DNA from: Neoechinorhynchus agilis
Taxonomy: Eukaryota > Animalia > Acanthocephala
Direction: 5' to 3'
DNA: 64,000 nucleotides
Assembly (NCBI GenBank): GCA_051530055.1
Contig: CM121341.1
Location: 7,294,784 to 7,358,783, forward strand
Within the stretch, counting starts at the first letter, position 1, and every line of letters begins with the position of its first letter. Below the pieces are notes generated by a model. The model ran no database searches and was not told the origin of the DNA. It saw only the letters and a list, made by a program, of their open reading frames with translations. This document shows positions 1-64,000 of the stretch, piece by piece. Made by a program: the position numbers and the translations under genes.

Positions 1-119
1 TAAAGTGGCAGTCGTGTGAAAGCCGCGATTGGTTTCGTGTTCCTTGCTTTGATGTGTTCTACTGAATATAAAGCCGATTGTGATTTGAACTCGAGTCGCT
101 TTTGATCCATAATCGTGGC

Positions 120-1150
120 TATCACAATCACCTAAAACCGTAAGCCACTAAAATCTTAAAATAAATCTAAGATAACACAATGTCAAGTAACTAATCAAAT
201 TTCAAAAAACTCCCATAAATCTAAACTCTTTAAAAAGTATATAAAAGAAAAAGCTAAATCATTAGCTCGGTAACTCCATTGAAAAAATCTGACTCACCTT
301 CTATGAAATCCACAAGCGTTCGATTGATTTCTACGATAACATCGATTTAAAACAAACGAAAATCTCAAAATATGCAACCTGACAAGACCGAAAAACGCTA
401 ACAGTGGCAAACACAAATATAACCAATAATAAATCAATATTTAACTCATAAATAACCATCCCCGTAACTCTAAACCTGAAAAAAAACCCTCTAAATAACC
501 AAGAAAAACTATCAAACATAAATAATAGCACAACTCAAAGAGAACAGAAAAAAATTAGATGAAACAAGTAAAAATAACCAAATCGATCAAAGGCTGAATA
601 ATACCCAAATGAATATTTTATTGGGATTCTTACAAATATCCATTAAAGTAAAAAATAACTCTCAACAAAACGAATAACATCTCGGACTAATAACCTAATC
701 TTCTATTTATTTACCCACTAAAAATCATGCCAAAATAAAAACTTGCACCAGCTCAACTGACTTTCCACCCAAAAAGATTAACATATCAAATCTTACCACT
801 ATTAATAAATTTTAAAAACCCAATAAACCATATAAACTAAAAAGAGATAAAACCCCCACTGCTCCCAATATTTAAATAACTAATAAAATTTACTCTCAGC
901 TGAACTTAAAATACAAAAAACATATAAAAAATGCCATTCCGGCTTAATAGAGAGAGTACTTAAAGAATCAACTTCCTCAAAATTTGTTTTATCCAAAAAA
1001 TTGATAAACAGAAAACCAAAAAATAACAACTCCAAATCTCATTAAATCTTTTCAAGTGACTAAATTCCAACTTATCAGAAATAGAAAAGGCACTTAAGAA
1101 GAAGACGATAGCACATGACCACGAGATTAAACAAACCCGAAATCTACTAG
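120..1150 (-). pseudogene. cob: NUMT (nuclear mitochondrial insertion): decayed 3' half of cytochrome b, followed by a second mitochondrial-type membrane gene fragment (possibly nad5)
   Basis: The minus strand reads DKLEFS..TWKDLM(AGA)FGVVIF..FFG/DKTNFEEVDSLSTLSIKPEWHFLYVFCILSS across frameshifts. IKPEWH lies at 931-948 and matches the cytochrome b DKxxFxPYFTxKD and GDPxNF...IKPEWYFL motifs. TGA reads as Trp, and the minus strand is strongly T/G skewed. The nad5 call (SYRANDLAF vs YNRIGD) is weak. Confidence 0.85.
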
Positions 1151-2092
1151 TAAACAAATCTACTAGTGATGATGATCAACAAAAATGGAATATCGATGAC
1201 AAGTATCTGCTTTTTTCCTGCTTATTAACTATCGAAAAGTGCCTTTATTTGCTTAATATTGTATTTTAAATAAAATAACTCAATGCGAACTAAAGTTTTC
1301 CTTATGAACATGAAAAATAATTGTGTTCGGGATAATGGAGAAGACGAAAATCCGATAGAGATATGCCAATAATTAGGTTTATCAATTGTTAATTAATACT
1401 GAACGAAATTCAAGTTTACAAGAAGGATTTTGCATTCGCCGTTAGCGCTTTAATCGTGATCATCAAACGAAATCGAAGACAGTAAAGAAGTGTCCGTTGA
1501 TGGTAATGCCGAATGAGTAAAAGTTGAAATATCTTCATTTTGCGCAGTTTTTTTATAATGATTCAATAATAGAATACTGATTATAAACTGTTCATTAAAC
1601 TCTTCGGACAACGCCGGTGGCCAATAAAATTTAATCAAAAAAATTGTACTAGACCCATAGCCACAAATCTAAAATCTTTTACCTCAAAAATAATCTTTAA
1701 AGAATAGACTAAAAGACAATACAAAATAGAGAATTATCCACCAAACAACCTTTTTTTTGCCTTTAATCTTCTTTAAAACGGAACCGCAATCAACAAAACT
1801 AAAGATCCACTCTAGACAAAACAACAATTTTTTCTATGGCAGAAGAAAATCAAACAATTAAAATAGTTAAAACACCAACTACCACTAAAATGGATACGTT
1901 TAAAGTGTAAGAATAAACCAATAAAGATAACAGCTAAAGAGACATTTTCTGAAAGCAACAGTAGAATTAACGAACGTTACGAATCATAATCCTTTACTAA
2001 AATTTCAAATGAACATTTGTGCCAACATTTTTTCCACATCTTCCGGTATGTTAACTTCCATTAGATTACTTTTATCATTTTCGGGTTCATCG
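388..2092 (+). repeat. Inverted segmental duplication, copy 1 (partner 26487-28384)
   Basis: Near-identical reverse complement of 26487-28384. Two ORFs are identical in both copies (960-1157 = 27637-27834; 1450-1638 = 27156-27344). Confidence 0.95.
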
Positions 2093-3380
2093 GAGATTAA
2101 AACCGCAATTAGTTTCTCACATCTGATCCTCGTATCTTCCGAAATATCCTCTCTTTCATAGTACTGCTTTGAAATAAAGTACAGTTGACACCGGCGCATC
2201 CGTTCCCGTCCACGTTTCGTAGCACACAACTAAACAAAAAATTAGGGTAATTCGAGATAACTGACGATATACCAATAAAAGACAGTCAAGAGTATTATTG
2301 ATAACTTCTTCACAATCATCAGGCATTTTGTTCAAATACTGGCATTCAATGGGTAATTTCTCCTCGTTATCATAGTCGATTGTGTTACCAATTAACGGAT
2401 AAAATAAAAAAAGGTTTCCAAATTTTTCGATAAAGTCCCAATAATCAAATGGAAAACTCTTATAATGAACCGATGATTTGGAAATCATCATCCTGGTCAA
2501 AGAATTGTCCAGATAAATCTAAACCACAATAAAAGCGATAATCATAGAGAATTGTCGTCAGGGTCGGATTGTTGTTGCTGCTGATCATTTATTCAAAATA
2601 TTTCGTAAGCCTTTTGCTTACCTCTTCAGTTATATTGATTGTAAGTTTTTAAATATCCGAGGAGGTAAGCAAAAAGCTTACGAAATATTTTGAATGATCA
2701 ACAGCAATCAGGGGAAAAAACATCGTCAAACTCGAATTAAAAGCGATTATTTTGGATTTGATAGCTTTCCACATACCATGAGCAAAAGCAAGATTTCTGA
2801 ATATTCTTGAGCTAACTTTACGCATTTCACAATCTTTATGAGATAAAAACTCCGCTATCATTGCCAAAAATCCATGTTTGTTTGATATAATGAATTTTTG
2901 AACGTCCTTTAACGCACAAAGGTTGGCCAGAGACATTCCTATCAGAGATTCTTTTTCTCTCAGAAACATTTTTACCCAAACAAAGCAGTTCTTATCTCCT
3001 ATGGACCATTGATGTTGCACAGCACAAACGCTTAAATTAATGAGAGCAGCACCAATCAAGGATCGATTTAGTTCCTTCATTGGAAAGGTCCGAGAAATAA
3101 ATGAGAAGATCCTCGTAAGCAGTGAATCGTCAGCAAGTGGGAATCTCGTAAGGCATGCAACGGTTTTGAGGCCGATTTCGTATTGTAATGGATTATGGCA
3201 AACGCTTTCAATCAAATCGATAATGCTTTTTAGTCGGCATTCGACCAATGAATTGTTCTGAGACGCCGCTGATATTTCCAAAATGGACTGGAGGCCTGAA
3301 TTGACAAGTTCAGTGGATTCTTTGTTCGCTTTGACAATGCTGATCAGCTCATCGAAGTAGTCGGCATAATCAGTGGTCAT
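2005..3380 (-). CDS. HGH1: HGH1 homolog (FAM203 family), 3 exons
   Basis: The C-terminal CATKRGRE...CEKLIAVLISDEPE...NLMEVNIPEDVEKML and the central RNLAFAH...FLFYPLIG...EKLPIECQYL match HGH1 motifs. GT-AG introns at 2457-2776 and 2230-2272. The model needs one extra base in the A7 run at 2406-2412 (probable homopolymer error). Confidence 0.8.
2582..2700. mobile_element. Palindromic MITE-like element inside the large HGH1 intron
   Basis: Arms of about 45 bp: TGATCATT(TATT)CAAAATATTTCGTAAGC.TTTTGCTTACCTC.TC.G occurs at both ends in inverted orientation. Confidence 0.7.
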
Positions 3381-3956
3381 CTAAAGACCATCGGAAATCG
3401 AAGATTCGCAGAATTAGTAGAAAAAGGTGAGTCGGCGATCTTAGTAAACTGACTAAAATCAATTGCAACATACCTCACACTTTTCAATAGAAATTCAATA
3501 TTATGGAAAAAGGTAAAATTAAAGGGCGAATTCCATGTAAACGAAGCTTATCGAATGAATATTCTTATTTTTTTGAAGCTGTCGCGTAAAAAAAGCAAAA
3601 TCAATCTTTATTGTTAATCATATCGAGAGAATATCCATTGGGATGTTAAATTTTGACTTGTTTGGTGAATCGCCCGGATAAAACGTATTTTAATCTTCTG
3701 AGACGAGGTTTCCTCTTTCGAAATATTTCAAAATAGGAGTATCTTATTGTCTTCGCTTATTTTTAGATCGTATGTTCAAAAAGAAAACCGTACATTGTCG
3801 ATTTAAAAACACCGAAATCGATACCAAGAAGACCACATCTACTTCTAAAATAATTGCTTTATCGAACTCAGTTTTATTGGATTCAAAATGGATGCCGGCG
3901 TAATTTCGGACAAAACGTCCAATCAGATTTATAAATACATTTAAGTCTACATACTT

Positions 3957-4325
3957 TTATGCCCGTTTGGAGTAACTTTTCCTAATCACAAGTGGGTTTA
4001 CAATCAAAGAATCACTCATGTCCTCGTCCGAACTTGAACTTTCATCTTGAATCGATACAAAAGTTGACTTTGATATCTTGACTTTCTCTTGAAACTCACT
4101 CATGGCCTGATCGTAGATTTTATCCCACCAGCCTTCCTCGGGCCCAGCCCTATAGCCAATACCGTTGCGGTCAGCTTTAAGACTGGTTCTGATTGGCTGC
4201 CGGATGCCATTAAGCTCTTTTCCCAAACCATCCCCTTAAAAAAATAATCGAACTGATAAATAAAATAAAAAGTACAAACCCTCCTTCCAGCCGTACTTTT
4301 TCAAATAATCCGATCCTAGTGGCAT
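3957..4325 (-). CDS. GPATCH4: G-patch domain protein, GPATCH4-like
   Basis: ATG at 4325; MPLGSDYLKKYGWKEG|DGLGKELNGIRQPI...GIGY...WWDKIYDQA; 45-nt GT-AG intron at 4235-4279. Further 3' exons are not excluded. Confidence 0.7.
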
Positions 4326-4539
4326 CCTTAAATCCCCCAAATGAGAATCTAGAAAATGATTATAGGCATTTCCTGAATCAATAAACTTCGAAAATACTAT
4401 TAACGGCATCTAATCTACCACTCGTCGTACCGTTTTCATTCGTTAAATATACAGTAAAATGGAAAACAAATGTAAAAACTCCTTCTAATACGAATCTCTC
4501 GAAGGATAAAAAATGCTCTCGTACGAAAGAACTCACAGT

Positions 4540-7500
4540 TCCTGGTCCAAAAGGTTGTTTTAGTCATAAAGATCCAAATCTCAAAATACTTTTTGAAAGG
4601 AGCTACATAAGTCAGAGATTTTATTGTTGCAAAAAAACCCAAAGAAACGATCGTGGAAACGTTATGAACCGGCGATATCTCTTTTTTAAGTCTAAAAAGA
4701 ATCGATTTACATTGCTCAAAAAAGTTATTCAGACCGCCTTATTCTTGAAGTAAACAATTTCGCGTTTTTATTGAAATAAAACGACTGATTCGTTTTTGCC
4801 GTGTCGTTAAACTCGTAAAAAATATTAACGATCAATGAGTCAGCTTTTGTGCTATGGACAGAATCATTTTAGTGATAAAGATCCAAATCTCAAAATACTT
4901 TTTGAAAGGAGCTACATAAGTCAGAGATTTTATTGTTGCAAAAAAACCCAAAGAAACGATCGTGGAAACGTTATGAACCGGCGATATTCTTTTAAGTCTA
5001 AAAGAATCGATTTACATTGCCAAAAAAGTTATTCAGACCGCCTTATTCTTGAAGTAACAATTTCGCGTTTTTATGGAAATAAACGACTGATTCGTTTTTG
5101 CCGTGTCTTTAAACTCGTATATTAACGATCAATGAGTCAGCTTTTGTGCTATGGACAGAATCATTTTAGTCATAAAGATCCAAACAAAATTTTGAAAGGA
5201 GCTACATAAGTCAGAGATTTTATTGTTGAACCAAAGAAACGATCGAAACGTTATGAACGGCATATCTCTTTTTAAGTCTAAAAAGAATCGATTTACATTG
5301 CTCAAAAAAGTTATTCAGACCGCCTTATTCTTGAAGTAAACAATTTCGCGTTTTTATGGAAATAAAACGACTGATTCGTTTTTGCCGTGTCTTTAAACTC
5401 GTAAAAAATATTAACGATCAATGAGTCAGCTTTTGTGCTATGGACAGAATCATTTTAGTGATAAAGATCCAAACTCAAAATACTTTTTGAAAGGAGCTAC
5501 ATAAGTCAGAGATTTTATTGTTGCAAAAAACCCAAAGAAACGATCGTGGAAACGTTATGAACCGGCGATATCTCTTTTTTAAGTCTAAAAAGAATCGATT
5601 TACATTGCTCAAAAAAGTTATTCAGACCGCCTTATTCTTGAAGTAAACAATTTCGCGTTTTTATGGAAATAAAACGACTGATTCGTTTTTGCCGTGTCGT
5701 TAAACTCGTAAAAAATATTAACGATCAATGAGTCAGCTTTTGTGCTATGGACAGAATCATTTTAGTGATAAAGATCCAAATCTCAAAATACTTTTTGAAA
5801 GGAGCTACATAAGTCAGAGATTTTATTGTTGCAAAAAAACCCAAAGAAACGATCGTGGAAACGTTATGAACCGGCGATATCTCTTTTAAGTCTAAAAAGA
5901 ATCGATTTACATTGCTCAAAAAAGTTATTCAGACCGCCTTATTCTTGAAGTAAACAATTTCGCGTTTTTATGGAAATAAAACGACTGATTCGTTTTTGCC
6001 GTGTCGTTAAACTCGTAAAAAATATTGACGATCAATGAGTCAGCTTTTGTGCTATGGACAGAATCATTTTAGTGATAAAGATCCAAATCTCAAAATACTT
6101 TTTGAAAGGAGCTACATAAGTCAGAGATTTTATTGTTGCAAAAAAACCCAAAGAAACGATCGTGGAAACGTTATGAACCGGCGATATCTCTTTTTTAAGT
6201 CTAAAAAGAATCGATTTACATTGCTCAAAAAAGTTATTCAGACCGCCTTATTCTTGAAGTAAACAATTTCGCGTTTTTATGGAAATAAAACGACTGATTC
6301 GTTTTTGCCGTGTCGTTAAACTCGTAAAAAATATTGACGATCAATGAGTCAGCTTTTGTGCTATGGACAGAATCATTTAGTGATAAAGATCCAAATCTCA
6401 AAATACTTTTTGAAAGGAGCTACATAAGTCAGAGATTTTATTGTTGCAAAAACCCAAAGAAACGATCGTGGAAACGTTAGAACCGGCGATATCTCTTTTT
6501 AAGTCTAAAAAGAATCGATTTACATTGCTCAAAAAGTTATTCAGACCGCCTTATTCTTGAAGTAATTTCGCGTTTTTATGGAAATAAAACGACTGATTCG
6601 TTTTTGCCGTGTCGTTAAACCGTAAAAAATATTGACGATCAATGAGTCAGCTTTTGTGCTATGGACAGAATCATTAGTGATAAAGATCCAAACTCAAAAT
6701 TTTTGAAAGGAGTCATAAGTCAGAGATTTTATTGTTGAAAAACCCAAAGAAACGATCGTGGAAACGTTATGAACCGGCGATATCTCTTTTTTAAGTCTAA
6801 AAAGAATCGATTTACATTGCTCAAAAAAGTTATTCAGACCGCCTTATTCTTGAAGTAAACAATTTCGCGTTTTTATGGAAATAAAACGACTGATTCGTTT
6901 TTGCCGTGTCGTTAAACTCGTAAAAAATATTGACGATCAATGAGTCAGCTTTTGTGCTATGGACAGAATCATTTTAGTCATAAAGATCCAAATCTCAAAA
7001 TACTTTTTGAAAGGAGCTACATAAGTCAGAGATTTTATTGTTGCAAAAAACCCAAAGAAACGATCGTGGAAACGTTATGAACCGGCGATATTCTTTTAAG
7101 TCTAAAAAGAATCGATTTACATTGCTCAAAAAAGTTATTCAGACCGCCTTATTCTTGAAGTAAACAATTTCGCGTTTTTATGGAAATAAAACGACTGATT
7201 CGTTTTTGCCGTGTCTTTAAACTCGTAAAAAATATTAACGATCAATGAGTCAGCTTTTGTGCTATGGACAGAATCATTTTAGTGATAAAGATCCAAACTC
7301 AAAATACTTTTTGAAAGGAGCTACATAAGTCAGAGATTTTATTGTTGCAAAAAACCCAAAGAACGATCGAAACGTTATGAACCGGCGATATCTCTTTTTT
7401 AAGTCTAAAAAGAATCGATTTACATTGCTCAAAAAAGTTATTCAGACCGCCTTATTCTTGAAGTAAACAATTTCGCGTTTTTATGGAAATAAAACGACTG

Positions 7501-9070
7501 ATTCGTTTTTGCCGTGTCTTTAAACTCGTAAAAAATATTAACGATCAATGAGTCAGCTTTTGTGCTATGGACAGAATCATTTTAGTGATAAAGATCCAAA
7601 CTCAAAATACTTTTTGAAAGGAGCTACATAAGTCAGAGATTTTATTGTTGCAAAAAACCCAAAGAAACGATCGTGGAAACGTTATGAACCGGCGATATCT
7701 CTTTTTTAAGTCTAAAAAGAATCGATTTACATTGCTCAAAAAAGTTATTCAGACCGCCTTATTCTTGAAGTAAACAATTTCGCGTTTTTATGGAAATAAA
7801 ACGACTGATTCGTTTTTGCCGTGTCTTTAAACTCGTAAAAAATATTAACGATCAATGAGTCAGCTTTTGTGCTATGGACAGAATCATTTTAGTGATAAAG
7901 ATCCAAATCTCAAAATACTTTTTGAAAGGAGCTACATAAGTCAGAGATTTTATTGTTGCAAAAAACCCAAAGAAACGATCGTGGAAACGTTATGAACCGG
8001 CGATATCTCTTTTTTAAGTCTAAAAAGAATCGATTTACATTGCTCAAAAAAGTTATTCAGACCGCCTTATTCTTGAAGTAAACAATTTCGCGTTTTTATG
8101 GAAATAAAACGACTGATTCGTTTTTGCCGTGTCTTTAAACTCGTAAAAAATATTAACGATCAATGAGTCAGCTTTTGTGCTATGGACAGAATCATTTTAG
8201 TGATAAAGATCCAAATCTCAAAATACTTTTTGAAAGGAGCTACATAAGTCAGAGATTTTATTGTTGCAAAAAACCCAAAGAAACGATCGTGGAAACGTTA
8301 TGAACCGGCGATATCTCTTTTTTAAGTCTAAAAAGAATCGATTTACATTGCTCAAAAAAGTTATTCAGACCGCCTTATTCTTGAAGTAAACAATTTCGCG
8401 TTTTTATGGAAATAAAACGACTGATTCGTTTTTGCCGTGTCTTTAAACTCGTAAAAAATATTAACGATCAATGAGTCAGCTTTTGTGCTATGGACAGAAT
8501 CATTTTAGTGATAAAGATCCAAACTCAAAATACTTTTTGAAAGGAGCTACATAAGTCAGAGATTTTATTGTTGCAAAAAACCCAAAGAAACGATCGTGGA
8601 AACGTTATGAACCGGCGATATCTCTTTTTTAAGTCTAAAAAGAATCGATTTACATTGCTCAAAAAAGTTATTCAGACCGCCTTATTCTTGAAGTAAACAA
8701 TTTCGCGTTTTTATGGAAATAAAACGACTGATTCGTTTTTGCCGTGTCTTTAAACTCGTAAAAAATATTGACGATCAATGAGTCAGCTTTGTGCTATGGA
8801 CAGAATCATTTTAGTGATAAAGATCCAAACTCAAATACTTTTTGAAAGGAGCTACATAAGTCAGAGATTTTATTGTTGCAAAAAACCCAAAGAAACGATC
8901 GTGGAAACGTTATGAACCGGCGATATCTCTTTTTTAAGTCTAAAAAGAATCGATTTACATTGCTCAAAAAAGTTATTCAGACCGCCTTATTCTTGAAGTA
9001 AACAATTTCGCGTTTTTATGGAAATAAAACGATTGATTCGTTTTTGCCGTGTCTTTAAACTCGTAAAAAT
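4540..9070. repeat. Tandem satellite, ~307-bp unit, about 14.7 copies
   Basis: GATCAATGAGTCAGCTTTTGTGCTATGGACAG recurs about every 307 bp (14 occurrences), with partial units at the ends. Confidence 0.97.
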
Positions 9071-9196
9071 ATTGGCGTTCGATCTGTGAGCTTTTAAGGT
9101 TGATTTGATCTTACGCCTCTATTTCATTAGACAACGAGCTTACTTGAATAAAACACACGCACTATCGATCCATAGCATTTTTAAAAAAACACCATC

Positions 9197-11060
9197 TCAA
9201 GAAGTGATCTCCTCTTCAATCTTCGGGATTTTTGCTTCAGGATCGCGGGCCTGAACTGTCGTTGACTCTTCATTGACGTTTTCGAACACATCTTCGTCTT
9301 CGCTTATTGAAGGCGACATTGACTGATTGCTGATACTGTTATGATTGGTGACCACAGCGGGTGGCTGTCCGTGGTTATTGGTTGTTCGACAGACCCGCTT
9401 TAAAGACTCATTGAAATTACAAGAGCCTGGACCACAATGGTACTCAAACCCGGCATTCTCAAAACTCACTAACAGAAACTCATTTTCATCCAGTTTGTAG
9501 GACAGTTTCACCGACGGATGTTCTGTTAATGCATTATATCACCAAATTAAGATTTCTCCAACAGGATGTAATGCTCGCTTAATTGGGCACTTTCGCCATC
9601 AACCACCATTTCGACGATCCGCGTCATTTGGTATAAACAGTCCTTACATCGCTTATCATTTCCTTCCATTAAATCGTCGTCTAAAGAAGCAGTGTTCAAA
9701 TTGGTCATGGAAATGATCTGATGCTTCCAAGAATGGTGTATATCGGCCGCCAATAGCGGACACCTGAATGCTTCCAGGATCGCAACAAAACAAAACCGAA
9801 GTTGCTCAGGAGTTTGAATGAGACCCATTCGTTGTGAACGGAGATCGCAAAGTAATGAAGTCAAATCGATCACTTCACAACTCACATATTCTGATGCAAG
9901 CTACACGTTAAAATAGAGTGTATGGATTTAATTAAAGTTCGAATAAAAGCGAAAACATACCATTTGTAGGACTATATCTACAAAGATGAACGTTCCACTA
10001 CGTCCGACTCCCGCACTGCAGTGGACTATCGGTGGGCGATATGGGTCGTTGAAGACTCCTGCCCTGCGACACTCGTGTAGAAAATGAAGAAAACACTGAG
10101 GAGTCGACGGCTCGCCAAAATCGGGCCAATCAATATAGTTGAAATGTCTAATATTTCGAGACTCGGTTCCTCGGTACATGGTCATATAACGCAAGACGAA
10201 GTAGTCGTGTTTTTCAATCGCATCAAGGGTAATGTTTATTGGAACGATCGGTGAACCGTCAACCGATCCGTCGTCCTCAGATGACCAATCATCGTTTGAT
10301 GAACAGTCCGCACACAAATCAGTCACATCAGTGGCTTACAGAAGATAATTTTCGTAAAGTAGATCGTAGAGTACACTTTTCATGGGTAAAATCTTTATTG
10401 AATTTTGTCGACACTCAAGTCTTATGCTCTATTTCGTCGACAAAAAAGCGAAGAATTCAAAGACATTATTTTTGTTAAGTGACAATATTTGGGGAAAAAA
10501 CCATGCTATTGAACGATTTCAAAAACAAATCTGTAAGACCACTGATTTACTTGATCATTTTGATTTTGCAGATTCTTAGGAAAGTATTGTGCACATTTAT
10601 TGCGACCTCGTTCAAATATCTTGTTCAGCATGATAATATCGCTAGATCCTTGCTCCCAAACCATTTGCCAGAAATGGCGTATTGTGTTATGTAAAGGACC
10701 CTGCAAGGCATCAAATCATTAACTTTTTTGTTCAAAAAGATTTTACCTGAGTAAGAATAAAATTTCTTTGCGCATTATCGTATTTGACACTGCTTGCATT
10801 TATGTACCCGGGTTTGCTTTCGAGTTGAATCCGTGTGTGATCATAGGGAAGGATATCTCGATATCGATTTAATAGACGATTATCGGGTTTTTTTGCTTCA
10901 TTCTTCGACAATCCACTGGTTTGTAGGTTACATGCGCCAGAGAGCCACTAGTAGAGAGAGAAGTTTATGAAACTGTTTGTAAGTTTTAACCGACTTGGAA
11001 ATACAACGACCAAGCCTTCTCGGTCTCTAAACTGAGGTATTGATCCAATATGTGAGCCAT
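9197..11060 (-). CDS. PTPN1/PTPN2: Non-receptor protein tyrosine phosphatase, PTP1B/TC-PTP-like, multi-exon
   Basis: MAHILDQY...WSLYFQ|WLSG...[13 protein letters not shown]...YINAS...TQ|GPL...FWQMVWEQ...KCAQYFP...WPDFG...[10 protein letters not shown]...[18 protein letters not shown] introns include 10701-10746 and 9901-9960. The 3' exon structure is less certain. Confidence 0.9.
9529..9575 (-). other. Candidate non-canonical AG...AT hairpin intron (47 nt) in the PTP gene
   Basis: AGCATTACATC...GATATAATGCAT inverted ends; removal joins two phase-1 frames. A 68-nt GT-AG alternative exists. Confidence 0.45.
10322..10551 (-). other. Candidate non-canonical AG...AC intron (230 nt) with ~22-bp terminal inverted repeats in the PTP gene
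   Basis: 5' end AGTAAATCAGTGGTCTTACAGA vs reverse complement of the 3' end AGTCACATCAGTGGCTTACAGA. Removal is in frame (phase 2) and bypasses stop codons. Confidence 0.65.
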
Positions 11061-11699
11061 CGTTGTCCGGTGATTACGCTAAATCCATCTAGAAACAATT
11101 TTAGAGAATCTATCGACTCCTTCGTCTATGCCCACGAAGAGTGGACAGCTTAAATAGAGAAATTCGTCGTTGGCGACATACTGCGTTGGTTGTCTCGAAA
11201 CCTTCTCTCTCTCCCTCTTTCAATGCATCGACGGCGTCATTACTGCTGCCACACGGGCGAAACTGAAGATTTTGAAAGTAATACCGATCAGAATGTATGG
11301 CGAAATAGGAGATATTTCGAAAGTGAGGAAACCTCGTCTTTTTAATCATTAAAAAAAAGGTTTTTGGTTATGGTTCTTTTCGATGTTTTGCCCACCAACA
11401 AGGTCCGGGGACCGTGTGCCCATTAATAAAACCCTGCACTATAACAATAACTTACAATAAAATGATTTTTAACCGGGCGAGTATATTCAATGGATTTTCT
11501 CTTTATATAAAGTTCTAAATGAATTTAATACTTCACAAAACTTTAAACGCGTCTTCTCTCTTTTTCGTTGTTGGAGATCCACGCTATAAGAAACTAACTG
11601 AAATGTCACCAAGAAAAAGTTATTCGGGATGACAAAGTTTAAAAAAAAGATGGTTCTTGAGTTTACCAAAGAGATAACCAGTTGAACTTGAACAACTCA

Positions 11700-12500
11700 T
11701 GGCCGTATGTTTTGTTTCTCTGGTGTAAGATATCGGTGTGCCTATATGCTGAGTAATGGATATTCTAAAAAAAACATATAACCGGCTTGCCAGTAAACAT
11801 TGGAGTGGGGATTATGATCACCACAAATCCATTATTGAAATGTTTCCGAGTGTAAATAGTTTCAAAGTTAAAAAAATTCCATTTTATCTCTCTTCGTAAG
11901 CAATGATTCAGATAAGCACTTACATGTTTACGGTACCTTCGAATCCACTTAAATTGTTTTTATACAAAAAGGCGATTCGACAAGAGTTTGAGATTCACTT
12001 TGTTTCTCGATTTATGCGAGCTCTGCTGTCTTATTAAAAAGACGAGATATCGATTTTCCATTCATAAGATCGATCGGATCATCAAAGCAACGAAGCATCC
12101 CGTTTCTCGCAAGACGTCTCAAATAAGACCGAAGGTAAAAATACTATTCGCGAAATAGTCATAAGCTCAATTAGTACAAATCTCTGCAAGTACACGCTGT
12201 TTAGCAAAGATTAGGCACCCATCAATTGGCATTTATCCAAAAATAATGAGCGTTTTACCTGCACAAAGTTACGGCATTGGCACAAATCAGTTCTACATTT
12301 GGCCTATCAGGTTCCAACTTTTGATTTAATGACAAACCTTTCATTGCTCAAAGTGCGAACATTTTGTGAACGATTTCGCGAAATCGAATCCTTTTGTATG
12401 TGCTACGAATCCATAGTCAATTGATTGAACTTATTTTGAAATTATTTACTCAGCAACTTTTTGAAGAAAATCTGACAAACAACGGTTCTCTGGTAAGAGT
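11700..12500 (+). CDS. Probable multi-exon gene of unknown function; boundaries uncertain
   Basis: Short open frames bounded by splice-like signals, e.g. cctatcag|VPTFDLMTNLSLLKVRTFCERFREIESF|gtatgt from 12311 and actcag|QLFEENLTNNGSL|gtaaga (12454-12492). Confidence 0.3.
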
Positions 12501-13134
12501 GATTTTTCAGAATCTTTTACAAACTAGTGCATTATTTCTCTTCCAAGTACAATAAGAATGGAATCAGGTCGATGTTCGACCAACGGATAATATCCCAAAA
12601 ATAAATGTTCATGACCGAAAAATGTCCATTTTCAGTTCTGTCATCACCGATTTCAAAAAAACTTAAACGCACCTCTTTCTGAGGTGAGTCTGGACGATTA
12701 GTCACTGCAGTCTCTGTGAAGGATTTCACAAGACGACATCTAGTTAGCGCACAAGTCATAGATGACTCAGTGCTTCGTATTTCCATGACTTTAGTGCGTT
12801 AAATTTCAAAAGGAGTGTGGAAACGTTATAATTTTCTTCAATCTATATTGCAAATGTGTTCTAAATTGCAGACTGACTTAACGTCTTTTTGAGCACATTC
12901 CCCACTTTTTAAAACATTCAGGTACAAAAAAAATGAATTTTTAATCGAAATGTTTACGAAGAGAAATTGCAAAAATTTAAGACCCATTCGTCGAACTAAT
13001 CCGGATTTCTATGCATTATTAAGCAATGAATTTTATATGACAACTGCATCGAATCGCAACGTTGTGTAAAATTATGAACGTCAAAGAATGATAATTGTTG
13101 TCAACAAAATTGACGGTATTTCTCAATTTTTTAA

Positions 13135-14310
13135 TGTGAATAAAAGTGGTATCTGAAGGAAATCTTTTTTTACCAGGCCAGAATGCAACAGCTTAAAAGT
13201 GTATGAACAACAAACTTTTTTGAGGTTATGCTTCAAAAATACGGCAATTCTCAAATTTTTAAAAGTGAATAAAAGATGTATTTAATAGAAAGCAAAAATT
13301 TGACCGATCAAAATGAACTTTTTTTGAGATTCTGCTTTAAAAAACTAAGGCATTTTTCAAATTTTTAAAAGTGAATAAAAGATGTATTTAATCAAAAGAA
13401 AAAATATGACCCATCAGAATAAACTTTTTTGAGATTCGCTTTAAAAAATACTACGGCAATTCTTAAATTTTTAAAAGTGAATAAAAGGTATATTTAATGG
13501 GGAAATTTTTTGACCCATCAGAATAAACTTTTTTGAGATTCGCTTTAAAAAATACTACGGCAATTCTTAAATTTTTAAAAGTGAATAAAAGGTATATTTA
13601 AAGGAGAAATTTTTTGACCCATCAGAATAAACTTTTTTGAGATTCCGCTTTAAAAAATACTACGGCAATTCTTAAATTTTTAAAAGTGAATAAAAGATGT
13701 ATTTAATCAAAAGAAAAAATATGACCGATCAAAATGAACTTTTTGAGATTCTGCTTTAAAAAACTAAGGCATTTTTCAAATTTTTAAAAGTGAATAAAAG
13801 GTATATTTAATCAAAAGAAAAAATATGACCCATCAGAATAAACTTTTTTGAGATTCCGCTTTAAAAAACTAAGGCATTTTTCAAATTTTTAAAAGTGAAT
13901 AAAAGGTATATTTAAAGGAAAAAATTTTGACCGATCAAAATGAACTTTTTTGAGATTCCGCTTTAAAAAATACTACGGCAATTCTTAAATTTTTAAAAGT
14001 GATTAAAAGGTATATTTAAAGGAAAAAATTTTTGACCGACCAGAATAAACTTTTTTTGACCGACCAGAATAAACTTTTTTTGAGATTCCGCTTTAAAAAA
14101 CTAAGGCAATTCTTAAATTTGTAAAAGTGAATAAAAGGTATATTTAAAGGAGAAAAATTTTGTCCGATCAGAATGAACTTTTTTGAGATTGCGCTTTAGA
14201 AACCTACGACGGCAATTCTTAAATTTTTAAAAGTGAATAAAAGGTATATTTAAAGGAGAAAAATTTTGACCGACCAGAATAAACTTTTTTTTGCGATTTT
14301 GCTTTAAAAA
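13135..14310. repeat. Degenerate AT-rich tandem repeat, ~105-bp unit, about 11 copies
   Basis: AAAAGTGAATAAAAG recurs at 104-106 bp spacing; one 128-bp unit carries an internal duplication. Confidence 0.93.
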
Positions 14311-14883
14311 AGATCCCACTTTTGAGCACTCCACTTAAATGTTCAATTGATAAAACATCCCAAACCACATAAAAAATTATTCGTGAATTCTTTGAAAGTG
14401 GACTTTTCACGTTTAGAATCGACCGAAAGCTCATTAAGTAACTAATTCCAGGAATTCGCTCAACTCACGAACATCCCAGAGAGGGGGAGCCTCGCATTCT
14501 CGGGACTAGCGAACACTTTCAAAGACGCACTTTCATTAATATTACGTTTGTGTAGGCGTCGTAGGCTTTGTTTTCATCACCCACGCGAGTGGGAGGCGTC
14601 ATTGACGAGAACAACTGCACCGGAGGCAAAATTGAGCGAGAGACAAAAGCAAACTGAACGTCAAGGGGCGGTTTGGTTAAATCCGAATTTTAAAGGTCCG
14701 AATATCTTTTTTAATAGAATGTTTGAAGATTGAACTGTTCATATTGGCAAAGCCAAATTCATAATTTAATTTCTTTTATCCTCCAAAAACAACCTTTACT
14801 AGAATCTCGCGTGAGAAATAAAGATTTATTCCCTTTCACAATATTTCATTAAAAAGGGAATCAATAAACTAATCTCCAATATC

Positions 14884-16303
14884 TCATAGCCAAACAAAAA
14901 ATATCCATGAACAACCTATTTCAATATTTTCCGCGTAGATTTCGTCAGACTTTTTATAGGGCTGATTGCAGGAAGTTCCAATTAGCCGTATCGATAAATC
15001 ATAGCGGACTAATTGACGATTTATGTTGAAACGAACTAATGAAGAAAAAATCGCGAAAACGAAAGTTGACTTGAATTCGCCGCTCAAATACGTTAAACAA
15101 GCATTAAAAACCCAGAGAAAAGTATAAAGCAGCTTGTTGACAAACAATAATCGGCAGAGATTTTAATTTGGATGGAATTCGGCAAACCTGGAAGTAGTTA
15201 CGTCGACCGCTTTTTTTATTCTATTTTTGCACTCAGAGTGTACAAAATGTTCATTGACGTTTTCGATTGTAGTCATTTTAAACGCATTCTCACATTGGGA
15301 ATGAGCGATAGCAGTTATTATCACTGAACACTGACTTTAAAGATCATTAGATTTATGTGAAAATTAATAGGCAAAAGATGGATAATAATCCATAACGGCC
15401 ACGATTGCTGGACTGGTCGAACATTAATTGGAAAAAGGGGCACCGATAAAAGTCCATAGTGCGGTGATTCAGAATCAACGAATGCTTCAAAACGCCGCAA
15501 CCGTCAGTTTTTAGTTTATCCATGAATCATGCGGATCACGCGAAAGTGTGGGACCCTCAAAAACGCATCTGAAATGTTAACGTTTCGCCGTAATGATGTT
15601 GTATAGACTGCTGAGTTAGGTCAAGTATCTCGCACAACCAAGCTGAACAATGGTCTTTTTTGGGATGAGCATACTCCTCCAATAAAAGAAAAAGTCTAAT
15701 GTCGATTTAGATTTGTATTCCTGAGACTGAAGGTCGTGACACTCAGACCACAAACTATCCAAGTGGCCATCTAATTTCTTACTCAGCAAAAGCAACCAAT
15801 CACAGTTAAAGCGCAGTAAAATCTTTGGGCAAACTCATTATTTGCTCGAACCTCACTGTATCTGACTGTCACTTTCTTGGAAAAAAAAGACGAGGCAAAT
15901 CATTTTTTAGCTTAAATATAAAAGAGTATTGATTTTCGCCCTAAAAAATCTAATGAGAGAAAGTTTGTAGTAGAATTCAACAATTGGAAATCGGTATTTA
16001 ATTTTTAAAGTTGCCACTTCAATCTAAAAAAAGGAGAAAAAAAAACAGCCGCCGTATCTATTAGATGTACTTGTAGTTATTTCGATTCATTAATCATAGA
16101 AAGAAAAAATCTCCTTTTATTTGTTCTAAGCGGATTTGATTAGTAAAAACACGAATTTGATTTTTGTCCAATACTGAAGATGAACGATCCAGCGAAAGTA
16201 ATCCGATTGATGTGATTATAAATATGCTCATTTGAGGAGCGACGTTCAACAAAAATTTGCTGAGGACATCTCGAAAAACCGGAATGTTATCACCAGTAAC
16301 CAT
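14884..16303 (-). CDS. Possible multi-exon membrane protein gene, unidentified
   Basis: Several hydrophobic ORF segments on the minus strand (16094-16303, 14884-15147 and intervening open stretches); no family recognised. Confidence 0.25.
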
Positions 16304-16357
16304 GGTGACGACTAAAAGAACAGATAGTCAAACCTTCGTATTTGGTTATCAATTGTT

Positions 16358-18660
16358 ATGTCAGACGATGACTACCTAATGCTGCTTAGGCCGTTTGGAT
16401 CGGATCCATTGTCTAACTTTGCAGTTCATGCAAGTTTCGTGTGTTCAAAACTATTAACCACTAAAGTAATTTTTAGGGCAAGCAGGGCATAAAGGTTGTG
16501 AGAGTCATGGACGACATACTACGAAGCTCGGTCATTCAACTGAAAGGAAACACATCTTCGTGAGTTCACCGTTCACTTATAATATTTCAATATTGCGTAA
16601 TTTCTAAGTGGTTTTATTGTGGCACCGAAACCGCCACGTAAAACGCTGGCTGTCAGTCACCCAGTGCTTAATCTATTCCTGAGTTCGGACCAAGACTACT
16701 TTTCATTGGATTTGGGAATCACGGATAGGCATGATGACCTATTTTGTGTAAAACTGAGTACTTTCTCAAAAAAACTCAGCGTCAGTCATTCACATTGTCG
16801 AATTCCTCTTAAATTGACTGAAGGGTGGAACTACTTGACTATCGACATGAAGTACCACTGCAAAAGACTGTTCAATAAAGAATTTTCTAAATTCCAATCA
16901 ATAAAGGTTTGTTTTGTTTATAAAAACGTTTGGTTGCCAGTCATTTAGTTTTCTAGATATTCCCGAATTGCAAATTGAGAAAAATTTTCTTTAGCAAAGA
17001 AGTTCTCAATGAAGTTGAGCTTCCTCATGAATACGGAATGCAAATTACAGCGAAGAGAGTTTACCATTCTTGCTTTCCGTCATCACATCAAAAAATATTG
17101 AACAGTCCAACAATGAGTCCAATACAATCTTCTACGGGATTAACATTCATGGCAGGGATCAATCAAAATGCAATTACGCCATCGAGAATTGTTGTCAACG
17201 TAGAAAAAGATAAACCTAAAGCATTGAAGTTAAATAATTTTCATCCTCTTTTACCGAAACCTGCAGTGCAGAAGGAGCAAGAACAACGTCAGAGTACATG
17301 GATTAGGCCGTTTCGAAAATGCGAGAACTTAAATGTTGATCAAGTACGTGAGGCAATCAATAAACAAATGAAAATCATCGAGCGGACCACTGCTAAATTA
17401 CATAACCATAAGCTAAAAAATTTAGATGAGAAGACCAGCGCAACAATCAGAAGTTCTGTGCATGATCACGAGGAGCCAGATCCTTTTTTGCCTTTGAATT
17501 TAAACCATGCAAGAGGATACGATAAACGTTCGCAAAATAATCGACGGGAATCAAAGCATTGTCAAGTGAAAATGTATAAAAATGAGACCACTGATTCGGA
17601 CCAGGCCTCAGCGATCGAATGGTCCACCGTGGATAAATTACTTGAAAGATATGAGCATATTAACCCAACGAATCCGGTTGATAAAGAACCCAATTCTTTA
17701 CAAGGATCAAACAAATCACCAAAATCGTGCATGTTGAGCGACTCGGTTGTTTTCGGTATAGAAGAGAACGGTGAAGAGAAAGAGCGTAAATTCAGTGATT
17801 CGACTTTCGACGGAAGATTGATGAACAATTTGAGCGATATGAAAGGATACGATGAAGAAGAGATATCGTCAGACTGCTCAAACAGTGGTTCATTTTTTCG
17901 AGAGGGATTCGTTGGCAACTCTGAGTGCAATAGAACAAATTCGTATATTCCGTCGGATGACACTTTAAATAAACATAGTCAGAGACCGAAAAAGTACATA
18001 ATAGCAATGGATAATCAGGTTGAACAATCTGGAGATTGTGAGAAAGAGGAGGGGGATGTTGGCCCAAAATTGTCGAATAGTTTGTGGGATCAATACTACG
18101 TAAATAAACCAAAGTCAATGTCGGTGGAGTCTGTTGGAGTTCAAGGGCAAGAGAAATCAAGAGAAAACTCGGAGCATAGCTACCAAGATATAGGTTTATG
18201 CTTATCGGAAAAATATAACCCGGACTTCGAAGTACAAGAAGACAATTTAAGTTCAATCGGTTTAATGATTAGTGGAAAATTCGATGAGGACATAAATGCC
18301 ATTACAGTATCCATTAGTGAAACATCATTAAATCACGAAAATGCGATTTATAGCAATGGAAATTTTCTGAATGGAGTATCCAATCATAATAATAATATTG
18401 GTCCATATAGGCGAGAAATGATATCAAACAGAATTATGGACGACCAGAAAGTAATTGAAATTCAAGATCAAAAGTATTTTCTTGGTTCAGATGGGTCAAT
18501 CGATGAGTATTCTGAAACTCGCAGTCGAAATTCCACCATGGGTTTAAAAAAGAACAACGAAGCAGGACGTAAACTTGGCAGGGATCCATATGCCGAAATT
18601 TCTTCGTTGTCTAAAAAAGGATCAAATCGACGGGATCACATTATAAACGAAAAATTATAA
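16358..18660 (+). CDS. CFAP20DC: CFAP20-domain protein with long low-complexity C-terminal extension (CFAP20DC/C3orf67-like)
   Basis: Spliced N-terminus ...RKTLAVSHPVLNL...YFSLDLGITD...IPLKLTEGWNYLTIDM...SIK|IFPNCKLRKIFFSKEVLNEVELPHEY matches the CFAP20/BUG22 domain; three GT-AG introns. Confidence 0.7.
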
Positions 18661-19189
18661 ATATTTTTGTTTTTTGTAGACTAAAACCAAGTCATCTTGT
18701 TGTCTCAATAAGATTTAGCAAAAATTAATCCGTGTATTCTTACAATAATGTATAAAAACGATTATTTAAGCTAATAAACGTCCTATAAACACATTCTAAG
18801 GTAAACATTCGTGTAGAGAAACAGAAAAGTATCCGTTTTAAGTTTAAAATCAATAATTAGCTCTGTCCCGTGACGAGTTTCCAACGCAAAAGTTCACTAA
18901 GGAGCCATTACGTCGACCTTTTTTTGGAATCCAGGCGAAAACCGCTTATGGAGCGAATCGCCATCAAAAACCACCCACAAATAAACGTGTTATTATTAAT
19001 AATCACTTAAGCAGTCGAAATCCATGATTCCGAAATTCGCGTTAATTAAAAGATTAAACCGATTCGGCGAAATTTCTGTGATTAAAGATGCCTAATGGAG
19101 ATGTGGCTGTGGTCACAAACCATCTCCCTCTCCCCCCAATAGATTGTGATATTTCGAAAGAGGAAGCCCGAGCCCATGAATACAAAATA

Positions 19190-20841
19190 TTCTTTCTTTT
19201 TTGGCAGTTATGCCACCCTAAGGATTTAAATTCACTAATTTATTGCTGATATTTCGACGAAATATCGAGGAAATAAATTAGTGAATCAAAATCTTCAGGA
19301 TGGCGAAACTACCAAAAAAGAAAGTATCTTTTCCCCCGAAGAAAATAACGAGACATACGAAATATTGTGAACGGACTTCTTTACAAACAAAAACCAAAAT
19401 AAAGTAAACCCTTTAGTTTGCTTCCTCTATAATCCCAAACGCTTTTCTCTCGATGATTAAACTTGCTTATGGCGGAAAAATTAAAGGAATTTATAAAGTT
19501 CGATATTTCGGCACACAATCTTGTACTCCTTTATCAATATTTAAAAGATTTCCTTTAATGTCCGGGATTATTGTCTTTGAAAAAAAAGAGACTTTCTTTT
19601 TTAGCAGTTATGCCACCCTAAGGATTTAAATTCACTAATTTATTGCTGATATTTCGACGAAATATCGAGGAAATAAATTAGTGAATCAAAATCTTCAGGA
19701 TGGCGAAACTACCAAAAAAGAAAGTATCTTTTCCCCCGAAGATAATAACGAGACATACGAAATATTGTGAATGGACTTCTTTACAAACAAAAACCAAAAT
19801 AAAGTAAACCCTTTAGTTTGCTTCCTCTATAATCCCAAACGATTTTCTCTCGATGATTAAACTTGCTTATGGCGGAAAAATTAAAGGAATTTATAAAGTT
19901 CGATATTTCGGCACACAATCTTGTACTCCTTTATCAATATTTAAAAGATTTCCCTTAATGTCCGGGATTATTGTCTGTGAAAAAAAAGATATTTTCTTTT
20001 TTGGCAGCTATGCCACCCTAAGGATTTAAATTCACTAATTTATTGCTGATATTTCGACGAAATATCGAGGAAATAAATTAGTGAATCAAAATCTTCAGGA
20101 TGGCGAAACTACCAAAAAAGAAAGTATCTTTTCCCCCGAAGATAATAACGAGACATACGAAATATTGTGAACGGACTTCTTTACAAACAAAAACCAAAAT
20201 AAAGTAAACCCTTTAGTTTGCTTCCTCTATAATCCCAAACGATTTTCTCTCGATGATTAAACTTGCTTATGGCGGAAAAATTAAAGGAATTTATAAAGTT
20301 CGATATTTCGGCACACAATCTTGTACTCCTTTATCAATATTTAAAAGATTTCCTTTAATGTCCGGGATTATTGTCTGTGAAAAAAAAATATTTTCTTTTT
20401 TGGCAGCTATGCCACCCTAAGGATTTAAATTCACTAATTTATTGCTGATATTTCGACGAAATATCGAGGAAATAAATTAGTGAATCAAAATCTTCAGGAT
20501 GGCGAAACTACCAAAAAAGAAAGTATCTTTTTCCCCCGAAGATAATAACGAGACATACGAAATATTGTGAACGGACTTCTTTACAAACAAAAACCAAAAT
20601 AAAGTAAACCCTTTAGTTTGCTTCCTCTATAATCCCAAACGATTTTCTCTCGATGATTAAACTTGCTTATGGCGGAAAAATTAAAGGAATTTATAAAGTT
20701 CGATATTTCGGCACACAATCTTGTACTCCTTTATCAATATTTAAAAGATTTCCTTTAATGTCCGGGATTATTGTCTTTGAAAAAAAAGAGACTTTCTTTT
20801 TTGGCAGTTATGCCACCCTAAGGATTTAAATTCACTAATTT
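19190..20841. repeat. Tandem array, 400-bp unit x4 plus a partial unit; each unit contains a 133-bp palindrome
   Basis: TGCCACCCTA at 19211, 19611, 20011, 20410 and 20811; the palindrome at 19192-19324 has ~53-bp arms. Confidence 0.95.
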
Positions 20842-20915
20842 ATTTCCCCTATATTTTGCCGATTCGTCATCATTATTGGACGAAATATCGGGGAACGAAA
20901 TTAATGAATTTAAAT
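20824..20915. mobile_element. MITE-like hairpin element, ATTTAAATTCACT(A/G)ATTTATT family
   Basis: Inverted ends ATTTAAATTCACTAATTT / AAATTAATGAATTTAAAT; the same arm sequence occurs in the 400-bp units and at 23974-24097. Confidence 0.6.
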
Positions 20916-21052
20916 TTCCAGATTGGCAAAACTAATAAAGGAAAAATTCCTTTAAATTTGCCAATTTCGATATCAAAACTGACACGGAAGAATCATTGCG
21001 TTTAAAGTTCGATTCTTTGGTTTTAACTGTTTTAGAGTGTTAATATTGAGAA

Positions 21053-23588
21053 ATGGCGGATTTTTCGTGTGTTTTAAAGGATAAACGTCGACCTATCGAG
21101 TTTCGATTGAAATTAGCTCTTATAATATGGTCTGGTCATTGTGACAAGTCAGAGAATCCAACGATGTGCTATAAAGTACGTAAAGATCGATTAATGTTAT
21201 TGGATTGGTTGGTGGGTATTTTGTTTGGTAGGGATGAATATTCGCTCGAAGTAACGAGGAACCTATGGCGATCATTTTCGATATTTGTTAAGAACAAATC
21301 GATCGCAATCCAGGACAATTCTTCGTTGATCAGTCGATTTTTTTGTTGTCTCTCAAAACTGATCCACGATTTAAGCTGCTCTTAAAGCGAATTCAAATGT
21401 GGAAGCGTTGGTTAAGTGACCCTGAAGTCGGTACTCTTGTTCACGAATCTTTGAACCTTCTTCCCTTTGTTAAATCTCGTGTGGAAGGTTTCGGGAAAAG
21501 TAGTGAAGCGGACGATAAATGGGTCAAATTGGTCATGAATGCGCGACAAGTCAAACGAATGTCAACCGAAACTTTAATCTCTTTTTTGATAAACAAAAAT
21601 GCGTTCGTTGCAGATCGATCATCAGATTTTATCGATATTCTCTCACGTGTTTTCCGAGCTGATCTCAAGTCCTGTTTTGCGGCCTGTATTGGATTATTAG
21701 ACAAAGTTGAACGAGGTGAAGAATGTAATAAGTTTCAGGTGGACCAAGTCACAAGTATTGCCCTTCAAAATATTCCATTGAACACAAATGAACATCCTTA
21801 CATGTCTGAAATTAAGAATTTCGTTGAAAAATGCACTAAGGCGTCTTTGGCGAAGACGCAATCGTTTGCTCGCATTATTCAATGTCATCTTAATTTTGAT
21901 GATTTTGAAACTGAGAACGTAAAAATTAAGAATGTTCGTGGCCTTTGTAGCCTGGAAGATATTGAGGAATATATTTTAAGTAAAGAAGATCTAACACAAG
22001 ACGACGTCGAGTATCTGTCCAGACTTGAAGTATCTAAAGATTTGAAAGTATCGCTCAAACTTTTAAACCGGCTAGCAAGCGTAAAGACGAAAAAAAATTT
22101 AATTGCCTACAAATCTTTATATAGACGTTGTCGTCTTAAGTATCGACACGATATAGACCAAATGAACTTTATTGAACAGTTGATGATTTGTCCAGACGAT
22201 TTACTCGAGCAAACCGCCGAATGCATCCGCATTTTTTCAAAGAATGAGAGGCGCCACGCGATCCAAATGTGCACCAATGAGAAACTAAAATCTCTTTTAC
22301 TGGCCATTGAAATCCAAGGTGGCCAATACCTTGACGAGTTTATTCGATGTTGCGAAAAATGCTCGCTTGATTGGAAAGCGTTTGTTCTTTCAAAAGTTAC
22401 AGAAATTGACGAAAACGAGCTTTTAATAGGTTATATCCGAAATATTGCAAATGAAGTAGCCAAAAAACAGGTTATCGTTGGTAGCCAATATGATTTTTTA
22501 AAATTGTGTGTAGCCCGTGGATATATGGACGAAAACGACGAATCAAAAAATGAAATTATCGATGTGTTTAAGGCTCAAGGAACATTAATGTTCGACAATC
22601 GACTGAAAAAATATTCGTTAAAGCAGTGAATCTTGCAAAAACTACCGAATCCCTATTATTTAATCAAGTTCTTAATTTTTTGTTGTAGTCTTTTTCCTTT
22701 ACGCGTGAAGTTGTTCTAAAGTATAATTTAGATTTTTTCTCCAAGTGTCGAGATGAACATTCCACTTTGGGAATGAAGATATTTTTGAAAATTGAATTGT
22801 TCATGTTTGTGGCGTATTAAAATTAAAGGAATTTATTGATTCCGATTGGTTTCGAAGGCACAATCTTGTACGCCTTTATCAAGACTGTTTGTAGGTTTTT
22901 ACAACGTAGGCCGAAATATCGGACTTCATAAATTCCTTCAATTTTTATCCGTAAAATTTTAAACTATTGCTGCTCCTTTAATTTCATGCTTAGCAAATTT
23001 CCTTTAGCTTCGAAAAACACACACACGTACAATTCCCTCCAGTCTTTAGTGAGGTTCACTGCAGCAGAGAATTCAACTGATGAAACAATAAATGCAAGAA
23101 ATGTGTTTCTTGCACTAGCGAACAATCAATCTCGGTTGGCTTTAGAGCTATTTGCTGTACTTCAGCCACAGATTCGTCCAAAAAGGGTTACTGACATAAT
23201 TCACACGTATATTCGCTCACAGCACGATAAAGCCAATCCGATTCCAATAATCGAATGCTCTCGTATACTTATCGAACGCGAGCCATCGATCGTTTGTCGT
23301 CTTACCTACGTTCTAACTTCATCTATAACTAGCGAAAACATTTTTGTTACTCAAATTACTTGTATATTTATTCGGTGGATCGTAGAACACTCTTCTTCCG
23401 ACGGTGCACTTCTTCCACAATTTAAGAATTGTTTGAAACATATGCTTCCATTTTGTATAAGGAAACTGCTTTTGTTTTCAGTCAATCAAATGTCCAACAA
23501 ATATCAACAGGTTCTCAAAGATTGTTGCCCTCAAGTTGATCGCCTAAAGGTTCTGAGAGCTCCGCAACGAAAAATAAAAAGACGGTGA
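21053..23588 (+). CDS. URB2: URB2-like ribosome biogenesis protein, 3 exons
   Basis: The N-terminal LKDKRRPIEFRLKLALIIWSGH...LLDWLVG...RNLWRSF resembles the URB2 N-terminus, and the C-terminal exon resembles the Urb2 domain. GT-AG introns at 21287-21333 and 22617-22993 restore the frame. Confidence 0.6.
22815..22951. mobile_element. MITE-like element in URB2 intron
   Basis: AATTAAAGGAATTTAT ... ATAAATTCCTTCAATT inverted ends (15/16). The arm and the internal CACAATCTTGTAC.CCTTTATCAA are also present in the 400-bp satellite unit. Confidence 0.65.
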
Positions 23589-23639
23589 TGTTTTTTGAAA
23601 CGCTCGTGAGTACCATTTTCTCTTCTTTTTCTAAATTGC

Positions 23640-23930
23640 ACTAATGCTCCAAAGGGTCAACGGGTTCGAATCCGTTACCGCCAATGACGCAAAACCAAAA
23701 GGGGACGAAATATCTCGTTGAAGGGAGCAGGAAACTCACCAATGAGAGTCTCGCATTCTCGGGAGGTATCTGAAAATCCGGAGGGATTCTTACAAACTCT
23801 TTTACCGGAGGGTCTTGGGACATTGAGCGAAGACCAGAGCTTCCCAGACCGAAATCGGCGTGTATGGAAAAAAATAGCAATCAAAAGATTACCGGCTGAG
23901 CCACATATAAAAATTCTAAAAGAAATTAGC
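23640..23930. repeat. Dispersed, diverged copy of the core of the 394-bp tandem unit at 49606-51360
   Basis: Shared blocks AATCCGTTACCGCCAA, GGGGACGAAATATCTCGTTGAAGG, CAGGAAACTCAC and CTCGGGAGGTATCTGAA.ATCCGGAGG. Confidence 0.85.
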
Positions 23931-23973
23931 CCACCTTATTCTTTTTTTTCATGTCTTTGATTATTGAACTCGG

Positions 23974-24097
23974 ATTTAAATTCACTGATTTATTTTCGAT
24001 ATTTCACGTCGGATAATTCCGAAAATTTCACAAACTTTAAGAAAAATTCATAATTATCCGGCGTAAAATATCGGAAATAAATCAGTGAAATTTAAAT
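23974..24097. mobile_element. MITE-like hairpin element, same family as 20824-20915
   Basis: ATTTAAATTCACTGATTTATT ... AATAAATCAGTGAAATTTAAAT inverted ends with nested internal hairpins. Confidence 0.65.
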
Positions 24098-24805
24098 TCG
24101 ACAGATGACAAAACTACCAAAAGAAATTATTCTTTTTCTTACATCAAAATAAAATTGTAGGGTATTTTTCAAATGTTTGCTTAGACGGTATTTCAAAATT
24201 AAATTCTTACAAATTCGGGATTAATATTGTCTTTAATAGACTGCCAAATTTAAATCTGTTCAGCATTGAATTAAAAAAGTGTATCTGTCGCATTTCTGCT
24301 CATAAACCTTCAATTTTTTAAATTTTAATTAATGTCAGTAATGGCTTAAATTAGCGTCTCTTAACACTTTGATCAGTGTATTCTGGTAGCTTTCTCACCG
24401 AAATTAACACACCACTTGAAAGTAATTTTCACGCCCTTTAAGTTTTTGTGATTATGCGTATAATTTTCCATTTACCCTTACTCGCCGCTTTAGTTAAGTT
24501 GAGACCATCAACTGTTTTCAAACTCGCTCTCCAGTAAGGCCAACATTGATTTAGGTGATATTTTTCACAAATAATCAAATTAATTCTTCGAATTATAATT
24601 TTTACTTTTTTTGAATTCCTTTTATGATCTTTACGGCCACCCGGAAAATTATTATACGATTTCGCAGCATTAAAAATTTATTTGATAGCTTTCCCAAACC
24701 ACTTGTTACCGTACTCTTGGGCAAAAAAATTTGGTAATTTTTATTTTAAAAATACAACTGTGTAATTTTTTTATTGTCTTTATATTTTTAACGATCTCTG
24801 TAGTT

Positions 24806-25765
24806 TTAATTGAGATTTTGGGAAGGTTCCGTTGATTGTGTGACGACGCGAGAATTCCTTCGTCGATTTCGGAAAAAGAATCTGAATGCCCTTAGAAAAA
24901 ATCGTATTAGTGCAGATCGTCGTCTTGGTACATTTCCATTATTGTTGGCAGTCGGTTCAGTAGTAACTGGCTCGGAATCACCTTGTGTCATTATAGAAGA
25001 AACGTTTTTTATAGAAATTCTAACGCTAGAGTTATCGTCAGTTAAATCTACCTTTAGTCTCTTATCCACCGACGAATCACCTTCTTGCGAGGTTCCTTCT
25101 ACACTTTGCAGCATGGAAGACTGGTATTTATATCGAAGAGCCTGCAGTTTTATCGCCATTAATTCATCTCCATAGTGTTCACGTAGTTTTTGTTTTTTAG
25201 CTTTACACCTCCACGGCTTGAAATAAGGCCGCAATCGTTCAATGCCGATTTCGGTACAAAATTGATCCACATTAAGCATAGAAGGACTTTCAAAGTAAGA
25301 CGTAAGCCCGTTTACCAAATTAGTTAAATATTCCAGAAAAATAGATTTGTCCCTCATAACTCTATCCACCTCAGTGTACTCGAATTGTTCAGTGAGAACG
25401 TTAAGTGAAGCAACAATGTCGATCAAAACCGTCATTTTTTGTTGTTCTGTACTCATGGCCGCGAGATGCTCGCCGCATCTTTGTTGACAGTTTTCAAGTT
25501 CGCTTAACAAATGTTTGAACTCTTCAGTGTCGAAAACCGTAAGTTCGCTTTGGTCGCTTAAATTAGATTCCATTGTTAGCGTTGAATCTCGCTTTGACTC
25601 CGACATTTTAGCAATGTTTTGCAGTTGTAGCTTGATTGTGTGTTCTAAACGCTTGTTAGTGTTCCTAAGGAGATAGCTTGCGTAGCAAACGTTGTTTTTA
25701 TCATTAGGGGTGTTGAACGTGCGATTGCAACCAATCAGCGTGCAAGAATGTAGAAAGGCAGTCAA
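24806..25765 (-). CDS. Orphan helical protein, member 1 of a local paralog family (likely start 25606, MSESK)
   Basis: Long uninterrupted ORF (319 aa); clear similarity to 28410-28931 (EQQK...SIFLEYLT...FCTEIGIERLRPYFKP). Confidence 0.75.
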   Translation of the reverse strand: MTAFLHSCTLIGCNRTFNTPNDKNNVCYASYLLRNTNKRLEHTIKLQLQNIAKMSESKRDSTLTMESNLSDQSELTVFDTEEFKHLLSELENCQQRCGEHLAAMSTEQQKMTVLIDIVASLNVLTEQFEYTEVDRVMRDKSIFLEYLTNLVNGLTSYFESPSMLNVDQFCTEIGIERLRPYFKPWRCKAKKQKLREHYGDELMAIKLQALRYKYQSSMLQSVEGTSQEGDSSVDKRLKVDLTDDNSSVRISIKNVSSIMTQGDSEPVTTEPTANNNGNVPRRRSALIRFFLRAFRFFFRNRRRNSRVVTQSTEPSQNLN

Positions 25766-26486
25766 GCGAAAATGAATTGTGTTATGTTATTGGTGGTCTT
25801 AATTAGCAGTTGCGCAATAGGAAAAATTCACATATAGCCGTATTAATTACAGTTTCTAAGAATAATCTTGCAGATAAAGTGTCAAAATAGTCTAATTTGA
25901 TTTCTGTTTTTTGGCATTCTGTTCCTTTCGTTAAACTGCAGTTTCGCCCTCTAAGCTTTCAATTTTTTTCATCTCACGCCCGCTCTATTGTAAAAAACAA
26001 TGAAGTTCATTATGCATCCATAAAAAAATTTGAATGGTTACTCTTTCAACTTTGCGACTTTTCTTGCACTTCAATTCATAAAAGTGGAAATCGAATCAGC
26101 GTACTTTTGTTCAAGGTGATTTACATTGTTTCCATTTAAGCGTAAGAAGTACCTATTAAGGGTCATTAAATTTAATGCTTAGTGTGCTTTGATCCTAAGT
26201 GCTGAGTTTTCATATTAAAAAATTAGATCGAATTGGTTTTCTTTAATCGGAAATTTTTTTGCAGTCAGAAGCATGAAACTTCAAAGCTTATAAAATAAGC
26301 CAAAACTAGCCTTTTAAATGTTTTACAATTTATTAAATAGTCATTGTCTTTTGATGTTTATCCCAAATATCATAATATTCAACGAACTTAACGTGTTCAA
26401 TCGCTACAATTTCGTACGACGTTTACAATAACCATACAGGGTCCTTATTTAAGAGTTAATAATGTGGATTAAAGCGAGAAACTTTC

Positions 26487-28384
26487 GATGAACCCGAAAA
26501 TTAAAAAAGTAATCTAATGGAAGTTAACATACCGAAAGATGTGGAAAAAATGTTGGCACAAATTTTCATTTGAAATTTTAGTAAAAGATTATGATTCGTA
26601 ACGTTCGTTAATTCTACTGTTGCTTTCAGAAAATGTCTCTTTAGCTGTTATCTTTATTGGTTTATTCTTACACTTTAAACGTATCCATTTTAGTGGTAGT
26701 TGGTGTTTTAACTATTTTAATTGTTTGATTTTCTTCTGCCATAGAAAAAATTGTTGTTTTGTCTAGAGTGGATCTTTAGTTTTGTTGATTGCGGTTCCGT
26801 TTTCCAGAAGATTAAAGGCAAAAAAAGGTTGTTTGGTGGATAATTCTCTATTTTGTATTGTCTTTTAGTCTATTCTTTAAAGATTATTTTTGAGATAAAA
26901 GATTTTAGATTTGTGGCTATGGGTAAGCGCTCGGCAGCTCGGCACTCTCTCTGCTCCAGGATCTCTCGAAGAAATTGAGAGAGGCAACCGGAGACTCAAG
27001 AGCAGGCGTATTCCTTCGACAAAATATCTCGCTAGCAGTACAACGGGCAATACTGCCAGCGTGATGGCGACGGTCAAGGAAGGACAAAAGCTGGAATTCG
27101 GCGGAGAAATGAAGATTAATAAAAGTATTGCTCCTGCAAAAAAGTACAATTTTTTTTGATTAAATTTTATTGGCCACCGGCGTTGTCCGAAGAGTTTAAT
27201 GAACAGTTTATAATCAGTATTCTATTATTGAATCATTATAAAAAAACTGCGCAAAATGAAGATATTTCAACTTTTACTCATTCGGCATTACCATCAACGG
27301 ACACTTCTTTACTGTCTTCGATTTCGTTTGATGATCACGATTAAAGCGCTAACGGCGAATGCAAAATCCTTCTTGTAAACTTGAATTTCGTTCAGTATTA
27401 ATTAACAATTGATAAACCTAATTATTGGCATATCTCTATCGGATTTTCGTCTTCTCCATTATCCCGAACACAATTATTTTTCATGTTCATAAGGAAAACT
27501 TTAGTTCGCATTGAGTTATTTTATTTAAAATACAATATTAAGCAAATAAAGGCACTTTTCGATAGTTAATAAGCAGGAAAAAAGCAGATACTTGTCATCG
27601 ATATTCCATTTTTGTTGATCATCATCACTAGTAGATTTGTTTACTAGTAGATTTCGGGTTTGTTTAATCTCGTGGTCATGTGCTATCGTCTTCTTCTTAA
27701 GTGCCTTTTCTATTTCTGATAAGTTGGAATTTAGTCACTTGAAAAGATTTAATGAGATTTGGAGTTGTTATTTTTTGGTTTTCTGTTTATCAATTTTTTG
27801 GATAAAACAAATTTTGAGGAAGTTGATTCTTTAAGTACTCTCTCTATTAAGCCGGAATGGCATTTTTTATATGTTTTTTGTATTTTAAGTTCAGCTGAGA
27901 GTAAATTTTATTAGTTATTTAAATATTGGGAGCAGTGGGGGTTTTATCTCTTTTTAGTTTATATGGTTTATTGGGTTTTTAAAATTTATTAATAGTGGTA
28001 AGATTTGATATGTTAATCTTTTTGGGTGGAAAGTCAGTTGAGCTGGTGCAAGTTTTTATTTTGGCATGATTTTTAGTGGGTAAATAAATAGAAGATTAGG
28101 TTATTAGTCCGATTTTGTTGAGAGTTATTTTTTACTTTAATGGATATTTGTAAGAATCCCAATAAAATATTCATTTGGGTGTTATTCAGCCTTTGATCGA
28201 TTTGGTTATTTTTACTTGTTTCATCTAATTTTTTTCTGTTCTCCTTGAGTTGTGTTGATAGTTTTTCTTGGTTATTTAGAGGGGTATTTGCTTCAGGTTT
28301 AGAGTTACGGGGATGGTTATTTATGAGTTAAATATTGATTTATTATTGGTTATATTTGTGTTTGCTACTGTTAGCGTTTTTCGG
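26487..28384 (-). repeat. Inverted segmental duplication, copy 2: HGH1 3' fragment, intergenic DNA and a truncated cob NUMT, with a 218-bp extra segment
   Basis: Reverse-complement match to 388-2092; IKPEWH at 27846-27863 on the plus strand; extra segment at 26925-27142. Confidence 0.95.
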
Positions 28385-28409
28385 AGCAAAGATGTTTCCT
28401 GTTGACAGT

Positions 28410-28931
28410 TCATGGATTTGCCGATAAAGTCGGCACGTATTTGTCGATTTCGGTCAATGACTCTTCCATTCTTTCAATTTCAAAACTTCCTTTCGTTCGA
28501 ATCGGCTGTTTCATAGAACATTCGAACTTTCTTGCAACAACATTCATTTTTATTTCACTTAATTGTTCCAGATGATCCTCATTGTCCATGGGATAATCTG
28601 AATATGGACAATGGGGCCGAAAATACTTTTCTAAGTTTTTGATTCCTGTGCCGGAGCAAAATTCGTGAACGTTTATTGTTGTTTTATTATCATAAAAGGA
28701 CGAAAGCTCGTTTAAAAAATCAGTCAAATAATCGAGGAAAATTGAATTGTCATCAATAATGTCAGCATTGAATCCATGGAAAGTTCTAAGCTCTGTAGCA
28801 TTGTTCGCGATACCAATCAATATTATTAGTTTCTGTTGTTCGAAGCTCAAGACCGACAGATTCTCCTCGCATTTTCTCCTGATTCTCTGGATTTCGTCCA
28901 AAATACTCACGAGATCTACACAGTTTACCAA
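28410..28931 (-). CDS. Orphan protein, member 2 of the local paralog family
   Basis: 173-aa ORF; EQQKLIILI...SIFLDYLTDFLNELSSFYD...FCSGTGIKNLEKYFRP aligns by eye with 24806-25765. Confidence 0.7.
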   Translation of the reverse strand: MVNCVDLVSILDEIQRIRRKCEENLSVLSFEQQKLIILIGIANNATELRTFHGFNADIIDDNSIFLDYLTDFLNELSSFYDNKTTINVHEFCSGTGIKNLEKYFRPHCPYSDYPMDNEDHLEQLSEIKMNVVARKFECSMKQPIRTKGSFEIERMEESLTEIDKYVPTLSANP

Positions 28932-30210
28932 AATCTTGTCTACTTCTTAATTTCTCTTTTGTGCAAAATAATCGGTCATTTTTTTATTAATTTTTCGAGT
29001 GTACTCAAAATCGTTCATTGCAAATAAATTTAAATGGCGGAACAATTAGCCTTTCCAATTTCAATTTGCGACTTGTAATGCGAATTGACTTTCGAAAATC
29101 TTGAAATGTTTTGTTTGACTGAAATGATGAAAGTTTTTGTGAGTGCGAAGATGTTAATGACTAGATTTTCGTATATTTGTAAAAATTATTTATACTTTAG
29201 AGTGGAGAGTATGGCAAAATTATCGAATACATCCTTTAATCTTTTAATGTTTGTTTTTGTCGTTTTAATAAAAGTAAATTTTTCTTGATAGTTCTAGACT
29301 TCGTCTTCATAGCTAAATACATAAATTATGGAGAATTCTCACGCTTTAAGTCGAGTTGTTTAAATCTTGCAATCTTTCTGCAACTTATGCCTTCGGAAAA
29401 CATTGGTTCAGATTGTTAAAATTAAATGTATTCTTTTTTTTGGAATTATTCGTTTAATGAATCGAACGCATTTTTTCTTTAGTAGTCTAGAATCGAATTA
29501 TGAATTACATTTCGGGTTATTCGGCGTTCCTTTTAAAACTCTCAATATTTCCAATTTTTTTATTTCGGTACATGGTTAAAAATTTATAAATCATCTTTCA
29601 GCACAAGAAACTTTAGAAATGAACATTTGGCTCGTTCGCAAGCATTTTAGTTATAACATTTACTTTAAGTGGTGAAATCAAGATCAGAAATAAGTTTGCG
29701 ATCTGTAAAACTTTTACCACTGCAAACGCAGTCAAAGATTATTAATCGCATTAAATCTGGTTGGTTATTCGCCAAGCTCTCATTGACGAATAACACGATG
29801 CATAAACAGAATAATAAAAGAATGGAATTGAATTATACAGGATTCACTACTAAGTCCTCGCATTTCAAGGCATGAAATTTTGAAAATAATTGGCACTTAT
29901 CAAAGAGCTTGCGAGTAGTTCGACATTTTTATCGTCTTTGAATTGACTTGAAGCACTAATATGAGGCCAATTAAGAGCATGGCTGGCTGTTTTAAATTTT
30001 GAACAATCTTAATTTACCTTTAGCCTGCTGTGAGACCGCTTGATCCAAATCTTTTCCCAACAATTAAGCTTTCTCACCCATGGGAAATTAAACTCTATTT
30101 TTTAAACGGTTTTGTAAATTATTTAAAATGATTTATTCACAATTTTGTTAACAAATATAAGGTCAACCGATAATAAACTGATCTCTATAATTGGATAATT
30201 TGGACAAAAA

Positions 30211-31039
30211 TCACTCGAACTCCCAATAGCAACGAATTGAGTTTTCATCAAAAATGTTTTGTAGACCTAAAGAAATCAACATGTTTATGAACACAATGAG
30301 ACAGAAAAACTTACATTCTGCGAACTCTTGCATATGGATCCATGGGAGTTCATACCAATCTAAGAAGCGATTAAGTTGACAAAACATATCTCTGTGCATT
30401 AAATATGGTATTTCAGTAAGCCGTTTTAGCCAGTATCGGATTTCAAGATTTCCGATTGGTAATTGGGGAGGTGGCATAGTCATGTGTTCTTCGCGGACTT
30501 TGTAGTATTCGTCGAGGGTTTTTGTTATGCTTTGGAACTAAAATCAAAATATTGAATTTTGTTTCGGATTCATGTTTAAAGTTTACCATACTAAAGAACT
30601 CCTCATTACCACTCAGGACATCAGATTCCGAACGTGCTTTGATGAGCATCTTTTTGAGCTTTTCACACAATTTATAGACCTACAAAACGATGTTTTTGGA
30701 AATACAGTAATTGCTAGATTAAAAAAATCAAACCTTGATAAATGGTGCCAACTCATGAAGACCGGCATTAATAAGAAAATTGTTCCCATCGAAATATTTT
30801 GTCATGTGTCGCAACAGTTGGTCCGCACAGATAAATATTTCATTTGCAGTTTCTGATACGATGAAAATCAGCGTTGTCAAAATACATTCGTAACTCTCGA
30901 TTTCTTGTATTGTTAATTCGGGATCGTATGACATATCGAATTGCTCTTTCATCGATTCATTGCGTTCAGGCGAAGGTCGTTGCTTGGACTTTCGCTCAGG
31001 AGAAAGCATGTTCTTTATTTTGTTAAAGAAGTTTGGCAT
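30211..31039 (-). CDS. Multi-exon orphan protein; the first exon may be a distant third family member
   Basis: Exons joined by GT-AG introns (IK|VYKLCEK; SM|FQSITK; AE|gtaag). FLINAGLHELAPFIK resembles FCTEIGIERLRPYFK. The 3' end is not resolved. Confidence 0.55.
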
Positions 31040-32112
31040 GTTTAAGCTATAACAAGTATAAATCTAACAAAAGAGCTAGTTCGTATAATATAGAACGTTT
31101 TTGAACCAAGGGGATAGCTGCAGGAAATTGTAATTATGATTACTATCTGTATTCTGATTGGCTATAATATTTTTTCGTGCAAGAATCCTAATTACGTTAA
31201 TGTTGGAAATTAAATAATTTTTATTTAGTGAAACAATTTTTTAGACATTCTAAAGTCTTTTGGAGAAGAGAGTTAAATAAATGAGCGCAATTGATTTGAA
31301 ACGACAGGCGGCTCCGTTTTTCCCTCGAATCTATATAAAATATTTTACGAAGGCCATGTGACGGCTGGCGTATATTTCATAAATCGTGATTCATATGGAA
31401 GCAATGATGTCTTAATAATAATAATTGAAACCAACTGGCTGTTGCGAGATATATCGTAATTAGTTCGGTCGGCGATTCTAATCGTCAAAACTAATTTTTA
31501 ACAATAAAACATTTATGCAATTATGTTTAAATTAGGTTGGAAAATAAGATCAACGAAGCAGATAAGCATTTTGTTTTAATTATATACTTGATGTCAAATT
31601 ATTGGATTTCTCAGCTACAAGTGGATAAGATGAATTCACAAATAGCGTTGAATAATTTTTCTTCGCTGTAAAATGATTATCCATGACCAACTTGTTTCTA
31701 GACTTGAACCTAAAAAGAAAGTGTGATTTAATTCAATTCACACTTTATTTGGTCTTGGGTAGAAGGACATTTTTATTTGAATAAAAGTGCTCATCATGAA
31801 AACGAAAGATTAATCGCAATTTGAGAGAAAAATCCTTTGGAATGATAGAGTTGTAGGCGAGGCTCTCTCGCGAAATATTCCATTTCAATAAAATGTGTAA
31901 TATCCGGTTATATTCGGAATGAGACAACAGGCCACCAAGATTCTTTACTATTCGATTGGTTTAAATGGGGTGTGTGTCGAAATGGCGACAAGAAAACTTC
32001 AGAAAATGGCCAAAAGAAATCGGATTGGAACATATCCTTCATTGAGAGAAGGCTTACGATTTTCTTAAAGGCCAACTCTTCGATGTTTCCCGATCATTAC
32101 TAATTACGAGCT

Positions 32113-32370
32113 CGTCGAATGCATTCGGCAATTGAATGAACGCTGTTCCGATCAGCATCATGGGCTCGATAACGAAACAACGAGGATCGTCGTTCCGATG
32201 TGGCTCCAATTTTGATGAGTAGGGACCATATAATTTGATGTGCAAACGGTCCAGTGGCCGTTAGTGAATAACATCATCAAGTCCGGACATCTATTCGATT
32301 CTGATGGCAAGCGACCGGATGGAATTATTAGCTTGACGGCAAAGAAAATGACTACAGGCGCGATCCGATA
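32113..32370 (+). mobile_element. Degenerate CRE-like (RLE-type) non-LTR retrotransposon fragment
   Basis: G N*(W)MNAVP...CGSNFDE*G...LMCKRSSGR...SDGKRPDG: zinc-knuckle remnant and restriction-like endonuclease motif. Confidence 0.55.
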
Positions 32371-32559
32371 ATTCATGTGGCATCTAAAGGGAATGCGTTA
32401 ACAATAATATACGATATTCGATTCCGAAATGACAGTGCGTGAATATAAAAGATAAATGCCACAAGTCCCTCACCTCAAAACTTAATTTCGCTCTCCAGAT
32501 CGCATGAAAACCCATGAACCGTCCAAGATTCCTTGAGTTTTATTCACCAAATGTCGAAA

Positions 32560-32760
32560 TATCCACTGTCTCCTTCTCACCCGCTCACGCATTTCTCTCT
32601 CTCTCGAGAGGTTGCGGTTCCCTCGACAACCAATTTATCCTGTTTGATGCAATCTAACCATCGTTCCCTCGGCCTTCCTCGTTGGCGATTATTCTTAGGT
32701 AAATTGTGTAGACTAATTTCTTTAGCCGATACCGAGCATGCCTTGATGATTTAACACAAG
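32560..32760 (-). mobile_element. RTE-like LINE 3' fragment
   Basis: NRQRGRPRERWLDCIKQD matches the RxRGRPxxRWxDxIxxD C-terminal motif of RTE-clade ORFs. Confidence 0.5.
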
Positions 32761-33829
32761 CTCCGGACAAGAAGCTTGCGCGTCGCATATAGGGGAAGCC
32801 TTAGTTCTTTGGTTGATTCGGTTGTTGGTTGTCATTTGGGTCAAAATTTGGCAAGAATTTTACAACCGAATGCCCTTCGTGACACCAACACTGCTCCTTT
32901 CTCAGCCGGATTTTGACCGTTCTTGGCGGAGTTTCGAAATATCCACTGCCCAGCATTAAATATACAGCGGAGTTTCCACATCAAATTACTAATCAAGGTG
33001 ATTTACGAGCAATAATGGTGAATACGAATGAGTTTAGAATCGTTTTGTGGAATATTCCTAACTGCAGAGGAACGATTTATCAGTCGCGAATCTTGAAGTA
33101 TTGAAATCAGTAGGCTATTGAACATGAAAGATCGAGTGAAGATTAAGGTCAGCAAATATGACACAAAGACGTTAGATCCATCCAAAGCTTCCCTGCCTTG
33201 TCATTGAATGAAGATGGAAACGGAGCTGCGTTCTAAATGGCAAGAAACCTGATTGAAGAAATAATATACAGATAAATGAAATTTGCAAGACTTTTCAAAT
33301 AAAATAACCGTTTTTGAAGTTAGCCAGTAAGCTATTTAGTATGAAAGATCGAGAGAGAGAAGATTGCCGCGAGTTACCGATTCCGAAAATGTATGCACGA
33401 ATTGTTTTTTAAAAGAATTTAAAAGGGGCTCTCTAAATCAATACTAATATGATGTTTAAAGGATTTTTATTTAACGACAATCTGAACCCTCGGAGTGAAT
33501 TTTTAAGTTTATTTTTGGTATTGGAGACCTCGGTAATAGAGTATGGATGGCACCTACAATAAAATGATTTTAATGGGGCGATTCACCACACACAAGTCAA
33601 AATTTACTTTCCCGGTATGGATTTTTCTCGATATGCTTTCAATATGTGGGGAAAATATGATTAGAAGAATTAATGTTTAGAGGTTTTCACCTGTTAAATA
33701 ATTTTTTTTTCGATTAAAGATGTTTTGAACTTCGTCGAGTTCATTATCATCAGTTGATTAGTGGAACTAAAAATTATGAAAAATTACAAGTTTTGGAAGG
33801 TAATGTTCTGTGGAGCTGCGGTTTTCCTC

Positions 33830-34390
33830 ACGCTTTCTCAGCATTCCCTCGTTGTTCTAAGGAATGCTGTCGCACGCGGGTCCCTTTTTATCGCCATCGA
33901 CCTCTTTGCTATATCTGAAACCAGCTGAAATGCAGATTCTCCGAGGGCCCCGAACGTTTCGATCTCGAAAGGCACAAAATGAAAGCTCGCCTTCCGCTCA
34001 ACGTTGCCGCTTACCGACGCTCCGCTGCACTCGCTACAGCACCGGAGCCTCTACTGGCTAAATCAGCGAAGGACTTGGCCATGGTGTCCCATAAGAAGCA
34101 CTTCGCTCGGCTTCAAGGGAAGATGGACACATCATCTGGGCGCTTACCATCAGACCTGCGCAAATTGCTCGGCTCCAAGATGTTTGGAATACTCAGGATC
34201 GCTTTGATTTCGGCATTTCTAGGCGACCGTCCGACTGACTGAATGCACATGATAAAGCATTTAATCCTTTGGCGTCCACTTGCAAGTCGCAGCGACATTC
34301 GCGTCTCAAAGAGAAAGCTATCCGGAATGTTTCGTTGTCCAAAAGAGTCCGGCCAGGCGCCGGACTCCTTCGTCGAACAAGCCATGAATC
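33830..34390 (-). mobile_element. CRE-like non-LTR retrotransposon 3' fragment (pseudogenised)
   Basis: ESGAW...SLRLA...C.QSVGR...LEPSNLRRSDGKRPDDVSIFP*...LWDT...AASAAERR*...FHFVPFEIETFGALG...DPRATAFL...QRGNA, with stops and frameshifts. Confidence 0.85.
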
Positions 34391-34662
34391 ACGAACCTGA
34401 CCTCTCGTCCAATTGGTCTAGAAGTGATTTGTGAACCTTCAAAAATGTTTTCAATAGTTTTAACCACAAACGAGGAAGAAACGTCGATATGATACGTCAC
34501 CACTATCAATCACGTGTATCGATGTTTAATAGAAAATGCGACGCTGGTGAAAATCAACGTTTTTCGGTTTTAATGCGCATGTTGGACTAGATCTCGGGTT
34601 TAGTTTATAAAATAAATTTTTTTAATAGCAAGCATACATAATTTATAGTTTCTTCAACGCTC

Positions 34663-34811
34663 CTATTCATCGGCGCTGCCCCGCTGCACCGCAATGCTTA
34701 TTTCTTGCGCCAAGAACGACGTCGATCTTGGCTCTCCAGTCGCCGCGTTGATTCGTTTCCCCGAGCCCTTCACGAGAAGGGCCAGTGCCGACCCTCCCAA
34801 GGCCCCATACG
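34663..34811 (-). mobile_element. Second CRE-like 3' terminal fragment
   Basis: YGALGGSALALL...GKRINAATGEPRSTSFLAQEISIAVQRGSA. Confidence 0.8.
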
Positions 34812-35062
34812 TTTAATCTTTATAAGAAAATTGGAATAAAACTTAGTAAAAATTTAAGTAGCCTTTCGTCGCCCTTCTTGGAGATAAGAACAATGGGATT
34901 TTTGTAAAATATCCATGAATAGCCGCAATAAAGCATAAGTGATAAAAACATTTTGGTGGAAAACCGCCCATCGAATTTTGTAAAAAACGCCTCCGCATAA
35001 ATTTATAATTTTTCGTCCAAATACCGGTTCCATTGTCAATTTCGTGATTGAGAAACCTCGAG

Positions 35063-35752
35063 ATGTCAAATCTCTACAATCAAACACCACCCATTCGACC
35101 AAATCCACCACCGGCGACAACGAATGAACAAATCCAACGGGTATTTTTAAAGTTCCTATTCGGTTTATAGAATTGAAAAGCGTTTTTGTTTGTTTAGATA
35201 CTCGAGGAGAACAACTGTATGATCCAAACAATAGTAGATTTACAGGATAAAGGAAGACATCAAGAGTCCATGGAATACCTGCGCACTCTTCATCGAAACT
35301 TGGCCTATCTTATTCAGACCTGCGGGGTACAAATGCAAGGACCACTTCCGGATCCGGATACTCCTTCCGTGCTTTATAGTAACGAACAAGCACCGTCACA
35401 ATCAATGTATTACTCTCAACAATCATTGGATTATGGCGGTGGCGAAGAACCACCTCCTAATGTCATTGCACCTTTCGATTCAATGCAACCGCCGCCATCA
35501 CAACAACAACAACAACAAATGAGTTATAATCAACAACCTCCGCTGGTACGAATAGAACAATCGATTGCTGCGAACTTAGAAGATGCATCAAGAAAGGAAA
35601 AGAACGATCAGAAAACGAACGATCCGAACGAGCAACAAATGGAGCGCGTTGATTATGGTGAAGACGACGAAGATGAGGAGGAAGAAGAAGAGGGCGGAGA
35701 AGATGATGGTTCTGAATTCGAAGAAGGGAGCTGTGGAGATGATGACTCCTGA
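35063..35752 (+). CDS. SS18: SS18/SSXT-domain protein (SS18 family)
   Basis: MSNLYNQ...EQIQR|ILEENNCMIQTIVDLQDKGRHQESMEYLRTLHRNLAYL matches the SSXT N-terminal domain; GT-AG intron 35141-35197; Q/P-rich then acidic tail. Confidence 0.85.
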
Positions 35753-36065
35753 AAAGCAAATTTAGTAATAAAAATGGATAATCTTGTTTGACTTGATGAG
35801 GAATTTGTTTCATAAAATCAGGTTTTCGAAAATAAACACTTGGGATGTTGTAATGATAAAATCTTTATTCCGAGAGCGTTAGCCGTCTTATGGCTTTTTC
35901 ATGGAGATGTGAAGTGTGTGTTAAAGTAGCGACATTGAAGTGTAGAAAGTTCATTCATTTTGTTGAGCAGTTCTGGGGGCTTTGTCGAGCTGACGACCGG
36001 AGCTCCCCCTCGCATTGTCCGCGAATCAATTTCTGACCAACAAATGCACTTTTGATTATCATCGA

Positions 36066-38235
36066 TTATGACACGGATGGGGGGAAGATAGCGCTAGAAT
36101 CTGTCAAGAGGCATATCATGCTCTTTATTGGCAATCCACGCCCAAAGGACGCTAAGGATACTATTGCAGAAACCATATATGCCAAAAATCGATGAATCAA
36201 AAAAGAGATGAAAATACTTCGCTGTAAACCCCTAAATCTCACTTCCTTGTCGATATAAATCCTTCTGCCTCTGAAGATTACATACAACCTGACGATTTTA
36301 CTTGGTTTAAAGTACGAAAAGCTGGAGATATTTCTGCAGAAAAAGGAAACATCTTGCTGCTCTAGGGCGAATCGTAGAACGAAACCTTTTGCAACTGCAT
36401 GGCCACGAAGCCACGAATATCCGCCGGAAACTACAAATCCGACGACTTTCTGTTCTCCATCGTCCAATAGGTCCTTTCGGAGAATCTTGCACCTTTGCTC
36501 GGTGTTCTGACCAGTTTCCTTACTTGAGCTTATTTTCGTTGCAGCTCTCGGTAATGGAACACATTCAGTAGTAGAAGCAACTATCAAACAATTATCCTTT
36601 GGTCTGCCTCCTTTTGCAAATTCGAGGAACAAAGGACATAGATCCATGGAATCCGAAGAAGCTTTTTCTCCTAGTGTCAGTGTCCATTCGGACTGTAGTC
36701 TGCGCCAATCACATTTGAAAGGGCACTTAATCGAATACGTATTGATTTTGATTCTCCTATTAGGGAGGAGAATCCAAATCTTTAAAGAAGTTTGTTCGCT
36801 TTGACGGAGGTCGTTTTAAGTATTCTGTTCGTTTCTTTGCCTCTTCCTCGTTTTCAAAACTGTTGCATGCGGGCGTCAATGGATATTCTTTAGGATATAG
36901 TAGACAACCCATTTCGAGTGATAAATGTTCAAGCTCAACTTGTCCAAGAGCTCGGCAACCTGATTGCACCAGTGCATGCCAAAAAGCTCTTCCAGCAACT
37001 CGTGAACCGACGATTATGTCATAATGCGATCCCAAACGTGGATATGGGTTTAGACAACAAGGATCGAATACAGATCGATATATAAGACATAAAGGGACAG
37101 TAGCAGAGGCAAATGAAACTGTTTTGTTTGGGCGTGAAACTTTTAAATCCTTCGGAGGGCACATTAGTTGGCATATTTCTCTGGAAACGTTATTTTGAAT
37201 TGCGTTTGAACCGAACAATTCCGAGACTTTGGCCCACATAATCTCGCCATCGAATGTCATTGGAGGATTTATGTTTAAAATTGATTGAAGGATTTTCGGT
37301 GCAAGTGGACCATATATTCTGTGTGGGCGATGGTGGTCTCCTAGCCCTCATTAAAGAATTACGCCAGAATTTTAGAAACCCCTTTTTCTATCCGCTAAAA
37401 CAGACCACCAACGAGCCACTCTAAATCTGCATAAATCCTGTACGCTTCTACACATCTCATTGTTCTCTTTAAAGTCTTTAAAAGCGTTACCTGCCGGATG
37501 GGTGAATATCCAAACTGTGCATTTGCTTGGCCAAATACAAAGAGCTGGCTGTGACTTCGATGCCATCCAGACACATTTCTCTCGTCTCCCGTCCATTGAC
37601 AAAGAACCGAATCCCTTGATTGATGGTTCCAACACAAATACTTTTTGGCGGACCTCATCGCTTGTTTGTCCGGTTACTTCGATACATTTCCAATACGACA
37701 AATCCTTTTAAGAAAAGCTCTAACACCTCAAAAATCATGATTTCACTCACATGAACGCATGCCAATGATGCTAGTGATCGTACGATTTTCCTATAGCATT
37801 TATCGAATCTCTTTATTGGAACACGGACGCCCCATCGGTCTTCCATTCTGAATCGCTTAGCGTGCCAAATGTGAGTTGATAGCCAATTGTGGCGTGCACT
37901 TCGCATAATCAAATCAATCGATCGACAAAATAGCCGTCCCCGTCTTCGCCTCTGCTTTCTCCTCACTGAGCGCGAGATCGTCTTAAGCTTTAAAACCTAT
38001 AATCTCCAAACAATGATGCTGCGTAGTACACTAAGCAATCAAATACCTTTTCCGCGAAGGTCCGGACTCTTTTTGGTAGACGACGGGGATTGTATGAAGC
38101 CGCTTTTCGTCTCATATGACGAGGAACCAATTGATTTGCAGTACAGGACCGATCATGACCACTAAGGTATTGCCGAAGTGACCTTACGTGTTTTAATCGA
38201 TTGGAAAGATATCGGCTTATGTTGATTTCTAAAGG
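36066..38235 (-). CDS. POP1: RNase P/MRP subunit POP1, multi-exon; start not resolved
   Basis: QLVPRHMRRKAASYNPRRLP, WLSTHIWHAKRF, H|DLSYW, DLCRF|RIYGPL, FWHALV, RPPSKRTNFFK|YSIKCPF and GFVVSGGYSWLRGHAVAKG. Confidence 0.9.
36739..36781 (-). other. Non-canonical AG...AC hairpin intron (43 nt) in POP1
   Basis: AGATTTGGATTCTCCT-CCCTAAT-AGGAGAATCAAAATC-AATAC with a 14/15-bp stem; removal restores RPPSKRTNFFKYSIKCPF. Confidence 0.7.
37321..37422 (-). other. Non-canonical AG...AC intron (102 nt) with inverted ends in POP1
   Basis: AGAGTGGCTCGTTGGTGGTCT...AGACCACCATCGCCCACAC contains an in-frame stop; removal restores DLCRFRIYGPL. Confidence 0.7.
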
Positions 38236-39030
38236 AGTCGGTTACATCGAGAGATAGCGAGTTGTTTTTAGCGAAGAAATTAAATGATCTTGGTTTTAAA
38301 ATCTGAAAAGATCTCTCACTTTCCGAAAAACAGCTTAAATCTCAATTTGACGTTAATCAACGGGAAAACATCGGAGTTTGTGTTTATTTGCGCAAAACTC
38401 AACAATTAAGACGAATAATTCGATACTTTTCGTGTGGGGGGGCGGAGCAATAATCAGTGCCTCTAAAAGAGCAAAACACTCGTAATCCCAATTCATTTTA
38501 TTTTCTCACAACCTCGAAATGAAAAGGAAAAAAGTCCTAACCTCACAAGAATAACCACCGAATTTCGAACCCAACCGAACCCGTGATCCACTCCATAATC
38601 AACATTCATTTAACCTATCAGAAATGGAGTATTTTTGTGGGGACTCAAACGAAAACATTGGTCCTATTCTTTTTTGAATTAACAATTGAAACGTGTTATT
38701 ATTATAATTTGATCTTGAAATCATTTAGAAGCTATTTAAAAACAACTAGAAAAACAAAACAATACCGTCTTGTGCCAACTCCGACGATTGCCCAATATCC
38801 TGGTCGTCCATTTTTAACTTATCTAAAAAAATCTATAAATGAACACTCCGACTTACTTGAAAGCGAATCGCCGCTCCCACAACGAAACCAATGTTTTGAA
38901 ATTGTAGGTTTTTGTCGAAAAGTTGAACGCACAAAACCATTCGTTCGTGTCTATGGCTATTGATTACGTCATTGACGTGCGTCATTCAAGAACACAAAAT
39001 CAAACTTGCAACTGCGATCATCCAAAAAAA

Positions 39031-39179
39031 AGTTTTTACTTTCCAATCGAATTCTATGACTGATATCAGACATTAAAGGTTATTTCTCTCACAGTGAAAG
39101 TTTTTAACGTTTATTTGTTGTTGTTTTGAAATTTCAATGTCTAATATCAGCCATAGAATTCGATTGGAAAGTAAAAACC
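39031..39179. mobile_element. MITE-like element with 42-bp terminal inverted repeats
   Basis: TTTTTACTTTCCAATCGAATTCTATGACTGATATCAGACATT vs the reverse complement of the right end, 40/42 identical. Confidence 0.75.
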
Positions 39180-40055
39180 TTAACTTTCCAATCGGACAAA
39201 ATTTCTGATATCAGACATTGAAATTTCAAAACAACAACAACAAATAAACGTTAAAAACTTTCACTGTGAGAGAAATAATCTTTAATGTCTAATATCAGCC
39301 ATAGAATTCGATTGGAAAGTAAAAACCTTAACTTTCCAATCGGACAAAATTTCTGATATCAGACATTGAAATTTCAAAACAACAACAACAAATAAACGTT
39401 AAAAACTTTCACTGTGAGAGAAATAATCTTTAATGTCTAATATCAGCCATAGAATTCGATTGGAAAGTAAAAACCTTAACTTTCCAATCGGACAAAATTT
39501 CTGATATCAGACATTGAAATTTCAAAACAACAACAACAAATAAACGTTAAAAACTTTCACTGTGAGCGAAATAATCTTTAATGTCTAATATCAGCTATAG
39601 AATTCGATTGGAAAGTAAAAACCTTAACTTTCCAATCGACAAATTCTGATATCAGACATTGAAATTTCAAAACAACAACAAATAAACGTTAAAAACTTTC
39701 ACTGTGAGCGAAATAATCTTTAATGTCTGATATCAGCCATAGAATTCGATTGGAAAGTAAAAACCTTAACTTTCCAATCGGACAAAATTTCTGATATCAG
39801 ACATTGAAATTTCAAAACAACAACAACAACAACAAATAAACGTTAAAAACTTTCACTGTGAGCGAAATAATCTTTAATGTCTGATATCAGCCATAGAATT
39901 CCATTGGAAAGTAAAAACCTTAACTTTCCAATCGGACAAGATTGCTGATATCAGACATTAAAATTTCAAAACAACAACAAATAAACGTTAAAAACTTTCA
40001 CTGTGAGCGAAATAATCTTTAATGTCTGATATCAGCCATAGAATTCGGTTGGAGA
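39140..40055. repeat. Tandem array, ~148-bp unit, about 6 copies, derived from the adjacent MITE
   Basis: ATAGAATTC at 39153, 39301, 39449, 39597, 39739, 39893 and 40038; variable (ACA)n tract. Confidence 0.95.
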
Positions 40056-40433
40056 GTAAAATTTTTGGCTTTGAAATATTTCGCGAGGAAGCATCGTTTT
40101 ATCGTTCACAGTTTGAAAGTGTTAATCTCTTGGTTTTTATTTTCTTTTTTTTGTATGAAAAAAATCCGTAAAAAGCCAGATTTTCCCCGTCTGCAATCCT
40201 CTCCAATTTTCCAAATCACCGTCCGCAAAATCGGAGTTTAGAAAAAAATTGCGTCTGACGGATCTCAAAAAAGTCGCTCGCACAATCACTCGCGATAGAT
40301 TCATTTAAATCCTGTATAAAAAGCAATATAACGCAGAATACAAGCACAAATGGTAGTGTGATTGAAAAAGCGTTATAAAATCATTGATTTTTTTGCACAT
40401 TTATTAATCCAGAACAACAATAGTAACCCAATC

Positions 40434-43400
40434 TCACTCCTCATCGAGTTTCTTCACTTCCGCTTCCCCGGATAACATTTCAATCTTTCTTTTTGCATCA
40501 CAGAGACTTGAATAATACTGCTGGCACTGATTGAAATACTCATTGCTTTGCTTGTACATGAGTTCGGAATCAGCCATGAGTTTATTAAGTTTTTCATTAT
40601 ACTCATCTTCGAAAGGACACTTGATTATGGCCGTAATGATGGAATCATTTACTTCAAACTCATGAACAACTCGTCTACTCAGAGTTGGCAGAAGCTGTGA
40701 GTGAATATTTAAAACGTGATCGTCAATGTAAAGATCGTGAATTGGTAATTGGCAGGGTTGATGTGCGTTTGATGGTCGTTGTTGGTCGTGGTTGTACGAG
40801 CCGAGTGCTGAGATGTATTACAAGTTTAGTCTTCTGCACAAAAAAGAATTCTAATACTTAGAAAAACAAAAGTTTTGACAAAGTGTACCGATTGCTCATA
40901 TTACAAAGCAAAATTATGAAGGTCTCATCGTTTCCCCGCCGCTTCTAGGGATGGAAAACGCAGAATAATTAAGTGGTACGAGTAGACTAAACTTGTCTGA
41001 TGATGGACAATGAACAGAGGAATCCAGGATGTGCAGAATACGTTTTCCCACATCATTGCTACAACGACCTATGAGCATAGAAACAATTGATTCGTTCGAT
41101 TTCAGGAAAGTCTGTTCCATAGGATCAAAGAATGTAAGTAGACAGCAAATGAACATGAGAAACGAAGAGAGCAAAGGTTCGTTATTTTCACCGGACAAAA
41201 TGTTCACTATCTGCTCAGCCAATTCAACTGTCTTTTCACCGAGGTCTTTTAATATACGAGAGTTTCCTGTCAACAGGCCGATAAGAGACGAAGAAGCGCC
41301 TATTCGTGCCTGAACTTCCAAGGATGAATTGAGTGCTACTTGAAACATCGATTCAACTATACCACATAAATCCTCGTCATCTGTTCGATTGAAACAATGC
41401 ATCAAAAGAAGGCACAAGCAATTAACACTTAAGCCAACATCGGCGTTATGTCTTTCTTTTTGAACATTTAGACGGTCAACGAGTTGAGTAAAAAGGGGAG
41501 GAGATTCATCAGTTTTTTCCATGAGCAGATGATCACGGATTCGTCTTTTAATTTTGGAATTCGATTTACATAACGAGACAAGGCATTTGTACGCATTTAA
41601 CTTTAAAGGAATGGGCTGGTGTGGTTCTATAAATGAAAAGAGACGGGAATCAAATCGATCGAATATTTGCGTTTGAACAAGTGAGCATTTGTATCCTATT
41701 TGCGACAAACAGAAGAGGCATTCTGATCGAAATGAAGTTCCATTGGTTAATTGATTAGCAGTGAGTGACAGAGTGTAAGCGAGATGTAAAGAACTATTCC
41801 CTCAACTAAAACGCATACACACTGAAATGAATTGCCTTCAAATGTAATCCAATCAATGAGTTTATCGACGATACCAGAATCCAATAGAGCCAATTGGCAA
41901 TTGTTCATTATGGATTTAACGTTTCCGAGACAATACCCACACACAAGTGCATTCAATACCCTTACACAACCAATGATGTTACGGACTGATTGATCGTTTA
42001 GCGGTTCCGGTGGTGTGGACGAAACACCGTCGGCATCGGTGAAATAGGAAACGGACGGGAACAAATCAGATATTGAGTGGGCGCATTTGTACTAGCGAAT
42101 CTCGTATTCTACTCCTAAAAGGAGCCAAATCGTTTCGAAACGAAAATATCGATCATTAATAAAAGAAAAAGGTTTGTTTCAACCGCGTATAGAGCTCGAA
42201 TAAAACTATAATAGAAACGACAACATGTGGTTGAGAAATCAGTCGACAATCTACAAACTAAAACGGATCGAATCGAAATATTGTTGATTTGTGCGTCAAA
42301 ATTTTAAAATAAATTCACTTAAGATCCAAATGGAGCAGATGAACTTCGACGATCTCAATAAAAAATACTCGCTATTTTGTCTTTTCGTAACAATTAGGAT
42401 CGATTGCATTTTTAGCGGAAGATTGCTAAGAAAATACGCCTTCATACTGTCAGCTAAAGTGAATTTCGACAATTTAAATGAATCCATTTAATTTAAAATT
42501 TTGGTTCCGGCTCGATCAGTCTATGCTGGATTTGGATGAATCAATCGAGAGCAAGAAAGGAATTTTGAAAGAAACGAAATCGTGATCGGTTTTGACAACC
42601 ACGAGCAATGAGGTCCGCGATTGCCTTTTCAGTGCAGAACTTAACGAGTGTAAACGACAAAGCTTGTGTTGGAGAGACTTTGCTTATTGCTCGAGGATCT
42701 GTACATTGAATCTAATAAGAATCCGAGCTTAACGGACTCAAGGGGTACGCGTTGGCCATCGCAATACAGCGAAGAAACATGCAACCGGTGCGAGCAAAAT
42801 AATCCCCGCTGATAAATCCTTTCAATTTTCCTTAGAAACGAATTAATGTGATTGAAGAATCCGACAATGAAAAGACGAGAATTGCTAGATTAGATTCCAG
42901 AAATATTTGCCTAATAGCGTTGTCGACGGTCTTTAGAGTAATTTCCTGTGTACTAGATATCAACAGGTTACCGATAACAACAAGACAATCTTGAGCCACA
43001 ACTCCACCTGCAACTAGGCCGCCTTCGTTACAAATCGTATTGATTAGATACTCGAAACCGCTTTGAAAAGCAACTAAACGGCAAATGTGACTCCGGTTCG
43101 ATCCTTGATTTCGGGTAAGTAGGCCAAGTAAGAAGAGTGCTTCGTTGCGAATAGCTTCCCTTACGTCTTCTAACAGACTTATCAGGGCACTTATAGCAAG
43201 TGGATTATTAGTCAACGTTGCAATCGATGTTTGAGGAGAATTCTGGACTAGACAACAAAGAAGTTGCGTACATTTGAAACGGACGTTAAATTCAGTATTC
43301 TCAAGGCCACAAACCAATGCGTCAACGTTATCCTGTTTAAACGAGAACATTTCGACAAACTGAGTAAGAATATCATGTTTCATCTTCTTTTCTGGATCGG

Positions 43401-43677
43401 TAAAGAGGATAAATAAAATATCAAGGGTAGCAAGAATGCATTCGTCGTGATGGGAAGTGATAAGGTGGTTCGTAAGAGTGCCAAGTGCGATTGTGGCAAC
43501 TTCAAAAGGGTGAGCTCGAGCACCAATCTTAAGTTGATGAAGCGACGTCAGACGGTCTTCTATGAGTTTAGCATTTTGAACACGTTCACAGCAGGCCTCG
43601 ATGATATCATGGACGGTTGTGGGAGAATCGTCCTTCTCCTCAGAGTAACCGAATATGGCACGAAATATGGACGACAT
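40434..43677 (-). CDS. USO1: General vesicular transport factor p115/USO1, multi-exon
   Basis: CERVQNAKLIEDR, LLEDVREAIRNEALFLL, LVAFQSGFEYL...EGGLVAGGVVAQDCL, plus a C-terminal exon (ISALG...LYIDDHV...) not in the ORF track; AATAAA follows the stop at 40434. Confidence 0.85.
40815..40996 (-). other. USO1 splice junction bounded by 13-bp inverted repeats; candidate AG...AC intron (donor at 40988 or 40925)
   Basis: ACAAGTTTAGTCT (40820-40832) is inverted at 40984-40996. Both AG donors join in phase 0 to ...TAATAC|ATC. A GT-AG alternative exists. Confidence 0.4.
41765..41823 (-). other. Candidate AG...AC hairpin intron (59 nt) in USO1
   Basis: (C)AGTGTGTATGCG ... CGCTTACACTCTG-TCAC with an 11/13 stem; phase 1 at both ends. 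The only GT-AG alternative found is 29 nt. Confidence 0.5.
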
Positions 43678-43764
43678 ATCTAAAGTCAAGAATGTTCTTT
43701 AGTGGTTCAACATTTCAAGTTTGTTAATAGATGAACGGCAGGCCAACGTTGTTAAAAAAAGACA

Positions 43765-44073
43765 ATGAGTTGTTCAAAGGAATCCGTCTTCTTACAAAAA
43801 ATAGGTCCCATGCACTTTTGGATCTTCATGAACAATCGAGTTGATTTTGGAGTGGATTATGGATTTGTGAGGCGAGGAGAGTTTGTGAGGTTGAATCTTT
43901 CTCCTCAGCTTCATTTCAAGTTATCATATCCGAGAGAGAGAGAAGATTGGGAGGATGAATTGGGATTACGAGTGTTGTGCTCATTTGAAAATGGGAATGA
44001 AATGTGGTCAATGATCCCGGATTCCAAGATCAAGACGAACTCAGATGAACAACAAGCATTGAATGAGTTCTAA
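43765..44073 (+). CDS. Possible small orphan ORF divergent from USO1
   Basis: 102-aa ATG-initiated ORF with protein-like composition; no family recognised. Confidence 0.25.
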   Translation: MSCSKESVFLQKIGPMHFWIFMNNRVDFGVDYGFVRRGEFVRLNLSPQLHFKLSYPREREDWEDELGLRVLCSFENGNEMWSMIPDSKIKTNSDEQQALNEF

Positions 44074-44399
44074 TTTTAAAGAGAAACAATTGGAATTTGG
44101 TGAATTCGCAGCGAGAATTCCAACTGGATTTTCAGTCTACGGAAGAATAGTAAAATCTCCAGTATTTCGTGTAAATTACGAACCTAAATAAAATGAAGCG
44201 AAAAATTGATTTAAGTACGCAAAAATGCGTTCAAATCCACTGAATTAACAATTTTTTCCCGATACCGCGGATTTTGAACTCCTTTGGGTACTTGCAAGTG
44301 CAGCGTTGGGCCACTTTTAAATAAGCGCCAAAAATGAGATGAAAAACGTGTTTGCAAAGGAGGTTAAATGAAAATAATCTTCATTTTGGGAAAGAATCG

Positions 44400-47300
44400 A
44401 TGTCAGCGGACGTGGTGAAGGTCGCTGGATTCTGATAAAAATAAAGTTTGAAGAATGTGGTTCATTTAGACAGAGTTGGAAAAGCTGAATGGAGCTTCGA
44501 GGCTCATAAATCAACTTGAAAACGATATATCGGTAAGAAGTAGACTGCTGAAATCTTAATATTGAATGTTCGATTATTTAAGAAAATACGATCATCTTAC
44601 AAAGAATGTGTTAGCCGTTACTGCCAACAATTAGATCAAATTGTCCACAAAATCGGAAAATCCGTTATTCAAAGAGCCAGAATCTACTATGACACTGTGG
44701 AAGCTGCTCAAAAGGTTTAAAATTTCTAAGCTTATTTTTTTATAAAGATCACGAAAGAAGAGTTTAATGCTTTTAATGAGTTTTAACGTAGACGCTAGGA
44801 GTGATGTTCTTCCCTTTTAATCAAACTTAGAAATTTTCGTTATTTTCAGCTTTTCGAAATATAATCAAGAGAAAAAAATCCATGGGGATGATAGAGTTAA
44901 AAGCTTCGTTCGGGTCACTTAAAAAAAGGTTTCTATTGTTTTGTACGGCTCGGGTATCCGGGGAGATCGTTATTCCCGAGGTCCGGACGAGTTTAAAAAA
45001 TGCTCTAAACGATTTAACCATCAAGAAAAAATCCACCGGGATGATAGAGTTAAAAGCCTCGTTCGGGTCACCTAAAAAAAGGTTTCTATTGTTTTGTACG
45101 GCTCGGGTATCCGGGGAGATCGCTATTCCCGAGGTTCGGACGAGCTTAAAAATGCTCTAAACGATTTATCCACCAAGAGAGAAAAATCCACCGGGATGAT
45201 AGAGCTAAAAGCTTCGTTCGGGTCACCTAAAAAGGTTTCATTGTTTTGTATGGCTCGGGTATCCGGGGAGATCGCTATTCCCGAGGTTCGGACGAGCTTA
45301 AAAATGCTCTAAACGATTTAACCATCACGAAAAAAATCCACCGGGATGATAGAGTTAAAAGCCTCGTTCGGGTCACTTAAAAAAGGTTTCTATTGTTTTG
45401 TATGGCTCGGGTATCCGGGAGATCGCTATTCCCGAGGTTCGGACGAGCTTAAAAAATGCTCTAAACGATTTAACCATCAAGAAAAAATCCACCGGGATGA
45501 TAGAGTTAAAAGCCTCGTTCGGGTCACCTAAAAAAGGTTTCTATTGTTTTGTATGGCTCGGGTATCCGGGGAGATCGCTATTCCCGAGGTTCGGACGAGC
45601 TTAAAAATGCTCTAAACGATTTATCCACCAAGAGAAAAAATCCACCGGGATGATAGAGTTAAAAGCCTCGTTCGGGTCACCTAAAAAAGGTTTCTATTGT
45701 TTTGCATGGCTCGGGTATCCGGGGAGATCGCTATTCCCGAGGTTCGGACGAGCTTAAAATGCTCTAAACGATTTATCCACCAAGAGAAAAAATCCACCGG
45801 GATGATAGAGCTAAAAGCTTCGTTCGGGTCACCTAAAAAAGGTTTCTATTGTTTTGCATGGCTCGGGTATCCGGACAGATCGCTATTCCCGTGGTTCGGA
45901 CGAGCTTAAAAAATGCTCTAAACGATTTAACCATCACGAAAAAATCCGGGATGATAGAGTTAAAAGCCTCGTTCGGGTCACCTAAAAAAGGTTTCTATTG
46001 TTTTGTATGGCTCGGGTATCCGGGGAGATCGCTATTCCCGAGGTTCGGACGAGCTTAAAAATGCTCTAAACGATTTAACCATCAAGAAAAAATCCACCGG
46101 GATGATAGAGCTAAAAGCTTCGTTCGGGTCACCTAAAAAAGGTTTCTATTGTTTTGCATGGCTCGGGTATCCGGACAGATCGCTATTCCCGTGGTTCGGA
46201 CGAGCTTAAAAAATGCTCTAAACGATTTAAACATCACGAAAAAATCCTTAGGGATGATAGAGTTAAAAGCCTCGTTCGGGTCACCTGAAAAAGGTTTCTA
46301 TTGTTTTTTATGGCTCGGGTATCCGGGGAGATCGCTATTCCCGTGGTCCGGACGAGCTTAAAAAATGCTTCAAACGATTTAATCATCAAGAAAAAATCCT
46401 TAGGGATGATAGAGTTAAAAGCCTCACCCAGGCAACCTAAAAAAGGTTTCTATTGTTTTGTATGGCTCGGGTATCCGGGGAGATCGTTATTCCCGAGGTC
46501 CGGACGAGTTTAAAAAATGCTCTAAACGATTTAACCATCACGAAAAAAATCCATCGGGATGATAGAGTTAAAGGGCTCGTTCGGGTCACTTAAAAAAGGT
46601 TTCTATTGTTTTGTATGGCTCGGATATCCGGGGAGATCGCTATTCCCGAGGTTCGGACGAGCTAAAAATGCTCTAAACGATTTAACCATCACGAAAAAAT
46701 CCATCGGGGTGATAGAGTTAAAAGCCTCGTTCGGGTCACTTAAAAAAGGTTTCTAATGTTTTTTATGGCTCGGGTATCGGGGAGATCGCTATTCCCGTGG
46801 TTCGGACGAGCTTAAAAAATGCTCTAAACGATTTAACCATCAAGAGAAAAAATCCTTGGGGATGATAGAGTTAAAAGCCTCGTTCGGGTCACCTAAAAAA
46901 AGGTTTCTATTGTTTTGTATGGCTCGGATATCCGGGGAGATCGCTATTCCCCAGGTTCGGACGAGCTTAAAAATGCTCTAAACGATTTAACCATCACGAA
47001 AAAAATCCACCGGGATGATAGAGTTAAAAGCCTCGTTCGGGTCACTTAAAAAAGGTTTCTATTGTTTTGTATGGCTCGGGTATCCGGGAGATCGCTATTC
47101 CCGAGGTTCGGACGAGCTTAAAAAATGCTCTAAACGATTTAACCATCAAGAAAAAATCCACCGGGATGATAGAGTTAAAAGCCTCGTTCGGGTCACCTAA
47201 AAAAAGGTTTCTATTGTTTTGCATGGCTCGGGTATCCGGGGAGATCGCTATTCCCGAGGTTCGGACGAGCTTAAAAATGCTCTAAACGATTTATCCACCA

Positions 47301-48565
47301 AGAGAGAAAAATCCACCGGGATGATAGAGCTAAAAGCTTCGTTCGGGTCACCTAAAAAAGGTTTCTATTGTTTTGCATGGCTCGGGTATCCGGACAGATC
47401 GCTATTCCCGTGGTTCGGGCGAGCTTAAAAAATGCTCTAAACGATTTAACCATCAAGAGAAAAAATCCACCGGGATGATAGAGTTAAAAGCCTCGTTCGG
47501 GTCACCTAAAAATGGTTTCCATTGTTTTGTATGGCTCGGGTATCCGGGGAGATCGCTATTCCCGAGGTTCGGACGAGCTTAAAAATGCTCTAAACGATTT
47601 AACCATCACGAAAAAAATCCACCGGGATGATAGAGCTAAAAGCTTCGTTCGGGTCACCTAAAAAAGGTTTCTATTGTTTTGCATGGCTCGGGTATCCGGA
47701 CAGATCGCTATTCCCGTGGTTCGGACGAGCTTAAAAAATGCTCTAAACGATTTAACCATCACGAAAAAATCCTTAGGGATGATAGAGTTAAAAGCCTCGT
47801 TCGGGTCACTTAAAAAAGGTTTCTATTGTTTTGTATGGCTCGGGTATCCGGATTATCGTTATTCCCGAGTTCCGGACGAGTTTAAAAAATGCTCTAAACT
47901 ATTTAATCATCAAGTCAAATAAAGGTTTTTTGCGAAAAGAATTTGTTTTTAGGCTCGGGCTGCCGTGAATGAAGCGTCCGATGAGTACATTCATTCTCAA
48001 TCCGCCTGGGAAGCGATGGCCAACACTGCTTATCTTGCACAAGCACTTTGTGGTCATCAGGACAAATGTTCACAAGAATCGAATGAATTCTGTACATCCC
48101 GAGAATCTTGTGATTGCTTGACTGCTTTACAATCAAAAGTAATTGTTTCAACTTCTTTTTTCTGGGAGATTTATTCCGTTTCATTTTCAGCTAAAATGCC
48201 TAGAGACTAACAGGATGTCGATTGAGCATCATCACAAGCAGAAATCGATTGAGTATCAGTTGACCGTTCAAAAAGCGAAGTATTTCGAAAGGAAATTCTC
48301 TCGTTCAATCAAACGAGCTAAGTGTTTTGCACAATCCATTTTTAGAGCCTAACTTCAATGCGCGCTCTTTTAGATCATATTTCGAGCTGAGACAAAGATT
48401 TAACACGGATTTAAAGGTTTCATCGTACTGGCCTCCACGTCTTCCTAAAAAAATTTGAAGATGATGCAAAATGACTTCAATAAAGTACAATTGAGTTTGT
48501 CTACTCACAAGCAAGTGTATCGAAGTGCACTATGTAAACTAGAGGAGATTTCGGATAAGGTTTGA
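44400..48565 (+). CDS. SH3BP5: SH3BP5 (Sab)-like protein, multi-exon, with a 3.2-kb satellite-filled intron
   Basis: MSADVVK|TELEKLNGASRLINQLENDIS|KIRSSY...LDQIVHKIGKSV...AAQK|ARAAVNEAS...FERKFSRSIKRAK|SYFELR...|...YRSALCKLEEISD parallels SH3BP5; all introns GT-AG; large intron 44715-47952. Confidence 0.85.
44870..47920. repeat. Tandem satellite, ~152-bp unit, about 20 copies, inside SH3BP5 intron
   Basis: GGGATGATAGAG.TAAAAGC...GGCTCGGGTATCCGG recurs about every 152 bp, with sequence variants. Confidence 0.97.
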
Positions 48566-48699
48566 TCTTTTTTTCCCATTTGACGGAACTCGAACTATAA
48601 AAAGATCCGAGACGATCGATTGGGGAAAATGATAGAGCAGGAGACAATCGAAGCTTCAAGTGAAGATATTGGTATGCAAACTAAACACATGGAAGATCA

Positions 48700-48820
48700 C
48701 TTTTTCCAGTTAAATGATCGGCGAATGAGATTGCTTAGCCACTCGTGTTGTCTTACGTTTACAAAAGATAACGAGCCTTCTGATCAAGTACCACTCGTGG
48801 AAAGACATAATAGTGTTTAG
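48700..48820 (+). mobile_element. Degenerate RTE-like LINE fragment
   Basis: DRRMRLLSHSCC...EPSDQVPLVE resembles the RRLRLAGHCxR...EPAxxxxLWE motif of RTE ORFs. Confidence 0.4.
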
Positions 48821-49605
48821 ATAAGGAAGATTTAGAATAAAAGTTGAAACCTCACGTTCATTTTCGAGTCTTTTTTTAATATGGTTCTTAGACTATGCGC
48901 CGATTTTTTTGAAACCATCCTTTTTCATCCCCCCCTCGCTCGTGCCACCTTCTACCAAAAATCTTTCTTCCCCCAAGCCCAATCTTTCCTTATTAACCAG
49001 AGAACAAGGAAAGACTCCCAATCGGTCATCTCCTGTACAAAGCCTCTGATCGCACATTAACACCCCTCCAAAAAACAGTTCCACCTACCTCCCTTGCCTT
49101 CAACATCCGTCATCCATACACCGTTTAGCAAAGATAGATGATGGCAAGTGTGTGGATCCTGCATTTTTTGCATAAACGTGTTTATATAAAACCTTGTTAT
49201 CCGGAATGTGATTAGTAGCCTAAGAAATTGCACTAAACGACTTCTCTTCTTTCATAAAAAGGAGTCTAACGTGCTTTTTTCCAATATTTTTTCCCAAAAT
49301 ATTAGCAATTCTCAATCGTTACTTATTTCCTCGCTATAGATATCGTCAACTAAGGAAGGCGCGTAATAAAGCTTCTCAACAGAGGAGAGATTAAATCCAA
49401 CGCTTAGAGCAGTGTTTCATAACATTTTAATCTGTGTTTTAAGTGTGGCCTTTTTCATGTTTGATAAATTTTGCTTTTAGGCGCACAGCCCATCGATTCA
49501 TTGGTTAGGGAAGTGCTGAGTTTGTAAATCCCTCCGAGCCACACTTAAAAGCTAACGACCGGCCAGACTTCAAAAAATAGACAAAATTCAATTAGCATAA
49601 AATCC

Positions 49606-51360
49606 AAACTGGCTGAGTTTGTATATTCCGTAGTTGTGCCGAGATGGTCAAGTGGACAAATGCTTTTGATTCAACTTTGTTGGGTCAACTTTTTCAAATC
49701 CGTTACCGCCAAAGGGAGAACAATAAAAAGGGGACGAAATATCTCGTTGAAGGCAGGAAACTCACTGATGAGTCCCGTCTCCTCGGGAGGTATCTGAAGA
49801 TCCGGAGGAATGTACAAACTTTTAACCGTGCATTAGAAACTTTGTGGTTATATCACTTCTCTGATGTAATTGATTTGGATTTATGCCTAAAAAAATAAGC
49901 CCGGTATAAGGGACAAACTAAATTTAATGATGATATAAAACAAACCGGTTTGCCAGTAAAAAACCTTAAAATAGAATACAGCGCTCACCCTGAGTCGAAA
50001 AACTGGCTGAGTTTGTATATTCCGTAGTTGTGTCGAGGTGGTCAAGTGGACAAATGCTTTTGATTCCAGTTTGTTGGGTCAACTTTTTCAAATCCGTTAC
50101 CGCCAAAGGGAGAACAATAAAAAGGGGACGAAATATCTCGTTGAAGGCAGGAAACTCACTGATGAGTCCCGTCTCCTCGGGAGGTATCTAAAGATCCGGA
50201 GGAATGTACAAACTTTTAACCGTGCATTAGAAACTTTGTGGTTATATCACTTCTCTGATGTAATTGATTTGGATTTATGCCTAAAAAAATAAGCCCGGTA
50301 TAAGGGACAAACTAAATTTAATGATGATATAAAACAAACCGGTTTGCCAGTAAAAAACCTTAAAATAGAATACAGCGCTCACCCTGAGTCGAAAAACTGG
50401 CTGAGTTTGTATATTCCGTAGTTGTGTCGAGGTGGTCAAGTGGACAAATGCTCTTGATTCAAGTTTGTTGGGTCGACTTTTCAAATCCGTTACCGCCAAA
50501 GGGAGAACAATAAAAAGGGGACGAAATATCTCGTTGAAGGCAGGAAACTCACTGATGAGTCCCGTCTCCTCGGGAGGTATCTAAAGATCCGGAGGAATGT
50601 ACAAACTTTTAACCGTGCATTAGAAACTTTGTGGTTATATCACTTCTCTGATGTAATTGATTTGGATTTATGCCTAAAAAAATAAGCCCGGTATAAGGGA
50701 CAAACTAAATTTAATGATGATATAAAACAAACCGGTTTGCCAGTAAAAAACCTTAAAATAGAATACAGCGCTCACCCTGAGTCGAAAAACTGGCTGAGTT
50801 TGTATATTCCGTAGTTGTGTCGAGGTGGTCAAGTGGACAAATGCTCTTGATTCAAGTTTGTTGGGTCGACTTTTCAAATCCGTTACCGCCAAAGGGAGAA
50901 CAATAAAAAGGGGACGAAATATCTCGTTGAAGGCAGGAAACTCACTGATGAGTCCCGTCTCCTCGGGAGGTATCTAAAGATCCGGAGGAATGTACAAACT
51001 TTTAACCGTGCATTAGAAACTTTGTGGTTATATCACTTCTCTGATGTAATTGATTTGGATTTATGCCTAAAAAAATAAGCCCGGTATAAGGGACAAACTA
51101 AATTTAATGATGATATAAAACAAACCGGTTTGCCAGTAAAAAACCTTAAAATAGAATACAGCGCTCACCCTGAGTCGAAAAACTGGCTGAGTTTGTATAT
51201 TCCGTAGTTGTGTCGAGGTCGTCAAGTGGACAAATGCTCTTGATTCAAGTTTGTTGGGTCAACCTTTTCAAATCCGTTACCGCCAAAGGGAGAACAATAA
51301 AAAGGGGACGAAATATCTCGTTGAAGGGAGGAAACTCACTGATGAGTCCCGCCTCCTCCT
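49606..51360. repeat. Tandem array, 393-394-bp unit, about 4.5 copies
   Basis: ACTGGCTGAG at 49608, 50002, 50396, 50789 and 51182. Confidence 0.96.
49731..49803 (+). ncRNA. Candidate hammerhead-ribozyme-like motif with permuted strand order (core repeated in each 394-bp unit)
   Basis: GGGAC-GAAA-TATCTC (49731-45), GGA-AAC-TCA-CTGATGA-GTCCC (49756-76) and GAGGTA-TC-TGA-AGA-TCC (49787-803) can form stems II, III and I. The strand order is not type I, II or III. Confidence 0.3.
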
Positions 51361-51752
51361 AGAGGAATGCACAAAACTCAATCAGGATTTAAGTCATTTT
51401 ATGCGCTTCCCTGACAAAGATCGATGTTCATTTCAATACTTAAAAATAACCGGTTAGCCAAACATAAAATAATGATCATTATCTTCGCAATAAATTTCGA
51501 CATGTGAAAAGGTACTGGGATGCGGCAATAGAAGTAAATTTTTTATTTAGGTCTTCGCCCAGCAGAGAACGTTTTATTGACACCGTTTCGAACCTCATGA
51601 ACCCGATTATAGGTGGCGTAATTTCTCATTTGCGGGCATTACAAAAAAAACCCAACTATCATAAAAACCCCTACAATATTGCCCGAATACTGCTGGTAAA
51701 ATATTTTTGATAACTTGTCAGAGTTTTACTCAACGCAATTTCATTTGTAAAA

Positions 51753-52616
51753 TCAAAAATTAAAATCTTTATTAGTTCCGAAATCTTTGGGATGCCAAGA
51801 ATCCGCAACCATATCTGCACGTCCAATGATTGAAGGAATAACCTTAGTTCGCCTGCTAAAATCGCTCTGCTCCCGGTTTCGGTGTTTGTCCGATGGCACG
51901 TCTATGAATTTTTCCACCATAAGGCTATTAGGATTATTTACATCCTCAATAGTAGACTCAGTTTGATTCCTCAATTTCTTATCCATGGATATCCATTGCA
52001 CCTCTTTCATCTTTTTCGCTTGACAATCATTTACGTCGCTTCTCCTTTTTATAGGCGGCGCTAACACACAACTCGGTTGAACTTCAAAATGCTCGACGAG
52101 CCTTTCTAACTTGTTCATGGTGTTTAATGGTGAATCGCATTTAAATGGGGAAGATTCACAAATCGAGTCGTGTTTATCCTTATCGGTTATGGATTCTTTA
52201 CAAACCATTTTCAGACTTTCTTTTCCTAGATTTTGATTATGCTGATTTTTGTGATTTTCATCGTCCTCTGTGCGACTTGTCAGTTTGTACTCGAACGTCA
52301 AAGTGCCGGAGTCTCCTACTTCCTTACTGGTCTGTCCACATCGAATGCGATGAACCTTGGCTTCGTCTAACGTCACTGTTAGTTTTCGATCAACTTTTCG
52401 GTTATCAATCCAAACTCCCAATGTACTCTTGTCTCGTATTATCAGTTCACTATGATCGGCGTTATGCACAATGGTGAACAACACGTGCCATCGACTCACG
52501 GAAGGATTATTGGAGATAATGAAATCATTGACGGGAGCACGCCCTACCGAGTACTCGCGCATTTCCTCCAGTCGTGTCTTATTTCCGTCGACCGTGACTA
52601 TCCATGCCCCAGACAT
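51753..52616 (-). CDS. NBN: Nibrin/NBS1-like protein: N-terminal FHA plus C-terminal MRE11-binding-like motif, no BRCT domains
   Basis: EYSVGR...IISNNPSVSRWH...LIIRDKSTLGVWID is a nibrin-type FHA; DFSRRTKVIPSIIGRADMVA resembles nibrin NFKKFKK...PHIIGGSDLIA; single 287-aa ORF. Confidence 0.65.
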   Translation of the reverse strand: MSGAWIVTVDGNKTRLEEMREYSVGRAPVNDFIISNNPSVSRWHVLFTIVHNADHSELIIRDKSTLGVWIDNRKVDRKLTVTLDEAKVHRIRCGQTSKEVGDSGTLTFEYKLTSRTEDDENHKNQHNQNLGKESLKMVCKESITDKDKHDSICESSPFKCDSPLNTMNKLERLVEHFEVQPSCVLAPPIKRRSDVNDCQAKKMKEVQWISMDKKLRNQTESTIEDVNNPNSLMVEKFIDVPSDKHRNREQSDFSRRTKVIPSIIGRADMVADSWHPKDFGTNKDFNF

Positions 52617-53824
52617 TATCTATAACTAATGGCAATAAATCTTAGGATTTCTATTAATTTCTGAAGAAAATTTTCGTGTCTTTTCTCCCGTGATAAGCGG
52701 TTAACACGCAAAACTTTGAAAAGCACTCTCAATTAGTCGGCTAAAAATAAAAATAGGCTATTGTCCCGCGCTTTTAATACCGATGAGTTAGTCGGATAAA
52801 AATAACGTAATCTTTTATAATTTTGGTGAACGTAATCCTAGGCATGACATATTCCGACATGTTATGCCGGGATTGCCATTCCCGAAGTTCAGAGATCATA
52901 GATCCGTCCCCGGATCCCCTGCGCTGTACTACGTTTTTCATTGATTTTTAACACGTCGTTGGCCAGTATTTTTCAGCTAAAATTATCTTTGTTTCCTTCC
53001 ATTGTGTCTGACACAGCGATATGTAAGGCTCTCCAAAACAAGGCGCCTTTTTATCTTCATAAAACTTGTTTAGTTCGAACTTTCTTTTATTTTGGGTATC
53101 TAAGACTCCATTTTGATCGTTTTTATTTTATCTGATAACTATCGGTACTAGTAGTTTTATATACTTTATCATCCTTACGTTTTGCTCAAAGAACTGAGAA
53201 GCACATTGGATTTTGCCAACAAAGCCAAATATAATTGAACACTGATAATCAATTCCTTCATATGACGTACTTAGATTTAGTATTGAGAACGAAAAAGGTA
53301 TTGCATCCCCTTCCCGCGCTCTGTATTATCGAAAGATTATGAGCGCGTGAGAGGCCCGGCCTAGCAATTAAACGAGTTTCTGATTTCGGATTGGTTTGTT
53401 CACTTCCACTCAGATTTCCAGGATCGGCATTATCAGGACTACTTTTAGAATGAATGAAAGTTCGTCCCCCTACTACATCTTCGTTGCTTCCAGGATTTCC
53501 GCACAGGCACAAACTCCATTTGTTTCTCAAGATCGAACTGCAGAAGAACGATAAGCGCACAATTTAACGTTTTTTTAATATTTTTCGATGTGGAAGAGGA
53601 CTATTTTTACTCACTCAATGAGAAAAAACGAATTCAAACGACACGATCTTGCAAGGCTCAATGCCCCAACGAAAATGTAAAAACTGAGGTGATAATCATC
53701 TATTTTCCTGAACAAATCTGCTGCTTCTACATCTCCTCGAACAAGACTCAATGAGAACCGGTAAACCGCACAACGAAAGACGGAAGAGTGCAATAAAACG
53801 AAATTAGAGAATGGGTCAAAATCA

Positions 53825-54010
53825 TTAGCGTCGTTCCCTTTGGCGTCGAGACATTCGGTACCGCCGCACAGGACCTGATCAATCAATTGTCCAAGAGACT
53901 AAGATAAATCACTGGCGATTCGAGGGCAGGAGCATGGTGCAACGGTAAGGGAACGCTGCATCCGTCATTTCGACCATTACACCAGGACGACACCTTGAGA
54001 GATCCTGAGC
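53825..54010 (+). mobile_element. CRE-like retrotransposon 3' terminal fragment
   Basis: VVPFGVETFG...DLINQLSKRLR*ITGDSRAG...VQR*GNAASVISTI. Confidence 0.75.
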
Positions 54011-54759
54011 GGTGGTGTAAATGACCTAACACTATCTATTTTGTTTTTATTTGCCAAATAAAGATTGACCGACATCTCGAATTTCATGGAAGAAAATAAG
54101 AAACAAAATAGGAGGAAGCTAAAGTTAGGCAACTATAAAGAATGGAATGTTTCCAGTAAGCGATTTTTCAGTAAAGACCACAAAGATATGAACGAAGAAG
54201 CGGTTAAGTGCTACTATCTTACTTTTAATGTTTCGAGATTGAACCGTCTATCAAATAATATTAAAGCACAAAAATAAGCGAATACGGCACTGTAGCTTGT
54301 GCATTTCAAGAGTCTGTTCATTTGTACCTCCGCTATTGATTGAACAAGGAAAGGATTAGTAGGCTTTTCTGAAGTCATTCAAAAAATAGCGGGAAAATGA
54401 CAAAAGGGGACTAATCAATACTCAGAAATTCACGCGAAATCCGGGCGTAGGATCAATGGCATTATGAAGAAAACAATAATACAAATTCGAAAGATAGAGT
54501 GTTTTAAGGGTAAATTGACACGGGTTTTGTCGATCTAATTTCAAAAATTCGTAAGGATTATTTCTGGCGATCGAATTAAAGAGAAATGATCTAGTTAATA
54601 GAAGCATTCCATGGATTCTTTATCTCACCTGACGAGACATTGATCGTATCCTGAGCCTCCATATAATCGATCTCTGGAGTCATCCAATGATAATCTCCAA
54701 TTGGAATGCTGGACAGTTGGAGGTCACCCGGATGTCGTCCAGGGAAGCACAGACCAACT

Positions 54760-55160
54760 TAAAAAGAAATTGAAGACGTCCGAAAAAGTGAAGACTGGAG
54801 ATCAAAATCCAGGACGAGTCCCGGCGTCAAAAGCGGTTAAATTTCGCAATATACACAATCCAGGTTATGAAACTGAATCAATACAACAAAATTCTGCGAA
54901 ATATTTGGTCCATAACATTAGCTCAAAAAAGAATATTCAACCGCGTCTCTCTACAGCGCTCATTATCAAATTCAAAGAAAAGAGCGCCCCAAAAACGCCA
55001 GGAAATCACCCGAAGCGAAATGAGATGGATGGACGTGTCAATTATCGAATGCGCGAAAGAAACGTGTTGCAAAATCGTGACTGGACAACGAAAGTGACGC
55101 TGCGATGGACGGAAGAAGTGCGCGATGCTGCTCCGAACATGAAATTTAATCAGTGATGGA
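54760..55160 (+). mobile_element. Degenerate RTE-like LINE 3' fragment
   Basis: Across frames: GYET...YNKILRNIWSIT...QEITRSEMRWM...RWTEEVRD resembles RTE ORF C-terminal motifs. Confidence 0.5.
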
Positions 55161-55565
55161 AAAAAGCGGAAAAGATCGACGATGCCATAGAGACGGATTA
55201 ATCATTTTGATGACTGTGTATCTGGGAGTTCATGAAAAAACCAGTTAATGATCTTCGTTCGGAAGGCTCGGTTTATGGAGATCGCTCCGAAATTCATTTG
55301 CTCACAATCGTCTCAACTTCTAGTTTTGACCGTGTGGATTAATCTGAGATCGCACGAAAGTGCGGAGAGCTTACGAATGATGGAAAGCAATAAAATTGAA
55401 TAAAAAAACGAAGTGATATCTAACTCATGAACTTGTAGACGAGAAAGCTGACCAGTGATCGAAATCGATGGGGCCAAATCCGCTCCGATGCAAACGAATT
55501 TCAACCGGTGAACCAGAAAACCGAACCCGATACTGTGATCTCCTTTTTTTAGTAAAGAGGCAACG

Positions 55566-56468
55566 TCAACGCATGCTGCGTCGTCTACAAGGACTGTAAT
55601 CTCTTATATATCGTTCTTGTCCATAAGAACGTCTTCTTCTATGCCTCCGATTTCTCCTGGACGGTGACCTGGACTGATGGCACGCATTACCGCCATCTAC
55701 AAATGGTTTTCGCTCAGGTACAGCAACGTAGGTTTGCGGATTCATTGGATCGAGGAAGGATGTTATGATATTTGCCGGATAAAAAGGATTTAACGTAGTT
55801 GGGTTAATGAACGGCGAGTTTGGAGACGGCATCGACAATAAAGGCTTAAAATCCGGCGGTGCAATCGTCTGTTCGTTTGATTGAGCTTGGACTGGTTGTA
55901 GTTGTGGACAAGATGGAATTTGAAGTATAATGGTAGGTGGATTTTGGGTAGCATAGGAAGTGGGTATCGATGGATGTGGCATTTCTTGAATAACCGGTTG
56001 TGGTGCTTGAATTATTGTTGGTAATTGTGGTGGCGGTGGGAATGAAGGTTGTTGCTGTTGTTGATTTCTATTGAGGAGTGCTTCTACTATTCTGGACGGA
56101 AGGTAAACCATATCTTCTTTATCGATTGATTGATTTGTTTGTTGCTTTAACTGTGGTGGTGGTCTCATCTGACTGAAATATTGATTAGCAGAAATCACAA
56201 CCACTGGTTCTTGGTTCGAATCCGGTGGAATGATCAAACGAGGACCATTATTGGGCTGCGACAAAGGGATTGATTGATTATTTTGATATACTGGATAGTT
56301 TGGCGGCGGTGGCGGCAATTGTGACGGCGGTGGTGCAGTATTAGTGGTTCCGAATTGTCCGGTGTACGGGTCGTAGAATTGAATGAAATCTGTTACTGGA
56401 TCATTACGATCACTTTTGTCTTGTTTATTATCCGTTTCTTTACTTCCTTGAGAACTTGATGATCCCAT
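55566..56468 (-). CDS. Orphan Pro/Gln-rich protein with MGSSSS N-terminus and Arg/Ser-rich tail
   Basis: Single 300-aa ATG ORF with poly-Pro/Gln segments and C-terminal SRSPSRRNRRHRRRRSY. Confidence 0.65.
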   Translation of the reverse strand: MGSSSSQGSKETDNKQDKSDRNDPVTDFIQFYDPYTGQFGTTNTAPPPSQLPPPPPNYPVYQNNQSIPLSQPNNGPRLIIPPDSNQEPVVVISANQYFSQMRPPPQLKQQTNQSIDKEDMVYLPSRIVEALLNRNQQQQQPSFPPPPQLPTIIQAPQPVIQEMPHPSIPTSYATQNPPTIILQIPSCPQLQPVQAQSNEQTIAPPDFKPLLSMPSPNSPFINPTTLNPFYPANIITSFLDPMNPQTYVAVPERKPFVDGGNACHQSRSPSRRNRRHRRRRSYGQERYIRDYSPCRRRSMR

Positions 56469-56864
56469 AGGACTTTCTTCGTGTATTTTCTCTCACAAAA
56501 GAACACCCAAGTGCGAATTTCATGGGTACGTCGAATTATCCAAGTGACTACACTCGGCAATGTTAGACAAACATTGGTAAATATTGTTCGTATTCATCGA
56601 CGTTCAAACATAAAACGTGTGATCGATTCATGTTTATCAATAGTTCTCTTGATATTTGTCAACTTCAGTTCACAAATATTTTGGACAATTTTGTAGAATT
56701 GAGGCGATAGTGCTTTTTTGTCCCAGAATCCTTCCAAAACACTCGATTATTCAATCCCGTCTTTGATTCCTGGACACACATAAACGTTATATTTTACCCA
56801 TCGATCTTTTTCGAAATTTTCCAACTTTATCGAACACGGCTGAATTTGGGCACATCATTTGACT

Positions 56865-57062
56865 TGGGTCGAAATCATTATTTCGTTTCATTTGGCGTCG
56901 AGACGCTCGGGTCGTTTGATACCGCAGGACCTGGTCAATCAATTGTTTAAGAGACTGAGACGAATTACTGGCGATCCGAGAACAGGAGAATTATAAGTCT
57001 AACTAATCAACGGAGCGGAACGCTGCATCCGTCCTTTCGACCGTTGCACCAAGACGGTGGTG
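56865..57062 (+). mobile_element. CRE-like 3' terminal fragment, same subfamily as 53825-54010
   Basis: HYFVSFGVETLGSF...DLVNQLFKRLRRITGDPRTG...NAASVLSTVAP; nucleotide similarity to 53825-54010, including the terminal GGTGGTGT.AATG. Confidence 0.75.
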
Positions 57063-57446
57063 TGAATGTTGGTAAGATTTGGTAGAGACTATTAAAACAA
57101 AAAATGACTAAAAAATCGGCAAATTGGATCCTTGACTATGAAGAAAGGATTGAATCTAAAAACCGGAATGGACGAGATAAATGCAACTATTTAATTAAAA
57201 CAAAGCATTGCGATAGCAGTAATCAATGTTGATGCAAAGTGATTTCTGCTGAGTGCTCTGAATGTTAAAACACTAATTGAAAATTGGACGAAAATGTTCC
57301 TTTGTTGTTCTCAAAATCACCCGCCCCATTTCCCGAATAGCAGCCTATTTTTAAGATCGAATATTACAATTGAACACATTGGATATTTACATTGTTTACT
57401 TTCGCCGTCCACTCGTTGCTAAACGATATGACTTCTCGGAGATTTT

Positions 57447-57920
57447 ATGGAAATTGTCGACAAAATGGAGGAGAAAGAAGAAGAAGAGATTAAGGAAAGT
57501 GTGAATGAGCGGACGACTTTAACCGGCGAAACTAGTAATGTTGAGGAAGTGATTGAACAAGAAGTAGGAGCTGCCAAGGCCAAAAATGTTGAAGTGAACG
57601 AAAAAGTGGCCCCAAAAGAGAAAATTACTCAAGAGGAAAATTTTAGAACTCGTTTCTATTTGTTGTCGTATAGTTTAGATCCCATCTTATTGAATTCTTT
57701 TACTTATGCATTGGATATATTGTTCAAGTTGCCTGGAGCATCAGAGGATATGATTTGCGAGAACTTTAAAGCGTATTTGGAGGCGAGATTAATTGACGGG
57801 AATCAGTGGAACGTACTTACCGGTTTCGATTTTGCCATTTCAGCGCATTTCAGAGAACAAAGCTTTGTAGTTTTACTGCACCGGACAACTTCAATGTACG
57901 TGATCGCCTGGAAGGCATAA
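57447..57920 (+). CDS. Dynein light chain (LC8/DNAL4-type fold) protein with acidic N-terminal extension
   Basis: C-terminal EDMICENFKAYLEARLIDGNQWNVLTGFDFAISAHFREQSFVVL...YVIAWKA follows the dynein light chain pattern. Confidence 0.6.
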   Translation: MEIVDKMEEKEEEEIKESVNERTTLTGETSNVEEVIEQEVGAAKAKNVEVNEKVAPKEKITQEENFRTRFYLLSYSLDPILLNSFTYALDILFKLPGASEDMICENFKAYLEARLIDGNQWNVLTGFDFAISAHFREQSFVVLLHRTTSMYVIAWKA

Positions 57921-58815
57921 ACGTTTTGGTCGACTTTTAGATCCGTTTGCTTTCTTTACAACAAAAAGAGTTCTAAAATCATTAAGTTTGGAAAATCATT
58001 GCGAACAAATGTTATTATTTTACGGTCGCTTTTGAACAAACGAGAGGGATTGCGTTAAAAACGAATATTTCGACTGATTGCACCAGTCATTTTATTAAAA
58101 TTCAAACACACGACAGTGTTCGTTTTGATCCGGGAATTCGGGATCTTCAAGCCCGCGTTCGAATTCGTCTTTAACGCGATCCTTTTCACGTGTTCATAAG
58201 CGACCGCAAAATAACAAACTCATCTAATCATTGTCAACAAAAAAAATATTTACAAATGTCCATCAAATTTAGCGATAGATCCTCATTAAAAAAAACGATG
58301 AATCTGTCACTTATTGCGTCCAATATCACAGCGTTGAAGCAAAAAACGCTATCGGAAACTATCACTGATATCACGAAAACCAGTTTTCTCACTTTTTCCT
58401 TCCATTGATGCCGCGTTAAAATGAGCCCAGATACTTACTTGAAAAACAAGAAAACCTTCGAAAATTGCTTATCTCTTTTTTGCGGCATTCCACCCCACGA
58501 ACATAGGAGTGAAACATGCGCTTCTTTGTTCTGGTTGGTGTAAGGCGTTGTGATGAAGGGTTTTGTTAGTTTAGGGCGCGCACACATCCTCCGGGTGTTT
58601 GTTAGTGTTTGGTATGTGCGTCTCTGATGAACACTCGGTTACACAGTTGACATACACGCACACTCACGATTTTGAGTTGTTGTCGTTGTTGACGTTTGGT
58701 CATTAGTTGTGTGTGTGCGTAGACACGCGTTCATTTGGTCGAGGTGGATTGTGTGAGTGTGTGCGTGCCATATGATGATGACCACCTCTCCCTTGCTCTA
58801 CACACAAGCAACACG

Positions 58816-60424
58816 TCATGCAGACATTTGAACCGTCTGCTGTTGCTGCGACCAGATCGCCGTCGATTGATCTTGGTCGTCCTCGGACGACTTTGTCTGC
58901 TCTGGCTGACCGGGTGCGCTCGTCATGCTTTGATCTACCTGAAACTCTGCGACGTAGAGAGCAGGTTCAATCGTCTTCGGAATCGGTATAATTCGGGTAG
59001 CCAATTCCCGTTCAATTGACTGTATTGTCGATCGATCCTCAAATGTAATAAGATTTATCGCGATTCCAAGATGACCAAATCTTCCTGAACGCCCAATCCT
59101 GTGTAAATACGTTTCTGCCATTTTAGGGAAATCAAAATTTATCACTACATTAACTGCCGGAATGTCAATTCCGCGGGTCAATAGATCAGAACAAACTAGG
59201 TTACGACAATGACCAGCACGGAAATCGTGAAAAACGCGATTTCGGTGCTCCTGCTTCATTTTCGCGTGGATATAAAAACACGAGAAACCAAGCTCGGTGA
59301 TCTTCTTTGCCAAAAGTTCCACCCTCTGAGTACTATTGCAAAATATAATGCTCTGATTGATCTGCAGCTTTGAAAATAGCGTATTAAGGCAGTGAACTTT
59401 TTGACGTTCTTGAACAAATGCATAATACTGGGTCACTCCCTTTAGCGTCAATTCGTCCATGAGGTTGATCTCATGAGGATTGTTCATGTATCGCCTGACA
59501 AAGTTCTCAACGGTCACGGGAAACGTCGCCGAGTACAACATTATTTGTTTTGAACGGGGAAGCTCACGAACGATGTCATCAAGCATGTTCTTGAAATCCT
59601 GACTGAGAAGCTTGTCGGCTTCGTCGAGCACTAGCATTTTACAGTGTTGCATCTTTGCACATCCTTTACGGATGAGGTCAATAATGCGACCAGGAGTTGC
59701 AATGACCAAGTGAACCTTGTTGAACAGTCGCATATGGACTAGAAGGTCTCATCTATAAGATTAGGAGCTCCTTCTCTGAGACCTCCTATTCCCTAAAGTC
59801 GTCACGAAGATTTGTGCCACCAGTGGAAACCATAACCCGTATGTCGGTATGTTTGCTAAGCTCTATACAAATTTGGCTTGTTTGTAGGGCGAGTTCCCGA
59901 GTTGGGACTACAATAAGTGCCTGGATATTGAATTCGGTTGCATCGATACGATCTAGAATTGGAATTGCGTATGCACCAGTTTTGCCAGTGCCATTTTTGG
60001 CACGGGCTAGGATATCACGGCCTGTTAGGGCCACTGGAATACTTGCTTCTTGAATTGGACTCGGTCGCTCCCATCCCTTTTCAAATACACCCATCAACAG
60101 TTCGCGGCTTAAACAATAATCTTCGAACGAATGACCATGAGTGCGGGTAACGTCTGTTGTTTTTATACGGCGGTCAACGGGAGGTCGTTTGATCGTACTT
60201 TTCCAATCGTCGCTACTTATTGATTTCGCAGACGATGATGACGGCAATGGTTGCAACTTCGATGACGGTGATGCCGGTTTCGTAACATTGGAGGACGACT
60301 CCATTTCCGGAATTGGATCTAAGACGGCGGCGCCCTGAGCAATTGGGGCTTGTAGGATTGCGGCATGTTTGTCGGAAGAGGCCGCGACCTCACTTGTGTT
60401 TGAAGTACTGTTACTCATAATCAT
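58816..60424 (-). CDS. DDX6: DEAD-box helicase DDX6/Me31B/Dhh1, two exons
   Basis: [58 protein letters not shown] and [15 protein letters not shown]; the exons are separated by a 61-nt insertion. Confidence 0.95.
59734..59794 (-). other. Non-canonical AG...AT hairpin intron (61 nt) in DDX6
   Basis: AGGGAATAGGAGGTCTCA vs the reverse-complemented end ATGGACTAGAAGGTCTCA (15/18). It contains an in-frame TAG; removal gives [12 protein letters not shown] (family consensus [12 protein letters not shown]). Confidence 0.8.
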
Positions 60425-61184
60425 TTTCCTATTCTTGCGGTCGAATGTGAACAGAAGAAAGTTGTTGAGACGAGATATACTGAAAAGTGGCAGATTTAAG
60501 AAATACGAAACGGTCACGCATAAGGATACTCAATCAAGTACTCAAGATATGGTCTCTACATACAAAAAATATTGAATCAGGATATTTTGAGAGAGGAAAA
60601 CGATCATAACCATCCTTTTAATGATTAAAGATATGAAATTTTCAAAACATTAAAAGTAAAAAAATTATCATCGAGTCGGGATTTTGACCTTATGACAAGC
60701 AATCGGATAAAATGACAAAACTAGTCCGGAACGTCACGTGGGTCGATTCGTTAGCCTTCGAATAAGGGAAACGATCACAGGAGAAAGACTTTCCTTGAAA
60801 GATAAATCGACGCGACCTCGGCTGGCGCCTGAGTCGTGATTGACTCTAAGAATAGAAGTAAATATAAAAACACTCAAAGTAAACAAAAAAATAAGATTGT
60901 AGATTTTCAAAACTCGAACTTGACACGAATCCAAAACTTTTAGGTCAACATGATTCACACGACTTTTGGGCGATCAAATAAAAGGGATTATCCAAATCAA
61001 AGCGAATGGGCACAGAAAAGGATGAATAAAAAATGGATCCATACGCGACATCGCTTCCAGCACAGAACAAAAAGTACGCGGCACAAGTCTATGCAATAAA
61101 CGCGCACATGACGGCAACAGCGAGTACTTTGGTAGAACGCGCAAACGATGATGACAAGCGATGGGGCGTGTATGTGACAAGGGA

Positions 61185-64000
61185 GGATAAGGTGGAGCGA
61201 TCCAGATTAATGTTTTGGTGGTTCTAATGGAAAGCACGTTTACGAGATAGTGACGTCATTTCTTAAAAAAAGGAGATGTTTATTTTGTAGGTCAAAAAAC
61301 GGAGGAGGTGGAGCGATCCAGATTAATGTTTTGGTGGTTCTAATGGAAAGCACGTTTACGAGATAGTGACGTCATTTTGAAAAAAAGGAGAAGTTTATTT
61401 TGTAGGTCAAAAAAGGGAGGACGAGGTGGAGCGATCCAGATTAATGGGGTTCTTGGAAAGCACGTTTACGAGATAGTGACGTCATTTTTAAAAAAAGGAG
61501 ATGTTTATTTTGTAGGTCAAAAAACGGAGGAGGTGGAGCGATCCAGATTAATGTTTCGGGGTTTTGATGGATAGCACGTTTACGAGATAGTGACGTCATT
61601 TCTTAAAAAAAGGAGATGTTTATTTTGTAGGTCAAAAAAGGGATGACGAGGTGGAGCGATCCAGATTAATGTTTTGGTGGTTCTAATGGAAAGCACGTTT
61701 ACGAGATAGTGACGTCATTTCTTAAAAAAAAGGAGATGTTTATTTTGTAGGTCAAAAAAGGGAGGACGAGGTGGAGCGATCCAGATTAATGTTTCGGGGT
61801 TTTGATGGAAAGCACGTTTACGAGATAGTGACGTCATTTTTTAAAAAAAGGAGATGTTTATTTTGTAGGTCAAAAAAGGGATGACGAGGTGGAGCGATCC
61901 AGATTAATGTTTTGGTGGTTCTAATGGAAAGCACGTTTACGAGATAGTGACGTCATTTTTTAAAAAAAGGAGATGTTTATTTTGTAGGTCAAAAAAGGGA
62001 GGAGGTGGAGCGATCCAGATTAATGTTTCGGGGTTTTGATGGAAAGCACGTTTACGAGATAGTGACGTCATTTTTAAAAAAAAGGAGATGTTTATTTTGT
62101 AGGTCAAAAAAGGGAGGACGAGGTGGAGCGATCCAGATTAATGTTTCGGGGTTTTGATGGAAAGCACGTTTACGAGAAAGTGACGTCATTTTTAAAAAAA
62201 AGGAGATGTTTATTTTGTAGGTCAAAAAAGGGATGACGAGGTGGAGCGATCCAGATTAATGTTTTGGTGGTTCTAATGGAAAGCACGTTTACGAGATAGT
62301 GACGTCATTTCTTAAAAAAAGGAGATGTTTATTTTGTAGTTCAAAAAACGGAGGAGGTGGAGCGATCCAGATTAATGTTTCGGGGTTTTGATGGATAGCA
62401 CGTTTACGAGATAGTGACGTCATTTTAAAAAAAGGAGATGTTTATTTTGTAGGTCAAAAAAGGGATGACGAGGTGGAGCGATCCAGATTAATGTTTTGGT
62501 GGTTCTAATGGAAAGCACGTTTACGAGATAGTGACGTCATTTCTTAAAAAAAGGAGATGTTTATTTTGTAGGTCAAAAAAGGGAGACGAGGTGGAGCGAT
62601 CCAGATTAATGTTTTGGTGGTTCTAATGGAAAGCACGTTTACGAGATAGTGACGTCATTTCTTAAAAAAAGGAGATGTTTATTTTGTAGGTCAAAAAAGG
62701 GATGACGAGGTGGAGCGATCCAGATTAATGTTTCGGTGGTTCTAATGGAAAGCACGTTTACGAGATAGTGACGTCATTTTTAAAAAAAAGGAGATGTTTA
62801 TTTTGTAGGTCAAAAAAGGGATGACGAGGTGGAGCGATCCAGATTAATGTTTTGGTGGTTCTAATGGAAAGCACGTTTACGAGATAGTGACGTCATTTTT
62901 AAAAAAAGGAGATGTTTATTTTGTAGGTCAAAAAAGGGAGGACGAGTGGAGCGATCCAGATTAATGTTTCGGGGTTATTGATGGAAAGCACGTTTACGAG
63001 ATAGTGACGTCATTTTTAAAAAAAAGGAGATGTTTATTTTGTAGGTCAAAAAAGGGATGACGAGGTGGAGCGATCCAGATTAATGTTTTGGTGGTTCTAA
63101 TGGAAAGCACGTTTGAGATAGTGACGTCATTTTTAAAAAAAAGGAGATGTTTATTTTGTAGGTCAAAAAAGGGAGGACGAGGTGGAGCGATCCAGATTTA
63201 CGTTTCGGGGTTATTGATGGAAAGCACGTTTACGAGAAAGTGACGTCATTTTAAAAAAAGGAGAAGTTTATTTTGTAGGTCAAAAAAGGGAGGACGAGGT
63301 GGAGCGATCCAGATTAATGTTTTGGTGGTTCTAATGGAAAGCACGTTTACGAGAAAGTGACGTCATTTTAAAAAAAAGGAGATGTTTATTTTGTAGGTCA
63401 AAAAAGGGAGGACGAGGTGGAGCGATCCAGATTAATGTTTTGGTGGTTCTAATGGAAAGCACGTTTACGAGATAGTGACGTCATTTTAAAAAAAAGGAGA
63501 TGTTTATTTTGTAGTTCAAAAAAGGGATGACGAGGTGGAGCGATCCAGATTTACGTTTCGGGGTTATTGATGGAAAGCACGTTTACGAGATAGTGACGTC
63601 ATTTTTTAAAAAAAGGAGATGTTTATTTTGTAGGTCAAAAAAGGGAGGACGAGGTGGAGCGATCCAGATTAATGTTTCGGGGTTATTGATGGAAAGCACG
63701 TTTACGAGAAAGTGACGTCATTTTTAAAAAAAAGGAGATGTTTATTTTGTAGGTCAAAAAAGGGAGGACGAGGTGGAGCGATCCAGATTAATGTTTCGGT
63801 GGTTCTAATGGAAAGCACGTTTACGAGATAGTGACGTCATTTTTAAAAAAAGGAGATGTTTATTTTGTAGTTCAAAAAAGGGATGACGAGGTGGAGCGAT
63901 CCAGATTTACGTTTCGGTGGTTCTAATGGAAAGCACGTTTACGAGAAAGTGACGTCATTTTTTAAAAAAAGGAGATGTTTATTTTGTAGGTCAAAAAAGG
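61185..64000. repeat. Tandem satellite, ~117-bp unit, about 24 copies, running off the window end
   Basis: GGTGGAGCGATCCAGATT recurs about every 116-118 bp; two main variants (GTTTTGGTGGTTCTAATGG / GTTTCGGGGTTTTGATGG); TGACGTCA in each unit. Confidence 0.97.

Follow-up and report, generated by a model that had tools for sequence, protein, structure and literature searches.

The 64-kb window analysed here (the whole stretch of DNA studied), from the acanthocephalan Neoechinorhynchus agilis (GCA_051530055.1), raises the question of how coding exons that are interrupted by short hairpin-forming inserts are joined. The genes concerned, DDX6, POP1, USO1 and PTP, all lie on the minus strand, and a first-pass annotation had proposed AG..AC or AG..AT introns at seven junctions in them. 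Its outer coordinates, 9529 and 59794, were recovered; four of the seven junctions stood (DDX6, POP1a, POP1b and USO1-j2) and the others proved ambiguous or were rejected. In DDX6, POP1 and USO1 the inserts bring stop codons or shift the frame, and apart from them all three genes are intact long open reading frames. The four robust inserts are:

59734..59794, minus strand: DDX6 insert of 61 nt, preferred register AG..AT, with an in-frame TAG inside
37321..37422, minus strand: POP1 intervening sequence a (POP1a), 102 nt, with an AGA direct repeat at its flanks
36739..36781, minus strand: POP1 intervening sequence b (POP1b), 43 nt, AG..AC, nearly all one hairpin
41765..41823, minus strand: USO1 insert j2 (USO1-j2) of 59 nt, preferred register AG..AC, its ends without a homology anchor

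DDX6, whose reading frame was found on one contig only, was scanned without constraint on intron ends, by scoring the products of 1533 stop-free intervals against a profile of 115 sequences. The 12 best products listed all remove 55-61 nt at the 59734-59794 locus, with top scores of 442.5 and 442.3 bits, whereas the best GT-AG product reaches 428.3 bits (14 bits lower). With the insert removed, the junction after ...NLRDDF| aligns without a gap to ...NLKDDY|MRLYNKVHLVI... of relatives. In the GenBank annotation the gene is cut at the insert into models of 212 and 305 aa.

Removal of POP1a gives RFR|IYGPL, where the family motif is RFxLxGP, and the product scores 278.9 bits against 268.4 bits for the sole in-frame GT-AG interval (37347-37412, 66 nt, the one chosen in GenBank), a gap of 10.5 bits. 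Once POP1b, whose hairpin loop carries TAA and TAG stops, is taken out, the product reads NFFK|YSIKCPFKCDW and aligns with KLGISCPFKCEW-type relatives without a gap; here the best canonical option, a GC-AG interval, falls 6.5 bits short (272.4 against 278.9 bits). The GenBank model (450 aa) uses the 66-nt GT-AG intron, stops at the TAA of the POP1b hairpin and lacks POP1_C. Thus the proposal that removal restores conserved motifs in DDX6 and POP1, and that canonical alternatives damage them, was borne out by profile scores 6.5-14 bits worse for the latter. As judged from homology, precise removal of the insert is demanded at DDX6, POP1a and POP1b.

At USO1-j2 the frame must change, and among 5947 stop-free intervals there is no GT-AG or GC-AG pair of ends. 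An imperfect inverted repeat of 12-13 bp lies exactly at the junction, and its hairpin, AGUGUGUAUGCG/CGCUUACACUCU, is the best end pairing among the same 5947 intervals. The case for USO1-j2 as a non-canonical insert is one of reading frame and structure only, but it holds up. Three further candidates have GT-AG alternatives and are ambiguous:

40813..40998, minus strand: USO1 junction j3, AG..AT candidate of 186 nt, its ends forming a perfect inverted repeat of 12 bp, ACAAGTTTAGTC/GACTAAACTTGT
42089..42891, minus strand: USO1 junction j1, about 800 nt, with inverted repeats CTAGCAATTCTCG/CGAGATTCGCTAG at its bounds
9529..9575, minus strand: PTP C-terminal candidate, 47 nt, AG..AT, with a 6-bp terminal stem; weak

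The end duplex of USO1-j3 (-18.1 kcal/mol) was matched by none of 2000 random segments, but the frames are also joined by GT..AG intervals at 40808-40987 and 40808-41008. The GenBank USO1 model stops at 40914 and leaves out a conserved exon downstream. USO1-j1 has an end duplex of about -15 kcal/mol (P = 0.0045), with GT..AG at 42092-42876 also possible. GenBank ends exon 1 at a stop at 42832 (281 aa), and its version of the gene is fragmented into models of 281 and 238 aa. The PTP C-terminal candidate lies in an unconserved region, its end duplex has P of about 0.06 and its fold a z of -1.5, and a GT..AG interval of about 68 nt (about 9523-9590, found by eye rather than by enumeration) also joins the frames.

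The other PTP case fell away altogether. As an AG..AC intron, the large PTP insertion gave 228.2 bits and an alignment in two stretches; as a GT..AG intron it gave 233.2 bits in one stretch (PTP1B). It is an ordinary intron with an element nested inside, without which it would measure about 63 nt, the usual intron size here. Ordinary introns in the window include:

10276..10550, minus strand: middle intron of PTP, GT..AG, 275 nt, containing the nested element
10328-10545, minus strand: nested element in that intron, 212-218 nt, inverted-repeat ends CAGTGG...CCACTG
37705..37750, minus strand: GT-AG intron of POP1, 46 nt
37982-38046, 9901-9960, 10701-10746 and 10948-10994, minus strand: other GT-AG introns
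16358-18660, plus strand: three GT-AG introns of CFAP20DC, a gene annotated whole (718 aa)
2230-2272: one GT-AG intron of HGH1

When the POP1 intron at 37705..37750 was put through the profile scan, GT..AG came no more than 1.4 bits below the top, and the intron has no structure (z +0.35). With at least 11 GT-AG introns in the same window, the coexistence of the two kinds was upheld; about 4-7 of about 20 introns are non-canonical, a minority.

The terminal pairing of the inserts was compared with 2000 random segments. End duplexes of -24.2, -22.1, -17.8 and -11.8 kcal/mol were obtained for DDX6, POP1a, POP1b and USO1-j2, against a background of -4.7 +/- 2.8 kcal/mol (P = 0, 0, 0.0015 and 0.0185; no random segment matched DDX6 or POP1a), so this part of the earlier proposal is sound. 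Whole-insert folds were computed for POP1b (MFE -16.3 kcal/mol, z -4.8, 0/200 shuffles), DDX6 (MFE -26.3 kcal/mol, z -3.5, 2 nt unpaired at each end) and POP1a (terminal helix GUGGCUCGUUGGUGGUCU/AGACCACCAUCGCCCAC, z -2.4); for USO1-j2 z is only -1.5 and the overall fold is not significant. The distance between helix and insert end is 0-3 nt on the 5′ side and 2-5 nt on the 3′ side in all four; in the ambiguous USO1-j3 the 3′ offset is 7 nt. Five GT-AG introns showed end pairing at background (P = 0.5-0.9). Because of G-U pairs, the sense strand folds more stably than the antisense in four of five inserts, which is weak evidence. CUAAU-like motifs resembling branch points lie in the apical loops of the DDX6 and POP1b inserts.

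The hairpins share geometry and not sequence, as had been noticed, and no similarity was found among the inserts. The suggestion that free palindromes in the window are candidate donors did not survive, as these gave only chance matches of 11-17 nt. No second copy of any insert is present in the 64 kb, and a transposon origin is therefore unproven. Searching the whole window with Rfam gave no known RNA family and no snRNA gene.

The end dinucleotides claimed earlier, AG..AC or AG..AT, are possible at all four robust junctions, but the exact register is not fixed by homology. At each junction six to nine registers come within 1.5 bits of the top score, leaving boundaries ambiguous by +/-2-3 nt, so that the ends are not proven as AG..AC/AT. 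At DDX6, TA..CA, GG..TA and TT..CC score the same as AG..AT; at POP1a, owing to the flanking AGA repeat (the only flanking direct repeat seen), AG..AC, GA..CA, AG..AG, GT..GA and TA..CA yield an identical product. An AG..AC/AT register is possible at USO1-j2, and at DDX6, POP1a and POP1b it scores no more than 1.5 bits below the best product. It is the sole end rule available at all three homology-anchored junctions, with a chance probability of about 1.3e-4, or about 0.03 after a crude correction for 256 rules. In this register the 3′ triplets are CAT, CAC, TAC and CAC, with CAT at USO1-j3, and so always YAY. Introns of the U12 type (AT-AC) have a 5′ site consensus of /ATATCCTT and a branch site of TCCTTAAC; the 5′ ends found here (AGGGAATA, AGAGTGGC, AGATTTGG and AGTGTGTA) do not fit.

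Several known systems resemble these inserts in part. Mirtrons are short hairpin-shaped introns of flies, nematodes and mammals with normal GT-AG sites; as here, a whole intron of about 45-100 nt is one hairpin with its base at the splice sites, but mirtrons are GT-AG and the N. agilis window holds no known RNA family. Ciliate IESs, which are removed from DNA in a transcriptionally silent germline nucleus, are bounded by TA, of which one copy is kept. They too are short unique inserts with inverted-repeat ends that break coding sequence and need precise removal. TA bounds, however, fail at three of the four junctions: DDX6 can be so written (TA..CA register, then TA), but POP1a is followed by CA, and no TA pair is present at POP1b or USO1-j2.

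The larvacean tunicate Fritillaria borealis has AG/AC and AG/AT introns (Henriet et al. 2019; Soo et al. 2026, PMC13326754; review PMC11282704), with a non-canonical share of 95% (PMC13326754, PMC11282704). They end in YAY, have an exonic YAY/TAC duplication at the 5′ end, come from repeated MITE families with terminal inverted repeats, and are spliced by a U2-type spliceosome with duplicated U2AF, altered U1/U6 m6A and no U12 system (PMC13326754, PMC11282704). Shared with N. agilis are an animal host, short introns without GT-AG alongside GT-AG introns, compatible 5′ AG and 3′ AC/AT at all robust junctions, the constant YAY, frequent G at +2/+4/+6 and terminal inverted repeats. The DDX6 position is likewise not common to the relative Pomphorhynchus laevis, whose DDX6 (the one gene compared) has GT-AG introns only. 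The differences are the phylum, the minority share, a helix that reaches to a few bases from each end in all the robust inserts, the lack of repeated element families among the inserts of the window, and the upstream triplets at the four robust junctions (TTT, TTT, TAA and TTC), in which no exonic YAY/TAC was seen.

Nonconventional introns of euglenids are defined genetically as a 3-nt spacer and CAG, then CTG and a 5-6-nt spacer before an exon starting with a purine; they require end pairing and leave the transcript as circular RNA without the help of the conventional spliceosome (PMC12501133, PMC11282704). As in N. agilis, they are without GT-AG, are mutually unrelated in sequence, have slidable boundaries at short direct repeats and occur beside conventional introns in the same genes, and inverted repeats near both ends juxtapose the splice sites; base pairing next to both ends is present here at -11.8 to -24.2 kcal/mol. 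Euglenids are protists, however, and their code is absent from DDX6 (which starts AGG-GAA), POP1a (AGA-GTG) and POP1b (AGA-TTT), and fits USO1-j2 only if forced. In the dinoflagellate Amoebophrya, as summarised in a review, introners belong to multi-copy families whose repeat motifs are conserved, and the organism apparently lacks U1 snRNA (PMC7789003 via PMC11282704). By that summary the non-canonical ends and terminal inverted repeats are common to both, but the N. agilis inserts are unique and one junction only, POP1a, has a clear 3-nt direct repeat (AGA).

Taken together, these results suggest, with a probability of about 0.7, that short palindromic (foldback or MITE-like) segments fixed in coding exons leave the pre-mRNA as non-GT-AG introns. 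This is supported by the homology-anchored removal at DDX6, POP1a and POP1b, by the lack of a canonical interval at USO1-j2, by non-random terminal helices that are absent from the five GT-AG introns, by the availability of AG..AY at every junction with its YAY triplet, and by the precedents in Fritillaria, Euglena and Amoebophrya (PMC13326754, PMC12501133, PMC11282704). It is also supported by the public BRAKER annotation, which models canonical introns only and, though it gets neighbouring multi-intron genes whole, splits DDX6, truncates POP1 and fragments USO1 exactly where the inserts lie. It is weakened by the ambiguity of the boundaries, by POP1a, where an in-frame GT-AG alternative exists and is the annotated one, by USO1-j2, for which only frame and structure speak and whose fold is not significant, by the lack of repeated copies in the window, and by the small sample (four to six junctions). 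Removal probably takes place at the RNA level, and the inserts presumably arose as mobile or foldback DNA.

It is possible, though we favour it less, that an endonuclease and ligase or a back-splicing-like reaction reads the helix rather than the end dinucleotides and releases a circle, as in Euglena. RNA-level removal is common to both readings, which differ on machinery alone. A terminal helix in every robust insert and no ordinary intron, mutually different insert sequences, sense folds favoured by G-U pairs and boundaries that slide at the AGA repeat of POP1a, as in Euglena (PMC12501133), all agree with such a reaction. Against it, the code N3-CDG...CHG-N5-6|R is missing from the three anchored junctions (PMC12501133), helix offsets vary (0-3 nt at 5′, 2-7 nt at 3′), the recurring AG..AY/YAY ends recall the Fritillaria system, which is spliceosomal, and the CUAAU-like motifs resemble branch points.

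That the public annotation is essentially right, with the inserts retained or only internal GT-AG introns used, and the genes split, truncated, carrying extra residues or decaying as pseudogenes, is unlikely. The GenBank models read this way, an ATG opens the second DDX6 frame, and metazoan BUSCO completeness is just 47% (PMC12690905); the pseudogene variant is set in a parasite with many lost genes. AUGUSTUS/BRAKER, however, cannot model non-GT-AG introns, so fragmentation is expected under either reading. Moreover, the two DDX6 models part within the first RecA domain, with invariant residues on either side; the frames flanking the inserts have stayed intact, conserved and long; no start codon opens the downstream part of POP1 or of USO1; and the canonical products score worse. 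It is very improbable that the inserts are germline-restricted and precisely excised from the DNA of somatic nuclei, the assembly reflecting germline-rich worms. The worm mass is assumed to be largely gonad and embryos. The DNA came from pooled whole worms (PMC12690905), terminal inverted repeats are present, and the DDX6 insert can be written as TA|GGGAAT...GTCCA|TA, but TA boundaries fail elsewhere. Since animal germlines transcribe and need DDX6, POP1 and USO1, disrupted copies there would still need repair at the RNA level, and we know of no precise gene-internal DNA elimination in animals. Hardly any weight is given to an assembly artefact or a polymorphic insertion allele. The MaSuRCA/Flye hybrid ONT/Illumina assembly was made from about 50 pooled worms with a low HiFi yield (PMC12690905), and the reading frame of another gene is disturbed at a T7 run (21338-21345), which is unrelated to the inserts and hints at residual indel errors; unique structured inserts of 43-102 nt, however, are no known error mode of the pipeline, Illumina k-mer completeness is 96%, and this view would call for at least four artefacts or null alleles, spread over three essential genes that neighbour one another.

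For the preferred reading, removal from the pre-mRNA, the insert would fold on itself in the transcript so that its terminal helix brings the two exon ends together; the RNA would then be cut and ligated outside this helix, 0-3 nt beyond its 5′ arm and 2-5 nt beyond its 3′ arm (7 nt at USO1-j3, an ambiguous case), most consistently at AG|...|A(C/U). Our slight preference is for a U2-type spliceosome whose end recognition is relaxed, as in Fritillaria, and which is aided by the helix; on this analysis, helix-guided non-spliceosomal excision of the Euglena kind is nearly as likely.

To our knowledge, splicing of this kind has so far been found among animals in one tunicate group only. Of the two options raised by the first-pass annotation, a second lineage is the one supported: the host is an acanthocephalan and not a tunicate, and the introns of P. 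laevis DDX6 are exclusively GT-AG. The N. agilis genome paper nowhere mentions introns, and the protein collection yielded no transcript from N. agilis itself. The odds somewhat favour the view that acanthocephalans, at least N. agilis, independently evolved a second animal non-GT-AG system, in which a terminal helix helps in the exact removal of unique exonic palindromes. The 64 kb provide a sample of four to six junctions; if their frequency holds genome-wide, a sizeable share of genes would be affected. If so, this would suffice for canonical-only annotations to be fragmented, and for the apparent gene loss and low BUSCO scores reported in these parasites to be inflated.

Candidate protein products were scored against profiles of DDX6 and POP1, built from 115 and 32 homologues respectively. 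Every stop-free product obtained by deleting any interval near a junction was considered, with the end dinucleotides left unconstrained. As a control, the GT..AG product of the ordinary POP1 intron 37705-37750 was found at most 1.4 bits below the top score. One intron in an unconserved stretch failed to be resolved; in conserved parts of a protein, therefore, the scan is precise to about ±1-2 residues. USO1 homologues came from a representative search; the resulting profile carried information only in residues 1-250 and in two weak blocks, and so was unable to place the junctions. A window-wide scan for ORF-fusing hairpins with 8-bp repeat seeds was too noisy for use.

Solid candidates for non-GT-AG introns, with the energy of the duplex between the insert ends, its P value (from 2000 random window segments; background -4.7 ± 2.8 kcal/mol) and the whole-fold z score
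59734-59794 (-), DDX6 insert, AG..AT register; -24.2 kcal/mol; P 0; z -3.5
37321-37422 (-), first POP1 insert (POP1a), AG..AC register; -22.1 kcal/mol; P 0; z -2.4
36739-36781 (-), second POP1 insert (POP1b), AG..AC register; -17.8 kcal/mol; P 0.0015; z -4.8
41765-41823 (-), USO1 insert at the second junction (USO1-j2), 59 nt; -11.8 kcal/mol; P 0.0185; z -1.5

For DDX6, 55-61 nt were removed in all of the best 12 products listed. The best products, with DDF or DDY joined to MRL (442.3-442.5 bits), align without a gap to the DDY-MRL of relatives, whereas the best GT-AG product scores 428.3 bits and loses the invariant aspartate. The predicted exon join is ...CGTGACGACTTT to ATGCGACTGTTC.... In a protein search DDX6 was closest to Pomphorhynchus laevis and two transcriptome sequences. 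As the P. laevis DDX6 introns are all GT-AG and none lies at the position of the insert (the nearest is 6 codons off), the insert is not common to P. laevis.

Removal of 102 nt at POP1a restores RFR joined to IYGPL (278.9 bits; predicted join ...TGCAGATTT to AGAATATATGG...). The only in-frame GT-AG alternative, 66 nt within the insert (37347-37412), is the one used by GenBank; it scores 268.4 bits and leaves twelve extra residues inside the RFxLxGP motif. At POP1b, removal of 43 nt gives NFFK joined to YSIKCPFKCDW (278.9 bits, gapless against homologues; predicted join ...AACTTCTTTAA to GTATTCGATTAAG...), and the best canonical option, a GC-AG, gives 272.4 bits. The claim of the first-pass annotation that removal restores DDX6 and POP1 motifs damaged by GT-AG splicing was borne out. 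At the start of POP1, an ATG just upstream of the conserved N-terminus runs directly into TAA (38246-38248, -); in the GenBank model the gene begins further upstream, with a mini-exon, MDDQDIGQSSELAQD (from 38811; 38767-38811, -), that is joined to the acceptor CTCCTTTAG near 38226.

USO1 is too divergent at USO1-j2 for profile scoring, and this junction rests on frame and structure. The reading frame has to change within 41750-41801. Among the 5947 intervals without a stop, not one is GT-AG or GC-AG, and the best end-pairing interval coincides with a hairpin at 41770-41823.

Three other proposed minus-strand junctions were ambiguous. At the third USO1 junction, USO1-j3 (40813-40998, 186 nt, AG..AT), the terminal repeat is perfect over 12 bp, yet GT..AG alternatives are present; the first spans about 800 nt between inverted repeats, and GT..AG 42092-42876 is possible there; and the C-terminal PTP candidate (9529-9575) has a stem of just 6 bp (P ~0.06), a GT..AG of about 68 nt, identified by eye from the sequence, also being possible. 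The large PTP insertion, proposed as an AG..AC intron, proved to be better described as an ordinary one: removal as GT..AG 10276-10550 gives a product that aligns to PTP1B in one stretch (233.2 bits), whereas the AG..AC alternative splits the alignment (228.2 bits). This intron carries a nested element of 212-218 nt with inverted ends CAGTGG...CCACTG, and without it would be about 63 nt, a normal size in the window. The element (10328-10545, -) has AT flanking its ends on both sides; it begins CAGTGG, and USO1-j2 begins CAGTGTG. Both ends look Tc1/Tc3-like and may point to where the palindromes came from.

In all four solid inserts the helix opens 0-3 nt from the 5' end and closes 2-5 nt from the 3' end. 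For GT-AG introns the end-duplex P was 0.5-0.9 (n = 5) and the whole-fold z, for four of these, -0.2 to +0.6. The sense folds of DDX6, POP1a, USO1-j2 and USO1-j3 are 4-8 kcal/mol stabler than the antisense folds because of G-U pairs. On small numbers this weakly hints at selection on RNA; G-U pairs against A-C mismatches in the terminal stems alone number 1 and 0, a tiny sample.

The AG..AC or AG..AT ends originally described are available at all four junctions, but homology does not fix them: at each of the three anchored junctions (DDX6, POP1a and POP1b) 6-9 registers, that is, alternative boundary placements, lie within 1.5 bits. No end rule other than AG..AC/AT is common to these three, and it is also available at USO1-j2. 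Its chance probability is about 1.3e-4 from window dinucleotide frequencies, rising to about 0.03 when crudely corrected for 256 rules. Placed in this register, the four inserts end in CAT, CAC, TAC and CAC, all matching the YAY final triplet of Fritillaria introns (PMC13326754). Unlike in Fritillaria, the exon bases that precede the 5' end do not form a YAY/TAC duplication, being TTT, TTT, TAA and TTC; the inserts also depart from the nonconventional-intron code of Euglena (PMC12501133). A branch-point-like CCUAAU occurs in the unpaired apical region of DDX6 (59753-59768) and POP1b (36757-36765, both -), 21-30 nt from the insert 3' end, and so short a motif is common in AT-rich sequence.

Other organisms cannot do without DDX6, POP1 or USO1, and the three genes of the window are otherwise intact; the inserts must therefore be removed. 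Their removal from DNA is unlikely, given that TA boundaries fail at three of the four junctions and that the animal germline needs all three genes. Assembly artefacts are an improbable origin for inserts that are unique and structured, measure 43-102 nt and lie in three neighbouring genes. Translational bypassing would require matching take-off and landing codons, found only at POP1a (AGA/AGA) and not at DDX6, and re-initiation to give two polypeptides finds an ATG after the insert in DDX6 only; neither is a general answer. This leaves excision from RNA as the best account of the four inserts, which would then be non-GT-AG introns, with a probability of roughly 0.7. The machinery could be a U2-type spliceosome with relaxed requirements, like that of Fritillaria, favoured by the AG..AY/YAY ends, G at +2/+4/+6 and the CUAAU-like loop motifs of DDX6 and POP1b, or a helix-guided mechanism as in Euglena, favoured by the terminal helix present in every insert and by the uniqueness of the insert sequences.

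BRAKER/AUGUSTUS models canonical introns only, and the public (BRAKER) models of DDX6, POP1 and USO1 break at the inserts. GenBank gives DDX6 as two genes, one of 212 aa ending at a TAG within the hairpin and one of 305 aa beginning directly after it, and USO1 as two fragments (281 aa and 238 aa). At the POP1 locus it has hypothetical protein ACOME3_001726 [Neoechinorhynchus agilis] (450 aa), which uses the internal 66-nt GT-AG, ends at a TAA in the POP1b hairpin and is without the POP1_C domain. GT-AG-only neighbours are annotated whole (CFAP20DC, 718 aa with three introns; an SSXT-domain gene, 210 aa). This breakage is a hint, independent of the scan, of non-canonical introns. A junction-spanning protein query for same-species transcript fragments matched solely the GenBank POP1 model, with no cDNA support. 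Coexistence with ordinary introns was confirmed: at least 11 GT-AG introns were counted in the window, of 43-65 nt, or longer with nested elements.

The window, part of the 19.4-Mb chromosome CM121341.1, is AT-rich (GC 30-43%), and its genes are compact. Between them lie seven tandem arrays (periods 104-400 bp, about one quarter of the window):
4558-9073, tandem array
13212-14311, tandem array
19192-20844, tandem array
39136-40061, tandem array
44873-47914, tandem array
49606-51358, tandem array
61179-64000, tandem array

At least two arrays (148- and 400-bp units) are themselves built of long palindromes. Neither tRNA genes nor Rfam families were matched anywhere in the 64 kb, and a satellite ORF look-up for other loci of the genome gave no match. 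Long palindromes are common. Perfect inverted repeats of ≥11 bp within 300 nt number 16 in non-satellite DNA against 6.6 ± 2.3 expected, an enrichment of about 2.4-fold. Within the window the inserts match each other, the satellites and the free palindromes at nothing above the 11-17-nt chance level. The description of hairpins sharing geometry but not sequence therefore holds, and the suggestion that free palindromes are candidate donors finds no sequence similarity behind it. Those at 22813-22951, 23975-24095 and 58012-58217 (120-210 nt) are intergenic or intronic and unrelated to the exonic inserts.

An HGH1 homologue at 2005-3380 (-; DUF384, E = 4e-13) is interrupted by a near-perfect 105-nt hairpin (2591-2695, MFE -53.5 kcal/mol), whose exact removal as AT..AT preserves the frame. 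Its arms contain GTAAGC, a canonical GT 2681..AG 2519 intron (163 nt) is possible, and the coding flank looks duplicated (TMFFPLIAVD versus LFLFYPLIGNTID); a look-up of the 243-aa ORF found no record. At 21290-21385 (+) an unknown gene has two long ORFs, in different frames, that overlap around a T7 run (21338-21345). The frame difference could reflect a homopolymer indel left in the ONT-based assembly, or else a short non-canonical intron, for which there is a 56-nt AG..AC candidate. GenBank has only the second ORF (390 aa), and a 200-aa ORF at 22986-23588 is unannotated. Neighbouring paralogues at 24806-25765 and 28410-28931 (-) share 33% identity over 137 aa, with no Pfam match.

Overall, the original observation was partly confirmed and its interpretation partly supported. 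The kind of system is already known elsewhere; this variant would be new to the phylum Acanthocephala and is absent from the N. agilis genome paper, in the text of which the word 'intron' does not occur (PMC12690905). A literature search found no paper tying non-canonical introns to rotifers or acanthocephalans. The assembly (46.2 Mb, ONT/Illumina/Hi-C, BRAKER2 annotation) has only 47% complete metazoan BUSCOs (PMC12690905). Gene models are broken at inserts for three of about fifteen window genes, which could explain part of the apparent loss; acanthocephalan gene counts, the BUSCO figure and inferences of massive gene loss may thus be partly artefacts. Public N. agilis data (74 RNA-seq libraries and a Trinity transcriptome) allow a direct test.

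Among animals, to our knowledge, fritillariid tunicates alone are known to depart from GT-AG on a large scale. If a second lineage, unrelated to them, proved to do the same, escape from GT-AG would be shown to be repeatable. With introns mostly still canonical, N. agilis would offer a natural intermediate stage, in which one could ask which spliceosome changes come first and whether RNA structure can replace splice-site sequence.
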